Shown here piece after piece: positions 1-64,000 of a stretch of 64,000 nucleotides of DNA (the stretch's first letter is position 1; each line of letters begins with the position of its first letter). The stretch is from an uncultured virus (IMG/VR IMGVR_UViG_3300032011_003340) (Duplodnaviria > Heunggongvirae > Uroviricota > Caudoviricetes), in the IMG/VR virus record IMGVR_UViG_3300032011_003340; one strand, 5' to 3'. Made by a program: the position numbers and the translations under genes. The notes under the pieces are model-generated. The model did not search any database and was not told the DNA's origin. It was given only the letters and a program-made list of their open reading frames with translations.

Positions 1-1293
1 TTTATTTTGGATTTTAATTATTTTTTTAGTTATAATAAAATTATTAGTTTTAATCTTTAAAATATAATTACCGTTTGGAATATTAATATCAATACTTCTT
101 TTTAATTTAGATTTAAATACTAAATTACCAATAATATCATATATGTATACAGTACCATTATAATTGTTTGTAATTATATTTAATTTATTATAAACAGGGT
201 TAGGATAAATTTTAATATTATGTTTATTTCCTTCTTGATAAACTATATTGGTAGTTAATGAATCATTTAAATTATAACCAATAATTTTATAATAATTATT
301 TTCACTAGGTAAACTATCAATATAATTAAGCTTATTAGTTACTTTTAATAAATTAAATAAATATCCATTATTACTTTTATATAATTCATATTTATAATAT
401 TCTGTATTACTATTCCATTTAATTAATATATTATCATTAATATACTCTGTTGTTATATTAATTGATGATTCATTTAATATTAAAGGGTCACAATTATTTA
501 TATTAGAAAAATCAGTATAATCAAATGTACCATATTTAATGTTATTTATTAGTATTTGATTATTTATTGTATTTGCTACCCCTGGTGTATCATCTATCGC
601 AAGACCTTTTATATAATTGATTTTTTCTGTCCAATCTCCACAATCTAAATAATAGTTTCTTCCAGTTCCACTACCAGTTATAACATTAAATGATAGTTTG
701 GATCCAAATTCAACAGGAAATATTGGGTATAAATTTAAAATATCACCATAAGAAAATCCATGATAAAAAGAATAATCTGGCTTTCTTACTTGTATAGCAT
801 CTCCTCCATTACGTAAACCAATAACATTCCATGTTTGTGTTATACTAGAAGTATATATACAAGGTGTATAAGATGTTCCTAATGTTGATGATGGTAAACT
901 TGTACATCTTTCTAAATAAATTGAATTGATAGGTATAATATAAACACTATCATTATTACTATCAATAGGATCATCGGGCAACATATTTAAATTAACATCG
1001 GAAGCATTGTATATAACAATAAGGGAACCTGTAGGTACAAGTGGAAATAAAGAAGTAAATCTATAATGTCCTGCGGCAACACCTGTTCCTATTGAAGCTT
1101 CAAAATCTCCATTATTATCATCTATAACCCAATGTGTTAAATCAATTAATCCTGTTGGAGATGAATTAGAACCAACAACTAATAATTCAATAAATTCTTT
1201 TGTGCCACTTGTTCCATTTGAAATTTCGTTAACAATAATTCCTTGTGAGAAACAAGAGTAAGAAAGAAAAATAAAAAAAATAAAAACTTTCAT
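1..1293 (-). CDS. Secreted protein: Sec signal peptide, lamin-tail-like domain, Ig/FN3-like domain and T9SS (Por) type-A C-terminal sorting domain; stop lies beyond the window edge
   Basis: Not in the ORF track. Translated by hand: ATG at 1293 and no stop through position 1 (>=431 aa). N-terminus MKVFIFFIFLSYSCFSQ-GIIVNEISNG..KEFIELLV and later DTPGVAN (lamin-tail-like). Middle W.S..E..YELYKSNNG...Y.D..P...YYKI (Ig-like). C-terminus IKIYPNPVYNKLNI..VYIYDIIGNLV..IDINIPNGNYILKI...TKKIIK, the classic T9SS CTD pattern. Confidence 0.85.
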   Translation of the reverse strand, partial: MKVFIFFIFLSYSCFSQGIIVNEISNGTSGTKEFIELLVVGSNSSPTGLIDLTHWVIDDNNGDFEASIGTGVAAGHYRFTSLFPLVPTGSLIVIYNASDVNLNMLPDDPIDSNNDSVYIIPINSIYLERCTSLPSSTLGTSYTPCIYTSSITQTWNVIGLRNGGDAIQVRKPDYSFYHGFSYGDILNLYPIFPVEFGSKLSFNVITGSGTGRNYYLDCGDWTEKINYIKGLAIDDTPGVANTINNQILINNIKYGTFDYTDFSNINNCDPLILNESSINITTEYINDNILIKWNSNTEYYKYELYKSNNGYLFNLLKVTNKLNYIDSLPSENNYYKIIGYNLNDSLTTNIVYQEGNKHNIKIYPNPVYNKLNIITNNYNGTVYIYDIIGNLVFKSKLKRSIDINIPNGNYILKIKTNNFIITKKIIKIQNK

Positions 1294-1305
1294 TTTAAAT
1301 TACAA

Positions 1306-1776
1306 TTAAATATTATCTATTAAATCCTTGTCATTTTCTTCTAGTTTATTAAACAACTCTTTAAGTAAATTATTAATCTCTTTATCATTAATTATAATCT
1401 GTGGAGTATCAAAAGGATAAAAATCATTTATACCAAAATCGTCTTCAAAAGTATTTATCATTTCTTCATCTATATCATTGAAATCATCAAAAAAATACTT
1501 TTTATTATTATATTCATATCCTTTACTAGATCTACTCTCACCAATATTATTTTCAATAGTTTCCATAGGAGCCGGACCACCTTTTTCAAGTTTAATTAAT
1601 TTTTTATACTGATTATTACTTATTGTTATATAAGAATTATATTCTAACCCTTTAACTTTTTTTCTTAAAAAAGGAAATAATTTAAAATAAGCACGATGTA
1701 TTTTCTTTTTATTATTCAAAAAACTAATAGATACAAAACTTTTACAGTAGGTTTTTACTTTTATTTTCTTACTCAT
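1306..1776 (-). CDS. Hypothetical protein (basic N-terminus, acidic C-terminus)
   Basis: 156-aa ORF that sits downstream of a TAnnTTTG promoter and abuts the next gene. Confidence 0.7.
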   Translation of the reverse strand: MSKKIKVKTYCKSFVSISFLNNKKKIHRAYFKLFPFLRKKVKGLEYNSYITISNNQYKKLIKLEKGGPAPMETIENNIGESRSSKGYEYNNKKYFFDDFNDIDEEMINTFEDDFGINDFYPFDTPQIIINDKEINNLLKELFNKLEENDKDLIDNI

Positions 1777-1821
1777 ATTTGTTATTTTTAGAGTTATTTA
1801 AAATTTAATGTCGTTTATCTA

Positions 1822-1829
1822 CAAAAGTA
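1822..1829 (-). promoter_or_regulatory. Bacteroidota primary-sigma -7 promoter element
   Basis: TACTTTTG on the minus strand matches TAnnTTTG; it lies in an intergenic gap about 45 nt upstream of the ATG at 1776. Confidence 0.6.
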
Positions 1830-1870
1830 ATAGAGTGTCTAAAAACACTAAAATATTAAGAATTAAGGCT

Positions 1871-1903
1871 ATAAAAAAGCAGTACTTTAAATAGTACTGC
1901 TTT
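1871..1903 (-). terminator. Intrinsic terminator
   Basis: Perfect inverted repeat AAAGCAGTACT-ttaaat-AGTACTGCTTT running into a T-tract on the minus strand, downstream of the asnA and small-ORF genes. Confidence 0.8.
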
Positions 1904-1942
1904 AATTTAATAAAAATATGTCAATTAATAGTTATAATAAAT

Positions 1943-2128
1943 TTATTCCTTATTCTTTATTTTTGTTAAAATAGTATCAGCATTTGTTATTGAAGTATCA
2001 ATTCCAGATCTAGATATATGTTCAACTTCTAACTGTATTAAATTAACTTGAGGTTCAATATCAGTACATGATTGACTCATAATAAATCCTAATGTAGCAA
2101 TGGTAAATATAATAAATAATCTTTTCAT
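1943..2128 (-). CDS. Small exported protein, possible lipoprotein
   Basis: MKR, hydrophobic stretch, then SQSC (lipobox-like Cys); 61 aa; tightly packed after asnA. Confidence 0.55.
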   Translation of the reverse strand: MKRLFIIFTIATLGFIMSQSCTDIEPQVNLIQLEVEHISRSGIDTSITNADTILTKIKNKE

Positions 2129-2139
2129 TTTAATAATTA

Positions 2140-3141
2140 TTATAATAATTTAATATTCATTTGATCTGTATATTCTTTTACTTTATCGGACCAAATACTT
2201 ACTTGTACTTCTCCAATATGTTTTTTTTGTAATAACAACATTGCCAATCTTGACTGACCGATACCACCGCCAATACTTTGTGGTAATTCTCCCTGTAGTA
2301 ATTGCTGATGAAAGTACAAATCCTTTCTTTCTGGGCAACCTTCAATTTCCAACTGTCTTTGTAAAGATGTTTCATCAACTCTTATACCCATTGAAGATAT
2401 TTCAAAAGCACTATTTAAAATAGGATTCCAAACTACAATATCACCATTTAATCCTTTTAATCCATCTTCTGTTGGTGTAGACCAATCATCATAATCAGGA
2501 GCTCTGCCATCGTGTTTTTTGCCATTTGCCAAAGCACCTCCTATACCTATAATAAATACAGCACCAAATTCTTTAGCTACTATATTCTCTCTTTCTTTAG
2601 GTGTTAGGTTAGGATACTTTTCAAGTAATTCTTCTGTATGAATAAATTTAATACGTTCAGGTAAAAATTGTTTAAATTCATTAGATTCATTATATAATCT
2701 TTTAGCAGTTCTCTTTAATACATTATATATTTTATTTACTACCTCTCTTAATTTATCTAAAGATCGCTCATCTTTACTTATATGTTTTTCCCAATCAAAT
2801 TGGTCAACATAAATAGAATGAATAGCAGACATTTCTTCATCCGGGCGAAGTGCACGCATATCTGTTACAATACCTTCACCTTCAGGAATATCATACTCTT
2901 TTAACCTTAAACGTTTCCATTTAGCCAATGAATGAACAACTTCAGCCTGTTGCTCATTCATATCTTTTATCGGAAAACCCACTGGACGTTCAACTCCATT
3001 TAAATTATCATTAATACCTGTTCCTTTTAATACTACTACAGGAGAGGATACTTTTGTTAAATTTAAATCATAACATAATTCTTTAATAAAAGTACTTTTT
3101 ATTAATTCAATTAATTTTTCGTCATTTAGTTTAGTTGTCAA
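2140..3141 (-). CDS. asnA: Aspartate--ammonia ligase (asparagine synthetase A)
   Basis: GINDNLNGVERPV, EVVHSLAKWKR, HSIYVDQFDWEK, HDGRAPDYDDW, EISSMGIRV, SIGGGIGQSRL, HIGEVQ: the full AsnA signature set; TTG start. Confidence 0.95.
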   Translation of the reverse strand: MTTKLNDEKLIELIKSTFIKELCYDLNLTKVSSPVVVLKGTGINDNLNGVERPVGFPIKDMNEQQAEVVHSLAKWKRLRLKEYDIPEGEGIVTDMRALRPDEEMSAIHSIYVDQFDWEKHISKDERSLDKLREVVNKIYNVLKRTAKRLYNESNEFKQFLPERIKFIHTEELLEKYPNLTPKERENIVAKEFGAVFIIGIGGALANGKKHDGRAPDYDDWSTPTEDGLKGLNGDIVVWNPILNSAFEISSMGIRVDETSLQRQLEIEGCPERKDLYFHQQLLQGELPQSIGGGIGQSRLAMLLLQKKHIGEVQVSIWSDKVKEYTDQMNIKLL

Positions 3142-3173
3142 TTATTTATTTTTTAATTGTTATTTATACTTTA

Positions 3174-6100
3174 TTATTTTTTATTACAAGGATCATTTTT
3201 AGCATCTTCTTTATCTTTTTTAGCAATAGCTTCTATTGCTTTATCTTTGCTGCTAACTATCATTTCAAATCCATCTTTTCTTGTAATTACAAAAAGATTT
3301 CCTTGTTGAGTAATTGTATAGTCACCTATTTTATCAGGTTTTTTAACAGTCTCTTTAATAGTTTCTTTAGTAGTCTTCTTAGCAGTTGCTTTTTTACCTT
3401 TGGTGGTTGTAGTTGTTTTAACACCACCTCTTCTTTTTTTAATAAACGCAGCTAATGCATCTGCATGTGAATAATATCCTTTTTTTGCAGTAGTTCCATC
3501 AAGTTGTTTAACAGATTTAGGTTCATAATAAAGTAATGTTTTTCCATCTAATTTACCAGAATCTATTTGTTTTAATATCCAATTTCTTTGATCCTGTTCA
3601 AAGTTTTTATACTTAGAATTTCCATTTAACCACATTGTATAAGCTGCTACTGCTTCTTTAATAGTACCAAATCTAATATAGTTATCTATATTTGTTTTTC
3701 CTTTTCCTTTTCTAAAAGTTCCTAGAAATGGATTACCAAAATGACCATATAATTTTGTACCTTCTTTCCATTTTCTTAAAGTATTTACACCATATTTAGT
3801 AAAGACATTTAAATTTTGCATTCCTATTTTACCTTTATAATCTTTCCAATCTTTTCTAACTACTACTTTATTTGGTTTAAATTCTTTAGTAGTAGTTGTA
3901 GTAGTTGTAGTTGTTACAGTAGAAGGTGTAAAAGTTTTTCCAGATAAATTTGCTTTAGTTTTTTCATATACATCTCTAACTGCTTGTTTACCTGCTTCAG
4001 TTATATTTGATGAAGTACCTACACCGGCAAAATTCTTTGTAAGTATTGGTGTATCTATTTTTATAAAATCGTTTTTATTAGAATCCCATGTATACCAACC
4101 TACAGGATAACTAGAATTTTTAACTTGATTAAAGACATAAACTTCTTTATCTAAATTTATACCAAGTTGTACTGCTACACTTGTTCCCCCATTAACTTGC
4201 GGAACTAAAGCTTTTTTCTTAACTGTACCTCTACTTAAAGTTATATTGGCCCCTTTTGGTATAAGTGAACCTACAGCAAATATACCATCTGCATTAACTA
4301 CTTGTGCATAATTTCTTATTTTCTTTTTATTTCTTGTAGTATGATTGCTTTCTATACGACCCATTTGTCTTTCAGCTTTTGTTACTTCTTTTTGACCTAT
4401 ACCTTTAGCAGGACCTTTTGCAACAACTTCTCCTACAAAATCATCAGCATCTATTTTTTTTCTACCTTTATCTTTAAGTTCTTTAGACTGTAATTCTTTG
4501 TCGGAAGATAATAGATAATGTCTACTATCTGACATTTCGTATTCTTCCCCTGTAATATCCCAAATTGTATCAAAACCTTTAGCACCACCGGAATGATTAG
4601 TTATTTCAGACATATTTGTATAATCAACCTCAATAGGTTCTACAGTAGGAGCTAATAATTCATCAGCTATAGTTATTGTATTACTAGTTCCTTCTTCTGT
4701 GCTTTCAGCAGTATCACCAAATAGTTCTAATTGCATATCACCTCTATTAATTCTTAATTTTCTAGATGCTCTAGACATACCAACGTAATTAATAGCATTC
4801 ATTTCAGTATTGAATACTTTTCCATCTTTTTTCAAAAATGTATAATCTAAAGATGTATTTTTAGCAACATTAGCTAAATCATAATAAACATTTGGTATTG
4901 TTAAACCTTGTGATTTATGTACAGTAATAGCATATCCATAATCTATTCCTTTTTTAATTGATAATCCATTTATCTGTAATTTATAAAAATAATTTTTTAA
5001 TTTTGTATTTTCGTTTTTATTCCTTGAAGAAAAATCACTTTCTTTAACCATTTTGTCTTGTTTAGGATCAAATACATAATTATCACCTAATTCAATTTTT
5101 TTAAACTGAGATGTTAAGTCATCTTTGTCAGCATAATATTCTCTCCAAAATTTCGAGTTTCTGTCTTTTATTGGCGTTGCTTTTAATTTTTTATTAAGGT
5201 TGTGTATTTGTCTAAATATATTAGAAACTATATTATTATTTTTATCAAAATCTTCGTTTGTTAAATCAAAGTTTAATGAATCAGTATCTGATAATTGATA
5301 ATATTTTGCTGTTGTAATTTCATTAACACCTTCAACTTCTAAATCTTTTAATTTTTTTAATAACTGACTTTTAACAGTAAGTACTCTTACAGAATCCTCT
5401 TCTTTAATATTAGTAATTGTATATTTAACAGCATTCGTTAAATCATTTTGACTTAATTGTTTATTTTGATATCCAACATATCCAATAACTGAATCTCCAA
5501 CACGTGTATATTTACCTTTACCTAAACTTGCCCTAACTTGTGCATTTAAAGATTTTACCCTTTCATTTGAATATGAAATAATAGTTGTATCTTGTTTACC
5601 ATTAGTTTCATCATTTTTAAAATCTTTTAGATATTCTTTCTCCCAGTCTTCTGTTTTTTGAAATTTAATAGAATCATGATCTTTAACATAACGAGGAACA
5701 TATTCTGTATCCTCATGCATTTGACCTAACAAATCTAACATAGGACCATCTTTTTGTCTATAAACTGTTGTTAATATTGATTTGTCTTTACTACCTTCAT
5801 TAAAAATAGAGGGTATGTTTTTATAAACAGGTTTTGTTTTTGTTGCTTTATTATCATCTTTATTTTTATCTTTAGTTCCAACTGCTGGTATTTGACCGGA
5901 ATCACCCATAAAAATAATTTTAGTGGAAGATTTTTTAGCTGCTGCTTTTAAATTTTTAATATCATTATTTGTAAATCCTTCTTCAAGCATGGAAGATTCA
6001 TCAATTATAAATAATCGACTTTTTGGATCATCATAAAGTAAATTATAAATTTTATATCTAAATTCCCATTGTTTAGTATTTTTATTTTTATTAATTGAAC

Positions 6101-9100
6101 CACGAATTGTTGAAGGTAAATTTTTATTACCTAATTTAGCAGTTGTTAAAGCTAAATATGCACTAGCGGCATTTGTTGGAGCAGCATAAGCAATTGTATA
6201 AAGAGGATCACCTAATTTCTTTTTCATATATTGTTCCAATAATCCTATTATTGTTGTTTTACCTGTTCCAGCTCTACCTTCTAAAGTCCAATCTCTTTTA
6301 CTTGGATCTTTCATGAAATCAATCATGTCTTCTAATGCCTGCCTTTGCTCATCACCTAATTTAAAATCTGTTTCAATTTCAACACCATCGTATGCAAAAA
6401 TACGATCTTTTTGATCTTTTGTTTTAAACTCTGTATCAACATAATATTTTTCAACTAATTGTTTTTGAGAAATTCCTTCTTCAGCAAAACTACCAAGTAA
6501 GATTGCAGCTAATGCATTATTTTTAACTTCTTCAGAAGTAGCATAACCTTTATTAATAACATATTCAGCACCTTGTTTTGCTTTTATCATGTCATCTAAA
6601 GTTTTATAATCAGAAGGATCTATTAAATCTTTCATTAATTTTTGTATTTCTATAGCTTGAGTTCTTTGACTTTCTTTTGAACCTGTTACCCAACCTTTTC
6701 TTTCAAAATCTCTAAATACATCTTTTTTTACTTCTCCTATTTCATCACTAGTTTTATCAATTTCTTCAGTAACTTCAGTAGTTGTTTCTTGAGATACATT
6801 TTCATTAAGTTCCGCTCTAACTTCCATTAATATTTTAGGAAATAATTTACCCCATTTTTTCTTATCTTGAGTATGAGATAGTTCAATATCATTTGTAGCT
6901 AGTAATGAAGCTAGTGCATTAGGATTTTGACTAAATGATTCCAGTAATGCTGATTTCATAATCTCTTCAGAATCTCTATTCCAATTCTCAATTCCTTCTT
7001 TACTCAATGGAATATTTCCACCCATTTTTTTAGCCTCTTTACCGGTTGCGTTAGCAAATTTCTCAACCATATTAAGTCCTTTTTCAGTAAGACTCCAACT
7101 TGACATTATGTTACCAGGGTCATCCTGTTTCCAGTAATCACCTGGAGACTTTCCTGTTTTATCATCAAGATCAATATTCCAAATTTTAGCCATTTGGAAT
7201 AATCCTTCAACATTTTTAAATGTTATTGAATCTTTTTTAGTACCCTCTAAATACCAACCAATCATTTCTGTTATGTTCTCAGTATATAATATTTCATCAA
7301 AGTCTTTCTTGAAAGTAATTGGTCTATTAGCAAAATTACTTAAATGAGAGTTTTCATTATCGCCACTATAGATATTAATTTTACCTTCTTTATTTATTAT
7401 AGGTTGTATAACTGTAGACGAAGGATCAACCCCTTCATCTACAATTGTTTCAGATCTATTTAACAAACCTGTATCAAACCAGGTTTTACTAAAGATAGCA
7501 TTAGGAGGAATAGGTCCTGCTAAATTAAATAATTTTATCATTTCTTCTCCTGTATAACCATTTAAAGATTTATTATTTAATTCATTACTATAGGCTACAT
7601 AACCTTTAATATTAGGATTTTCTCTAAGATGTTCATAAACTTCTTTAATACCTTCTATAATTTCATCTTCAGGCATTCTATTAGTTTCATCTTTACCCCC
7701 AAGCTTTCCTTGAACAGTAACTATTCCCCATGATTCACCTTCATTACCTTGCATTAAACCAGTTTCACCTTTAACAGCCCATTTTTCTACAGTTCCATCA
7801 GATATTGCTGAAATTTGCGCTACTGTTCTTTTTTTATCCATAGCAGCTCCAGCACCTCCGGCACCATGTAAACCTCTGTCATTGGCTCCAAAGATGTACA
7901 TTTCATCATCTTTTAATTGAGTTATCTTACCTTCATAAAAGTCTTTCCATTCTTCTTGTTTTTTCCTTACTTTTAAGTTTCTTTCAGAAGGAGCTAAAGA
8001 TAATTCATAACCCATTAAAAATCTACCATGTCCTCTTATTATACCATCTCTATCTTTAAAAACTTTATAATTTGTAGGTGTGTCATCAACTGGATCCCAT
8101 GATGAAGCTTTACTAATAGTAAGTTTTTCAGATTTACCTTTACCTGTAGGTTTTGGCTTAACAGCTTTTCTTTTAAAACTATTTGTTTCAGGGTCATAAA
8201 TAGTATGAATAAATCTACTATATTGATTTGTATTAGAATCTGATTTAATAGTAAGTTGATTATTTTTTTCATTTTTTCTTAATGTTGGAGTAAACTCAAT
8301 TGTTCTTTCTAAAAATTGCTTTTTAAATTCATTTAAAATATTCTTTTGTGTATCAGGAGTTAAACTATCAAATTTATCGAATTTATCTTTTAGTATTCTA
8401 GTTACTTCTTCATTAGGAATTAAGTTACTAAAAGTAATAGATGAATTATGTTGTACACCTGATTGATTAAATGAAAATCTAATTAAATCTTCAAAAAGAT
8501 TAGTTCCATTTTCTTCATCAAATTCTTTTATTTTAATAAATTCATTTCTAAATTCATTTTCTCTACGAACATCTAACTTAATAGCTTTAAATTGAATTGT
8601 TTGAAATGCAGGGGTAGAACCAATTTCTGACTGTTCTTTTAACCCATTTTCCCCATCATAACTTGTATATTCAGTATTAGATTGAAAACCAATTAAAGAT
8701 TTAATTAATTTATTTCTTCTCAATCCCCATAACTTAAGTATACTTGCATTGTCACTTGTAATATCATTTTTATTTTTAATATTGTTTAATTCATATATAA
8801 TTTCAGATAATGGAGCTTTTTCACCCCTTCTATTTACATATATGTTTTTATCATTTTTAATAAATAATTCTTCAAATGCAACACCAAGAGAAAATTTATC
8901 AACAACTTTTTTACCATCTTCTGTTTCATTAAAATTCATTGTTGCAAGTGCAGCAATTAAATCATTATTGACAGTACTTGCTAATTTAGATTTAGCATCT
9001 TTTGTTAATGTCATACTGCCTTCAACAACATCAATTAATTCTCTTTTAGCTTTACTAACAACAGGATTACTTTCAAAATAATATAATGGTTCAAACATTT

Positions 9101-12100
9101 TAACAGATTCAACAACTGCTTTATGAACTTCAGATATAACTGATTCTTCATAAATTTTATTAAGGTTGGTAAATCTATCTTTAAATTTAACTTCTTCAAC
9201 TTCTTTCAACCATGCTTTATTATCATCCATATTCTTTTGAGCACCCTTAGTATCTGCGGCTGTTGCACGAATCATCATTTGAAAATCTTTAGATTGTCTT
9301 TGATATTCTAAATACATATCTAATATATACTGTTGTACTTCGTTATATACATTAGGTGTAATATCACTAATTGATTCAAGACCAGTATCTTCTTTTAATT
9401 CTGTTAAAGTATTACTTAATATATATTGACCTAACTTTTCCTCACTAAATAAACCATTATCTTTTAACTCTTTAATTCTTCTCCATCTTTGTTCATTTGA
9501 GCCTTTAGCTTCATCATATACATTATCTTTTTCAATTATTAACCTTTCTTTTTCTGCTTTATCCTCACTATTATGATAATCTTTAAATAAATCATCTTTT
9601 ATGATTTTATCTGCGTCATCATTTATTTCATAAATAAACTTTTTAGGATCATTATCATCATTCTCAGGTTTACCTAAAACTTTAGCAAAATATACATCAT
9701 CTAAACCATATTTCTTTTCAATCACTTGTTTAACAATAACATTCTTGAATGGAATCCGCATTCCAACTGCTTTATTAAATAAAGATTCATTTACACGTTG
9801 AGCTTGAATATAATCTTTAATGATAGGTTGAGATACAAATTTAGTGATCCACGGCATACTTGCTCCAGAACGAACTAACATTAATATCATATTAGCTGTT
9901 TTATTACCAGCATTCATATCAAATACATATGGATCTGCTGCAATATCAACATAAGCATTTACAAATCCGGATAATGTTTCAGATATCCATTCACCATCTT
10001 GATCTTTCTTACCTGCAAAACTAGCAGTCCCATCAATTTTATTATGATCAAATATCCAATACGATTCCACATCATCATTATATTTTATATTAGCAGCCAT
10101 TGCTAATTGATGGTGTGTAATATGTACTGCAGTTTGACCTACACCTCTTTTACCAGATAAGAACTCAATGAATTTCTCCATGTTAACATTAGGATCAGCA
10201 ACACTAGAAAAAGATTTTGTCTTCATTTCTTTATTTCTTACCGTTTTCCATGCCTTTTTAAGTGCATAATATTTAGGTGCTAAAGCTAATAGATATTCTA
10301 AATTCTTTTCATCTGTAAGTGTTATTTGTTTTAATGATACTTCTTTATTATTATATTTAATAACACCGTCATCTACTGATAAACTATTACCTTTAATAAT
10401 TTTACCTGTATTTGTTATAATACTTTTGATCGCAGCATTACCACTTTTTTTAATAATTTTAATTAATTCAGCTTCTCTTTCTTTTTCAAGTTTAACTTGT
10501 AATCTTTCAATACCTTCTTTGGAATTTAACATTCTCATTTCCCATGCCTGATCCTTAGTGATAGTATCATCAACAGGAGCCATCAATTGTCTATAGTTAT
10601 AAGGTAAAGACATTATTTTACCTTGAAGTTCTAACATTCTATTCTGTAGTGCTTTAATATCATTTTGTTTTGTAATACTCAACTTATTAAATTCTTCCAA
10701 TGTTTTAGCACCATTATCAATTTTATAATCAAGAATAGCATCTTTTACTATTTTAGAATATTTATCAGATGTTTCTTTTGCACTTTTAATAAAATCATCA
10801 TAATTTGATTCTTTACTTTTTTGAATTTTAGGTAAAGCTTCTTTTTTAAAATCAAACTCTTTGTCTATGCTATTATTAATATGGTCTGATAATTTTTCAC
10901 CACCCACATATTCTATGATATCATCATATGTTTGTATTAAATCTTCTAATTTTTCAATAGCTTCAAGAATAGGTAAATTATCCTTTTTATTTTTACTTGG
11001 AATTGTAGATTTTTTAGTTAATTTTTTATCACCATATAAAGATTCTACTGATGCTTCAATAATAGCTATATTTTCTTTAGCAAATGCTCTATATTCAATA
11101 GTCTTTTCTAAAAGACTTGTACCTGAAATTTTAAAATCTTTATTCTTGAATTTTTGTTTAATTGCTTCCGGAAGACTATAAAATATTACTTCAGATGTAT
11201 TTGTAATTTCTTTGAGTCCTGTATTAAATTCTTTTTCTTTAACTTCAAATCTTTTACTTCTATTTTCATTATATTCTTTAACAATTTTTTTATACTCTTC
11301 AGTATTTATAGTATCACGAGATTCTTTAAATAAACCTATAAGACTTTTTTCTTCATCTTTAAATATTTCAATATCTATTTTTATATCTTCATCTAAAGGA
11401 ATATTAAAGCTTTTAATATAATTATCATATCTATCTTCAGCAGTACTATTAGAATCATTTAAGAACTTGATATATTGAGGTCCAACCCATACTCCATCTT
11501 TACCTTTATTTGGTTTTTTATAATTAGCATAATATACTTGTAATTTATCAATATCAAAATCCGATCCTGATTTAGCAACCATTTCTGAAGGAACAACAAG
11601 AGAATCACCAACAGAAGTTGGTAAGAATTGTCTAACTCTCATGTAGTCAGCTGACTGTAAACCTTGATTAGGAATACGGAAACCAACTACAGTAATTATA
11701 TTTTTTAGATTTTCAAATTCTTCTTTTTCTTCTTTAGTGAATTTTATATCTTCTCCATTTATTTCTATTCTATCAAGTTTATCATGTAATTCATCTATTT
11801 TTTTATTGAATTCATCTAATCCACCATATTCAGAATTAACCCATTCTAATAAATCTTTAGGTAATCCAACCATACAATGTGCAGGAAGGGTGTCACCATT
11901 TTTACCTTTAATATAGTGACGTAACTCAGGATTACTAAATATTCTATCTGAAATACCTTCCCTTTTGATCTTTTTACCTTCTTTATTATTTATTTTTTCA
12001 AAGAATGTTACAGCAACTTGAGGAGAACCTTCACCTTTACGTTTTTCTCTAACTACACGAGAATTAACAATAGCAAATAGTATACTTTCTAATTTATTTT

Positions 12101-15100
12101 TAGAAGATGTTTGTTCTATATATCCATCTTCATCAAATAATGATTCAATACTACTTTTTACATTTTCAGATACGAGTCTATCAGTAGCACTTTTCAATAC
12201 AATTTCTATAAGCTTATCTCTGTTCCCTATTTTGTACCTTATTATCTCTCCATTTTTTTCTTCACCCATCAGGTCAAGTTCTTTAATAAGTTCGTCTAAC
12301 GGGCGTTTAAATAGCTCACCTTGGATGTCTTGGTATTCTTTATAAATAGAATAAAATTCAGATTTTTTATTTTTATTTTCATCAGAAAGATTATCCCATT
12401 CTTTCTTTATATCTTCTTTTCTTTTATTTTGTTTAAGTCCTTTTTCTAAATAATCAGCAGGTACACCCATTTCAATTAAATTGGATAATACTAACTTGCG
12501 AAACTGAGTTCCTGCAGTTATTTTGTTTTTCATTTTAGGAGCTTGGTCTAATTGAACACCAAACCATTCAAAACCTGTTTTTTGAGAAATTGGAGCTGTT
12601 ATTTCAAATATACCATCTTTATAAACTGTATTTGTTTTATTTTCTTTTAATTTACGTCCAAACTTATTAGCGGTTGTAAATTGAGCAAGTCCATTACCAT
12701 TATCTGTTAATATTTTATTTAATTGTTCTAAGTTTCTACCTTTAATTAATTGAGGTATTAATGGAAATACAGAGTGTTTATATCCCGTTGGTATGAATAA
12801 GTTATTATTTTGATTATCTTTTGTAATACTTGTTTCATTACCCATTAATGATTCGGATAAATCTAAAGGTCCTGCATATTGTGTTTTAAGAACTCTAAAT
12901 AAAAACATTTCTTTAGGACTTAATTCTTCACCCATCATAACTTTATTATATGCAGCTTGATGTTGATCAGACCAATCTCCAGCACGTAAAAGTATTTCTT
13001 TATACATACCCATAGTTGCATAAGATTGAGCATCAGCCTCTTCCATATTTTGATATGGGGAAAGATAAGCTTCTACTTTAGCAGCTAATTTAGTTTCATC
13101 AGTAATACCATCCGCTATAAAACTTTCAGTAAATTCTTTTCTTAAAGCAGAAGGAGTAGTAGGTTTTCTTTCTGGTTTACCATTATTATCAATAATAGTA
13201 TAATAAGTTACACTTCCATCGTTATTAATTCTAATAGGTGGTTTTTCTAACTCTTTTAATGAATCGTCTAAACTTGCAACATCATCATTAGCTAGTGGTG
13301 ATAACGCCCAAATATCTTCCATTATCATAGAATCAAATGAACCATCGTACTTCTTACCAGATAAAATATAATCGGGGTTATAACCTAAACCTGGAACTAA
13401 TCTTAAACTATCTGTTGTACTTCCGCTATCTTTTAACAGTTTAGTTAACTTAGTTTTCCGTTTCTTAGTAAGAACAGCATTTAAATCCCATTTTCCTGTA
13501 TTATTAAAGTTTTCAACTAATTTTTTTAATTCTGAAGGAATTTCTTTTCCATTTTTATCTACACCATTTACAGACTTTATTTTAAAATCTAATATTTTAT
13601 CGGTTTTACTATCTTTAGTTTCTTTATATAATATTTTAAAGTTATTAGTTTCATTATATATTTTATCTATTTTTAATCCTTCAGAATTTTTATCATCTAC
13701 AGCTGAAACTTTTTTAGTAGAATTAATCATAGACATTCTTTTAAAGAATGCATCTGAATTTTTATACATAGCAGGATCCCCTGTAAATATTTTAGATTGT
13801 TCTATATATGCACCTGTTTGGAATAGATTAAAATCAAGTAATAATTCATCAATAATTTCACCTTTACTTGTATTCGTAAAGTTAAGTTCTAATTTTTCAT
13901 TATCCTTTGTAACATTTTGAGTATAAGGTGAAAGTATATCTGGTGATATACCTCTAAATAACATATTTTCAGCACCATCAACTAACTTTGTTTTTTTACT
14001 AAGTTTATCATTTTCACCTTTTACCCAATAATTTTCCTGTAGAATATTTTCAGGAAATTCTTTTAATAAACCATCTTTATCAATTTTCCCTTTTGTTACA
14101 GCAGCTTTAGTTATGAAATGTTTTTTAATATCTTGGATAATATTTTCTTTATTTTTATCTAAATCTTTTTTTATTTCTTCAAAACTATTACCATCTTCAA
14201 TTAACCTTATTATTTCATCTTTAATAGAGTCATTTGTACCTAAAGATATATCATCAAAAAATCTAAACTTTTTACCATTATCTTTATAGAATTTAACATC
14301 TGCACCTAGACCATTTTTAAGCTGAACCATTGCATTAACTTCATCTAACAAATAACCATAAAAAGCATCAAGAGCATCATCTCTATTTTCATATAATTTA
14401 ATAGGTTTTCCACTATCAATATCTCTAAAAGTAAATAAATTTTCAGTACCTCTATCCGCAGCACGGAAGAAAGTATAATGTCCTTTCATTGTAGAACTAA
14501 TCATCATTGCCCATTTATCAGGAGAATCTAATGATTTAGTAACTTCTCCACCAGGCTCACCTTTAATAGTCAAACCATTAAACATACCAACTTCTATTAC
14601 GGCTTGAGTAGTAATTTCATTATTGCCAGTTAAACCACTTAGTCGTTTTAATGCAATTGAATTACCAGTAAAAACATTGAAAATATGAGGAACTTCATCA
14701 CGAAGAGGATTTTTTTCATCTATGATAAGTTTTTTATCGTCAGAATTTTCACCATTAATCTTTTCATAAAGTTTTTTAGCACCATAATTCATTTTATTAG
14801 CAGATAATGATAAGAATTGATTCAATGTTGCAGCGTAAATACTTTTATTATCTACACTCATAAACTGATTATCAACTGATTGATTAGAAGATTCAACAAG
14901 TTTTTCAGCAAACTCCATAATTGTACCTCTAATATTATCATCTTTAAAAGGATTATAATCATGATTTATTTCTTTAGCATTACCGTCTTTATCTTTAGGG
15001 TTTAATGCTTTATCAATATTTTCTAATAAACTATCTTTTGCTGTTAATCTATCACCAAATGAAGTACCTTCAAGTCCTTTTATAAAATTATCCATATAAG

Positions 15101-18100
15101 ATTGCATGTCTTTAATGTCAATACCTATTTTAGATAATTGTTTTTTTAAATTTCTTACTCTATCTGTTTTATTTTTACTTTTAATTATATTGGAAGTTTC
15201 TGCTTTAAAAGTTTTTAAAAAATCAGGAAGCAATCTAGTTCTAACACCATCTTTTTCTACATCTTCTTTTATTTTATTAAAGTTTTCCTCCCATGTTTTT
15301 ACTATTTTTTCTACAGCTCTTGTTTTATTTGCATCATAAAAGAATAAATGTCCTTTCTTATCAATTGTTGCCAATAAAAATTTAGGTGCAAATTTACTAA
15401 ATGTTTGAATGAATTGGGTTATTACCCTAACATCATTTAATGTTATATCGCTTATATTTTTTTTACCTAAAACATGTAATGGTGATGTATCAGCATTTAC
15501 TAAACTTTTTAATGCTTGCCCTGGACCAGATTCATTTTTTTCTTTATTAAATATATTATTTAATTCATTAATAATAACATCAAGTCTAGCAGGTTTATTT
15601 GCTAATTTTTTAACTAATAAATTATATATATCATTGAATTCATTTGGTATAGGTAATCCTAGATATCCTCTAACATTTTCAAATATTTCTTCACCTTTAC
15701 TATCTTTCCAATCTTTATTTAGTTTTTCATTTACTAAACTTGAAATTAATAATTTAATAGCAGAAGGCATTGTAGATTTTTGATCAATTAAAGTAGAATC
15801 TTTAATGAATGCACTGTCTTTTGAAGCTTCTACTTCGTTTTCAGATCTTTCATTATCTAGCAATGTTTCACTATCAATTGAAAATCCTAAACTATTCATA
15901 TGAGTTATATGCATACGAACTAATTCATTCCATCTTTCATTGTTACCAGGACCTTTTCTTGAAATAAAATTATCATATACTTTTACTATATTACTTAATC
16001 GGGTATTTAAATTAATTAATTGTTGTTCTTGTTCTTCTGTTTTATTAGATGCTTTTTCTAATCTTTTTATTTTTTGTATAATATCAAATACAAATTTAAC
16101 ATCTCCTTTTAAAATAAGTTTTCCTTGATCAGTATTATCATCTATAAACTTTTTTGCTTTTGTATTATCAATTCCATCTGGTGTCCACCCAGCTCTTTCA
16201 ATAATTTTCTTTAAAATACCTAATCCATCTTCTCTTGCTTGCTTTTTTCTAATTTGTGCGTATAATTTTTGTTTATTAACTCCCTTTTCATAAAGAGCTT
16301 CTGAGTTAGTTCTAAATAATTCAAATACATCATTTGTTAATGCACCCATTATTGAATCTAATTCATCTTGATTTAATTTAACATCTTTAAAATCATAAAA
16401 TGAAGAAAGTTCTTTCACTGTTTTAGATTTTTGTTGTTCTGAAATAACAGTCATTTCCTCTAACTGTTTTACCTTATCTGCAAAAATTTTATACTTATCA
16501 TCTACATTATCATCCATTAATAATATAGCAAGCATAGTATCTGTATTTCTTATTTTTTCTTCCGGTGTTTTGTTTTTATCATTTAAAGTTTCGTTATACT
16601 CTGAAAAATCTTCTCTTAAATCTTTTTGAAGTTTTTGCTTTTCTTCTGTTGTTAAAAGTTTCCTTGAAAGAGAATCGTATTTTTTATCTTTTAAAAGTTT
16701 TTTAATATGTTTTAATTCTTTGTTTGTTAATTCAACAGAATCTATTTTATTTTCTTCAGGTGAATTAAGACTCCAATCATCATCATTATTATTTAGCCAA
16801 GTATCAAACTCTTTTTTTAAATCTTCTAGATTTTTTGTTTTATTCAAAATATCTTTTAATTCATTTTCTGCAAGAGTATCTAAATAGTCATCTGCTGCTC
16901 CTTTATTTTTACCCCAGAAATTTAATTCATCATTTGCCGTAATTCCAAATATTAAACTAGATCTATCTGTAAGGCCATCATCATCATCTTTAGTTTCTTC
17001 AGGTTTAACTTCGGGTTTAGTAACATAATCAATAACAGCAAAAGTTGCATCATCTTGTTTATTACCTTTAGCAGAAGTAAACTCTTTTAAACTAAAATCA
17101 GCATTATTATATTGTTCATTAAAAGATTTAAGTTGACTTTCTTTTTCTATAAAATCTGTTGATACTATTAATTTTTGACCAGGTAAAAGTTTTATAGTTG
17201 CAGTATGTAATGGACTAGAGGTGAATTCAAATTCTCCAGATTTTTCACTATAACGCATACCAAAACCACCAGTAGTAGCAGAGGCAGACATTCCATGTGT
17301 TTTTACAATATTTCCATCTTTATCTACAATAGTAAATTGAGTATCCCCAACTTTAGTAATAACATAGGTATTTTCTGCAGTTTTTTCTACATTTATATAA
17401 GTTGTAGAAATTGATGGGGTTGATGTACCCTCATTTATTTTACCACTATAAACACCAAATGCAATAGTTTTTAAAATATTTGCAAGCCCCCACTTTAATT
17501 TTAAACTGTCAATATACTCGGTTACTTCTTTTAGATTTACTTTATTTTTTTTAGATTCTGCAATATATTTAAGTATTTTAAAATATTTTAAATCACTATC
17601 AGACATATTATCAATTAAATCTTGCAATATAATATCATCTAAACTTCCACCTTTTGCTAGAATTTTAGTTACAGTAGTAGCAATACTACGTGCATTTACT
17701 ATACCATTAAAATTAGCAGCTGCACCTCCCATACCATCGGCAATAGCTATAATTTTTCCATCATCACTAATTTTAATACTATCTTGAGCTTCTTTACTAT
17801 AACTTCCAATTTTTATATTATCACTTTCATTTTTAATAATTTCTGAATCTAATTCAGCTCTATCAATAGAGTGTCCTAGTTTATCATCACTATCACCATC
17901 ATCTTTTTCATCTCTAACAGATAAAAGTGCATCTAAATATTCTATTAATAGAGGTGATGTTTCTGCTTCTGCTTCTGCTTTAGTTATTTCTTTATTTAAT
18001 ACTTGATTGGCAAGTTTTACTAATTCATCAGCAGATGTTTTTGTAATAGTATCTAAAGTACTAAAAACATAAGCTATTTCTTGAGGTGTAAGATTAGTTT

Positions 18101-21100
18101 TAACATCATCCTTTTTATCTCTTTCTACTATTTTAGCTTGTAGTTCTTTAATTTTAGCTTCTAAATCACTAACTTTTGCAAAGTCAGCAAGTTTAATACT
18201 TTCTTTAATTTCTTTATTTAAATCATTGATTTGCTCTTCAAAAGTTTTATCTTTATCATCATCTGATTTTAAACTCTTTTCATAGACTACCTTGTCATCA
18301 ATATCTTTAAATGCTCCTGCTTTTTTATAATGTGCAGCACCTATTATTAAAACCTCTTCTAAGACACCATTTTTCTTAATCCCTACTGTGACACCAAAAC
18401 TTTTTAATATGTCATTTAAGACATCAAGAAACGCCTGAAACATATTCTTTTTACCACGCTTAACAGTGTATTCAAGATCTTCTTTAATTTCACTTATTTG
18501 AATATCATTTAATAGTTCTTGAAATTCTCTTTGATTCATTAAATTAGCAAAGAACTCTTTCATTGCTCCATCAGTAGACTCTAAATCTTCTAATGCTAAT
18601 GTCTCAGAATCTGTTAGATTTTTAAAATCAACACTATTTTCTAATATTCCTTGAAATTCATCTTGATTTATTCTTTTACCAAATAACCAATAAGCAAGTT
18701 TATTAATCTTCTCTCCTGTTTCAGGATCATTATATGTTTCTTTCCATAAGTCTTGAATACTTTTCTTATTTTTATTTTTAATTAAATACTTACCTACTGC
18801 ATCTCTTAAATTGACAAGTTTATCCCAATGTTCACTTTTAAATTCTTTCTTATCTAATTTGTGTATTAATTCATGTGCTATAGTTGCACCTAAATGTTTA
18901 GGTGTTTTATTACTACGTACAATAGATCCTAAAGATAAAGATATAGCTTCTGTATTAGAATTAAATTTAGCATCAGGAGTAATGTGAGGTATATAGTTAA
19001 TAGAAGTATCTTCATCTCCCATTATTTGTTTAATCAATCTTGAATATACATTATCTTCTGTTGGCATGAATTTTTTATCAGCAAGTAGTTTTTTAACACT
19101 ATCTGGCTTTTCTGTTTTTAATTCTATAGCTACATCACCTGCATTTTTTACTCCTTTTTTTCTAAAAATATTTAAATCAGTTTTACCATCATTACTTTTT
19201 CTTGTACTTATAAGTAATCCTTCTCCTCCTTTACCTGTAATTAAATAAGGTAGATATTCATTAATAAATGTATTATTATAATTTAATGTTTGAATTATAT
19301 CATTTTTATTACTATCAAATCTAGATGGATCATCTTCTAAAAATTTATCATAGTATTCTATAAAATCACTAGCACTTTTAATTTCTCTACCTAAAAGTTT
19401 TTTTCTTTTTTGTTCTCTCTCTCCTTCACCTTTTAATTCACTACCTAATTTTAATTCTTCATTACCTAAAGTAAATATTTCTTTAATAGTTTTTATAACT
19501 TCTTTTGAGGTAATTAACTCAACTTCTCCATTTTCATCTATTGAATAAAAATCATGATAGGTTTCATTAAGATAAGAGAATGTTTGATGTACTAATAAAC
19601 CTTCATTCCCTTCTATTTTTTTAACTTTTATTCTAGTTCCAAAGTTACCTAATGTAACATCACCTGCAGTATCTACATTTATATAACCATTAACAAATTC
19701 TAATGTATCATCTTTATCAATAACAGGTAATTCAGTTTTTTCTATAGGTGTAAAATCTTCATCACCTGTATCTTCATCTGTACCTTCTTCACCGCTAGTT
19801 TCTTCAATAGTAAAATCAAAATCATCTATGTTATCAGCAGTTAGTATAATTTCATTTTTTGATTCTTCACCAGTCCAAACTAAATCAATACCATTAGATT
19901 CTAGTCTACCTACTTCATCTCCGTATTTTAAATACTCCCCTTCATCAAGAAATAAACCATCTTTCTTTAAATAATTAAGAGGTAGGGGTTTTTTCTTTTC
20001 ATCAATTATTGTTTCAGAAAAAGACATATAACGTCCAACAGTTCCATCATTATAAACAACATTATCATTTTTATCTTTAATCTTTAAACCTAAAGATTCT
20101 AATTCATCTTCAGTTATTACTCTTGATTTAAGTATTGTTGCAAGATATTCTCTATAGTTATCATATTTTGTAAGTTTAATTTCATTAGTTTCTTTATCTA
20201 AATAAGGATGTAAATATTCTTTATCAATATTTTCATCAGCAATTAATTGAAAATGAACATGTTTTCTTTTTTCATCTAAGAAACTTAAAAATTCATCAAA
20301 ATATTGTTTTCCAAATTTATCAGTTATTTTATCTTTTTTGAAATCATTATCAATATATTCTCTTATTGAATTTACAGGAAAATGTCTTTTTTCACCATTT
20401 TTATTTACAAATTGTATTCTTCCACCCGAAATCCAAATGCTAAATTTCTTATTATCTGTGGGACCAGTCCAATTAAGTACTTTATTAAGTAATCCAATAT
20501 CTTTAGATTCTTTGCCAATTGAAACTAAGTTAACATTTTTTAATTCACCATCATTTGTTTTATAAGTACCTTGTTTATTAAATGCACCTTGTTCATCTAA
20601 TAGTTCAGTAATTAATTTTAATGTTGTATTAACTTCATCTTGTTCTAATTTACCGGCAGTTACTTCAACAAGATTATTATTAGGTTTTAAAACATATAAA
20701 ACACCTGATGTTACATTGAATTGTTTATCAATTATATCACCATTTTTATTTTTAACTCTCTTTTCTACTGTTGTGTTTTTACCTTTCGCTTCTGTTGTAC
20801 GAATTAATCTATTATTTTTATCAAGTATTAAATCATCAACAATTTTTAATTCTTCATCTTTACTACGAGATAATTGAAAACCGTTAGAAATATCTTTAAT
20901 TTCTACATATACTTTTTTATCTTTATTTAATTCATTTTCAACATTCTCTCTAAATTTAGACATCTTAACATAGATGTTATTTTTTAGTATTTCTTTTACT
21001 CTTAATAAATCATCTTTGTTAGTTAAATTATAATTATTACCTCTTATTGTTATTACATTATTACCGCTAACTTCATCCCATTCTTTAGCTGGAAATTGCC

Positions 21101-24100
21101 CTAACACTTCTCCAAGTTCATTAAGAAGCATATTGTCACCCATAGTTTGAGTATACCTATCTGGTTCTCCAGGTTTTGATGTTTTTACTATATTAGGAAT
21201 ATTAGTAAATACTAATTCATAACCATCTTTTTCTAAATCATCGTGGGTAGTAGTATCGTCTAATGGACGCATATCACCTTCATTATTCATGTAGATACGT
21301 TGACCTTCTTTATTAGTAATAATAGCGTATAAACCACCTCCAAATTCTTTATCTGCATCAATAGTAGTTAAAACTTTTCCTGTTTTATTTTTAGTTTTTG
21401 GATCTACTTGTATTATTTTAACTTTATTGAAAGGATCATCCGGATTTCTTTCTTCTCTTTCACCAGTATCTTCATTAATTACTTTAGTTGGTTGTACAAA
21501 TTCTATGTTGAAATCTTCCATATTATCAACATTTAAATTCATAAACTTCATATGACGTATCTGATAGTCAACATCAACTAATTTAGGTAATTTTGTTTTT
21601 GCATCAAACATTACTTCTTTACCATCCCACTTAAGATGAGTAGGTACGGTACTTAATACTGTTGATTTACTATTTATCAAATTATCATCAACACCTTTCA
21701 TTAGAATATCATCATCTTCTAATGTATTGGTATTTTTATCTTGCTCTTTTAAAGCATTATTTATTTTTGTATCCTCCGCTGATAATTTAAATTTCTTATC
21801 ATTTAAAGCTTTTTTTGAACTTTCTATTATTTCATCATTACCGGCAAGTAAAGCTTGACGTATTTCTAATTCATCTTCAGCATCATTTTTTCTTTTAATT
21901 AAAGATTCAAGACGTTCACCTTCTTGTGATCTTACTAAATTAGTCCAATTAAGCTGTCCTTCTAATATATTTAATTGTATAGTTTCTATACCTTCTTTTG
22001 TCCAAGGGTTTTCTAATGCATCAGGATCTTTATATTCTTCTTCAGTTAATATAATTTCATTATATTCTTGTATTTTTGAATCTATATCTGCAATTTGATT
22101 TTCAATAGATTCAATTTCATAATCAATATCATAAAATTCATCAGAAACTAATTCATCTAAACGTAAATCTAAATTATTTTTTTCTGAATTTAATTGTTCT
22201 ATTTTTTCTTGATTTAAATCAATCTCATCATAAATTACATTTACTTGATCTTCATCTTCTTTTTGTAATTTAAGTAATTCCTCTTCTTTATTTAAAAGTT
22301 CTTGTAATTCACCAGGTTTTCTTCTTTTATGTATTGCAATTTTTGTTGCTACTTTAATACCTGTTCTTTTATCACCACCATAAATTACTTTCAATCGACC
22401 TTGTACATCGTTTAATTCTGCCTGTATTACATTATTTCTTTTCTCTCTATCAATATCATTAATGATTGCATTTTTTCTTTTATTTTCTTCTTCTAATATA
22501 TATATGTTATTATCAACTTGACTAATTTGATTAGATATACCATCCCAATTTAATTTTTCTTCTATATATTTTTGACTTTGTTTTTTATTATTAACTTTTT
22601 CTAAGTCAGCTTCTAAAGTATTTCTATCTTTTATTATTTGATTTAATTTTAACTGAGTACCGCTTGCATTTAAAAGACTCTCTTCAAAACTTTCTAACCT
22701 TAAAGATTCATTTATTTTAGCATCATATTTTTTATTTATTTCATCTTCAACTTTTGTTTTAAATGCTTCAATAGAAGTTTCTGTTTTAAATGGTTTTGAT
22801 TTTTTTAAACTTAAAATTTTAGCTTCAGTTAATTCTTCATCTACCTCATTACCAAAAAGATCATTTTCCTCAACTAATGTCATTAGTTTAGTACTACCAT
22901 CTTTATATGTTATAAGTCTAAATAATTCTTCAGAACCATCTTCTAGTTTTTCTTTATATGTATCAACTGTATCAACTATATTATTAGCATTATTTTTTAG
23001 TTCTATTTCTCTTTCTTTTTCTATATTCTCTCTTTGTGAAGAACCAATATCATTAATAGCTTTTTTTATTTTATTTTTGCGAAGAATTAATGTTCTTGGT
23101 GAAAGTTCAAGATCTTTATTTTCAATAGCAGCTTTTAATTCTTCTTGTAATTTAATTAAAGCATCTAATTTACTTAATTCTATTTTACTTAAATTAGAAT
23201 CTTTTTCAAGTATTTCTATTTCATTTTTAAGATCTCTTATTATTTTATTTTCACCTGTTTCTGGATCAATAGTACCATTGATCATTTCAATCATTTTATT
23301 GATATCATCAACTTTAATATCTTCTGACGAAAATGTATTAGCAAATTCTTCCCATCTTTCAACAAATATATCTTCAAATTCTAAAAGTTTATTATATTTT
23401 CTTTTATTGGCTTGTAATTCTAGATCAATAACCTCTACTGATTTTTTTAAATCATTAAATGCTTTTATTTGATCTAATTCTTTATCATCAATATCTTTTA
23501 TTAATTGTTGAATTTTATTAAATGCACTTTGTTCAGTATCAGTTACTTTTCTATCAATTCTTGATAGAATATAAATAGTACTTGCATTTATATTTTCTTC
23601 ATCTTGTATTTTATTTCCTATTTGTTTTTTCTTTTTTCGATCATTTTTTCTTATTTTATAGATTAACTTTCGTTCTTCTATGTAACGAGATAATTCACTT
23701 TCCCATTGATTGAGACTTTCCTGGATTTCTTCAGTAGTCATTTCAGTATCACCTGCTAATTTTACAAATTTAACATCATCAGCATTTTTCCTATTTTCAA
23801 TGGTTGCTTTTTCTAAAGCCTTAGACATCCTTGATAATCTCTCTGCAGTTTCAGGAGATATTGTAATAGTTTCTCCATTGGGACCAACAAAATCTGTAGA
23901 ATTTGCTCTTGTAATACCTGCATATTTTAAAGGATTTTCAAGTATTGCTTTTAATTCATCTAAACCAAGTTTACCTTTATATTCAAATTCAGTATTATAA
24001 GCTGAATCAATTAATTCTTGTTCAAATCTTGTATGAAAATCTTGAGATAACCCAAGTTCATTTATTATATCATTAACCAAAGAAGATAAACTATCAGGAT

Positions 24101-27100
24101 TTTCATTATCTAATATTCTATTAATAGTTTCTTCATTTTCAAAATATTTACGTCCAGCTAATGTATCTTTTAGTTTTCTATATATTTTTCTATTCAGTTT
24201 AATATTTCTATTGATATCTTTAAGATTTATATCAAACTTTTTTAATGATGCATTTAGTTTATCTAAATCATCTCTTAATTGTTGTATAGGTGTAGCTAAT
24301 CTATTTAATTCCTCTCTAACAAAATTAATATCTTTTTTTGTATTATCAAGAACGTCTACATATACTTCATATCTTTCAATTTCTTTCTCATAATAACTTC
24401 TATTAGAAAGAATATTTTTTCTTATTCTTTTAGCTTCTATTAGTTGTTTATTTAATTTAGTTATATGACCTAAATGTCCCCTAACAGATTCTTTCCTGCT
24501 TGTTTTTGTAGTTATTTGTTGACGTTGTTTTTCAATGTCATTTTTTATCTTTTCAATGTTATTATCTTGCTCTTCTATTTGTTTTTCAAAATCAACTAAT
24601 TTATTCCACATTTCAGTTAATTTATCTTGAAGTTCTTTAGTTTCTTCATCAAAAAGTAACTTATCTCTATCATCAATAAATTGAGCTAAAATTAAATTAA
24701 ATTGATTTGCAATAGGATCTGAATGATCTACAAGCGATGTATCTAAATCAGAAGAATTCATAAAGTCTCGTAATTCATTAAAACGAGCTATATTATTACT
24801 TATTTCTATTTGTTTATCTATTAATTTATTTCTATTTTCATTTTTATTAATATAAATTTCAGCTTTCTCTACTTTTAATTTATCTAATGTTATTTGTTTA
24901 TCCCAGAAAGCTTTAATAAATTCTAACTGAGCTTCAGCAACAAGAGCACTATCTTTTTCACGACCACGTAAATTTGCAATAGCATCTAAATCAGCTATTT
25001 CAATTGCTTGTGAATCAGACAATTTTATTTTTATTGTAGTTTCACCTTTTTCTTTTTTAGTAGAAACAATACCAATTGATTTAAATTGATCATCAAAATC
25101 TACATTATCATCAGTAGGAAGTGTTGCAATAAATTCAAGAAATTGTTTTCCGTATTTTTCATTTTTAACTTTACCAATACCTTTTATTTTTAAAAATTCA
25201 CTTTCTGTCTTAGGCATTTTTTTTGCCATTTCCATTAGTGTTTCATCTTTAGCAACAGTATATGCTGGCTTACCAGCAGCAAGATTTTTTCTAAATTCTT
25301 TTAATTTTTCAAATCTTAAATCGGCAGGAGAAAGTACTTCAAATATTTCTGTATTTCTTTCATGTTCACTATCTTTTCCTATTACACTATAATTACCATC
25401 ATTATCCTTATAATATTTTTTACTAAGTTTAGTATCTGTTAAAGAAATAGATTCTTCTTTTACTGAATCCATATTTTGAAATACAGTAAAAGAACCATCT
25501 TCATTATCCTTAATAGTATACATCTTAAATCTATTAGGAACCGGAAGTTTATTTATTTTATCTTCTAATTTTGATACTTTAAGTTGAGCTTCAACTAATT
25601 TACCTGTAAATAAAGGTTCTCTTTTTTCGTCATTACCAACTTCTTCTTGAATTTCAAGAATAGCTTTATCTAATTTAGCTACTTCTTTATTAATAGCTTT
25701 ATTAATAAGTATTTCTTGATTATCTAACTGCTTACCTGTTAATGTATCGTCTAAAGCAGGGCGATCTAATATTTTATTTAATTCATTTAATTCTTTAATT
25801 AATTCTTTTTTACGAAGAACATATTCATCTAATTTATCAATTTGATCATTTGATCTTTTTGTTGTAGATGTGTAAGGTTTTCTGTCAATATGAACAGAAG
25901 AAGTTAAAGATTTTTTCTTTTCATTTAACTCATTCAATTTAGTTAATAATCTACCAACTTCTTTTTTAGATTCTTCTAATTGTTTTTTATTTTTTCTATT
26001 TATATTATTTTTATATTCTTCCCATTCTTCCTCTTTACCCGGTTTAATTTGATTTTCGTAAAGTTCTTTATTAGTTTCATTAATTAAAAATGGCTCTTCA
26101 TTTTCAGGTGTAAATGTATATTTACCATCTTTAAAATCAACTCTGCCTCTTTTACTATTAAATAAATTAGTTTTACCCTCTTCACTATTATCCCAATAAA
26201 CAAATCCATCTCTATCTTGAAGTTCCATTAATTGTTCCATATGTAAATTAAAATAGAACTTTCTTCTTTTCTCCCTATTCTTTTCTTGTTCTCTTCTAAT
26301 TAATTTAGCTAATTTTTCACCACTAACTAAATCATCAAATTCTTCATCAAGTTCAAGTGATTTTTTAACAGCGGCTAATTTTCTATCATATATGTCACTT
26401 TGTTCTTTAGTACTAAATTCATCTAAACCTAATTTTTCAATTCTTTCATCGAAAGGTTTAGATATTTCTTTTTCTCTTACCTCTATATCTTTTAAAGATT
26501 TACTAATTTGATTTAATAAATCTTCTCTTTTTTGTAAACTCTCATCTAAATCTCTTTTTATATCTTTTTCAGGTACTCTATCAAATTTATCAAGTTCATC
26601 TTGTAATTGATCCTGTTTCTCTTTTAAGTCTATTAATTTTTTATCAGAAATTAACTTTTTATTTTTTTCTTGTTGTATTTTAAATGCTTGATCAAATTTA
26701 AATTTATTAGATACACCATCATCATCTATTTCATTTATATCAATATCATTTTTTTCTGCATGATTTTTAACAGCTAATTTATGTTTTTCTTCTGCTTCTT
26801 TATTTAAATTTTCTATATCTCTATTTAATAAATCATAACTCAATCTATTATTAAATGCAGCGTGTGCAATGGAATTATCTAATTTAGTATTATATTCCAT
26901 CCAACGATCATAGTATTCATCAATTTTTACTATTGATTCTTTAGCTTGTTCTTTATATTCTTTACTATATCCTCTAGATTCAGCTTCTTCTGGACTTAAT
27001 GATCCTATTTCTTCAAATATATTTACTAAATGATCTTTAGTATTACTTTTAAATGATTCAACAGCAGTACGAGCTAAAGAAAATTCTTTATGTTTATCAG

Positions 27101-29012
27101 CCCTTTCTCTTAACTGTCTTTCACTCATTTTATCGAACTCTTTAGTAAGTTCTTTTTTCTTTTTTTCTAATTTATCTTTAGATTCTTGTGTATCAAAATC
27201 AATTGTACCTGAATTAGCCATATCAATTCTAACCATATTATCAATGATTTTATCTTTTTTAGATCTATCCCTAGTTTCAATAAAATCATTAATATCTGCT
27301 ATATTTTCTTCTAATGCAGCTTGATATTTTGCACTTGCAATAATACCTGCACTGTCCTCAACGCTTTTCTGCCATGCTTTAATTGGTTTATTTATTTGCT
27401 CATATTCTAAATCTTCTAATTTATTTGCAGATACTAAACCTTCTTCATATTTTACTATTACATTTCCTTTTTCATCTAATTTTGCTTTTTGCTTTTTTTC
27501 TTTTACAAAATTACCATCTTTATCTTTTTCAACTTCTGATTCTACATATTCATTAACTAACTCACCTTCCTCATTTTCAACCATTACATCTTCCATTTCA
27601 ACCATTGTTTCACCAGCTCTAAACTTAAGTGAACCATCAGGATAATACACATTTTCTTTATGTGTTTTTGCAACTTTTTTTCCAAGTGCTTTACTTGCTG
27701 CACCAAAAGTTACTTTATCCATTAGTGAACCAGTTGTACCTAAAGATTTAAATGCAGTACCTGCTCCAACTTGAGTAGTTCCACCCAGAAAACCTAAAAT
27801 AGAAGTTTCTACAACGTCCTTATAACTAGCATCACCATATATATTACCTGTTAAATAAAATTCATCGCCAAATATTAAACCTTTAGATCTTGCTTCTTCA
27901 CCTGTTGCCATTGCTCTTTGAGCTTCTGCTTCAGCTTGTTTTTGAGCAATTAATTCTATATTTTCTTCAGCAACTTCTTGAGCACCTTCTTTTAATCCTG
28001 AACCTAATTCTTTTCTTTTAAAAGATGGTAAAAATGATTCACGTTTGAAACCTTTTACATTTTTAGAAGGATTAAAAAATCTATTAGCCATTGTTAAATT
28101 TAATGCAATATTGGCTCTACTTGCATTAACAATATTTGATGCCGTTTGAGCAGCAACTTGTTCTGCATAGTCATTACTATATCCCATTTCAATAGCTTCA
28201 TTATATACACTATTATATGACTCTGTTGCATTCATCATAGCTGCAGATTGATTCAACATTGTTGATGTAACAACATTTTCTGCCATATCTCCAGCTTTTA
28301 ATCTTTCTCCTATTGCTTTACCAGATTTACCTGATCTTGCTATATTTTCACCTGTACCAATTACTTTACCATGTCGTTTTATCTTTTCTGCTTTTTTAAA
28401 GCTATTTAACCATTTAAGTGCTTGTGCACCTTTACTTACAAAAGCACCTGCGCCCATACCTTGTAACATAAATGAACTTGCACTAGAAGCAAGACTCCCT
28501 CCATTTTCAATCCACCATGCTATTGCACCAGGGCCGGTCATTCCAGCATCTTTTTTCTGATAAATAGGTGCCCATTCATTTGTTTTTTCTTTTTGTTCTG
28601 CAGCCCATTCTGACACACCTTTAAACCATCCTTCATTTGGATCAACATATCCAGGTAAATCTACCATTGATGTAAATCCAGCAGCTGTATCAGTTAAAGT
28701 ATTAAAGAAAAATCTTGCCCCTGCATTTTTTAATTGTTCACCTGTTCCTTGCTTTTCCCAAAGATTTTCAGTATTATATTCTGATCCAATTGTATAATCA
28801 GCACCTAATCTTTCAGCTTCAAGTCTCATACCATGATCAATATTAAGATCTGCGGTAGGGGTCATATAATCACTTATGTATTTTCTTTCTTTTTGATAGT
28901 AATCCCATTCATTGGCATATTTAATATCTTCTGCCATTGATTCTTGTAATTTTTCAGATGCTGCTTCATTATCTAGACTTTTTAAATAAGCCTCCATTTC
29001 TTCTGGATTCAT
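3174..29012 (-). CDS. Giant (8612 aa) multidomain virion RNA polymerase / ejected cargo protein, crAss-like
   Basis: GFRIPNQG..KSGSDFDIDKL (DxDxD of the two-barrel crAss-type RNAP, 11547-11561), EEADAQSY and KHSVFPL; Gly/Ala-rich hydrophobic N-terminal segments; many appended domains (listed below). Confidence 0.9.
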   Translation of the reverse strand: MNPEEMEAYLKSLDNEAASEKLQESMAEDIKYANEWDYYQKERKYISDYMTPTADLNIDHGMRLEAERLGADYTIGSEYNTENLWEKQGTGEQLKNAGARFFFNTLTDTAAGFTSMVDLPGYVDPNEGWFKGVSEWAAEQKEKTNEWAPIYQKKDAGMTGPGAIAWWIENGGSLASSASSFMLQGMGAGAFVSKGAQALKWLNSFKKAEKIKRHGKVIGTGENIARSGKSGKAIGERLKAGDMAENVVTSTMLNQSAAMMNATESYNSVYNEAIEMGYSNDYAEQVAAQTASNIVNASRANIALNLTMANRFFNPSKNVKGFKRESFLPSFKRKELGSGLKEGAQEVAEENIELIAQKQAEAEAQRAMATGEEARSKGLIFGDEFYLTGNIYGDASYKDVVETSILGFLGGTTQVGAGTAFKSLGTTGSLMDKVTFGAASKALGKKVAKTHKENVYYPDGSLKFRAGETMVEMEDVMVENEEGELVNEYVESEVEKDKDGNFVKEKKQKAKLDEKGNVIVKYEEGLVSANKLEDLEYEQINKPIKAWQKSVEDSAGIIASAKYQAALEENIADINDFIETRDRSKKDKIIDNMVRIDMANSGTIDFDTQESKDKLEKKKKELTKEFDKMSERQLRERADKHKEFSLARTAVESFKSNTKDHLVNIFEEIGSLSPEEAESRGYSKEYKEQAKESIVKIDEYYDRWMEYNTKLDNSIAHAAFNNRLSYDLLNRDIENLNKEAEEKHKLAVKNHAEKNDIDINEIDDDGVSNKFKFDQAFKIQQEKNKKLISDKKLIDLKEKQDQLQDELDKFDRVPEKDIKRDLDESLQKREDLLNQISKSLKDIEVREKEISKPFDERIEKLGLDEFSTKEQSDIYDRKLAAVKKSLELDEEFDDLVSGEKLAKLIRREQEKNREKRRKFYFNLHMEQLMELQDRDGFVYWDNSEEGKTNLFNSKRGRVDFKDGKYTFTPENEEPFLINETNKELYENQIKPGKEEEWEEYKNNINRKNKKQLEESKKEVGRLLTKLNELNEKKKSLTSSVHIDRKPYTSTTKRSNDQIDKLDEYVLRKKELIKELNELNKILDRPALDDTLTGKQLDNQEILINKAINKEVAKLDKAILEIQEEVGNDEKREPLFTGKLVEAQLKVSKLEDKINKLPVPNRFKMYTIKDNEDGSFTVFQNMDSVKEESISLTDTKLSKKYYKDNDGNYSVIGKDSEHERNTEIFEVLSPADLRFEKLKEFRKNLAAGKPAYTVAKDETLMEMAKKMPKTESEFLKIKGIGKVKNEKYGKQFLEFIATLPTDDNVDFDDQFKSIGIVSTKKEKGETTIKIKLSDSQAIEIADLDAIANLRGREKDSALVAEAQLEFIKAFWDKQITLDKLKVEKAEIYINKNENRNKLIDKQIEISNNIARFNELRDFMNSSDLDTSLVDHSDPIANQFNLILAQFIDDRDKLLFDEETKELQDKLTEMWNKLVDFEKQIEEQDNNIEKIKNDIEKQRQQITTKTSRKESVRGHLGHITKLNKQLIEAKRIRKNILSNRSYYEKEIERYEVYVDVLDNTKKDINFVREELNRLATPIQQLRDDLDKLNASLKKFDINLKDINRNIKLNRKIYRKLKDTLAGRKYFENEETINRILDNENPDSLSSLVNDIINELGLSQDFHTRFEQELIDSAYNTEFEYKGKLGLDELKAILENPLKYAGITRANSTDFVGPNGETITISPETAERLSRMSKALEKATIENRKNADDVKFVKLAGDTEMTTEEIQESLNQWESELSRYIEERKLIYKIRKNDRKKKKQIGNKIQDEENINASTIYILSRIDRKVTDTEQSAFNKIQQLIKDIDDKELDQIKAFNDLKKSVEVIDLELQANKRKYNKLLEFEDIFVERWEEFANTFSSEDIKVDDINKMIEMINGTIDPETGENKIIRDLKNEIEILEKDSNLSKIELSKLDALIKLQEELKAAIENKDLELSPRTLILRKNKIKKAINDIGSSQRENIEKEREIELKNNANNIVDTVDTYKEKLEDGSEELFRLITYKDGSTKLMTLVEENDLFGNEVDEELTEAKILSLKKSKPFKTETSIEAFKTKVEDEINKKYDAKINESLRLESFEESLLNASGTQLKLNQIIKDRNTLEADLEKVNNKKQSQKYIEEKLNWDGISNQISQVDNNIYILEEENKRKNAIINDIDREKRNNVIQAELNDVQGRLKVIYGGDKRTGIKVATKIAIHKRRKPGELQELLNKEEELLKLQKEDEDQVNVIYDEIDLNQEKIEQLNSEKNNLDLRLDELVSDEFYDIDYEIESIENQIADIDSKIQEYNEIILTEEEYKDPDALENPWTKEGIETIQLNILEGQLNWTNLVRSQEGERLESLIKRKNDAEDELEIRQALLAGNDEIIESSKKALNDKKFKLSAEDTKINNALKEQDKNTNTLEDDDILMKGVDDNLINSKSTVLSTVPTHLKWDGKEVMFDAKTKLPKLVDVDYQIRHMKFMNLNVDNMEDFNIEFVQPTKVINEDTGEREERNPDDPFNKVKIIQVDPKTKNKTGKVLTTIDADKEFGGGLYAIITNKEGQRIYMNNEGDMRPLDDTTTHDDLEKDGYELVFTNIPNIVKTSKPGEPDRYTQTMGDNMLLNELGEVLGQFPAKEWDEVSGNNVITIRGNNYNLTNKDDLLRVKEILKNNIYVKMSKFRENVENELNKDKKVYVEIKDISNGFQLSRSKDEELKIVDDLILDKNNRLIRTTEAKGKNTTVEKRVKNKNGDIIDKQFNVTSGVLYVLKPNNNLVEVTAGKLEQDEVNTTLKLITELLDEQGAFNKQGTYKTNDGELKNVNLVSIGKESKDIGLLNKVLNWTGPTDNKKFSIWISGGRIQFVNKNGEKRHFPVNSIREYIDNDFKKDKITDKFGKQYFDEFLSFLDEKRKHVHFQLIADENIDKEYLHPYLDKETNEIKLTKYDNYREYLATILKSRVITEDELESLGLKIKDKNDNVVYNDGTVGRYMSFSETIIDEKKKPLPLNYLKKDGLFLDEGEYLKYGDEVGRLESNGIDLVWTGEESKNEIILTADNIDDFDFTIEETSGEEGTDEDTGDEDFTPIEKTELPVIDKDDTLEFVNGYINVDTAGDVTLGNFGTRIKVKKIEGNEGLLVHQTFSYLNETYHDFYSIDENGEVELITSKEVIKTIKEIFTLGNEELKLGSELKGEGEREQKRKKLLGREIKSASDFIEYYDKFLEDDPSRFDSNKNDIIQTLNYNNTFINEYLPYLITGKGGEGLLISTRKSNDGKTDLNIFRKKGVKNAGDVAIELKTEKPDSVKKLLADKKFMPTEDNVYSRLIKQIMGDEDTSINYIPHITPDAKFNSNTEAISLSLGSIVRSNKTPKHLGATIAHELIHKLDKKEFKSEHWDKLVNLRDAVGKYLIKNKNKKSIQDLWKETYNDPETGEKINKLAYWLFGKRINQDEFQGILENSVDFKNLTDSETLALEDLESTDGAMKEFFANLMNQREFQELLNDIQISEIKEDLEYTVKRGKKNMFQAFLDVLNDILKSFGVTVGIKKNGVLEEVLIIGAAHYKKAGAFKDIDDKVVYEKSLKSDDDKDKTFEEQINDLNKEIKESIKLADFAKVSDLEAKIKELQAKIVERDKKDDVKTNLTPQEIAYVFSTLDTITKTSADELVKLANQVLNKEITKAEAEAETSPLLIEYLDALLSVRDEKDDGDSDDKLGHSIDRAELDSEIIKNESDNIKIGSYSKEAQDSIKISDDGKIIAIADGMGGAAANFNGIVNARSIATTVTKILAKGGSLDDIILQDLIDNMSDSDLKYFKILKYIAESKKNKVNLKEVTEYIDSLKLKWGLANILKTIAFGVYSGKINEGTSTPSISTTYINVEKTAENTYVITKVGDTQFTIVDKDGNIVKTHGMSASATTGGFGMRYSEKSGEFEFTSSPLHTATIKLLPGQKLIVSTDFIEKESQLKSFNEQYNNADFSLKEFTSAKGNKQDDATFAVIDYVTKPEVKPEETKDDDDGLTDRSSLIFGITANDELNFWGKNKGAADDYLDTLAENELKDILNKTKNLEDLKKEFDTWLNNNDDDWSLNSPEENKIDSVELTNKELKHIKKLLKDKKYDSLSRKLLTTEEKQKLQKDLREDFSEYNETLNDKNKTPEEKIRNTDTMLAILLMDDNVDDKYKIFADKVKQLEEMTVISEQQKSKTVKELSSFYDFKDVKLNQDELDSIMGALTNDVFELFRTNSEALYEKGVNKQKLYAQIRKKQAREDGLGILKKIIERAGWTPDGIDNTKAKKFIDDNTDQGKLILKGDVKFVFDIIQKIKRLEKASNKTEEQEQQLINLNTRLSNIVKVYDNFISRKGPGNNERWNELVRMHITHMNSLGFSIDSETLLDNERSENEVEASKDSAFIKDSTLIDQKSTMPSAIKLLISSLVNEKLNKDWKDSKGEEIFENVRGYLGLPIPNEFNDIYNLLVKKLANKPARLDVIINELNNIFNKEKNESGPGQALKSLVNADTSPLHVLGKKNISDITLNDVRVITQFIQTFSKFAPKFLLATIDKKGHLFFYDANKTRAVEKIVKTWEENFNKIKEDVEKDGVRTRLLPDFLKTFKAETSNIIKSKNKTDRVRNLKKQLSKIGIDIKDMQSYMDNFIKGLEGTSFGDRLTAKDSLLENIDKALNPKDKDGNAKEINHDYNPFKDDNIRGTIMEFAEKLVESSNQSVDNQFMSVDNKSIYAATLNQFLSLSANKMNYGAKKLYEKINGENSDDKKLIIDEKNPLRDEVPHIFNVFTGNSIALKRLSGLTGNNEITTQAVIEVGMFNGLTIKGEPGGEVTKSLDSPDKWAMMISSTMKGHYTFFRAADRGTENLFTFRDIDSGKPIKLYENRDDALDAFYGYLLDEVNAMVQLKNGLGADVKFYKDNGKKFRFFDDISLGTNDSIKDEIIRLIEDGNSFEEIKKDLDKNKENIIQDIKKHFITKAAVTKGKIDKDGLLKEFPENILQENYWVKGENDKLSKKTKLVDGAENMLFRGISPDILSPYTQNVTKDNEKLELNFTNTSKGEIIDELLLDFNLFQTGAYIEQSKIFTGDPAMYKNSDAFFKRMSMINSTKKVSAVDDKNSEGLKIDKIYNETNNFKILYKETKDSKTDKILDFKIKSVNGVDKNGKEIPSELKKLVENFNNTGKWDLNAVLTKKRKTKLTKLLKDSGSTTDSLRLVPGLGYNPDYILSGKKYDGSFDSMIMEDIWALSPLANDDVASLDDSLKELEKPPIRINNDGSVTYYTIIDNNGKPERKPTTPSALRKEFTESFIADGITDETKLAAKVEAYLSPYQNMEEADAQSYATMGMYKEILLRAGDWSDQHQAAYNKVMMGEELSPKEMFLFRVLKTQYAGPLDLSESLMGNETSITKDNQNNNLFIPTGYKHSVFPLIPQLIKGRNLEQLNKILTDNGNGLAQFTTANKFGRKLKENKTNTVYKDGIFEITAPISQKTGFEWFGVQLDQAPKMKNKITAGTQFRKLVLSNLIEMGVPADYLEKGLKQNKRKEDIKKEWDNLSDENKNKKSEFYSIYKEYQDIQGELFKRPLDELIKELDLMGEEKNGEIIRYKIGNRDKLIEIVLKSATDRLVSENVKSSIESLFDEDGYIEQTSSKNKLESILFAIVNSRVVREKRKGEGSPQVAVTFFEKINNKEGKKIKREGISDRIFSNPELRHYIKGKNGDTLPAHCMVGLPKDLLEWVNSEYGGLDEFNKKIDELHDKLDRIEINGEDIKFTKEEKEEFENLKNIITVVGFRIPNQGLQSADYMRVRQFLPTSVGDSLVVPSEMVAKSGSDFDIDKLQVYYANYKKPNKGKDGVWVGPQYIKFLNDSNSTAEDRYDNYIKSFNIPLDEDIKIDIEIFKDEEKSLIGLFKESRDTINTEEYKKIVKEYNENRSKRFEVKEKEFNTGLKEITNTSEVIFYSLPEAIKQKFKNKDFKISGTSLLEKTIEYRAFAKENIAIIEASVESLYGDKKLTKKSTIPSKNKKDNLPILEAIEKLEDLIQTYDDIIEYVGGEKLSDHINNSIDKEFDFKKEALPKIQKSKESNYDDFIKSAKETSDKYSKIVKDAILDYKIDNGAKTLEEFNKLSITKQNDIKALQNRMLELQGKIMSLPYNYRQLMAPVDDTITKDQAWEMRMLNSKEGIERLQVKLEKEREAELIKIIKKSGNAAIKSIITNTGKIIKGNSLSVDDGVIKYNNKEVSLKQITLTDEKNLEYLLALAPKYYALKKAWKTVRNKEMKTKSFSSVADPNVNMEKFIEFLSGKRGVGQTAVHITHHQLAMAANIKYNDDVESYWIFDHNKIDGTASFAGKKDQDGEWISETLSGFVNAYVDIAADPYVFDMNAGNKTANMILMLVRSGASMPWITKFVSQPIIKDYIQAQRVNESLFNKAVGMRIPFKNVIVKQVIEKKYGLDDVYFAKVLGKPENDDNDPKKFIYEINDDADKIIKDDLFKDYHNSEDKAEKERLIIEKDNVYDEAKGSNEQRWRRIKELKDNGLFSEEKLGQYILSNTLTELKEDTGLESISDITPNVYNEVQQYILDMYLEYQRQSKDFQMMIRATAADTKGAQKNMDDNKAWLKEVEEVKFKDRFTNLNKIYEESVISEVHKAVVESVKMFEPLYYFESNPVVSKAKRELIDVVEGSMTLTKDAKSKLASTVNNDLIAALATMNFNETEDGKKVVDKFSLGVAFEELFIKNDKNIYVNRRGEKAPLSEIIYELNNIKNKNDITSDNASILKLWGLRRNKLIKSLIGFQSNTEYTSYDGENGLKEQSEIGSTPAFQTIQFKAIKLDVRRENEFRNEFIKIKEFDEENGTNLFEDLIRFSFNQSGVQHNSSITFSNLIPNEEVTRILKDKFDKFDSLTPDTQKNILNEFKKQFLERTIEFTPTLRKNEKNNQLTIKSDSNTNQYSRFIHTIYDPETNSFKRKAVKPKPTGKGKSEKLTISKASSWDPVDDTPTNYKVFKDRDGIIRGHGRFLMGYELSLAPSERNLKVRKKQEEWKDFYEGKITQLKDDEMYIFGANDRGLHGAGGAGAAMDKKRTVAQISAISDGTVEKWAVKGETGLMQGNEGESWGIVTVQGKLGGKDETNRMPEDEIIEGIKEVYEHLRENPNIKGYVAYSNELNNKSLNGYTGEEMIKLFNLAGPIPPNAIFSKTWFDTGLLNRSETIVDEGVDPSSTVIQPIINKEGKINIYSGDNENSHLSNFANRPITFKKDFDEILYTENITEMIGWYLEGTKKDSITFKNVEGLFQMAKIWNIDLDDKTGKSPGDYWKQDDPGNIMSSWSLTEKGLNMVEKFANATGKEAKKMGGNIPLSKEGIENWNRDSEEIMKSALLESFSQNPNALASLLATNDIELSHTQDKKKWGKLFPKILMEVRAELNENVSQETTTEVTEEIDKTSDEIGEVKKDVFRDFERKGWVTGSKESQRTQAIEIQKLMKDLIDPSDYKTLDDMIKAKQGAEYVINKGYATSEEVKNNALAAILLGSFAEEGISQKQLVEKYYVDTEFKTKDQKDRIFAYDGVEIETDFKLGDEQRQALEDMIDFMKDPSKRDWTLEGRAGTGKTTIIGLLEQYMKKKLGDPLYTIAYAAPTNAASAYLALTTAKLGNKNLPSTIRGSINKNKNTKQWEFRYKIYNLLYDDPKSRLFIIDESSMLEEGFTNNDIKNLKAAAKKSSTKIIFMGDSGQIPAVGTKDKNKDDNKATKTKPVYKNIPSIFNEGSKDKSILTTVYRQKDGPMLDLLGQMHEDTEYVPRYVKDHDSIKFQKTEDWEKEYLKDFKNDETNGKQDTTIISYSNERVKSLNAQVRASLGKGKYTRVGDSVIGYVGYQNKQLSQNDLTNAVKYTITNIKEEDSVRVLTVKSQLLKKLKDLEVEGVNEITTAKYYQLSDTDSLNFDLTNEDFDKNNNIVSNIFRQIHNLNKKLKATPIKDRNSKFWREYYADKDDLTSQFKKIELGDNYVFDPKQDKMVKESDFSSRNKNENTKLKNYFYKLQINGLSIKKGIDYGYAITVHKSQGLTIPNVYYDLANVAKNTSLDYTFLKKDGKVFNTEMNAINYVGMSRASRKLRINRGDMQLELFGDTAESTEEGTSNTITIADELLAPTVEPIEVDYTNMSEITNHSGGAKGFDTIWDITGEEYEMSDSRHYLLSSDKELQSKELKDKGRKKIDADDFVGEVVAKGPAKGIGQKEVTKAERQMGRIESNHTTRNKKKIRNYAQVVNADGIFAVGSLIPKGANITLSRGTVKKKALVPQVNGGTSVAVQLGINLDKEVYVFNQVKNSSYPVGWYTWDSNKNDFIKIDTPILTKNFAGVGTSSNITEAGKQAVRDVYEKTKANLSGKTFTPSTVTTTTTTTTTKEFKPNKVVVRKDWKDYKGKIGMQNLNVFTKYGVNTLRKWKEGTKLYGHFGNPFLGTFRKGKGKTNIDNYIRFGTIKEAVAAYTMWLNGNSKYKNFEQDQRNWILKQIDSGKLDGKTLLYYEPKSVKQLDGTTAKKGYYSHADALAAFIKKRRGGVKTTTTTKGKKATAKKTTKETIKETVKKPDKIGDYTITQQGNLFVITRKDGFEMIVSSKDKAIEAIAKKDKEDAKNDPCNKK
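3435..3800 (-). other. DUF4326-like domain in the giant protein
   Basis: HFGNPF...EAVAAYTMWL...LDGKTLLYY...HADALAAF (the Cys residues usual in this family are absent). Confidence 0.6.
3955..4610 (-). other. SLOG-superfamily (YspA/MoCo-carrier/Smf-like) nucleotide-binding domain in the giant protein
   Basis: NHSGGAKGFD...RNYAQVVNADGIFAVG...GGTSVAV...VYVFNQ...NFAGVGT. Confidence 0.65.
4740..6360 (-). other. SF1B RecD/Dda-like DNA helicase domain in the giant protein
   Basis: EQRQA, GRAGTGKTT (Walker A), APTNAA, IIDESSM, GDSGQIPAV, LTTVYRQ, YGYAITVHKSQG, YVGMSRA. Confidence 0.9.
6800..7380 (-). other. NADAR (YbiA-like) domain in the giant protein
   Basis: LSNFA...F.NVEGLFQMAK...EAKKMG...W...IM...LLESFSQNP..LASLLAT...WG..F.KILMEVR. 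Confidence 0.8.
7480..7930 (-). other. Macro-related phage A1-like domain in the giant protein
   Basis: MYIFGANDRGLHGAGGAGAA...GLMQG..SWGIVT...GYTGEEM..LF...P.N matches the FVFGSNxxGxHGxGAA family pattern. Confidence 0.6.
11547..11561 (-). other. RNA polymerase catalytic loop DFDID
   Basis: GAT TTT GAT ATT GAT in frame (about aa 5818-5822), preceded by the R-I-P motif. Confidence 0.9.
17030..17820 (-). other. PP2C/PPM Ser/Thr phosphatase-like domain in the giant protein
   Basis: AQDS...IAIADGMGG...STT...KVGDTQ...LIVSTDF...QDDATF reproduces the PPM metal-binding motifs in order. Confidence 0.75.
18350..19000 (-). other. Zincin-like metallopeptidase domain in the giant protein
   Basis: TIAHELIH (HExxH at 18861-18875) with downstream EFFAN..N.EFQ..L, as in phage polyvalent-protein zincins. 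Confidence 0.75.
25125..25325 (-). other. HRDC domain in the giant protein
   Basis: RFEKLKEFRKNLA.GKPAYTVAKDETLMEMAKKMPKT.SEFLKIKGIGKVKNEKYGKQFLEFI closely matches the RecQ-type HRDC consensus. Confidence 0.9.
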
Positions 29013-29080
29013 ATTATATTATATATTTATAGTATATGGTGATTATATTTATTTTATTATATGGTAACGGTGTATTTTAT

Positions 29081-30286
29081 TTACTCTGGAAAATATTTTT
29101 GCAATAAAGGTAATATATTCTTATTATATAGTGCCATATTATTCGCAACATAACCTGGGGAAGTAGCATATCCTCCTTGTTTAACAGCAGTAAAATATTT
29201 ATTAGGATCTCCTATACTTTCTGTAGTTCCATGTTTAGAATATCTTTCATTAGAAATTAACTTTATTACAGCTGCAATGCCTTCTTCAGGAGTTGCATAT
29301 GTTCTAAAAGGTGCTCTTACTTTATATTCAAGTTGACCGTTTTTCGTATTACCAGTAGGTCCACAATCTTTACATTCAACGTTATTTGATGCTGTTAATA
29401 TATTTTCTTTTCTTTTTGCTGCCCATCTTTGAGCATCTGCATCATTTTTAAAGTATTCTCTTGTGTATTGTATTGTATGAGGTTGATTTCCATAAGCTTT
29501 AATTCCGCCAAAATTATTGTGTTTACTTGTTAACCCACTTTTTCCCCAATTACTTTCTAAAGCTAATTGAGTTAATAAGGCACCAGCATCTATATTAAGC
29601 CCAGTATCTTTAATTACCTTTTTAATTATTGGATAATATGTTTGAACATATTGGTCATTGCTAGTAATTGCAACGGTGTTTTCAGAATCTTGCGCTTGTA
29701 CTTGTCCAGGAGAATAAATTATCATTTTTCCTTTTTTATTTTTCTTATACACTTTACCTGCAGGTCTATCATTTCTAGCTTTTGTTATATCAATATGATA
29801 GCCTGTACCTGTATTATGATAATATGCACTTGCATTATTTTTTATTAAAAAGGCTTCTCCTGATTTAGTCTTAAAGAATGCCCATAATGCTCTACCCGCT
29901 TTACCATCTTGTCCATCTCTAGTACGTATGTCAACTGAATTACCTGTCATATGTGGACTATCTATCATAGAAGTTAAATTAGTTCTGTATGCCCTTGTAT
30001 TATCTTGTAGTGATCTTAAACCACTTGTAATTATTGCTTTATCTTGAATTGTTAAATCATCAAACATATTTAAATCTCTTGGATCTATATAATTATAGTT
30101 TTCATTTTGAGTAAAATTACTTAAATAAGGTTTTACAGTAGATACTTGTGGGAGATCTGTTGTTGATTCTTTATAATTCTTTTTTTCACTTAGCAATCCT
30201 TGTAACATACTACTCATATTATTAACAAGATTTACTATTGTAGGAGTAAATGTCATTTTAGCACCCGTACCTTTATTAGAAACCAT
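29081..30286 (-). CDS. Peptidoglycan hydrolase: M15-type metallopeptidase plus GH73 (FlgJ-like) glucosaminidase; probably expressed as a frameshift extension of the upstream gene
   Basis: ITSGLRS...SPHMTGNSVDIR...YHID (M15); QLALESNWGKS..NNFGGIKA...FRTY...GGYATSPGY (GH73). This frame stays open upstream of the ATG to beyond 30600. Confidence 0.85.
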   Translation of the reverse strand: MVSNKGTGAKMTFTPTIVNLVNNMSSMLQGLLSEKKNYKESTTDLPQVSTVKPYLSNFTQNENYNYIDPRDLNMFDDLTIQDKAIITSGLRSLQDNTRAYRTNLTSMIDSPHMTGNSVDIRTRDGQDGKAGRALWAFFKTKSGEAFLIKNNASAYYHNTGTGYHIDITKARNDRPAGKVYKKNKKGKMIIYSPGQVQAQDSENTVAITSNDQYVQTYYPIIKKVIKDTGLNIDAGALLTQLALESNWGKSGLTSKHNNFGGIKAYGNQPHTIQYTREYFKNDADAQRWAAKRKENILTASNNVECKDCGPTGNTKNGQLEYKVRAPFRTYATPEEGIAAVIKLISNERYSKHGTTESIGDPNKYFTAVKQGGYATSPGYVANNMALYNKNILPLLQKYFPE

Positions 30287-30492
30287 TGGTGCATCTGGTA
30301 TACTTTTTAATTTTTGTGGATTAGTAGCATATATATCTCCTGTACTTTTATCAGTAAACCATTTATGTTTATTTATTAAATTAGGATTAGATGAAAATCC
30401 TAATTGTGCTTGATCAGCTTTACTTAAATCATCAAATACTTTTCTATCAATTGAATAATTATATTGACCATTCTTTTTTTGTGTTTTTTGGA

Positions 30493-30547
30493 CTACGCCG
30501 GGATTCGTAGCAATTATATCATCTAAGAACCCGGTAGCTGAAAATTT
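30493..30547 (-). promoter_or_regulatory. Putative programmed -1 ribosomal frameshift signal
   Basis: In-frame slippery heptamer A_AAT_TTT (30547-30541); 6 nt later CCGGG pairs with CCCGG in an extended hairpin (30537-30493). Confidence 0.75.
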
Positions 30548-33500
30548 TGAGGGAATTGATTTGCAGTATTTGTATTTGTATTTGTATTTGTATTTGTATT
30601 TGCAGGTGCATTGTCAACTGTAGAAATTTCACCTCCTATTGTCTTATTAACCATTTTTTCTAATTCTATAATTGCATCTGCATTAGAAAGTTTACTTAAA
30701 GGATTATTTTCTGGAAAGTAACTACTAGCTGTAGATTTATTTGCCTTTAAAACAGCTATATGTTTTTGTAATATTTCAATTCTATTCATAGCTTTTTCAT
30801 TTGTACTTCTAATATGTGTAAAAATTGCATCCATGCTAGGAAATGTAATAATATTATAGTTACTAATATCAGATAAAGGATAATTAATTTTACCAGGATA
30901 ATCATCAGCAGTTGTTTCACTTTGCTTTTTTTGCATTATAAAATATTGACCTTTTCTAATTGTATTACCATTAATATCAACACCTTTATTATCAGTAGCT
31001 AAATGAAATCTTATTGGTTTTTTATTATTAAAATTAGGTAAGTCAGCATGAAATCCATTATTACTCTCCAAACTATTTTTAAATAGTTGAGTATATTTTA
31101 TTCTTGCACCTTCAATGCCAAATTTTTGCATAGCTTCTGACATAGATATAGCTACTGTATTATGTTCCCATCTCAGCCCAGTTGCTTCATCCATATAATC
31201 TGCAACAAAAATTGGACCTTCATTAGTATAATCTAATCTAATTCCTCTTAGGGCTTTCTTCATCCAATTTTTCTTAAATTCACCTTCATCTATTTTTCCG
31301 TTATTTTTTTCATATTTTTCCCAAGCCTCTTGACGTTTGTTTTCGATGTATTGTTTATATGCATTACCTTCTTTAACTAATTCACCATCTCCTTCTTTAT
31401 CACTATATACTACTTTTCTTATTTCTGTATTCATATCAGTTAATTCCATATGAATTTTATTTTTTAAATTTTCCCAATATTTTTCATCGTTTGTACCCAT
31501 ATCTTCTGATGTTGTAAATAATAAACTTGTTCTGTCCATTTTACTTTGTAAGTCATCAACGTCTTTTAAATAATTTAATACATTCGCCTTACCTTTATAT
31601 ACTTTTTTTAAAGCGCTTTCTTTTGATTTCTCTATATCACCAAGTAACTTTGAATCAAATATTAATTTACCTTCTTCAGTATTAAATAAAATTTTTGCAG
31701 GTGCTGTAATATGACCTATTTTAATAGGACCCATGTCAGGTCCGTGTTGTACTCCCAATAAATGATCCATTGTATAAATAACTCCTTTACCATACTTTTT
31801 ATTTAATCTATTAGTTTGTGAATCCATATCTCGCAATCCAGCAGTTTCAAATTCTTTTTCAAGCAAAGAAGTATATAATCGCATATATCTAGCTTTATTC
31901 GATTTATTACCAGAAAGGCCAGACTGTAAATAATTTTCTAATCCCTCATCTTCTATTTCTTCTTTATTTTCTTCGTACCATTTAGTAAGTTTAATATCTT
32001 CTAATGTATATTTATTTGTTAATATTTTATCTCTAAATTTATCATGTGCAGCTTCGGCTTGTTTTATATGATTTAAGGCATAATTTATATCTGTTATATC
32101 TCCATTTTTTGATATCCAACTTCTTTCTACATTCCCGTAGGCGCTTTTCCAATGTTTTGCACCATAACTTGCTTCATTAATTCTATTTTTATAATATTGT
32201 ATAGTTGCATTAGCATCATTAAAATCAATACCTGCATCCTGTTCTGCCGCAGTATTAATATTTTTACTTATAGTTTGTAATCCTGTACCAGCCCTTGATA
32301 ATTCTTTATTTAAACCTAAATGAACACCTGCAGCTATTTCAGCATCAGTAAAATCATTTTTTCTTGCTAAAATTGTAAGACGATCACTTAAATTTCTTTG
32401 ATCATAATAATTAATAGTATACTTAGATTTAAGTTTATCTATTGCAGGTTTTTTATCCTTTAAAAATTGCTTTGCTTTATCTATTTTATTATTAACATTT
32501 TGAATTTTAGCTTTTAATAATGTAACTTCACCTAAATAATTTTTATCGTATACTACATTTCCATTTTCATCTAGTATAGGATTTCCTGCTCCGTCTATTT
32601 GACTAACATCAATAAAATCTTTTAATTGATTTTCATAATAATTTTTCATTTTATTAAGAAACGGACTTGTAATAATTTCTAAATTATTTTCATTTTCATT
32701 AGTAGAAAATGTTGAAATAGCTCCAGATTTCCATAATTTTTTATCATAATCTGTTCTTAAAGCATTAAATAGATTTTTATCCATTTCACTTGATTCTTTT
32801 TCAAATTTAGAATTAGCATCAAGCATACTTATTACATCATTTCTTTGAAATAAATTATCTCCTACTTCTTTAGCTATTTTAGTAATGCCAGCTTGATCTG
32901 CTGTTATTTGGTTATTTTCATAAAGATCTTTATAATTATCAGATGATACATTATTTAATTTTTTATTTAAAAGTCTAATTTTTAATTTTTTTATTTTTTC
33001 ACCAGAACTATTAGCATTTATTGCTGTTTGTAATTGTATTTCAAGGTCATCAATTTCACTTTCAACTTTATAATTTGTATTAATACTTAATACTGAGGAT
33101 TTATTTTTTGTTGAAACTTGTTGTTCTAATTTCATTAAATAACCATTACCTGCTAATTGACTTGTTTCTCCAGCCCCTTCATTACTCGCATCATTAGGAT
33201 TAGATACCATTAATGAAGCACCTATTAACATATTATTATTAGCCATGTTATTAATATCTTCTTCTCCATTAACAGCTTGTGCTATTTGTGAAGCAGTAGG
33301 TTTGGAATTTAAGCTATTATAATAACGTACAACATTTTCATTCGATAATGTTACACCATCATATGTAACTGTCACGGGAACAGCACTATTTCTTCCTGGT
33401 TCCCATTCTTCTTCACTTGATGAACTACCATTGTTACCACTTACTGTTTTAGGAGTCGGTACTGTTTGAAGTTTAAAATCTTCTTTTTCTGTATCTTTTA

Positions 33501-34338
33501 TAATATACTCACTTTCACCATATGTTCTAATTAAAGATTGAACTTTTTTTCTTGCAAATTTTTTAGCTTCTTCATCAGATTTTCCTAAATCTTTTTGATC
33601 ATTATAATGAATACGATAATATTGCCTTCCTGCTGGATCTGTTATAAATGTATCTAATGAATTTTCTATAATAGAATTTACTTGATCTACATTACTTTCA
33701 TTCTCCGTTATCCATGTACGATAACGTAATAACCATTTATCATGTGTGTGATTTTCAGCTTTATTATCATAACCGGCTTCAATCTGTATTTCATTACCTA
33801 TAGCATCAAATAATTTTTTAGCTGCTTGACTATGATCTAATCGTTTTTCAACTTCAAATGTATCAGTTAAATGATTTATATTTCCTTCTTCATCAAATAA
33901 TGATACTTCATTTGGATTTTTACCGAATATTACAGGATCACCGCCTTCTGCTTTTATTTTACGAACAGCATCATTATAAATATCAGTTTGTATCTTAGCA
34001 TTAGTTAATGCTCTCCATTCTGTTTTACCCATATAATCACCAGCTAATCGTTGTAAATCACCCTTACTTATCATGGAATAATCAGCATCTGCTTTATCTA
34101 ACATTGCATCTACATCTGATGTAAAACCTTGTTCTAACTTTTGAGCTAATGCCATATCCACACTATTATCTCTTGTTTCTTTCAATAACATCTGATTCCT
34201 TGCATCAGCAATAGCATTTCTTGTTTCTTCAGCTCTTCCTTCTCTTGCCATTATTCCAGATGCTAGTTTCTCAATATCTTCATTATAAGGAGTTATACTC
34301 CCCATATCAGCTGTTTTCATACCTTTAATTATTGCCAT
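30523..34338 (-). CDS. Large putative virion cargo (ejected) protein
   Basis: 1271 aa, helical and hydrophilic; first gene after a host-type promoter and directly upstream of the virion RNAP gene, the usual position of crAss-like cargo genes. Confidence 0.65.
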   Translation of the reverse strand: MAIIKGMKTADMGSITPYNEDIEKLASGIMAREGRAEETRNAIADARNQMLLKETRDNSVDMALAQKLEQGFTSDVDAMLDKADADYSMISKGDLQRLAGDYMGKTEWRALTNAKIQTDIYNDAVRKIKAEGGDPVIFGKNPNEVSLFDEEGNINHLTDTFEVEKRLDHSQAAKKLFDAIGNEIQIEAGYDNKAENHTHDKWLLRYRTWITENESNVDQVNSIIENSLDTFITDPAGRQYYRIHYNDQKDLGKSDEEAKKFARKKVQSLIRTYGESEYIIKDTEKEDFKLQTVPTPKTVSGNNGSSSSEEEWEPGRNSAVPVTVTYDGVTLSNENVVRYYNSLNSKPTASQIAQAVNGEEDINNMANNNMLIGASLMVSNPNDASNEGAGETSQLAGNGYLMKLEQQVSTKNKSSVLSINTNYKVESEIDDLEIQLQTAINANSSGEKIKKLKIRLLNKKLNNVSSDNYKDLYENNQITADQAGITKIAKEVGDNLFQRNDVISMLDANSKFEKESSEMDKNLFNALRTDYDKKLWKSGAISTFSTNENENNLEIITSPFLNKMKNYYENQLKDFIDVSQIDGAGNPILDENGNVVYDKNYLGEVTLLKAKIQNVNNKIDKAKQFLKDKKPAIDKLKSKYTINYYDQRNLSDRLTILARKNDFTDAEIAAGVHLGLNKELSRAGTGLQTISKNINTAAEQDAGIDFNDANATIQYYKNRINEASYGAKHWKSAYGNVERSWISKNGDITDINYALNHIKQAEAAHDKFRDKILTNKYTLEDIKLTKWYEENKEEIEDEGLENYLQSGLSGNKSNKARYMRLYTSLLEKEFETAGLRDMDSQTNRLNKKYGKGVIYTMDHLLGVQHGPDMGPIKIGHITAPAKILFNTEEGKLIFDSKLLGDIEKSKESALKKVYKGKANVLNYLKDVDDLQSKMDRTSLLFTTSEDMGTNDEKYWENLKNKIHMELTDMNTEIRKVVYSDKEGDGELVKEGNAYKQYIENKRQEAWEKYEKNNGKIDEGEFKKNWMKKALRGIRLDYTNEGPIFVADYMDEATGLRWEHNTVAISMSEAMQKFGIEGARIKYTQLFKNSLESNNGFHADLPNFNNKKPIRFHLATDNKGVDINGNTIRKGQYFIMQKKQSETTADDYPGKINYPLSDISNYNIITFPSMDAIFTHIRSTNEKAMNRIEILQKHIAVLKANKSTASSYFPENNPLSKLSNADAIIELEKMVNKTIGGEISTVDNAPANTNTNTNTNTNTANQFPQNFQLPGS
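30566..30601. repeat. (GTATTT)x6 tandem repeat encoding an (Asn-Thr)6 linker
   Basis: Six exact hexamer copies immediately before the slippery site. Confidence 0.9.
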
Positions 34339-34363
34339 CTTGTATTATTTATATATTAAAAAA

Positions 34364-34432
34364 GTAAAGTGTTATCATTGTATTTTATTAATTTTTAATG
34401 CTTAAATTAACTCAACAAATATAACACTTTAC
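34364..34432. repeat. Perfect 12-bp inverted repeat with a 45-bp spacer
   Basis: GTAAAGTGTTAT (34364-34375) and ATAACACTTTAC (34421-34432); followed by T6 on the minus strand. Confidence 0.8.
34416..34423 (-). promoter_or_regulatory. Bacteroidota -7 promoter element for the virion-cargo/RNAP operon
   Basis: TATATTTG (TAnnTTTG) about 78 nt upstream of the ATG at 34338. Confidence 0.65.
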
Positions 34433-34465
34433 CATATTAGTGTCGAAACAACAACGTTTTACATA

Positions 34466-35044
34466 TTATTTGATTTTAATAATAGGTGTATTTCGACGTT
34501 CATACTCATTTAATAGGTTTTTAGCAATGATAATCATTGATGTTATATGTCTATCACCTTTAAACTTATTAACTTGATCACATACAATTTGTACATTATC
34601 TATGGTATATCCTCCACTTGGTTCTATTTGATCTAAGCTAGGACTATGAGGATGTATTTTTATTGGTATTATTGATTTAGCAGAATAAGGTTTTATATAA
34701 AATGGAGTACCTGATACTTCACATCTACCATTATTTAATTTTTCTTCAACCCAATCAATAGTTAAATTAAAATCAATTCCTTTCTTTTTCGCTCTTGCTT
34801 TCGCACCATTAACCAATGTTCTTGCTCTATATCTAACAGGATTAGCTAAAGCCCATATTTCTAGCTTTTTACGCCTGAATTCTCGCATTTGATCTCTTTC
34901 TATTAACTTATTAATATACTTCTTTAAATTAGCATTAGAACGCTTTCTAAGATTATTTAATTTAATAATGTCTTGTATTTCGTTAATAGTTGCTGATTTA
35001 TATGAACTATGTATTATTTCTTTAGTTCTTTTACAATATCTCAT
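34466..35044 (-). CDS. HNH-like (His-Me finger) endonuclease
   Basis: AK.RAKKKGIDFNLT...CEVSG...PSLDQI.PSGGYTIDNVQIVC..VNKFKG. Confidence 0.75.
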   Translation of the reverse strand: MRYCKRTKEIIHSSYKSATINEIQDIIKLNNLRKRSNANLKKYINKLIERDQMREFRRKKLEIWALANPVRYRARTLVNGAKARAKKKGIDFNLTIDWVEEKLNNGRCEVSGTPFYIKPYSAKSIIPIKIHPHSPSLDQIEPSGGYTIDNVQIVCDQVNKFKGDRHITSMIIIAKNLLNEYERRNTPIIKIK

Positions 35045-35076
35045 AATAATTATTTACTGAGATAATATTAGTTATT

Positions 35077-35556
35077 TTATTTCCCTGTACTTCCAAAACC
35101 ACCAGTTCTATTAGAAATTATTTCTTCAAATTCTTCCACTTCTATAAAATCAGTATCTTCAACTTTAGATAAATATATTTGACCTATTCTATCACCAATT
35201 CCATAAGGAAATACATCATATGTTAATATTGGTTGTTCATCAAGATTAAGGTTTGCTTCCATCCAGGTAGGTATAGCTGTAAATCTAATTTGATATTCAT
35301 CCAAATAATCAGCATCTCCTAAACCAGGGCTATTATTCATTACCCAATTATATTTAGTAAAACTTGATCTAGGAACTATATTTAATTTATATCCTTCTGG
35401 TATTTTTAATGCAAATCCTAGTTTACAATATATTTTATTAGGTCCTTTATAAATTAATTCTGTTACAGTTACATCCCATCCTCCGGCTAATTGTGTTGCT
35501 TTCTTTGGTATTTGAGCTAGAGGATGTAATCTTTTAAATTTTATTTTTACTTCCAT
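35077..35556 (-). CDS. dut: Trimeric dUTPase
   Basis: AGGWDV, VPRSS, NSPGLGDADY, GDRIGQ, RTGGFGSTG. Confidence 0.93.
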   Translation of the reverse strand: MEVKIKFKRLHPLAQIPKKATQLAGGWDVTVTELIYKGPNKIYCKLGFALKIPEGYKLNIVPRSSFTKYNWVMNNSPGLGDADYLDEYQIRFTAIPTWMEANLNLDEQPILTYDVFPYGIGDRIGQIYLSKVEDTDFIEVEEFEEIISNRTGGFGSTGK

Positions 35557-36194
35557 GTATATTTATTTTTAACTTTTTCATAGAATTCTGACATAAATTC
35601 CGTTATATATTCGTCTGGTACATTTAATCTATTTATTAAATTTCTACTTGCGTCATAAAAATTCCATTCTGTATTATATGTGTGCCATCTACCTAAATTT
35701 ATATTATTAGATTTAAGTAACTCTCTAACATTTTCATTACCTTTGTTTAATAATAACCAAGGAATCCAATTAGATTCTAACATGTGTTTACCTATTAATG
35801 TAACAGCTAAATCTATATTAACAGAATCTGAAGATTTAAGAAGGGTCAATATTTTATTAGAATTTTGACCCATATCTTTTGCATGTAAATTTTTAATCAT
35901 TAGTAATACATCACAAGGATGATGACAATTCTCCCAACCTATATTCATGTATAAATTGTGAAGTTTTTTGTCTTTATGATGAAATACAACACTGTATTTA
36001 AATGTCCGTTCTCTTTTTGTTGTAATTATCTTAGTTATTTTATATGAGAATGTTGTTGTCCAATTAATTTTTAACTTAGTAAGTTTATTTTTTAATTGTT
36101 TTTTAGTACAATTTGCAGGAAAACTTCCTTCTAAATATACTAATTGATCTAAATTAAACCATTCAGGAGATAATTTTTGTTTATATTTATTCAT
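35547..36194 (-). CDS. Hypothetical protein with a BRCT-like N-terminus; paralog of 36187..36972
   Basis: VYLEGSF..CTKKQLKNKL..L.I.WTTTFSYKITKII (BRCT-like); LLKSSDSVNIDLAVTLI..WIPWL.LN. Confidence 0.55.
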   Translation of the reverse strand: MNKYKQKLSPEWFNLDQLVYLEGSFPANCTKKQLKNKLTKLKINWTTTFSYKITKIITTKRERTFKYSVVFHHKDKKLHNLYMNIGWENCHHPCDVLLMIKNLHAKDMGQNSNKILTLLKSSDSVNIDLAVTLIGKHMLESNWIPWLLLNKGNENVRELLKSNNINLGRWHTYNTEWNFYDASRNLINRLNVPDEYITEFMSEFYEKVKNKYTWK

Positions 36195-36972
36195 TTTGAT
36201 ATAAAGCTTTAATAAAATCTATTTCATACCCTTTAGGAACATCTAACAGTGCAATATGATAATGTATATCATCTTTAATATACCGTCTTTTATTGTAAGT
36301 TCCTGGGTAAGATAAACCTAATTTTCTTAATAATAATCTTACTTCTTTAATATGTTGATTTAATTTTAACCATGGAACCCACCTTTCATCCATTTTGTAT
36401 TGTTCTATTAATGTAACAGCGAGTTTAATATTAACACTATCTTTTGATGTCAATAAAGAAATAACTGAATCTTCAGTATCTTCTATTTTACTTCTATTTT
36501 TATTTTCCAAACACCTTTTAAATTCATTATATGAATATATTCTTTTATCCTTAAAACAATTAAATGATTTATCTATAATAAATTTATTAATTTTTTGACC
36601 TGTATCATTAATATAACCAATAAATTCTCGTCTATTAAATTTTTTACCATACCAACGATTATAAGAATTATATCCTGTTATAGTATCTATTAATATACAA
36701 CTTGAAGTAACAGAATCAAATTTATCTTGAATATATTTTGGTACTGTCTTCCAGTCAGGATTTATTGTATATTTTACTGATGATACCCTAAATTTATTAC
36801 ATTGATATCTTGTACATACAACATGAGTAACATTTTTGTCTGGAATTGAAGTCCATGTAATTGATTTCTCAGTTAACATTTTTTGTAATGTTTTATGACC
36901 TTTTGTTTTATTATCAATAAACACTATTGATTTATCATCAAATATTAATGTTTCGTTTATATTATTTTTCAT
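36187..36972 (-). CDS. Hypothetical protein with a BRCT-like N-terminus; paralog of 35547..36194
   Basis: SIVFI...HKTLQKML....WTSIPDKNVTHVVC; LLTSKDSVNIKLAVTLI..WVPWL.LN. Confidence 0.55.
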   Translation of the reverse strand: MKNNINETLIFDDKSIVFIDNKTKGHKTLQKMLTEKSITWTSIPDKNVTHVVCTRYQCNKFRVSSVKYTINPDWKTVPKYIQDKFDSVTSSCILIDTITGYNSYNRWYGKKFNRREFIGYINDTGQKINKFIIDKSFNCFKDKRIYSYNEFKRCLENKNRSKIEDTEDSVISLLTSKDSVNIKLAVTLIEQYKMDERWVPWLKLNQHIKEVRLLLRKLGLSYPGTYNKRRYIKDDIHYHIALLDVPKGYEIDFIKALYQNE

Positions 36973-37684
36973 TATTTTTTTCTTTAAAAGATTTTAATGT
37001 ATATTTAAAAGGATTGTTATCTATATTTTCAACCAGTTTTAACATTTCAGCTGCTACTTCTCTGATTTCTAATTGTGCATGTTCACTATTTCTAAGTTTT
37101 AGAAAATTAGCAAAACTTCTCATATTAAATGACACATCTGCTTGTATTTGAGAATTATATGTTTTAAAAAATCTAGCACTTTCTTTAGCTCTTTTTCTAC
37201 CTAAAATAGGAGTTAAATCATTAATACAAGAATGATAAAGAGTATTACCTAATTCAGTATATTCTTTTAATATATCAGGCCATGATTTATTTTTTTTAAA
37301 TAATATAAAATGTCCTTTTTCTCCTTGATTTAAAGCATCTTGATCTTTAAAATACATAGCTTGATTAGATAAATTATTATTCCAATCATTTGGTATATAA
37401 AATTTATCTTCTTTTAATTCTTTATATCTTGCTGATTCTGCATTTAAAGAACTAATTCTATGTTTAAGTAAATGTATATGTGATGCTATATCTGTATCAA
37501 CTAAAAAATGAACTATACCTTTTTCAAAAGGAGTTTCATGTCCATTGCTCCATAACATATTAATTAGCTTAGGAATACGTTTTCTCTTTTCATCTGTTAA
37601 TTTTCTATTGGTTGAAGTCCATGCTGAACATGCTATCATTTCATCGGAACCATAATAACCAATTAATTCTACACTATTATTCAT
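36962..37684 (-). CDS. thyX: Flavin-dependent thymidylate synthase
   Basis: GHETPFE, KHRISSLNAESARY (RHRx7SxR variant), ESARF, NMRSF.NFLKLR...AQLEIR. Confidence 0.92.
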   Translation of the reverse strand: MNNSVELIGYYGSDEMIACSAWTSTNRKLTDEKRKRIPKLINMLWSNGHETPFEKGIVHFLVDTDIASHIHLLKHRISSLNAESARYKELKEDKFYIPNDWNNNLSNQAMYFKDQDALNQGEKGHFILFKKNKSWPDILKEYTELGNTLYHSCINDLTPILGRKRAKESARFFKTYNSQIQADVSFNMRSFANFLKLRNSEHAQLEIREVAAEMLKLVENIDNNPFKYTLKSFKEKNNEK

Positions 37685-38222
37685 AATATTTATTTCTATT
37701 TTCTATACTTTTATTAAGTAAATCATTATCTAAAACCATCATAAGATTAGAAATGGCATGTGCTAAATGAAGTAAGTTACTTTCATCATCAATATCATTA
37801 TTACATAAATATTTATTTATATGTCTTAATGATGCATCAACATATGTTGTGTTTTTTGCTCCTTGTGAGAAATTATATTCATCATATTTATCGGCACCAT
37901 AAGTAAATACTTTTGCTACTTCAATTAATGATAATTGTGGAAGTAAAGATAATCGGGGTTTAACCCGACCATCTTTAACAAATTCTTTTTTTGCTGGTTC
38001 ATCTTTAGTAGCTAATGCAAAATTTAAAAACTTATCATCACTTTCAGATTTACCAATACTTATTATTTTACTAGTATGTATAGGAATTCTATTACCATTA
38101 TTATTAATAATAATATTTTCGTATACTTCTTCAAAACCTATTATAATTCCACTTCCTTCTTTAGTGTTGATATATTCACCTAATACAAGTTTAAATTCAT
38201 CATTATCAATTTTTACATTCAT
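37677..38222 (-). CDS. DUF5664 family (dATP/dGTP diphosphohydrolase-like) protein
   Basis: KD..KPRLSLLP..L.EVAKVFTYGADKY...N...G....SLRHI...D.ESNLLHLAHA..NLM. Confidence 0.8.
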   Translation of the reverse strand: MNVKIDNDEFKLVLGEYINTKEGSGIIIGFEEVYENIIINNNGNRIPIHTSKIISIGKSESDDKFLNFALATKDEPAKKEFVKDGRVKPRLSLLPQLSLIEVAKVFTYGADKYDEYNFSQGAKNTTYVDASLRHINKYLCNNDIDDESNLLHLAHAISNLMMVLDNDLLNKSIENRNKYYE

Positions 38223-38907
38223 TTTTATTCATTTTATTTTTAAATTTAATTGTTTCATCATCAATAGAATATTTACTATCAAATTCACTTTCCGATAATA
38301 TTTTAATAGTTTCAGTATCAGTTAATTTTAATTCATCTATTAATTGTTCTAGGTACTCATCACTTCTTAATAATACATGAAATGATTTATCAAATATTGT
38401 TGTTGAATTAGCATAACTATAATGAGAGTATATGTTTTGTATCGTTTTATTATTACTAATTGAACGATATTCTTGTTCTTGATACATTTCACTATATTTT
38501 GATTCAATCATTTTACGTACTCTACTTTTAATAAATACTTTGTATCTTATAATTGCTTTATTGGATGTTTTATTTTCATATTGATAACAATCAATAAATC
38601 CATCATAATCTTTAATTATATTTAATTGTGCTTTAAATCTTGGATTACGTGTATCGCAACATACTAAATATAAATAAAATGGATTGTCAGATAATAATTC
38701 TTCTCTTATTGAATAGTCTTTAGAATTTTTATCATCAATGTATATATTTATTGGTTCAAATGTTTCACTTAATGTTGGTTCTAGTTTTTGAAATGCTTCT
38801 TGTAAAGCTAAAGGAAAATACATTCCTTGCTCTATGTAAAACATATATTTAGCAAACTTAGTTAGATTAGGGTTTGAAATGTCTGTATTTATTGTCATTA
38901 ATTTCAA
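38206..38907 (-). CDS. Hypothetical protein
   Basis: 233-aa ORF overlapping both neighbours. Confidence 0.7.
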   Translation of the reverse strand: MKLMTINTDISNPNLTKFAKYMFYIEQGMYFPLALQEAFQKLEPTLSETFEPINIYIDDKNSKDYSIREELLSDNPFYLYLVCCDTRNPRFKAQLNIIKDYDGFIDCYQYENKTSNKAIIRYKVFIKSRVRKMIESKYSEMYQEQEYRSISNNKTIQNIYSHYSYANSTTIFDKSFHVLLRSDEYLEQLIDELKLTDTETIKILSESEFDSKYSIDDETIKFKNKMNKNECKN

Positions 38908-39668
38908 ATTTTTATTTTTGAAAATTTTGTTGGTTTCGGTGTTACTAAGCTCTCGTTATGTGTAATGATCCAACTCAATCTGAATCCTTCTTCAAGCTTT
39001 TTAATACCTTCTTTTAAACCATACCTATCAATAAATAGTTGAGTACAGACTTGTTTCATTTCTTGTTCAGTATTACATTTTAATAATATATTAAATGCTG
39101 ATTTTTCACCTATACCTTCCACACCTTTATAGTTTTCTTTTGGTGAACCTTTCAACAGTTGAAAATAAATTTGATAATACCCAATTGCATGTATTTTACC
39201 TTTAACTAATTCAATTTTACCTGGATACTGTATAACAGTAGTTTTATTAGTTTTTATATTATAATATATTCCCGGTATTGCTAAATAATCTCTATCATTT
39301 GCTATCATAACAGAATTTGATATCCTACTTGCTAATATAGCAATAGCATCATCATTTTCAACATTTAAATATGTTATTGGATTATATGTGTTTTTTATCT
39401 CACGAAAACAATCTTTTAAATACGGTAAATAATTTGCTATTGCTTTTTTCTTTTTCTTAGTTCTACGTTGACCTTTATATACTGAACTAGTTGATACTTT
39501 ATTTCTAAAATTAGTTTTACTATCTTCTAAAATAATATTAAAATCATCTGTATGAAATCTTTCAGTCAATGTTTTTATATGATTGTAAATAGTTTCTTTA
39601 TAATTCTTTTTGTTACCATGTATAAAAGCCAATGAACTACCGTCTATCCACAATCTTGTAGTTAACAT
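38904..39668 (-). CDS. 5'-3' exonuclease / flap endonuclease (T7 gp6, T4 RNase H type)
   Basis: WIDG, FR, YKGQR, ENDDAI, DRDY..IPG and H3TH-like KGVEGIGEKSA. Confidence 0.8.
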   Translation of the reverse strand: MLTTRLWIDGSSLAFIHGNKKNYKETIYNHIKTLTERFHTDDFNIILEDSKTNFRNKVSTSSVYKGQRRTKKKKKAIANYLPYLKDCFREIKNTYNPITYLNVENDDAIAILASRISNSVMIANDRDYLAIPGIYYNIKTNKTTVIQYPGKIELVKGKIHAIGYYQIYFQLLKGSPKENYKGVEGIGEKSAFNILLKCNTEQEMKQVCTQLFIDRYGLKEGIKKLEEGFRLSWIITHNESLVTPKPTKFSKIKI

Positions 39669-40306
39669 AAATATTCATTTAATTTAGTTACTTTATATTT
39701 AAGTTTAGAATCACCTTTTTTCCATTTATTCTTACGATCATTTACATATACCTCAGTATTAATCATAATCTGAGGAGTAAATGTTTTTTTAAATAGTGTT
39801 TCTTTATTAATATATTTTTTACCTAAAGCATAAGGTATTACTTTTTGTATATAAATATTAAATTTTTCAGCCATAGCTGATTGTCTATCTGGAAATATCA
39901 TATCACTTTTTCTATTTCCATTAAAACCACCTTTAACGTCTACATAAATAATACCTCTATTATTATTACAATAATAATAGGGGCGGTTTTCATAACCACC
40001 CTTACTATCATGATAAAATATTTTATATGCTTTAGAATTAAACTTAAATATAAAATCTGGCGTATATTCTCTTTTCTTTGTTAAAATAAATAATTTATAT
40101 TTATCTTTAGTTTTGAGTTTAGCCATCCTAGTTGACAATGTTTCATTAATTACACAATAGGTTTTTTTATTTGGATAAATCCAATCAATATAACCTGTAT
40201 TATATAATTCTAATAACCAAGTATAAAAATATTCTTCCTCTTTAGAATCAAATGTATAATTAATTTTATTATTTTGTTTATTCATAATCTCGTATTGCAA
40301 TTCCAA
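39662..40306 (-). CDS. PD-(D/E)XK nuclease (T7 endonuclease I / DUF1064-like)
   Basis: FDSKEE..FY.WL...YTPDF...YVDVKG. Confidence 0.75.
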   Translation of the reverse strand: MELQYEIMNKQNNKINYTFDSKEEEYFYTWLLELYNTGYIDWIYPNKKTYCVINETLSTRMAKLKTKDKYKLFILTKKREYTPDFIFKFNSKAYKIFYHDSKGGYENRPYYYCNNNRGIIYVDVKGGFNGNRKSDMIFPDRQSAMAEKFNIYIQKVIPYALGKKYINKETLFKKTFTPQIMINTEVYVNDRKNKWKKGDSKLKYKVTKLNEYLC

Positions 40307-41396
40307 CTGCTTCTAATGGTTTTTTATCATTAGATAATTTACGATATTCAACAGTTATCATTTTACCTTTTACATCTTTTTCAAAATTACGAGCCCATTC
40401 TTCACGTTGTTCACTTGTTCCTTTAAGTTTAACATGAAAAACTTTCCCTTCTTTTGTTCTACATATTAAAGTAGATTGTTTTTTCATTTTACCTTTATTC
40501 CAATAATGATCAATACATTCAAATTCATCAGTTACTCTAGGTTTAAGTTTAGTTTTACCTGATGTTCTAAATCCAAAACCATATTTTGAATCAGGATCAC
40601 AAAATACACTTCCTTCATAACCTAAATCTAATGCATTTTTATGAAATTTCATAATATCTTTTTCTGTTTTAACAGTTTTACCGTAATCAATTACAATATT
40701 TGGAAAATCTGTTGTATCTAAAGCAAGTAATAAATTACGTCTTTGAGCAAAAGTGAGATTCGGTATAGCTACATCATATATATGATATTCCAATTTATTA
40801 TTTGGATCATCTCTTTTAACCATACTTCCAATTTCTTGTAAAGGAACACCATGTAAATACAATTCACCATCAAATGCTTGATCTAATTGAGTTTTCATTA
40901 TTTTAGTTATACTTTCTAAAATATGAGGTATATTAAATATTTTACCTTCACGAGATTTAAGTCGTATAGTACCTTCATGATTTTCAGCAATACACCTACA
41001 TCCATCTTTTTTAAATTGAACATAACCTGATTTAAAGTTATCTTTTTTAGGTTTATATTTATTTAATAACATTGGCATTATAGATTTGTCTTTAAAAGTG
41101 TTATTTGTTGATTCATCAACATATGTCATTGTATCTTTATAACCTTTTGCAAACATTAAATTCCATTTACTCATCAATTCCTTTTCTGCTTGTTGTTGAG
41201 GAGTAGTTTCATTTTTACGTCCAATATTTTTACCTGTAGTTACCTTAACAGAACTAATAGAAAATTTAGTACTTCCTATTGTTCCTGTTTTAGCATACAT
41301 TACATATACATTTTTACCTGTTTCTTTACGAGTATAAAGATCTAAATAAGCTACTTTATTATATTGTGTCTTTTTATATAATCTTTTAAGTTTCAT
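40278..41396 (-). CDS. ATP-dependent DNA ligase
   Basis: GKNIGRKNETT, QFKKDGCRC (KxDG adenylation motif), SREGK, FDGELY, YDV, GYEG, KLK, OB-fold C-terminus ending IRDYE. Confidence 0.92.
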   Translation of the reverse strand: MKLKRLYKKTQYNKVAYLDLYTRKETGKNVYVMYAKTGTIGSTKFSISSVKVTTGKNIGRKNETTPQQQAEKELMSKWNLMFAKGYKDTMTYVDESTNNTFKDKSIMPMLLNKYKPKKDNFKSGYVQFKKDGCRCIAENHEGTIRLKSREGKIFNIPHILESITKIMKTQLDQAFDGELYLHGVPLQEIGSMVKRDDPNNKLEYHIYDVAIPNLTFAQRRNLLLALDTTDFPNIVIDYGKTVKTEKDIMKFHKNALDLGYEGSVFCDPDSKYGFGFRTSGKTKLKPRVTDEFECIDHYWNKGKMKKQSTLICRTKEGKVFHVKLKGTSEQREEWARNFEKDVKGKMITVEYRKLSNDKKPLEAVGIAIRDYE

Positions 41397-41413
41397 AATA
41401 CTTTTTTTAATTA

Positions 41414-41447
41414 AAATAGACTGACATATTTCTACATCAGTCTATTT
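41414..41447 (-). terminator. Intergenic hairpin, terminator-like
   Basis: AAATAGACTGA-12 nt-TCAGTCTATTT between the RNR and ligase genes. Confidence 0.7.
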
Positions 41448-41481
41448 ATAAATTTCTAATTATTTTTATTTTTATAATTTT

Positions 41482-43362
41482 CTAAAAATTAATTTCACAT
41501 GCACCACCTGCGCATGCTACTTGATCGTTAAGATTAGTTTTATCTTCTTCTTCAATGATTTTTGTTAAATCAATTGGATTAGATTCAATTATTTTAACTA
41601 ATCTTTCATATTCTTCTTTAGTACATTCTTGAAAAGGAGCATCTTTATATTGACCTCCATCATAAGGAAGAACAGATAATCCGTTATAATTATTTTTATT
41701 ATTCCACATCCATTCTCCTACATCTTTCCATTCATTTTCTTTAATACTAATAGTAGCACTTACATTATTATGATTTTGACCACTATTATAACCTTCTTTA
41801 ACCCAGTTTAAATTAAATGAATTTACTCTTTCAATCATTTCTATTGCTGTTTCATTTTCACGTAAAATAGCCACATTTGGAGCCATTTGAGGTGTATGGA
41901 TAATAGCTGAAGTAGAATCCCATTCCATAGTTTTAACTAATTCAGGATGATATTTTGTAAAAAATGTATGTAAATCATCTCCAATAGCACATTGCATGTT
42001 ACGAATATAATACTTAGAATGCCAGGCATGTATTCCAGAACTTGTTCCTAATACACAACTTGTTGAACCAGAAGGTTTTATTGTTGTTGTTCTTGCTGCT
42101 TTATTAATACCTATAATTTTAGCAATTCTTTTATTTTCTTCTTTAACTATTTTAGTTGAATCAGGTAATAAAGAACCTTCTTTATTTATAAGATTTAATA
42201 AATCACCATTACATATACCTGTAATACCTACACCAATTAAAGCATCTTTTTCTGTATTACGTTTCCATACATCTCTAAGATAATGAAAATCAGTAAAACC
42301 TGCTTGTAATGTACCAAAGAAAGCTGCACATTTAACTCTTTTTTTAAAATCATCAATTGATGTAATATTAGCACCACTAACTTCACATAAATTACAAAAA
42401 GTATGTGGTCGTAATGCAATTTCACAACATGGATTAGTTCCCCACTCTTTGTCTTGATTCCAATAAATTCCGGGTTCTCCAAAACCTGATGACTCAATTT
42501 GTTTCCAAATTTTATTAAAGAATGTTTTACTTGCTTTATGTCTTAATAGGTTAACAGAATTATTAGCTCTACCTCTTTGACTGTTAAGTTCATACCATTT
42601 ACCTGACTTACAAGATATCATTTCTTCATCATCTGCACTAAATAAACTAATCATTGCACTTCTTCTTATTCCTCCTGCTAATACTGAATCAGCAATATGA
42701 CATTGAATATCATGACATTCTAAAGTGGTTAATTTATCTCCATTTTGTTTTCTATCAAGTATTAATTCAATTTCATGTAAACACCTACGTAATGGTTCTG
42801 GTCCTGGAGCTTTACCTCCAGCTGTTACTAATCTTGCACCTTTAGGTCTAATATCAGAAAAATTAAATTTTGGTTTTGATTTAGCATATCCTAAATAAGA
42901 TTTTAAAAGCGCTTTAATTGAATCAGCCCAACCTGTAATATCATCTGATACTAAGTATTTTCTTTCTTTAGTAGGTCTAATAATTTCAGGTAATTGTTCA
43001 ATATGATGTTTTTGTACAGAGTAACCAACACCACAACCTGATAATAATAAAAACATTGTTTCTGAAAATGCTCTATAATCATTAACAGGTAAATAAGAAC
43101 AATTATACCCACGTGCTTCATTTTTCTCAATTGCAATTCCACTAAATTGACACATTCTCATAGAAGGTAAAACTTCTTTTTTATATATCAATTTAATATT
43201 ATTTTCAATTTCATCATGCAATTGAGGATATTTTTTCTTCATCATTGTTTCATACCGCATTACAATTTCTTCCCAAGTTTCACGTCGTTTTAATTGAGGA
43301 TTATATTTTGCATATTTTGTATAAACAACAATATCCGATAATAATTTTTGACTTTTATTCAT
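41482..43362 (-). CDS. nrdJ: Class II (adenosylcobalamin-dependent) ribonucleotide reductase
   Basis: RRETWEE, YNC, GCGVG, GGIRRSA, GEPG, GTNPCCEI, CNL, TIKPSG, NVSAT, C-terminal CAGGACEI; no intein apparent. Confidence 0.92.
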   Translation of the reverse strand: MNKSQKLLSDIVVYTKYAKYNPQLKRRETWEEIVMRYETMMKKKYPQLHDEIENNIKLIYKKEVLPSMRMCQFSGIAIEKNEARGYNCSYLPVNDYRAFSETMFLLLSGCGVGYSVQKHHIEQLPEIIRPTKERKYLVSDDITGWADSIKALLKSYLGYAKSKPKFNFSDIRPKGARLVTAGGKAPGPEPLRRCLHEIELILDRKQNGDKLTTLECHDIQCHIADSVLAGGIRRSAMISLFSADDEEMISCKSGKWYELNSQRGRANNSVNLLRHKASKTFFNKIWKQIESSGFGEPGIYWNQDKEWGTNPCCEIALRPHTFCNLCEVSGANITSIDDFKKRVKCAAFFGTLQAGFTDFHYLRDVWKRNTEKDALIGVGITGICNGDLLNLINKEGSLLPDSTKIVKEENKRIAKIIGINKAARTTTIKPSGSTSCVLGTSSGIHAWHSKYYIRNMQCAIGDDLHTFFTKYHPELVKTMEWDSTSAIIHTPQMAPNVAILRENETAIEMIERVNSFNLNWVKEGYNSGQNHNNVSATISIKENEWKDVGEWMWNNKNNYNGLSVLPYDGGQYKDAPFQECTKEEYERLVKIIESNPIDLTKIIEEEDKTNLNDQVACAGGACEINF

Positions 43363-43394
43363 TTATTAAATATAATTAATATATTTTATAATCT

Positions 43395-43631
43395 TTATGT
43401 GGCTATGTTTAATATACCTTCTGCTAACTTAGTACATTCTTCTTTCATTTTTTCAGTTAAATCATCACTTAATCCACCTGCATCTAGTAATTTAGTTAAT
43501 GATTCATGTTTACTTCTTTTTAATTCAATAGCAGCAGCTCTTACACGTATTATTGCAAATTCTCTATTCATTTGTGCATCTATAGCAGCTAATTGTTCTG
43601 GTGTAATTTCTGGTTGTTTATTATCTTCCAT
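43395..43631 (-). CDS. Small hypothetical protein
   Basis: 78-aa helical ORF filling the gap between primase and RNR. Confidence 0.65.
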   Translation of the reverse strand: MEDNKQPEITPEQLAAIDAQMNREFAIIRVRAAAIELKRSKHESLTKLLDAGGLSDDLTEKMKEECTKLAEGILNIAT

Positions 43632-43633
43632 TT

Positions 43634-44599
43634 TTACTTTTTAAGTTTATTATTTATAATTTGTTTTGTATTATTTAATCCAATTTTTTTACATAATTCA
43701 GCAATATCTTTACAATCATTTACATTCGGAATAATTATATTATTGAGATTATATTCATTGGCAAATTTATTTGACATTTCAATACCTGTTTGATCATTAT
43801 CATATATAAAATATATATTTTTAAATCTACACTTAATATCATCTATTACGGCTTCTGATAATTTGTTACTTTCACTTTGAGGAGCTATAGCATTAAATCC
43901 CATTTCCCATAAACATAACATATCTTTACCTCCACTAGCAATAAATAAAATATCATCAAAATGAGGTAATTCTTTATAACCAAATATATTATTTGTTGTA
44001 GTATTCGACCTCCATTTGTTAAAATCAGAATAAGGTTGATATAATTTAACCCTAGATTCAAATTGATATACATAACATGGATCTTCTATTGCATATTTAT
44101 ATTTAGTTGTAAATATAAAAGAATTAGAATCTGATTTATAAGAACTAACAGGTTTTGCTATTTTATTTACAGTATTAAGTTTTATTTCAAATTGATTCCA
44201 GTAAGATTTATCATGTTCATTCCAATTTCTTAATTTAATTTTAAAATTAACACTTTTATTTTTTAATTTTGGAGAACTTGATCTTTGTTTTTTAGGTTTA
44301 GTTAAATTAAATTTAGTATTTGATAATAAATCTTCATGTATAATATTTAAAGCTTCATAAAAATTACAACTATGTGCCCACATAACATATTGAAAACAAT
44401 CAAAATTTGCATCTACTCCTTTTGCCCTATCAATAAACATATATTTATTTTTATGCCATTTAAAATAACACTTTCCTTTATTATCATGTCTCATAGGGTT
44501 TCTATAGATTGGTTTATTATCTTTTAATTGTTCACCCCAATAAAATTCCATTATATCTTTTTCTGTTATTTTTGACAGAATATTTTCTTTTAAAATCAT
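43634..44599 (-). CDS. DnaG-like primase (crAss type)
   Basis: NPMRHD, FDCF, YW.QF.I, KLYQP...KW, TOPRIM GKDMLCL..APQSE..YDNDQTG..KDIAE. Confidence 0.85.
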   Translation of the reverse strand: MILKENILSKITEKDIMEFYWGEQLKDNKPIYRNPMRHDNKGKCYFKWHKNKYMFIDRAKGVDANFDCFQYVMWAHSCNFYEALNIIHEDLLSNTKFNLTKPKKQRSSSPKLKNKSVNFKIKLRNWNEHDKSYWNQFEIKLNTVNKIAKPVSSYKSDSNSFIFTTKYKYAIEDPCYVYQFESRVKLYQPYSDFNKWRSNTTTNNIFGYKELPHFDDILFIASGGKDMLCLWEMGFNAIAPQSESNKLSEAVIDDIKCRFKNIYFIYDNDQTGIEMSNKFANEYNLNNIIIPNVNDCKDIAELCKKIGLNNTKQIINNKLKK

Positions 44600-44647
44600 T
44601 AAACATTTTAATATGTTTTATTAATAATATGCATTAGGTTATAAAAT

Positions 44648-44681
44648 ATAAACAGACTATTAAAATTAATAGCCTGTTTAT
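44648..44681 (-). terminator. Intergenic hairpin, terminator-like
   Basis: ATAAACAGACTATTAA-aa-TTAATAGCCTGTTTAT (one G-U pair on the minus-strand RNA) after the SSB-like gene. Confidence 0.7.
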
Positions 44682-44703
44682 TATTAAATAAGATTAAATA
44701 ATA

Positions 44704-45774
44704 TTAAAACGGAACATCATCATCAGTAACAACTGATTCTGTTTCTGTTTGATTTTGTGGTAAATCATCAACAGTTACCTCTTGAAAATCAAAGGAATTA
44801 TTCCAAAATGATTTCCATGGATATTCTTCATGTGTTAAATATTCAACTGCTTTTTTATTAAGCTTTGTTTTAGTTAATTTAACACCATTAAACATAGTAT
44901 CAGTATAATCATAATTACGATCCGTAGGTCTATATGTTGCTTCTATTCCCACAGGGAATACAGTAAAAGGAGCTAATACGTCTTGATAAATTTTATCTCC
45001 ATCTTGATTTGGACGAACACCAAGGAAAATACCAAGTTCATTATTTTTACCATCTTTAACAAAGAATTCTTTACCTTCAAAATCTTGAGGATTGTCAGCC
45101 ATTAACATATTTAAAGCTGTATAATCACCATTAAAGATATTTTCAATTACTTTAGTTGGGTTTTCACCTAATCTAAAATCATCAAGTCTTGTTGACTTTT
45201 CAGGCTCATCATTATTAATACGATGTTTATCAAGAGTACTCATTTTAAATACTAAATCATATAATGCCACTTCACCTTGACGAGCTATACGAACTGTTTC
45301 AGGATCCATTTTACGCATTGGATCTCCTGGATGATATGGACTATCATCTGCCTGAGCAGCAGTTAATTGATCTTTAATTGATTTTTTACCACTAAGTTTA
45401 AGCCAACCATTTTGGTTATGACAGTCAATTACTTGAGTTTTACCTGATTTACCACCTATTACAGGTCTATCTGAAACATAAATATCATATTTAACAAATG
45501 TGTCACCTCCGTATTTTGGTGTCTTTAATTTCATTGCTTCATTTGGGTCAAATTTAAGCAATAAAGATACAGTTCGGTATTCTTTATCTTGAATAACACG
45601 ACTATAATCGGGTTCTTTTACATCATATTCTTCAGGTATATTTTTAATGCGACGCAAATCATCTGCATTTGGATTAAATATAATAGGTGTTGCAAATACA
45701 CCACCTGTAAATGTAGCTTTAAAATTTAATTGGGTTCTTTCTGAAAATTTTTTAGTTCTATTAGTTGATTTCAT
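44704..45774 (-). CDS. Putative single-stranded DNA-binding protein (crAss-like)
   Basis: Acidic tail ending DDDVPF; FNP, SGKTQVID and ARQGE..LY motifs; lies between recombinase and primase. Confidence 0.55.
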   Translation of the reverse strand: MKSTNRTKKFSERTQLNFKATFTGGVFATPIIFNPNADDLRRIKNIPEEYDVKEPDYSRVIQDKEYRTVSLLLKFDPNEAMKLKTPKYGGDTFVKYDIYVSDRPVIGGKSGKTQVIDCHNQNGWLKLSGKKSIKDQLTAAQADDSPYHPGDPMRKMDPETVRIARQGEVALYDLVFKMSTLDKHRINNDEPEKSTRLDDFRLGENPTKVIENIFNGDYTALNMLMADNPQDFEGKEFFVKDGKNNELGIFLGVRPNQDGDKIYQDVLAPFTVFPVGIEATYRPTDRNYDYTDTMFNGVKLTKTKLNKKAVEYLTHEEYPWKSFWNNSFDFQEVTVDDLPQNQTETESVVTDDDVPF

Positions 45775-45829
45775 GTAAAATATATTTATTTATATATTAA
45801 ACAATATTAGTTATGTTAATTTTTAATTT

Positions 45830-46345
45830 TTATTGTTGTTCGATGATGATATTTTCACCTTTATTAAAATCTACTTCAACAACAATATTATCATCTTCAT
45901 TTGAAGATTCAATGTAAGATAATGTAAATGCTCCTGTTATTCCATCAATATAATTAATTTGAAATTCATGATGTTCTAATTCATTTATTTCAAATAATTG
46001 ACATATACTATTATGTATTTGTTTGGATTTTACACATCTTGTTGGTAAATGTATTTCATAAGATTTGTATTGTTTATCTGCTTTAACAGTTGGATCACTT
46101 ACAACACCGATAACAGAATCATATTCAGTTTCATCTGTTGTTGATATATTATATTGTTCAAACATAATAAGTCTATTGTTCTCATTATTTCCAACACCTA
46201 ATAAATCAATAGCCTTGCGATTTAATTTAATAACATGTCTTTTTCCTTTTACATAAGGAACTGTAGTTAATACAGGTATATCAGGATACTTATCTTCTTG
46301 TTTAATAATTATTTTTTCTTTTGTTTTTACTCTACTTAAATCCAT
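45830..46345 (-). CDS. Hypothetical protein
   Basis: 171-aa ORF in the replication block. Confidence 0.7.
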   Translation of the reverse strand: MDLSRVKTKEKIIIKQEDKYPDIPVLTTVPYVKGKRHVIKLNRKAIDLLGVGNNENNRLIMFEQYNISTTDETEYDSVIGVVSDPTVKADKQYKSYEIHLPTRCVKSKQIHNSICQLFEINELEHHEFQINYIDGITGAFTLSYIESSNEDDNIVVEVDFNKGENIIIEQQ

Positions 46346-46379
46346 TATTAAATTTAATTTAAATTATTCAATTGTTAGT

Positions 46380-47099
46380 TTATTTATATGTTGGTATAGC
46401 ATCATTGGTTTTAGGATCAATAATAAATTCAGCTTTACTAAATTCAACTACCTCATGGGTATCATATAATCCACCAATTATATCTGATGCAACTCCACGA
46501 GCTCCACGAACAACACATCTTGCATACATCATAAAACGAGGTAATTTCTTCCAATTATCTTTTTTATTCCATTGTGCAGATACAGCATCACTCCAATAAA
46601 ATGAATAATCAGATGCTATTGTTTTATTCATATCTTTATAAAATCTATGAAAACGAATAGTTGTTATATATTCAGGATTACCATTAACTTTGACTTGTTC
46701 GTCTTTATAAGCAATACTTCCATCAGGATTTTTATAATATTTAAAATTACCATCTTTATCAGCAGGTAGTATTTTACCATCTTCACCTCTAAGATAAGCG
46801 GGTACTCTTTTCATTACTGGTTCGTAATCTTTTATTAATTCAACACCAATTCCCGCCTTTGCTAAAAGACCCGGTATAACTGATGATTTAATTGCAACAT
46901 TACCTTGTATTAAATGCATTGAATTTAATGCAGTTAATGGGTCCATTTCCAATTGATGTCCTTTATTAATAATAGTTACAACATCTTCAACTTTTTTAAT
47001 ACCAGAAGGTATTATTTTCCTATCAATCATCCATTGAGCTTTCTGAAACATAGCTTCAGTATCCATCATTACAGACAATTCATTATTTTTTTTAGCCAT
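46380..47099 (-). CDS. RecT/Bet-like ssDNA-annealing protein
   Basis: G..L.MDP.TAL..MHLIQG...A....K.NWKKLPRFMMYAR...GAR...DIIGGLY..E. Confidence 0.7.
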   Translation of the reverse strand: MAKKNNELSVMMDTEAMFQKAQWMIDRKIIPSGIKKVEDVVTIINKGHQLEMDPLTALNSMHLIQGNVAIKSSVIPGLLAKAGIGVELIKDYEPVMKRVPAYLRGEDGKILPADKDGNFKYYKNPDGSIAYKDEQVKVNGNPEYITTIRFHRFYKDMNKTIASDYSFYWSDAVSAQWNKKDNWKKLPRFMMYARCVVRGARGVASDIIGGLYDTHEVVEFSKAEFIIDPKTNDAIPTYK

Positions 47100-47129
47100 T
47101 AATATATTTTATAATATTAATAATATTAG

Positions 47130-48206
47130 TTATCTTTTTACACATACTCCTTTACTCTTAAATTGTTGACAATAATCTTGAAAATCATTTAATTCTATTT
47201 CTGTAAAATCAAAATATTTTAAGTTGTTTAACATAGGTAATATTTGATCAGGAATACCCTCTCTATTCTTTACAATATGCCAATATATGAACTCAATTTC
47301 ATCACCGTTATCATCTAACCTTATTGGAAAGTTATGATCCGTATAAGCATGTAAATTCAATTTAGCGGGCATATGTGTAAACATAATATAATCACTAAAG
47401 AACTCTATGCTTGATGATGCCATTAAATCACTAGCAATTGGATAATGCATATTAGGAACTTGTATTCTTTCTACTCTTTTAATATCTCTATTCATTTGAG
47501 ATAAGACTATAAAAAATACATTACCTCCCTCATATGATATTCTTTTCTTTACTGAATTTAATGTTTCCATTAAATCATCAACTTTACTTTTTTGATTATC
47601 ACCTTTTATAATTACAGCGTGATCAATTTCAACAATTAAATAGTCTTTTTCTTCACATAATTTTTTCCAATAATAATATATTGTATCACCTATAACTTTA
47701 TGATTTTGAGGTTCTTCAACATATAACAAAGGATAGTTAAATAATTTACTATGATACTTCTTAAATATCATTTCCATTTTAGAGGCAGCCAAAGGATGTT
47801 CACTTGAATATAATTCTTGTAATGATATTTTACCTCTATTTGCTATTTCTCTACCTATAGTTTTTTGAGCTAACATTTCAAAATTAAAACTTAATCCTAT
47901 GCTTGTTTTACCTTTAGCAATTAAATTTTCATGCATGCTATTTGATATTCTTTTGGAAAGTGTAGATTTACCTCCACCGCTTAATCCACTTATAGTTAAT
48001 ATCGTATTAGGTTCAAGCATTAAAGCTTTATTTAACTTAGGATAACAAGTTTCAAGAAAAACTATTTCTCCATTGGCACGCTTACGTATATACTCTTTAT
48101 TTTGCATTATTGCTTGAGCTTGAGTTAATATACGCGGTAAAAATGAAGGTCTATCTTTGTCTTCTTTAAGAGAGTTTAATTTTTCTTTTAGTTCCTTGTT
48201 TGTCAT
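47130..48206 (-). CDS. DnaB-like SF4 replicative helicase
   Basis: SGLSGGGKST (Walker A), FNFEM, IDH, LSQMNR, P.ASD..SSSIE..SD, HIVKNREG. Confidence 0.9.
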   Translation of the reverse strand: MTNKELKEKLNSLKEDKDRPSFLPRILTQAQAIMQNKEYIRKRANGEIVFLETCYPKLNKALMLEPNTILTISGLSGGGKSTLSKRISNSMHENLIAKGKTSIGLSFNFEMLAQKTIGREIANRGKISLQELYSSEHPLAASKMEMIFKKYHSKLFNYPLLYVEEPQNHKVIGDTIYYYWKKLCEEKDYLIVEIDHAVIIKGDNQKSKVDDLMETLNSVKKRISYEGGNVFFIVLSQMNRDIKRVERIQVPNMHYPIASDLMASSSIEFFSDYIMFTHMPAKLNLHAYTDHNFPIRLDDNGDEIEFIYWHIVKNREGIPDQILPMLNNLKYFDFTEIELNDFQDYCQQFKSKGVCVKR

Positions 48207-48738
48207 CTATGTTCATTACTAGTTTATATTCATTAGAACTAATACTGCGTTCAATCATTGCTTCTATATTAGATGTATTATTTAACCATGCTTCTAAACC
48301 TTGCATGAATTCTAATTTATTATCATTTACAATTGAACCTTTTTTTCTAAACCATACTTCATATTTAATAGCATTAAGAACTGCTGTTAAATTATATGAT
48401 TCATCTATTAAAGCTTGAATTCGTTTTTTAATCTTAGTTTTATTACCTGTCCTCAAGTTTCTACCATGAGTATTTAAATGAGCCCCTGCATTAGTAGGAA
48501 ATTCTATCCTAATTAAATTATACCATTGATCTAATGAATGAATAGAATTATCTATTATTTCATCAACGGTAACATCTTCAGGAGATACATCATGACTACA
48601 AGATATTGTAATGGGGTATGATTCCCCTTTTAAATTTGCTTTTGTATATATTACAAATTTATTATTACCTTGTGGTTCAACGATAGACTCTTTTATTAAA
48701 TCATTGAGGAATTCTTCTGTACAAATTAATTTTACCAA
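48166..48738 (-). CDS. Hypothetical replication protein (possible helicase loader or initiator)
   Basis: Overlaps the helicase start; contains FP...GR.LR and FMQGLEAWLN. Confidence 0.5.
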   Translation of the reverse strand: MVKLICTEEFLNDLIKESIVEPQGNNKFVIYTKANLKGESYPITISCSHDVSPEDVTVDEIIDNSIHSLDQWYNLIRIEFPTNAGAHLNTHGRNLRTGNKTKIKKRIQALIDESYNLTAVLNAIKYEVWFRKKGSIVNDNKLEFMQGLEAWLNNTSNIEAMIERSISSNEYKLVMNIDDKQGTKRKIKLS

Positions 48739-48777
48739 TTCGTCATATTTAATTAGTTATATTTTATTAGTTGTTTT

Positions 48778-49599
48778 TTATACCAATTCTTTTTGTTTAT
48801 TTAATTCCCATGCTCTTCCTAATCTAGTTAAACCAATTCCTCCCCCAAATCTTGGAAAAAAATCATAAGACAAAAATTCTTCTAATTCAGTTTCTACTCT
48901 TTCTTTTCCAAATAATTCAAATAGTTTTTCACAATAAGTTCCATCCATAATAGAATAAAAGAAATTTCTCATTTCCTTTGCATCACAACTACGTTCTGCA
49001 GTTCCAAATGTTTCTTGACCAAATAGAATGATATCACATTTATTAAATTTACCGTCACCTATATATTTCATATTCCAAAAAGGTGATGTTCTTATCGGAA
49101 ATGTTTCAAGGGATATAGAATCACCGTATTCATTCCACATCATAGATTCATGTTCATCTTCTAATATAGGAGCATCATATTTTTTACTTGTATCATTATA
49201 ATCTAATTGAACAGGAGTATCAAATCCAAGATATTCTGTAAGTTCTATATTTAATTTTCTTAAATCATCAAAGTCTCCTTTAGATTCAAATTCAAACATT
49301 GGAAATATTTTTTCATGTCTCCCTGGAATAGGTTCTTTTTCATCTCTATAAGATGTACTTATACAAAAACAACCATCCCATTCAGGATTTTTAAGTAATT
49401 CATATTCCAACCACATTTGACCTGTTTGAGGTAATGGCCATACAAGACCATCATATTCAAATGTTGCTACAGAATGAGGATTTTCACATGCTGCTAATAT
49501 TGACTTTCTTGATTGTGATGGAACTTCTATAAAATTTTTAGAAAGGAAAAATTCTCTTAATTTTTGAACGATTTCATGATACGTTTGTGTTTGTTTCAT
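48778..49599 (-). CDS. Class IIb aminoacyl-tRNA synthetase paralog (AsnRS/AspRS catalytic domain only, no anticodon-binding domain)
   Basis: Motif 1 LREFF..NFIEVP; LPQTGQMWLE; motif 2 SYRDE..GRH..F.MFEFE; FP..SPFWNMK; motif 3 GGGIGLTRL; only 273 aa. Confidence 0.8.
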   Translation of the reverse strand: MKQTQTYHEIVQKLREFFLSKNFIEVPSQSRKSILAACENPHSVATFEYDGLVWPLPQTGQMWLEYELLKNPEWDGCFCISTSYRDEKEPIPGRHEKIFPMFEFESKGDFDDLRKLNIELTEYLGFDTPVQLDYNDTSKKYDAPILEDEHESMMWNEYGDSISLETFPIRTSPFWNMKYIGDGKFNKCDIILFGQETFGTAERSCDAKEMRNFFYSIMDGTYCEKLFELFGKERVETELEEFLSYDFFPRFGGGIGLTRLGRAWELNKQKELV

Positions 49600-49656
49600 T
49601 TTAATTTATAAAATTTTTAATTTTAAAGTATATTAAGTATATTAGGTATATTAAAA

Positions 49657-49688
49657 TGGTAAGGATTGTATAAAACATATCCTTACCA
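49657..49688 (-). terminator. Intergenic hairpin, terminator-like
   Basis: TGGTAAGGAT-12 nt-ATCCTTACCA directly after the polymerase stop. Confidence 0.7.
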
Positions 49689-49694
49689 ATATAG

Positions 49695-51638
49695 TTAAAA
49701 TAAACTATAATTCAAAGTAATTATTGAATTAATTAATTTATCTGCTTCTCTTATGTAATAAGTAAAATCTACATTATATTTCTCTTGTTTTTCATATTTA
49801 TTGAACACTGTAACTTTATAACCTCTACCTGATTGTGGATGAGCTTCTATTTGAGATTCACTTCCATTATTGTATTTTTTAATAAAGTGAAATCCTTTTT
49901 TAGAAACGTAATAACGATTTGTTTTTTGTAATTGTTTTTCAAATATTTTTCCACCGTTAAGTCCTCTAATAATCATCTTAGGTTTTCCCTTTAAACCGCC
50001 AATAGTTTTTTTAGCCAAACAGTAGTCAAATATACCATAATTTTTAATTTTACCGTTATAATAATCCCCTGAATCAAAATGATTTAAAATAGTGTCTTTA
50101 ACAGCTATTCCATTTGTGAAATATAGACTTACAGCTAATGGAACTATGCGTTTAGAATGGTCTTTATGATATTGAAGCTCTCCTTTCATTTCTTTATCAA
50201 TTTCAAAAGCTCCTTTATATTTTACTTTACCGTTAGTATAAATAGCCATATAATTATTTACATCCCTTGATACTAATTTAGAATAATGAGAATCTTCTAA
50301 CTCTAATTTAGTTAATTCTTCCCACCATTTTACAATTTCATGCATTTCTTTTAATTTACTTTTATGAATCTTTATTACAATACCATCAGTATTAGCTTGT
50401 AATACAGTTGATATATTAGCAAATTTCTCAGCTAACATTGTTAATAGTAATTGTCCATTAATTGTAATAGACATAGTAAATTTTGGGTCATAAAGATAAC
50501 TATATTTATCATTAGATTTACCATAAGTACCATTTAAGGCAAGTTTAAGCCCAGCATCTGTTATTTTATCTCCACTTTTTTTAGCTGCTTTTCTTGTATT
50601 GTAAATTTCTTCATAAATTTCACAAAATATTTCTCCTAAATGTTCTGGATATATTTTATTCTTTATTGCAAGATTCGGATAATAGCTGGCGACGTCCCAA
50701 TCCCACAGTTCATATTCATCATTTGCTTCATATACTCCTGGTTTACAAGCTGCATGTAATCCACCAGTACCATATACATATTCAAGACCTTTATGATTAA
50801 TTGTAAGATTATCAAAAACACCTTTAGTTTCTATAATAATTTTATTTTTAAGAAAAATAAGAAGGTCTTTAAATTTTTTAGATTCAAATTTGATATAATC
50901 AAATATACATTCACTTAATTTAATTTCATCTCTATGTGTTCTTTGATTACGTAATTGATTCCATGTTATATTTTTTTTCTTACAAATAATTTTAGCAAAT
51001 ATTTCACTTCCAATTTTTGGATCATTAGCATTTAATAATTTTAAATTATAGCTTTTAGATATTTTTTTTCTTAGTTCTATTTTACCTTGACAATCTAAAT
51101 ATAATTGATAAGTAGCTAATACATCATTAAAATTATATTCCATCATACCTTCAACTTCTTCTTCTGTTAATTCATGATCATGTTCAAAAGGTAAGTCTTG
51201 AATATTATTCCATCTTAATGCAAATTCACACCATTTTAAACCACATCTTTTTGCCATATTATCAAAATGATTAATCTTATATAAATCAAGTTGTGGTATT
51301 CTGGTATTTTTATCAGATATATTACTATATTCTGCGGCTATGACTTTATTTGCAAATCCTTTTATTATACGTGCTTTTTCTTCACCCGATTTATTTTTAA
51401 ACAAATAAGGTTTAATTAATATTCGATGAATGACAGGATAGTCAAATCCAATATTATTGAATCCAACCATCCCTTTAATTTCATCACTTGTTGTAAATTT
51501 TACAAATTCATCTAGTTCATCTTTCCATTTACAAACAACAAAATCACGTCTTTCTAAGGTATCTACATTATAATAAATACAAGAAAATACATTACCAAAA
51601 GTTTCAATATCATATACCCAAACTTTTCTATTGTGCAC
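49695..51638 (-). CDS. Family B DNA polymerase (crAss-like)
   Basis: Exonuclease motifs YDIET, GFNNIGFD, YNFNDV; polymerase motifs DVASYYPN, KLALNGTYGK, QANTDG, DVNNY. Confidence 0.93.
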   Translation of the reverse strand: MHNRKVWVYDIETFGNVFSCIYYNVDTLERRDFVVCKWKDELDEFVKFTTSDEIKGMVGFNNIGFDYPVIHRILIKPYLFKNKSGEEKARIIKGFANKVIAAEYSNISDKNTRIPQLDLYKINHFDNMAKRCGLKWCEFALRWNNIQDLPFEHDHELTEEEVEGMMEYNFNDVLATYQLYLDCQGKIELRKKISKSYNLKLLNANDPKIGSEIFAKIICKKKNITWNQLRNQRTHRDEIKLSECIFDYIKFESKKFKDLLIFLKNKIIIETKGVFDNLTINHKGLEYVYGTGGLHAACKPGVYEANDEYELWDWDVASYYPNLAIKNKIYPEHLGEIFCEIYEEIYNTRKAAKKSGDKITDAGLKLALNGTYGKSNDKYSYLYDPKFTMSITINGQLLLTMLAEKFANISTVLQANTDGIVIKIHKSKLKEMHEIVKWWEELTKLELEDSHYSKLVSRDVNNYMAIYTNGKVKYKGAFEIDKEMKGELQYHKDHSKRIVPLAVSLYFTNGIAVKDTILNHFDSGDYYNGKIKNYGIFDYCLAKKTIGGLKGKPKMIIRGLNGGKIFEKQLQKTNRYYVSKKGFHFIKKYNNGSESQIEAHPQSGRGYKVTVFNKYEKQEKYNVDFTYYIREADKLINSIITLNYSLF

Positions 51639-52050
51639 TACGTGTTCTTTTTACACCATCTGCACCTGTAATGCTAATTACATTTCTAACATCTACACTT
51701 TTCCAATTGTTATCATCATCTTGGAACAATAAATAACCTGATTCATTACGATAATCAGTTGCTCTTTTGTAATATTCTACTTTTAGTCCACCCTTGTGAT
51801 GATTTAAAGCATGAGCAATAACTTTTTTATGTTTCCCTTTAGAAAAATCACTTACCGACATTTTATTAAGTTGCTTCATTGCTTTAAGTGTTAACTTACG
51901 CTCATCATCAACACTAGGTATTTTATTATACTCAATTTTAATATAATCACCTACATTTAACTGTTTAACAGTATTAAACAATTCTTTTTGAGTTACACCA
52001 TACATGGTTGTGTGAACATTAGTAAAATTTACTTTAGTCTTTTTTTTCAT
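51628..52050 (-). CDS. Hypothetical protein
   Basis: 140-aa ORF overlapping the polymerase start. Confidence 0.7.
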   Translation of the reverse strand: MKKKTKVNFTNVHTTMYGVTQKELFNTVKQLNVGDYIKIEYNKIPSVDDERKLTLKAMKQLNKMSVSDFSKGKHKKVIAHALNHHKGGLKVEYYKRATDYRNESGYLLFQDDDNNWKSVDVRNVISITGADGVKRTRSAQ

Positions 52051-52831
52051 TACTTTTTTTATTTAATTTAGTTAATATAAGATCCTCCATTTCACTGTCA
52101 TCAATGAAAGTAGATTCATTTTTTTCTCTTTCTTTCTCTTTCTTTTTATTGTATTTCTTAATATCCAATATTCTATCATATTGTCTAGATGACATTCCAT
52201 CATAAGTAGTATGCTCTACTAATTCAGATCTTCGCATACTTTCTGTTGGATTAACACATTTTAATATTCTTATTTTACGTATTGTAGTCCAATCTACTTT
52301 CCAACCTGTTTGGTCTTCAATAAATTTAACCTTCCATTTTTCATAAGAAAATATACTATGTTGCCATTTTTGTCTATCTTGTTGAACAAATCTAATTATA
52401 TAATAATCATCAAATTCTCTTAATAATGTACCTATTTTTTGTATTGAATCGTTATGTTTTTTACGATATTTTTTAAGTACTTTTTTCATCTTAAGAAAAT
52501 CATCTATATTATCTTTTCTCTGTTTAATTAATTCATTATATAAACGTCTACAATATCTTGTTGGTTTTTTAGAAGTTACACCTTTAAAGAAAATAATAAT
52601 TCTATTATATTTATTTATTATAATATTATCTTTTTCGTTATACTCTTTTTTATCTTTAGGTTCCACTTTTTCATTGTGTAAATAAAATGAATCTCCATCA
52701 CTTACTTTTTCAAGTAAAATAGCTTTACCTTCATATTTTATTTCTTCTTGATAATTAGTATAAATATCTATAATAGAATTCTTTTTTAATTCAATATTTA
52801 TTTTTACTTCTTTTCCTTCATTTTTCTCCAT
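52034..52831 (-). CDS. Hypothetical protein
   Basis: 265-aa ORF in a tight operon. Confidence 0.7.
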   Translation of the reverse strand: MEKNEGKEVKINIELKKNSIIDIYTNYQEEIKYEGKAILLEKVSDGDSFYLHNEKVEPKDKKEYNEKDNIIINKYNRIIIFFKGVTSKKPTRYCRRLYNELIKQRKDNIDDFLKMKKVLKKYRKKHNDSIQKIGTLLREFDDYYIIRFVQQDRQKWQHSIFSYEKWKVKFIEDQTGWKVDWTTIRKIRILKCVNPTESMRRSELVEHTTYDGMSSRQYDRILDIKKYNKKKEKEREKNESTFIDDSEMEDLILTKLNKKSNEKKD

Positions 52832-53301
52832 GTTTTTTTATCGTCCATGTTTGAAAAGAAAAGCATTGATGAATTACATTGTTTTAACCATTTATTTATT
52901 AGAACTGAACCCCATTTTTTATAAAAATTAATATCTAATAAATGTTGTCCTAATACACGCGCAGTCTTTTTATTAATATTGTTAAATACTTTTTCATTTA
53001 TCATTGCACATATTAATGCATCTAATGCACTATCACTCATAGTTTTAATTACATTATTATAACTACCCATATTACCTTTAACATGAAGAGGATATTTAAT
53101 GACTATACTGTTGGCAAGACACTCTTGTCCTTTTACAGTTAGCATTAATTCATCTTTAGTATTAGGTTTATATTGGATTAAATATAATTTCATTAAACTA
53201 TCAACTTGGTTATTCCAATTCTTATGTAATTCATCATCTCTACCTGTTCTAATTAATAAAAGACAGGCTTGCTGCAAATCTGTTAATTTATAATTATTCA
53301 T
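52804..53301 (-). CDS. Hypothetical protein (possible winged-helix N-terminus)
   Basis: 165-aa ORF; L..L.LI......LTVKG pattern. Confidence 0.6.
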   Translation of the reverse strand: MNNYKLTDLQQACLLLIRTGRDDELHKNWNNQVDSLMKLYLIQYKPNTKDELMLTVKGQECLANSIVIKYPLHVKGNMGSYNNVIKTMSDSALDALICAMINEKVFNNINKKTARVLGQHLLDINFYKKWGSVLINKWLKQCNSSMLFFSNMDDKKTWRKMKEKK

Positions 53302-54026
53302 TTTATTAGTTTAGTTAATTCCGGTGATAATATTAATCTATTATTATTAGTCATCCACTTTAGATATCTATTTTCATTTTTGATTAATTCATCAATAGTT
53401 TTACCTGTATGTTTACCGGTTTTCATTTTAAAATTAGGATTTGAAATAGTAGAACCTCTTAAGTCTTCATAAGTTAATATATAATCCCTCCAAGGTAAAC
53501 CAAATTTCTCCATTTCATCAAGTATTTCAACACATGCTAAAACATCGTATTTTGCCTTGTGAGCATCTAATGTCTTACCTGTTATAAGTTTATATACATT
53601 CTCTAAAGAACGGCTAGGAATCTTATTTAAATCCTCTTCTTCTATTACATTCTTTATAATATAGAATACATCAACAAATTTAATATTTTTTATATCAAAA
53701 TTGACATTATTACGTTGATACAATGATATTAATAATGGAACATCATATCTACATATATTATATCCACCAATATATTCACTTAAAGAGAAAGTTTCTTTAA
53801 CAGATGTTGATATATCTTTAAATGTTGGCTTATCCTTAATATGTTTTTTATATATACCATGTACTTCAGAAGCTTCTTTTGGTATATCTATTTCTGGATT
53901 AATTAAAGTATCTATTTCACGTTTTAATTTATAATTAATGGCATATATTGACACTAATCCAATAGTATTAATATTTAATCCTGTAGTTTCTAAATCAAAC
54001 CATGTTATATTATGTTTCTTTTTCAT
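53298..54026 (-). CDS. DEDDh 3'-5' exonuclease (DnaQ/ExoX-like) with a small C-terminal GKH.G domain
   Basis: FDLETTG, INP..IP..AS.VHGI, GYNI.RYD, HKAKYDV; C-terminal MKTGKHTGKTI.EL...YLKWM. Confidence 0.88.
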   Translation of the reverse strand: MKKKHNITWFDLETTGLNINTIGLVSIYAINYKLKREIDTLINPEIDIPKEASEVHGIYKKHIKDKPTFKDISTSVKETFSLSEYIGGYNICRYDVPLLISLYQRNNVNFDIKNIKFVDVFYIIKNVIEEEDLNKIPSRSLENVYKLITGKTLDAHKAKYDVLACVEILDEMEKFGLPWRDYILTYEDLRGSTISNPNFKMKTGKHTGKTIDELIKNENRYLKWMTNNNRLILSPELTKLIK

Positions 54027-54704
54027 TTATCTTATATTAAATTCTTTATTATTATAATTTTTTGCTGGTATTTTAACCATAATGTTATTATTATCTAAAT
54101 ATAAATCAGCATTACCAAATCCACTAATAAAACTATCACATGCTTCTAAGTTAGTAATATTTTTATTAAAATTCTCATTTTGAATATTATATTTAAATAA
54201 TTCATTTCTTACATATTTGTAAGCAGCTGCTAAATTTTTAAATCTATAAATTCTACTTGTCATATCAGGATCAGTACTTCCTTGAAAACTATAACATACT
54301 GTATCCCCTATTTCAGTACCATCATCTTTTATGTATTTACAGTTTAAAAACTTAACTTCATTGTCTTCATTTGCAATTACATGACCTTGATGTCCATTTA
54401 AAAATGTTTTATCCTCTTTTAATAATAATCTCAATTCATAAACACAATGTTGTTTTTTTCTAAATGTTTGCAATTGTGCTCTACTTGTTGTTTGTTCTTT
54501 TTTTAAAGATAATACATGTGTTGTATTACGTTTATCCCATATTAACTTTAACTCTGTATTAAAATCAGGTTTAGCTCCAGGCTTTAATGAACCTGGAACT
54601 ATCTGTAAATAATTTTCAAGAGTTAACCTAACATTAGCTTCATCGTAACCTTCAGCGTAATATCTTTTTTCATTGTGTTGATACCTATAAATTTTCGGTC
54701 TCAT
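54027..54704 (-). CDS. Hypothetical protein
   Basis: 225-aa ORF abutting the exonuclease gene. Confidence 0.7.
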   Translation of the reverse strand: MRPKIYRYQHNEKRYYAEGYDEANVRLTLENYLQIVPGSLKPGAKPDFNTELKLIWDKRNTTHVLSLKKEQTTSRAQLQTFRKKQHCVYELRLLLKEDKTFLNGHQGHVIANEDNEVKFLNCKYIKDDGTEIGDTVCYSFQGSTDPDMTSRIYRFKNLAAAYKYVRNELFKYNIQNENFNKNITNLEACDSFISGFGNADLYLDNNNIMVKIPAKNYNNKEFNIR

Positions 54705-54730
54705 ATCTATTAAAATGTTTAATTAAAAAT

Positions 54731-54745
54731 AGCAGAATATCTGCT
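54731..54745 (-). terminator. Short intergenic hairpin
   Basis: AGCAGA-ata-TCTGCT followed by ATTTTTAA on the minus strand. Confidence 0.5.
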
Positions 54746-54787
54746 TTATACTTATTCAATTTGTATATTTTAACTAATGGTTTAATA

Positions 54788-56179
54788 TTAAAAAGCTAAG
54801 TCAAAAATACAAGTAGCATTCATAAATATATAAGAATTTCCTGAATGACCAAATTTTTTGTTTGATTTTTCATATAATTTTTCAGATACATCCCGATTTA
54901 TAAATGATACTATATCATATTTTATTTGACGTTTACGTTCAGAATGTCTATTTAAAGCTAAAATTGTATCTTCAGGTAATTTTACATGCATGCTAAAATC
55001 TTTCACGTTAAAAATAATAACGTTTCTTTTATAATATATTTTAATATAGCAAGATTTCCTAAAGAAATTAGCATTTGTATAAGCTTCATTGAATGCATCT
55101 ATTACTTTCTTATTGTTATCCAATAACTCCCATGTAAATTTAAAAGAAGGTTTAAATAAACTATTTATTAATTTTTTATAACCGTTAATATTACAACATA
55201 AATTTCTTTTAAAATTTTTATTTATTTTTTCTCTTTTATCTTTTAAGCTATTAAATAAATATTTTTCTATTTTTTTAGGAGCTATTAACTTTGTTTTTTT
55301 ATTAGCATTAAATAAATCAACTATTTGATGTACAGGCGTATAATTTTCTTTGTAAATACGTACGGAAGGGTATCTTGTCATGTAATAAAGAATTATAATT
55401 TCCTTTAAACTTAAATCTTTAAAATCTAAATTATTTTTTTTATTAAAAGTACTTCTATATACATTATTAGTAAAATCTTCTTTATTTGCAACCATTCTAT
55501 TAGAATACTTTAATACCTCATTAAAATCTTCCTTATAAAGAAAATGATGTAAAGAAATTAAATTATTTATTGAATATAATTTTCCTTTATTTTCAGGATC
55601 AATATGTTTTATTATAGCTTCAGGACTTTTAAAATTTTTAAATTTTGTTGGTAAACAAGTAAGCTCATCAAATTTTATAACTTCAGGATATAATTCAGTA
55701 AGTAAACAATTATCATATTTAAAATTATTATAAAATTTTAGAACTGTGTTAATACTAAGTTTATATATGATATTATTTATAGTAGTATAACAACCTTTTT
55801 CAGTTAAAGAAAATAAATGATTTTTATGTTTAGTATATATTAATTTATGATCTTTATTATGTCTAAGTTCTAAAGAATTAACTCTAACTTGTACTTTATT
55901 AGTATCCTTCCAATATTTTATTACTAATGTATTCTTACTACATGGGTTATTAAACCACCCACACTTATTACTAATTGATAAAAATTCAAATTCTTTATTT
56001 TTTAAAAACTGAGCAAGATTAATATACCAATATTTACTTTTCATTGAAATAAGTTCAACATAATAGTTATCGGTTTCATCTATTATAATATCATATTCAT
56101 AATCATAATCTTTATAATATTTTTTAAAATTTTTCTTAATTAATTTTAATGTTTTTGGTATTTTATTTATTGTTTTCAT
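54788..56179 (-). CDS. Hypothetical protein (Lys/Asn/Tyr-rich)
   Basis: 463-aa ORF with no recognised motif. Confidence 0.7.
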   Translation of the reverse strand: MKTINKIPKTLKLIKKNFKKYYKDYDYEYDIIIDETDNYYVELISMKSKYWYINLAQFLKNKEFEFLSISNKCGWFNNPCSKNTLVIKYWKDTNKVQVRVNSLELRHNKDHKLIYTKHKNHLFSLTEKGCYTTINNIIYKLSINTVLKFYNNFKYDNCLLTELYPEVIKFDELTCLPTKFKNFKSPEAIIKHIDPENKGKLYSINNLISLHHFLYKEDFNEVLKYSNRMVANKEDFTNNVYRSTFNKKNNLDFKDLSLKEIIILYYMTRYPSVRIYKENYTPVHQIVDLFNANKKTKLIAPKKIEKYLFNSLKDKREKINKNFKRNLCCNINGYKKLINSLFKPSFKFTWELLDNNKKVIDAFNEAYTNANFFRKSCYIKIYYKRNVIIFNVKDFSMHVKLPEDTILALNRHSERKRQIKYDIVSFINRDVSEKLYEKSNKKFGHSGNSYIFMNATCIFDLAF

Positions 56180-56528
56180 TATTAGTTTGTTTATATTCTG
56201 CTAGAAAATAAATATAATCATCATCAGTAGGTTCTATATATCCTTTATTTTTAGGTTTAACTCTATAACTTAATGTTAAACCTACAATAGTGGTATTATT
56301 ATTAATATAAGTTATATCTCTATTTACATTTACATCAATATCTGTTAATTTTTTAATTAATTTTCCAACTGATTCATAACCAATACTTGAATTAATTATT
56401 TTTGCATTTTTTATAATTTCGATGAATTGATTTTTTGAAATTGTTTTTTTATTATATAATCCATCACTTGGCATATTAGCAGAATTTAATAATGTGATTT
56501 CATCATATTTGTTTTTCATATAGTTCAT
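56163..56528 (-). CDS. DUF1874 (STIV B116-like) viral protein
   Basis: LLNSANMP.DG.Y..KTIS...SSIGYES...I..L..I.V.VNR...L..R. Confidence 0.7.
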   Translation of the reverse strand: MNYMKNKYDEITLLNSANMPSDGLYNKKTISKNQFIEIIKNAKIINSSIGYESVGKLIKKLTDIDVNVNRDITYINNNTTIVGLTLSYRVKPKNKGYIEPTDDDYIYFLAEYKQTNNENNK

Positions 56529-56841
56529 GTAGTTTTTTCATAAAATCATCAGTATCTTTCTGGTGATTATCAACTTGTCCTTTTAATAGTTGTTCTGTTA
56601 ATAAATAATCATGTTCCTTTAAACGACTTAATTTTATAATATCAGTTTCATTTTTCTTATTAACAAATAATATATCTTTATTTTTAACTAATTCTTTCCA
56701 AGAATTTAATAAATCACCAAGAATTAATAATTCGGCTCCTGGTTTAATAAAAAAACAACCATCTACATAAACAATCCAATGATTATTTAATAAATTCTTT
56801 AAATCTTTTGATTCTTTTATTTTTTTCATTTTCATTTTCAA
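56503..56841 (-). CDS. Hypothetical protein
   Basis: 112-aa ORF in a tight operon. Confidence 0.6.
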   Translation of the reverse strand: MKMKMKKIKESKDLKNLLNNHWIVYVDGCFFIKPGAELLILGDLLNSWKELVKNKDILFVNKKNETDIIKLSRLKEHDYLLTEQLLKGQVDNHQKDTDDFMKKLHELYEKQI

Positions 56842-57130
56842 ATTCTTTAATTGTATTAAGCATTGATTTAACTAATTCTTTATTATCAGTTTCTATTAAT
56901 TGTGTAATTTTTTTAAATAAATCCTCATCATCTATATATATTATATCATCTTCATTTAATAATATTGCGTTTAACACTTCTAATCCTAGACAATATAAAT
57001 TTTTAGCTTTATTAGCAATAATCATTAATTCAATATAATAATTAGGAATTATTATTAAATCAGTTGCCCATGAATTAAAACCGCTAATATCAAGTATAAA
57101 TCCTTTATACTTATCTAATTTGTTTTTCAT
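56783..57130 (-). CDS. Hypothetical protein
   Basis: 115-aa ORF in a tight operon. Confidence 0.6.
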   Translation of the reverse strand: MKNKLDKYKGFILDISGFNSWATDLIIIPNYYIELMIIANKAKNLYCLGLEVLNAILLNEDDIIYIDDEDLFKKITQLIETDNKELVKSMLNTIKEFENENEKNKRIKRFKEFIK

Positions 57131-57145
57131 TTTATTTTATTTAAA

Positions 57146-57175
57146 ATAATGGGTAGAAATTAATCTACCCATTAT
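57146..57175 (-). terminator. Intergenic hairpin, terminator-like
   Basis: Perfect 12-bp stem ATAATGGGTAGA-aattaa-TCTACCCATTAT after the ATPase gene. Confidence 0.75.
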
Positions 57176-57197
57176 AAAATAATTATGTGAATGTATT

Positions 57198-58430
57198 TTA
57201 CATTCTATTTAATAACAATTTACCGATTTCAGGATCAGCCATAATTCTTTTTAATTTTCCTTGAATTAATTCTTGAGCCATATTTAATCTAATATCATTA
57301 GGAATTGATTTGATATTAATATAAGCTTTAAGATTTTTCTCTTGTAATTTAGTTAATTTACCTTTTAGAGTATCAGTACAATAAAAGATAATACGTGTAC
57401 TTAATACTGATAATACATCAACTCTTGGTGCAGCACCTTTAGAAAACTTTTCAATAAACCCTTTTTCAATTGTCTTCTCAAAGTCTTTAGCTTCAAGTAT
57501 TTCTTTAGGACTTTTCAATGTAGTAAGATTATCATTTATAAATGTTGTAAATACAACTGCAGCATTAGGATCAAGATTACCATTACTAAGAACCATTACC
57601 ATATCTATATTTTCTTTTAGATTTTTAATGTTTCTAATATTATTAGCAAAGTATTCAATTGATCTTGGTGTAGTTAATTCTCCATCTCTTATTAATTCAG
57701 GGTGAGCTAATACAAAATTAACCACTCTTTCATCAATATCATTAGATAATGCCCATTTAGCCCAAGCTTTTTCTTCAAATTCCATTGAAATATGAGTCAT
57801 ACGAGTCATTTGAGCACCGTCTAATTCTGTTACTTGATAATCTCCTCCTCCGGGATTAGCAGTAAGCATAATACTCCATCCTTCAGGTAATTTCCAAGTA
57901 GCAAGTCCACCATTTTGCAATAAATCCATAATACCATTAATGATACGTTTACCCGCTCTATTAAAATCATCAATTACAAATATTCCTTTTTCAGGAGCTC
58001 CTATATCTACATTTGGAACCCATGGTGGTGCAGCTGTAATTGTTTGACTTGGACGTGAATTATCTTTAGACCAACCTGCATTAATATATGAATCAACATT
58101 ATCTTTATCAACTAATTTTGTTTGATCATCTTTAATTACCCAAATACCTGTACTTGGCATACCTAATAAATCACCCATTTCTTCAAATTGAGCAGGAGAT
58201 ATTTTTTCAAATCCAATTCCTAAGTTTTCGGCAAGTTGTTCTGGTAATGCTGTTTTACCAATACCATGTTTACCCCAAATACAAATAGGAACTTTTTTGC
58301 CTTGATCATTTCTTTCAACTGTTGTTAAATTAGAATTATAAATATGCTCTAAAAAGAACATAATTCTATCTGCAGTTAACATTGTTCCGTGGTACTCGTA
58401 AGCGATTGATTTACCTTGTTTTTTTGACAT
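57198..58430 (-). CDS. MoxR-like AAA+ ATPase
   Basis: IWGKHGIGKT (Walker A), GDLLGMP, PPW, IDDFNRA (Walker B), TANP, LDGAQ.TR, TPRS. Confidence 0.88.
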   Translation of the reverse strand: MSKKQGKSIAYEYHGTMLTADRIMFFLEHIYNSNLTTVERNDQGKKVPICIWGKHGIGKTALPEQLAENLGIGFEKISPAQFEEMGDLLGMPSTGIWVIKDDQTKLVDKDNVDSYINAGWSKDNSRPSQTITAAPPWVPNVDIGAPEKGIFVIDDFNRAGKRIINGIMDLLQNGGLATWKLPEGWSIMLTANPGGGDYQVTELDGAQMTRMTHISMEFEEKAWAKWALSNDIDERVVNFVLAHPELIRDGELTTPRSIEYFANNIRNIKNLKENIDMVMVLSNGNLDPNAAVVFTTFINDNLTTLKSPKEILEAKDFEKTIEKGFIEKFSKGAAPRVDVLSVLSTRIIFYCTDTLKGKLTKLQEKNLKAYINIKSIPNDIRLNMAQELIQGKLKRIMADPEIGKLLLNRM

Positions 58431-58463
58431 TTTTTTATTATTTTTATTGTTATTAAATTGTTA

Positions 58464-59927
58464 TTAAAAATTCATTTTAACCTTCATTCCTTGAAAATCT
58501 TTCATATCTTCAACTTCTACTCCTTGATTTTTGGAAATTATCCACATTAAAGGACATTTACATTTTGGTGGAGGCGGAGCTTCTCCATCAGTAAAATAAA
58601 TTACACAATCAGGATTATACTCTGTATTTGCGTAAATAATTGGTTCATCAAAACTTGTACCGCCTCTTCCTGATATTCTATCAGGTGGTGTACCAGTATA
58701 ATCCCATACATTACCAATATTATAATCACATTCTACTATCCTAATTTCAACATCAGTTTTATATATATGATGAATTTCACTAAAGAATTCAGCTAATGAA
58801 GCATTATCTACAGATCCTGAAGTATCAATTGCAACCATTATTCTTGATTCTTTTTTAATTTTATGTCCAGGAAAAGTACCATATCTTTTACTTCTTCTTT
58901 TTAATGTCGGTATAAGATACGTTTTTTCTCCATTTGCTGCAAATTTTCTTAATTGTCTTTTCCAATTTACACTTGGCTTTAATTTAGCAATTAATTCATC
59001 AATATAGTCTAATAGTTCTCCCGGTAATTTACCTCTCCAACTATTTTTACAAGTACTTCTATCACATTTCTTAACAGTCTCTTGTACAGTATTGTCAACC
59101 CACTTCTCAACAAATTCTTTTTTACCTTGCTTCAATTTGGAAAGTTTATCCCACGTTGAATGCATTTTTTGATTGTTTTCATTCTGTAAGAATTTAGCAA
59201 GATTTTTTTGAGATTTATTCAATTTATCCCAATTTGGATTATTATTCCCTTGTTGGTTATTTTGTTTTTCTTCTTGTTCTTCTTGTTCTTCTTGTTCTTC
59301 TTGACTTTGTTGATCTTGTTGGCTATCTCCCGGTGAACTTTGTTGTTGTCCCTCTGAACCTGCACCTGAACCGCCATTAGACTGTTCTTGTTGTTCAGAA
59401 CCTTCTTTTAAAATATTTCTAATTTTATCAGATTCTTTAATTAATTTATTATAATAATATTCAGATGTTTGATGACAATCTTTTCCTCCAGGTTGAATAT
59501 CAGGAAAAAAATCAGGAAAGTTTTTTAACAAACAAATTTCATCTTTCATTGGTAGTTGTTCTTCTTTAATACATTGATTAACTACTAAATCTACTGCAAT
59601 ATTTGCTATTTGTTTATTACTAAATTTATTATATTGAAAAATGTGTTTAAATAAGATATGTAATATTTCATGCTTAACAATACCATATTTATAATTTTCT
59701 GCCTCTATTACATTACTAACATTTAATTTTTCATTCCAAAATGTTTTATTAACTAATAGAGATAATACATTATTAGATGTCAAACTGATTGCTGCTGTTT
59801 GAACAGGATGCTCTCCGTCTACACATTCTCTAATTAGATTAGAGAAAAAGTGACCATAGAATGGTTCTTTTAAAATAAGTTGAATGGATGTTCTGTCAAC
59901 ATCTCTCAGTACTTCTTGTTGTGTCAT
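58464..59927 (-). CDS. vWA-domain protein with N-terminal HExxH metallopeptidase (DUF2201-like)
   Basis: PFYG, HEILH, NIAVD..VNQ, Q/E/G-rich linker, MIDAS motif DTSGS, GRGGTSF, FTDG. Confidence 0.88.
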   Translation of the reverse strand: MTQQEVLRDVDRTSIQLILKEPFYGHFFSNLIRECVDGEHPVQTAAISLTSNNVLSLLVNKTFWNEKLNVSNVIEAENYKYGIVKHEILHILFKHIFQYNKFSNKQIANIAVDLVVNQCIKEEQLPMKDEICLLKNFPDFFPDIQPGGKDCHQTSEYYYNKLIKESDKIRNILKEGSEQQEQSNGGSGAGSEGQQQSSPGDSQQDQQSQEEQEEQEEQEEKQNNQQGNNNPNWDKLNKSQKNLAKFLQNENNQKMHSTWDKLSKLKQGKKEFVEKWVDNTVQETVKKCDRSTCKNSWRGKLPGELLDYIDELIAKLKPSVNWKRQLRKFAANGEKTYLIPTLKRRSKRYGTFPGHKIKKESRIMVAIDTSGSVDNASLAEFFSEIHHIYKTDVEIRIVECDYNIGNVWDYTGTPPDRISGRGGTSFDEPIIYANTEYNPDCVIYFTDGEAPPPPKCKCPLMWIISKNQGVEVEDMKDFQGMKVKMNF

Positions 59928-60093
59928 AATTTTTTATTTTTATATTAAGTTTTATTTTTTCATTAATTTTTAATACTCTAAACGGTTTAGAATTAAATCC
60001 TATTAACGGCTCTATTCTATTTGATGATATATTATATTGTAAATTTTTATTTCTATCACATAAATAAAACGGAGGTAAGAAAAATTGATTCAT
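59896..60093 (-). CDS. Small hypothetical protein
   Basis: 65-aa ORF filling a gap and overlapping the vWA start. Confidence 0.45.
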   Translation of the reverse strand: MNQFFLPPFYLCDRNKNLQYNISSNRIEPLIGFNSKPFRVLKINEKIKLNIKIKNYDTTRSTERC

Positions 60094-60120
60094 AATTTTT
60101 TATTTTTACTATTTAATATT

Positions 60121-60663
60121 TTATAATATAGTACTATTCCCATATCCATTAGTATATGTTACAATACATTCTGGGAATTCATCTAAAAATTTTAATATTT
60201 CTTTTTCTGAAATATTATTTCCATCCAAATGTAAATAATTAAGTTTTTTTAGTTTAAATAAAATTTTTGGAAATTTTATAAAATTATTGGAACATAAATT
60301 TAATCTAAATAAAGATTCTAAATTTTTAAATGAATTTGGTAATTCTGTTAATTCATTATAAGGAAGAGATAAATTTTCTAAATTTTTTAAAATTCCAATA
60401 TTATCAGGTAATTTTTTAATTTTGGTTCCACCTAAACTAAGGTGTTTTTTTGAAGTCCAATATTTTATTGCTTTTTTTAAAAAATTTTGTGCTCCTCTTT
60501 TGCGGAAAACTTTTCTAATATTATTAGATTTCCATTCAATAAAATTAATAAGTTCTTTAAATTCTTTTAATGCAATTTCTTCAGTTTCTTTACTAATAGT
60601 AAATGCTAATTCAATATTAATTGGATTGCATGAAAATAATAGTTTTTTTATTTTTTCTTCCAT
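60121..60663 (-). CDS. Leucine-rich repeat protein
   Basis: HLSLGGTKIKKLPDNIGILKNLENLSLPYNELTELPNSFKNLESLFRLNLCSNNF..FP..LF.LKKL.YLHLDGNNI: about four typical LRRs. Confidence 0.9.
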   Translation of the reverse strand: MEEKIKKLLFSCNPINIELAFTISKETEEIALKEFKELINFIEWKSNNIRKVFRKRGAQNFLKKAIKYWTSKKHLSLGGTKIKKLPDNIGILKNLENLSLPYNELTELPNSFKNLESLFRLNLCSNNFIKFPKILFKLKKLNYLHLDGNNISEKEILKFLDEFPECIVTYTNGYGNSTIL

Positions 60664-60683
60664 TTATTTAATTTTAAACAAAA

Positions 60684-60711
60684 AAATAGCTGATATTTCT
60701 ATCAGCTATTT
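60684..60711 (-). terminator. Intrinsic terminator
   Basis: AAATAGCTGATA-tttc-TATCAGCTATTT plus a T-tract on the minus strand, right after the lysin stop. Confidence 0.8.
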
Positions 60712-60714
60712 AAT

Positions 60715-61407
60715 TTACAATTTATCTAAGCTTAAATCTTTAATGTGTTTAATTCTATTATAAACACCTCGATCTGAGCTCCAATAACCACCTCTTTTAT
60801 ATGCTTTTATCCAATTTTCATAGTTATCAGGTTTTGTTATTTTATTCATGTAACGATCTTGCAATAAAACTTTAGCCCAACCATCAATACCTTTCAATAA
60901 TAAGTTATATGTACGAAAGAAACATAATTCATCACCATGATCATCTTTTGCTTTAAATGAACCTTTTTCAGTTCTAGATTTAATACCACCTAAATTATTA
61001 TGATTTTTAAATAATCTAGATTTACCATATCCTGTTTCTTCAATCCAAAAAGAAATTGAAATAAAACTAGGAATACCGTATTTTAATTCTAAATAATCCC
61101 ATACAGGTTTCATTTTTACAATAGCACTATAATTTTTTAATTGATAATTTCTTAATTTTTTAGATTTTAATACAGGTAAATAATTAAATATTATACTTGT
61201 ATCAAAATTAGGTGTTATATTTCTTAAATTTTTAATATCAATTTTATTAATTGATTTAATTAATTGTTTTATTTTAAAATCTTTATTTTCAGCAGTCACA
61301 ATTATAGTTGGTAACGTTACTTCAAATATTGCATTTGATTTTAAGTTAGTACTATTCAATATTAAAATGTTTAAGAATAATATAATAACTAATAAAAAAT
61401 TTCTCAT
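60715..61407 (-). CDS. GH73 glucosaminidase / lysin with N-terminal signal or TM segment
   Basis: MRNFLLVIILFLNILIL; KYGIP...IEETGYGKS....NNLGGIK...FRTY...RY...GGYWS. Confidence 0.85.
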   Translation of the reverse strand: MRNFLLVIILFLNILILNSTNLKSNAIFEVTLPTIIVTAENKDFKIKQLIKSINKIDIKNLRNITPNFDTSIIFNYLPVLKSKKLRNYQLKNYSAIVKMKPVWDYLELKYGIPSFISISFWIEETGYGKSRLFKNHNNLGGIKSRTEKGSFKAKDDHGDELCFFRTYNLLLKGIDGWAKVLLQDRYMNKITKPDNYENWIKAYKRGGYWSSDRGVYNRIKHIKDLSLDKL

Positions 61408-61448
61408 TTTGTTTGATTTTGTTAAAAATATTTTTTTGATTAGAACCG

Positions 61449-61456
61449 CAAAGATA
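61449..61456 (-). promoter_or_regulatory. Bacteroidota -7 promoter element
   Basis: TATCTTTG(C) about 41 nt upstream of the lysin ATG. Confidence 0.7.
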
Positions 61457-61467
61457 CATTTTTAGTT

Positions 61468-62526
61468 TTAATTGTCTGATTCAATGTTTGTTATATGATA
61501 TACTATATCTCCATTTAAAGTTGTTAAAGGTTCTACTGATATGCCAAATAATTTGAAGTCTTCAAGATTAATTTTAATATTATTTTGTTTACAATCACGT
61601 AACATCGTTTTTATACCATTAATGTTATATGTACCACAAACACTATAATTATTCCATCTACCTACACATTTTAATAATAAAGGATTACGACTAAATATTT
61701 TTTGATAAATTGCCTTTAAAACATGCTCTTTTATTTTTCTACCATAATAACAACATATTAATTTTGATAATATAGCTTCAATATCCAATTTTTTAATCAT
61801 TTCAATTGCTAATTCCCATGAATCTTTGGATTCTAATAAATCTTGTATTGCTTTCCAATTATAATCAACACTATCAACTCTAACTTTTTTAGCAACTTCC
61901 CAATCATAAACCACTTGTTGTAAATCAACCTCATTAATAAAATTTTTTGATTTATCTACTAATGCTTCAATATGATCTTCATTTACTTTAGAATGACCAA
62001 TTTGTGCTACAACTTTACATTTATATGTTTCTTCATATTTATCATACATTTTATCATATTTAGATAAATAATAATAATCATTATTATCATTCTTTATATG
62101 TACATTAAATACAAATCTTTTAAATGAACTATAATCATAGTATCTTGATTGAGAACATTCAGCATAAACCTTGTTTTCATCATAATTATAATTATATGTT
62201 CCAATTGGAATTTCAAATCTTTTAGTAAAATTAATTGTATTACCTGACCAACTTGAAAAACTTAATGTATGTTCTTTCATTACTAAAATATCTGCTTCTT
62301 TTGGGTTGAATACTTGTTTTATATCTTTATCTTTAAGATATTTTCTCAAAGGAAGTTTTTTTATTTTACAATTAGGAAAAATATAAATTTTATCATTTTG
62401 TTTTAAGTCATCTGGTGATAATACATCTTTATTACCACCATATCTTATTTTTTTATCTTTTACCCGTTGTAAATTTATTGTTTTTAAATATTTAAGGTCT
62501 TCAGTTTTTTTAATTACTACATTCAT
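61468..62526 (-). CDS. Hypothetical protein with a BRCT-like N-terminus
   Basis: KIYIFPNC.I....LRKYL.DKDIKQVFNPKEADILV; later IQDLLESKDSWELAIEMI. Confidence 0.55.
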   Translation of the reverse strand: MNVVIKKTEDLKYLKTINLQRVKDKKIRYGGNKDVLSPDDLKQNDKIYIFPNCKIKKLPLRKYLKDKDIKQVFNPKEADILVMKEHTLSFSSWSGNTINFTKRFEIPIGTYNYNYDENKVYAECSQSRYYDYSSFKRFVFNVHIKNDNNDYYYLSKYDKMYDKYEETYKCKVVAQIGHSKVNEDHIEALVDKSKNFINEVDLQQVVYDWEVAKKVRVDSVDYNWKAIQDLLESKDSWELAIEMIKKLDIEAILSKLICCYYGRKIKEHVLKAIYQKIFSRNPLLLKCVGRWNNYSVCGTYNINGIKTMLRDCKQNNIKINLEDFKLFGISVEPLTTLNGDIVYHITNIESDN

Positions 62527-62536
62527 TTTATTTGTT

Positions 62537-63448
62537 TTATTCTATTAAATTAAATCCTAACTTAATTAAACCATGTTGTAAATCTTCAATATCTTCTGAT
62601 TTAATTAATTCGTTAAATAATATTTCTGGTTTTTTTAATTTTATTGCTAATGCTTCTATAACTTCAAGATATAAATCATTATAAAAATTTTTATTTTCAA
62701 TTTTATTTCCTGTTGATAATATTGCATTAACTGTTGATACTAAATCTGTATCATTATTTTTATCATTTTTTAATAATTGAGTTAAGTAGCCATTTATTGC
62801 TCCCAAATAACCTGAATCATCATATACATAATTAGATAGCTCATCTGTTGCTAATTCTTCATCAGAAAAAGAGGAATCACGCTGTTTAATAATATTCATA
62901 CATTTATGAGATTGAAAGTCATTTATTAAATCATTCATATGAGAAACATTATCATCAATCATAAGTATATTTTTATCTGTATTAAATAACAGTAAAAAGT
63001 CTCTAAAATAATGTGTTGTTCTATTATTAGATTCTATGCATACATTATCACTAAAGGTATATTGTCCAATTTGATTTAATGTTAATTTATCTGTATCAAA
63101 ATCTAAACTATAAGAATCATAACCTTCAACATCAATTTCTAATATATTTACTAATGTATCATTTAAAGTAACATAAAAACTATCTCTTGCTTCATTACGT
63201 AATGTAACATCTTCAATAACATTTAAATTTAATAAAGATGCGACTGTTTTAATTGTCATTAATTTACGCAATCTAAGACTATCAGGCTTTTTATCATAAT
63301 CTTCAATTTTTAATTGTATATAATACAGATCTTCATTTTCAAAATCAAATATATCAATTAAAGGTTTAGAATTAATATCTACTTTTTCAGAATTATGGTA
63401 TATTACACCATTATTATAAGTTATTTCACTTATTTTAATTTTACTCAT
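62537..63448 (-). CDS. Hypothetical acidic protein
   Basis: 303-aa ORF. Confidence 0.7.
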   Translation of the reverse strand: MSKIKISEITYNNGVIYHNSEKVDINSKPLIDIFDFENEDLYYIQLKIEDYDKKPDSLRLRKLMTIKTVASLLNLNVIEDVTLRNEARDSFYVTLNDTLVNILEIDVEGYDSYSLDFDTDKLTLNQIGQYTFSDNVCIESNNRTTHYFRDFLLLFNTDKNILMIDDNVSHMNDLINDFQSHKCMNIIKQRDSSFSDEELATDELSNYVYDDSGYLGAINGYLTQLLKNDKNNDTDLVSTVNAILSTGNKIENKNFYNDLYLEVIEALAIKLKKPEILFNELIKSEDIEDLQHGLIKLGFNLIE

Positions 63449-63474
63449 GATAATTATATTTATTATTTAATAAT

Positions 63475-63744
63475 TTATTCAATAACGGCAGATAATCCTC
63501 TGTCTATAAGTCCATCTTTATAAGGTTTTAATTCTTTTAATGATCCTGATTTAACACCACATTTACCTTTAAAATGTATCAAGTGAGCACATTGTTCAGC
63601 TTGTTGTAGATCATGCTTTAAAAGGTCAATAAATGACCTTATAACCCAATCAAAACTATTATGATCATCATTATATACTACTATTGATTTGGTTAAATGT
63701 TTTTTAGTTTTATTTTTTAAATCAGGATTATTTAAATCATTCAT
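63475..63744 (-). CDS. clpS: ATP-dependent Clp protease adaptor ClpS (Bacteroidota type)
   Basis: IVVYNDDHNSFDWVI..F.D...H...QAEQCAHLIHFKGKCGVKSG...L.DRGLSAVI. Confidence 0.9.
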   Translation of the reverse strand: MNDLNNPDLKNKTKKHLTKSIVVYNDDHNSFDWVIRSFIDLLKHDLQQAEQCAHLIHFKGKCGVKSGSLKELKPYKDGLIDRGLSAVIE

Positions 63745-64000
63745 TTTTATTAATATTTTTATAAGGTGTATCTTTAGGAATTAAAATTATAACACCTATT
63801 GTTTCAAAATAATCTGGGTTGTTTAATAATGTCATTTCTTCTTTTATATATGAAATATGTAATACTTCATCTATTATATCTAAATCAATTTCGTACCTAT
63901 TGGAATTTATTAAATGTTCATTTATATCGTCTTCAATATTATTTTTAACAGATAATTTAACTATACATTCTTCATCATTTACTTTAGCTGTTATTAAATC
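63737..64000 (-). CDS. Hypothetical protein, 3' portion only (start lies outside the window)
   Basis: Hand translation is open from 64000 (DLITAKVNDEEC...) to TGA at 63739-63737, overlapping the clpS ATG. Confidence 0.6.
   Translation of the reverse strand, partial: DLITAKVNDEECIVKLSVKNNIEDDINEHLINSNRYEIDLDIIDEVLHISYIKEEMTLLNNPDYFETIGVIILIPKDTPYKNINKNE

Follow-up and report, generated by a model that had tools for sequence, protein, structure and literature searches.

What does a phage RNA polymerase (RNAP) carry when it is 8,612 amino acids long, and does that load enter the host with it? We asked this of a 64,000-nt stretch of uncultured viral DNA (the window), in which one frame encodes a protein of ~984 kDa (Table 1). 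An earlier model-made reading, which used the letters and their open frames and is here called the sequence-only reading, had described a single unbroken frame. This held: the minus-strand frame starts at an ATG and contains 0 internal stops, the window contains 0 N, and the plus strand across 3174-29012 is broken by many stops. At the composition of the window, a stop-free run of 8,612 codons has a chance probability of about 1e-393. The HELIH and DFDID motifs also lay where that reading had placed them.

Genomic setting and integrity of the frame

Upstream of the RNAP gene, in the same orientation, lie replication genes for a PolB-type polymerase, primase, DnaB, RNR, ligase, ThyX and dUTPase. 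Between these and the RNAP gene sit a gene for a 1,271-aa cargo-like protein and a peptidoglycan hydrolase, whose frame overlaps the cargo-like ORF in the -1 frame; downstream follow asnA and a gene for a T9SS-tailed protein. The cargo-like protein gave no significant match to phi14:2 g068, and its C2 identity is without sequence support. No crAss-type terminase, portal, capsid or muzzle gene lies within the 64,000-nt window. The relative G002, a complete genome of 178 kb with a replication block syntenic to that of the window, has crAss-type genes for TerL (phrog_6681), portal (phrog_6547) and capsid (phrog_11589), and a muzzle-like match to phi14:2 g071; its RNAP gene is on the replication-gene strand. 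G001 is a 14-kb fragment, and the RNAP gene is outside its range. The metagenomes containing DNA of this phage are marine, and its host is probably a member of the Bacteroidota. A single-sequence pattern scan over viral contigs returned no match.

The sequence-only reading had itself raised the possibility of a chimeric assembly, and independent contigs together with reads from other years support the ORF instead. An IMG/VR contig of a sister phage (L006) holds a single ORF over aa 1-3930 at 86.5% identity, spanning the HRDC, zincin and PP2C regions. Read evidence, drawn from 4 of the 22 listed runs and restricted to region 2500-22400, continues the chain: a contig from run X5 (14040-17466) bridges PP2C and RNAP, one from run X8 (5871-13726) bridges RNAP, macro and helicase, and two from run X4, 7500-8853 (RNAP-macro) and 4530-7361 (NADAR-helicase-SLOG), show 0 differences, X4 sharing its year, and perhaps its campaign, with the possible source runs. 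In the sister protein P0228, the macro domain, helicase, SLOG, DUF-like domain and C-terminus are joined. Although the samples contain strain mixtures and, among the listed pieces (1,446 further pieces exist), no contig covers the whole compared region and the macro-NADAR junction (7361-7500) is unbridged, these contigs, the joined sister protein and the absence from X4 of a joint that skips NADAR make it very improbable that assembly stitched the ORF together from several strains or genes. The ORF is genuine.

Scaffold and accessory domains of the chain

Table 1. Features of the RNAP polyprotein and its neighbours in the window (nucleotide positions; motif positions are residues of the protein).
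Feature	Positions	Strand	Evidence
Giant virion-RNAP polyprotein	3174..29012	-	8,612 aa, ~984 kDa; Cys only at 5713 and 8609
N-terminal ejection-type conserved region, aa 1-1200	25413..29012	-	30-43% identity in close relatives
HRDC, accessory insertion	25113..25331	-	PF00570 E 3e-18, 66 bits vs cut-off 23.8, aa 1233-1295
Charged, helical-looking region of variable length	21813..24965	-	Composition; partly kept in P0002-P0006
Conserved scaffold region	19863..21815	-	Profile matches in close relatives; no family match
Zincin-like scaffold region (predicted)	18222..19373	-	HELIH 3380 and downstream Glu near 3486
PP2C-like phosphatase, accessory	17013..17855	-	PP2C_2 PF13672, 25.9 bits vs cut-off 24
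gp66-type two-barrel RNAP	7992..16430	-	EADAQ near 5325, RIPNQG 5779, DFDID 5818; profiles reach gp66 aa 104-823 and 946-1672
Macro-fold domain (predicted), A1S_2505-like family	7470..7940	-	NF049995 E 7.6e-10, but 39 bits, below cut-off 45
NADAR, His-type last strand, strain-variable in-frame insert	6792..7412	-	37.7 bits vs cut-off 35.1
RecD2/Dda-like SF1B helicase	4746..6392	-	AAA_30 E 1e-17; phrog_325 Dda-like E 2e-43; motifs I-VI present
SLOG (DprA-like)	3942..4619	-	phrog_768 E 1.6e-4 for query; a replacement allele in sister strains
Conserved small domain, DUF4326-like (name unproven)	3423..3812	-	Atlas leads 0.84-0.87, recognition below threshold
Conserved C-terminal peptide with Cys8609	3177..3230	-	Cys in last 8 residues in 9/9 closest relatives and 3/3 sister fragments
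1,271-aa C2-like cargo protein, upstream	30523..34338	-	Identity by position only; same position in L006-L013
Peptidoglycan-hydrolase frame: MepK-like lead and glucosaminidase	29081..30613	-	PF01832 E 3e-19

The core had been called a crAss-type DFDID RNAP, and it matches phi14:2 gp66 (PDB 6VR4) at E 4e-29 in four collinear stretches that include the RIPNQG...DFDID region; homology to gp66 spans aa 4195-7007. Against Pfam, PHROG and NCBIfam, the core gave no match except phrog_16227. At the other end of the chain, an iterated profile of the first 400 residues reaches phi14:2 gp67 aa 64-396 (E 7.5e-8, Z=1000). The sequence-only reading had described this part as Gly/Ala-rich and hydrophobic. 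It is Gly/Ala-rich, but its hydrophobicity is mild (best Kyte-Doolittle mean over 19 residues, 1.08), and a search of the N-terminus for strong transmembrane helices found none. Neither the N-terminus, nor aa 2400-3050, nor the zincin region matched Pfam, PHROG or NCBIfam. Composition suggests a coiled coil in the charged region.

Sequence comparison places the zincin-like region in the conserved scaffold, where it does not count as an accessory domain. An HExxH motif stands ahead of the core in 17 of the 22 RNAP homologues examined, the region recurs in cr118_1, cr109_1 and cr108_1, and phi14:2 gp65 has an HExxH motif too. With the zincin assigned to the scaffold, the accessory domains number seven, not the eight or more claimed at first; six of the original calls stand (HRDC, PP2C, macro, NADAR, helicase and SLOG), and DUF4326 is a lead.

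The chain gave no BLAST match to gp65-type proteins. The gp65-type protein of G002 (2,323 aa) is encoded by a separate gene, which in contrast to phi14:2 is on the other strand; it is the last gene of a structural operon that also encodes a GroEL and the terminase, portal and capsid proteins of crAss type. Since the gp65-type gene is separate there and missing from the chain here, the fusion joins gp67- and gp66-like parts. The earlier statement that the cargo genes are fused thus holds for those two and fails for the gp65-type protein, and no three-way gp67+gp66+gp65 single ORF was found. The idea of such fusions in crAss-like phages reportedly goes back to Yutin et al. 2018. Fusion into "a single huge polyprotein, likely cleaved" has been described (10.1101/2020.03.07.982082), and crAss RNAPs are said to comprise one to three subunits and to reach about 6,000 aa (PMC10136315); at 8,612 aa, this protein extends the size of the family and puts to the test the amount of protein that a phage can pack and eject.

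The 8,612 residues include just 2 cysteines. The second is conserved and lies beyond the modules, which places the tail modules inside the conserved chain. The gp65-type protein of G002 likewise has a single Cys, at residue 3.

Among the accessory domains, HRDC, PP2C, NADAR and helicase clear curated cut-offs. The HRDC domain matches that of RecQ (1WUD, E 3e-9); it is present in the sister contig L006 and in 0/22 RNAP homologues. The PP2C-like domain recurs in the same slot of the relative P0008 (E 2e-29) and is 92-95 per 100 residues identical in L006. Query and P0008 have in common the Asp residues of DG, GD, TDF and DDAT, which we take to be the PP2C metal-binding motifs. Read depth over PP2C is low in run X8, and we did not take this as loss.

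The macro assignment leans on structure prediction. The AF2 model (pLDDT 73) aligns with 2AFC at Z 8.9 (rmsd 3.6 over 134 aa), with TARG1 at Z 8.2 and with DarG at Z 7.8, and macro domains lead the Foldseek results, yet at E 7e-3, above 0.001; the model has a macro fold. Residue 7100 is Val here, whereas 23 of 37 homologues have a Lys at this position, after a near-invariant Thr; this may be the catalytic lysine of the DarG/TARG1 type. A Lys follows three residues later in our protein, and this copy may only bind if the replaced Lys is the catalytic one. Profiles built from the macro and SLOG alignments had no match among solved structures.

For SLOG, the evidence runs through its homologues, which support the predicted identity: stand-alone full-length versions match phrog_768 in 6/6 cases (E 4e-7 to 3e-16). 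The query itself has the Gly-rich GGAxGxD loop of SLOG (DprA-like) domains. The NADAR domain retains the Glu, Lys, His, Asp and Trp positions that are invariant in 59/59 aligned homologues, and a His in the last strand marks the phage type (PMC11125620). The most C-terminal domain is genuine and conserved, and its DUF4326 name is only a lead: it had no match to Pfam (PF14216), 3 of the 50 rows obtained with its model bore the DUF4326 name (E 0.2-1.5), and the best PDB alignment scored Z 3.4, none of these being significant. Such insignificant fold matches do not mean a new fold. GC3 is flat over the modules with the exception of NADAR (0.18 vs about 0.10), a weak hint only.

Modules across polymerases and between strains

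To type modules, we used local HMMs made from the query's own domains, which overlook further types, AlkB and DUF7831 among them. In the 22 RNAP homologues retrieved with the core alone, the seven accessory types were represented by none in 12 proteins, one in 7 and two in 3. A macro+NADAR query yielded 1,023 matches; among the best 150, 64 proteins have at least 1,500 aa, 57 of these 64 have a crAss RNAP core and 50 of those core-bearing proteins have DxDxD, a tally that is biased because the proteins were retrieved with the modules themselves. NADAR is N-terminal to the core in 18 cases and C-terminal in 32, and modules in general sit before, after and once inside the core. Pfam NADAR was found in 10/10 large proteins checked, 9 of them above the cut-off. 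Across 163 core-bearing proteins, a set biased to module carriers, all seven types occur only here and the others have at most four; the longest other core-bearing homologue has 7,127 aa (word-limited search, lengths 4,736-15,071). The protein is thus the longest and most loaded of the crAss RNAPs with which its length and architecture were compared.

Accessory types on crAss RNAPs are already present in public genomes, under misleading names. In RefSeq, cr118_1 gp14 (4,946 aa) has a helicase, cr109_1 gp53 (4,328 aa) a SLOG domain and the cr29_1 "DNA helicase" (5,869 aa) helicase, DUF7831, SLOG and NADAR; like our protein, each is a zincin-RNAP chain followed by modules. The cultured phage Bc03 (WEY17546.1, 2,385 aa), which infects Bacteroides cellulosilyticus, also has a macro module behind its catalytic DFDID core. 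Compared with all four, the protein described here is at least 2,700 aa longer, adds HRDC and PP2C, and belongs to a marine clade. Outside the crAss-like phages, the N4-type virion RNAP of Klebsiella phage Pylas carries the same SLOG at aa 981-1163 (38.7% identity, E 2e-27). Other modules found on the RNAPs of relatives are AlkB (P0045, P0007) and DUF1848 (P0162), and stand-alone versions of the modules occur in phages.

Modules are exchangeable between near-identical strains, by gain, loss and swap. Two of the four compared runs, X5 (2018) and X8 (2024), skip 6790-7409 and have 5 other letters instead, an in-frame loss of 205 codons that corresponds to NADAR exactly. The sister protein P0228 shows the same loss beside a macro domain identical at 46-48 of 50 residues per bin, while, in bins of 50 residues, its SLOG falls to 34-53% identity and the sequence on either side stays at 81-92%. 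P0226 likewise has another SLOG allele with conserved sequence around it, and X5 has other sequence at the SLOG slot. In P0045, AlkB occupies the slot of NADAR, and the modules run macro-AlkB-SLOG-helicase. At module borders, we found no DNA-identical linkers, only degenerate AT-rich or Thr-codon repeats.

A proposed carrier of enzymes and its alternatives

The virion RNAP of crAss-like phages as a carrier, and its fusion, are already known. phi14:2 gp67, gp66 (6VR4) and gp65 and crAss001 gp47/gp49/gp50 have in common with this locus the DFDID two-barrel core, the gp67-like N-terminus, the zincin HExxH and, by position, a C2-like cargo gene directly upstream. In phi14:2, however, gp67 and gp66 are separate proteins (1,797 and 2,180 aa) and not one chain, the zincin belongs to the gp65-type protein and not to the RNAP chain, and gp66 has none of the seven accessory domains. 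Specific to the present protein are its length, its load, HRDC and PP2C, the in-frame strain swaps, and a SLOG common to an N4-type virion RNAP.

By sequence, the combination of disparate enzymatic domains, a zincin-like region and variable architecture resembles that of polyvalent proteins (Iyer et al. 2017, PMC5512222), which are also large, multidomain and virion-associated and combine a zincin-like metallopeptidase with disparate enzymes for which a role at entry has been proposed. In the accessible part of that source, the RNAP examples are N4-type single-subunit enzymes, whereas the carrier here is a two-barrel crAss RNAP, and the words NADAR, SLOG and HRDC do not occur. The same domain set, with conserved NADAR residues, appears in viral NAD+/ADP-ribose counter-systems (PMC9503650) and in the AdfN anti-DarTG1 NADARs (PMC11825919); the former are typically stand-alone in phages, whereas the domains here, known from sequence, are embedded in a virion RNAP. 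Within the accessible portions of the literature searched, there was no account of NADAR, macro or SLOG modules on crAss RNAPs; a prior description is possible, as that coverage of earlier domain annotation is incomplete and PMC7886860 Fig. 3 draws domains of this gene block. The available text of PMC11054128, PMC11481870 and 10.64898/2026.06.04.730250 added nothing decisive.

We propose, at a probability of about 0.6, that the virion RNAP is an injected chassis that delivers ADP-ribose counter-defence and template-cleaning enzymes. The RNAP, made as one gp67-like, zincin and gp66-like chain, would be expressed in the preceding infection and packed in the head. It would leave the head in a partly unfolded state, before the DNA or together with it, either whole or as zincin-cut pieces. 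Slots lying mainly between the RNAP and the conserved C-terminal Cys peptide would take exchangeable modules, whose enzymes could work before any phage gene is expressed. NADAR and macro may bind ADP-ribose or take it off, whether it sits on the incoming DNA, as in a defence against DarT toxins, or occurs as a soluble signal; SLOG and the DUF4326-like domain may process signals derived from NAD/ADPr; the Dda-type helicase, together with HRDC, may clear or grip the template; and PP2C may undo host phosphorylation. Recombination would reshuffle the modules as host defences shift.

For the gp66/gp67 orthologues of relatives, packaging and early transcription are established. The phi14:2 g066/g067 record cites MS proteomics that makes both virion proteins, crAss001 gp47/49/50 were found by virion MS, and virion proteins of the gp66/gp67 type can pass through the tail only if partly unfolded (PMC10172136). 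For the tail of the present protein, we infer packaging, substrates and processing. Tested phage NADARs reverse guanosine ADP-ribosylation by DarT1 (PMC11825919), and Macro, NADAR, SLOG and DUF4326, which are mostly stand-alone in phages, co-occur in DNA viruses and have been suggested to counter ADP-ribose signals early or as packaged proteins (PMC9503650, PMC7824862). The affinity of the modules for virion RNAPs of two unrelated types, as judged from sequence, also appears to favour delivery by the polymerase. Several points weigh against it. Six copies of a 984-kDa chain would exceed the 5.1 MDa estimated as cargo space of the crAss001 capsid (PMC10172136), but the clade has a larger genome (178 kb in G002). 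The Val at position 7100 raises the possibility that the macro copy is inactive, and the closest relatives do without most modules. Nor does one defence target account for the full set of modules, given that HRDC, PP2C and helicase are no ADP-ribose enzymes.

The tail could, moreover, be removed, because fused polyproteins of this kind are described as likely cleaved (10.1101/2020.03.07.982082). On this account, the zincin or a head protease would cut the polyprotein before packaging, the accessory domains would remain behind in the cell that makes them, with a late role in the protection of DNA during replication, and the fusion would serve co-regulation only. Such cleavage fits the acidic or Thr-rich linkers, the stand-alone versions of the modules in phages, the action of DarT at replication and the position of the G002 gene on the replication-gene strand. 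We nevertheless consider it unlikely: the terminal Cys is conserved beyond the modules, the modules have repeatedly come to lie on virion RNAPs of two unrelated types, and a late role would be more simply filled by a stand-alone early gene.

Somewhat less probable still is that the modules are injected, tethered to the RNAP, and serve transcription and not immunity, by unwinding, repairing or de-blocking the template, with helicase, HRDC, AlkB, and NADAR and macro as repair enzymes. The DNA-handling domains here (helicase and HRDC) and on relatives (AlkB and DUF1848) agree with this, but the speed at which strains gain and lose modules or replace alleles is more in keeping with an arms race than with housekeeping, none of SLOG, PP2C and the DUF4326-like domain is a template enzyme, and phi14:2 gp66 is without any of these modules.

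If the modules are instead delivered for counter-defence, as we favour, crAss-like phages, which are dominant in the gut and common in sea water, may keep some of their counter-defence arsenal in a protein usually annotated as RNA polymerase, helicase or DprA. A broader version is tentative, and we rate it slightly below even odds: crAss-like and, convergently, N4-like virion RNAPs may form a general plug-in platform for pre-made anti-defence enzymes, directed chiefly against NAD+/ADP-ribose immunity, turned over between strains by in-frame recombination and brought into the host by virtue of their place within an ejection chain that is coupled through cysteines. The present protein would then be the extreme case, and strain variants would map the host defences being countered. 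The natural alleles with and without a module, together with the cultured phage Bc03 and its one module, make the carrier hypothesis directly testable.

Overlap of the C2-like ORF and a peptidoglycan hydrolase frame

Upstream of the RNAP gene, a 1,271-aa C2-like ORF overlaps a 510-codon open frame that carries peptidoglycan hydrolase domains. From the sequence, the overlap is a candidate programmed -1 frameshift site. The sister contig L006 is split likewise, with the overlap conserved behind a divergent region, and in another relative (L007/L008) the C2-like and hydrolase parts form one in-frame fusion of 1,404 aa. A -1 frameshift, if true, would yield the cargo protein in two forms, with and without a cell-wall hydrolase.

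Orientation of the RNAP block

The C2-like and RNAP genes lie on the same strand as the replication genes in the window as a whole and in the complete relative G002 (82–128 kb). In G002, both genes are convergent with the structural operon, which ends in the gp65-type gene. Two of the three RNAP-block genes of the cultured crAss-like phage Bc03 are likewise on the replication strand. In phi14:2, all three are on the structural strand.

SLOG and further modules on related proteins

The N4-type virion RNAP of Klebsiella phage Pylas (L024) carries a SLOG module at aa 981–1163, and a weaker SLOG match falls within a gene of Alteromonas phage OP481051.1 annotated as RNA polymerase. Pfam matches, precomputed or scanned, place further modules on related giant proteins (P0195, P0236 and others; P0162; P0264): PF18760, DUF1848, DUF7831, AlkB, lysozyme (PF00959) and histidine phosphatase.

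Other genes

The window holds two asparagine-synthetase-like genes. The sorting domain at the end of another phage gene suggests that the Bacteroidota secretion system is exploited. Judged by eye from its motifs, a 487-aa protein looks like a metallopeptidase-vWA fusion, and it is also found in G002. The G002 GroEL could help in folding giant cargo.

Features in the window and in the 178-kb relative G002 (sequence L018)
Feature	Coordinates	Strand	Remarks
T9SS type A sorting domain gene	1-1293	-	PF18962; domain terminal
Full AsnA	2140-3141	-	TIGR00669 above cut-off; directly behind RNAP gene
C2-like ORF and peptidoglycan hydrolase frame	29081-34338	-	Overlap near 30520-30545
Class II aaRS-like protein (second asparagine-synthetase-like gene)	48778-49599	-	phrog_29758
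AAA ATPase and adjoining 487-aa protein	57198-59927	-	Pair region
GroEL gene, G002	L018:11063-12622		Flanked by portal and capsid genes
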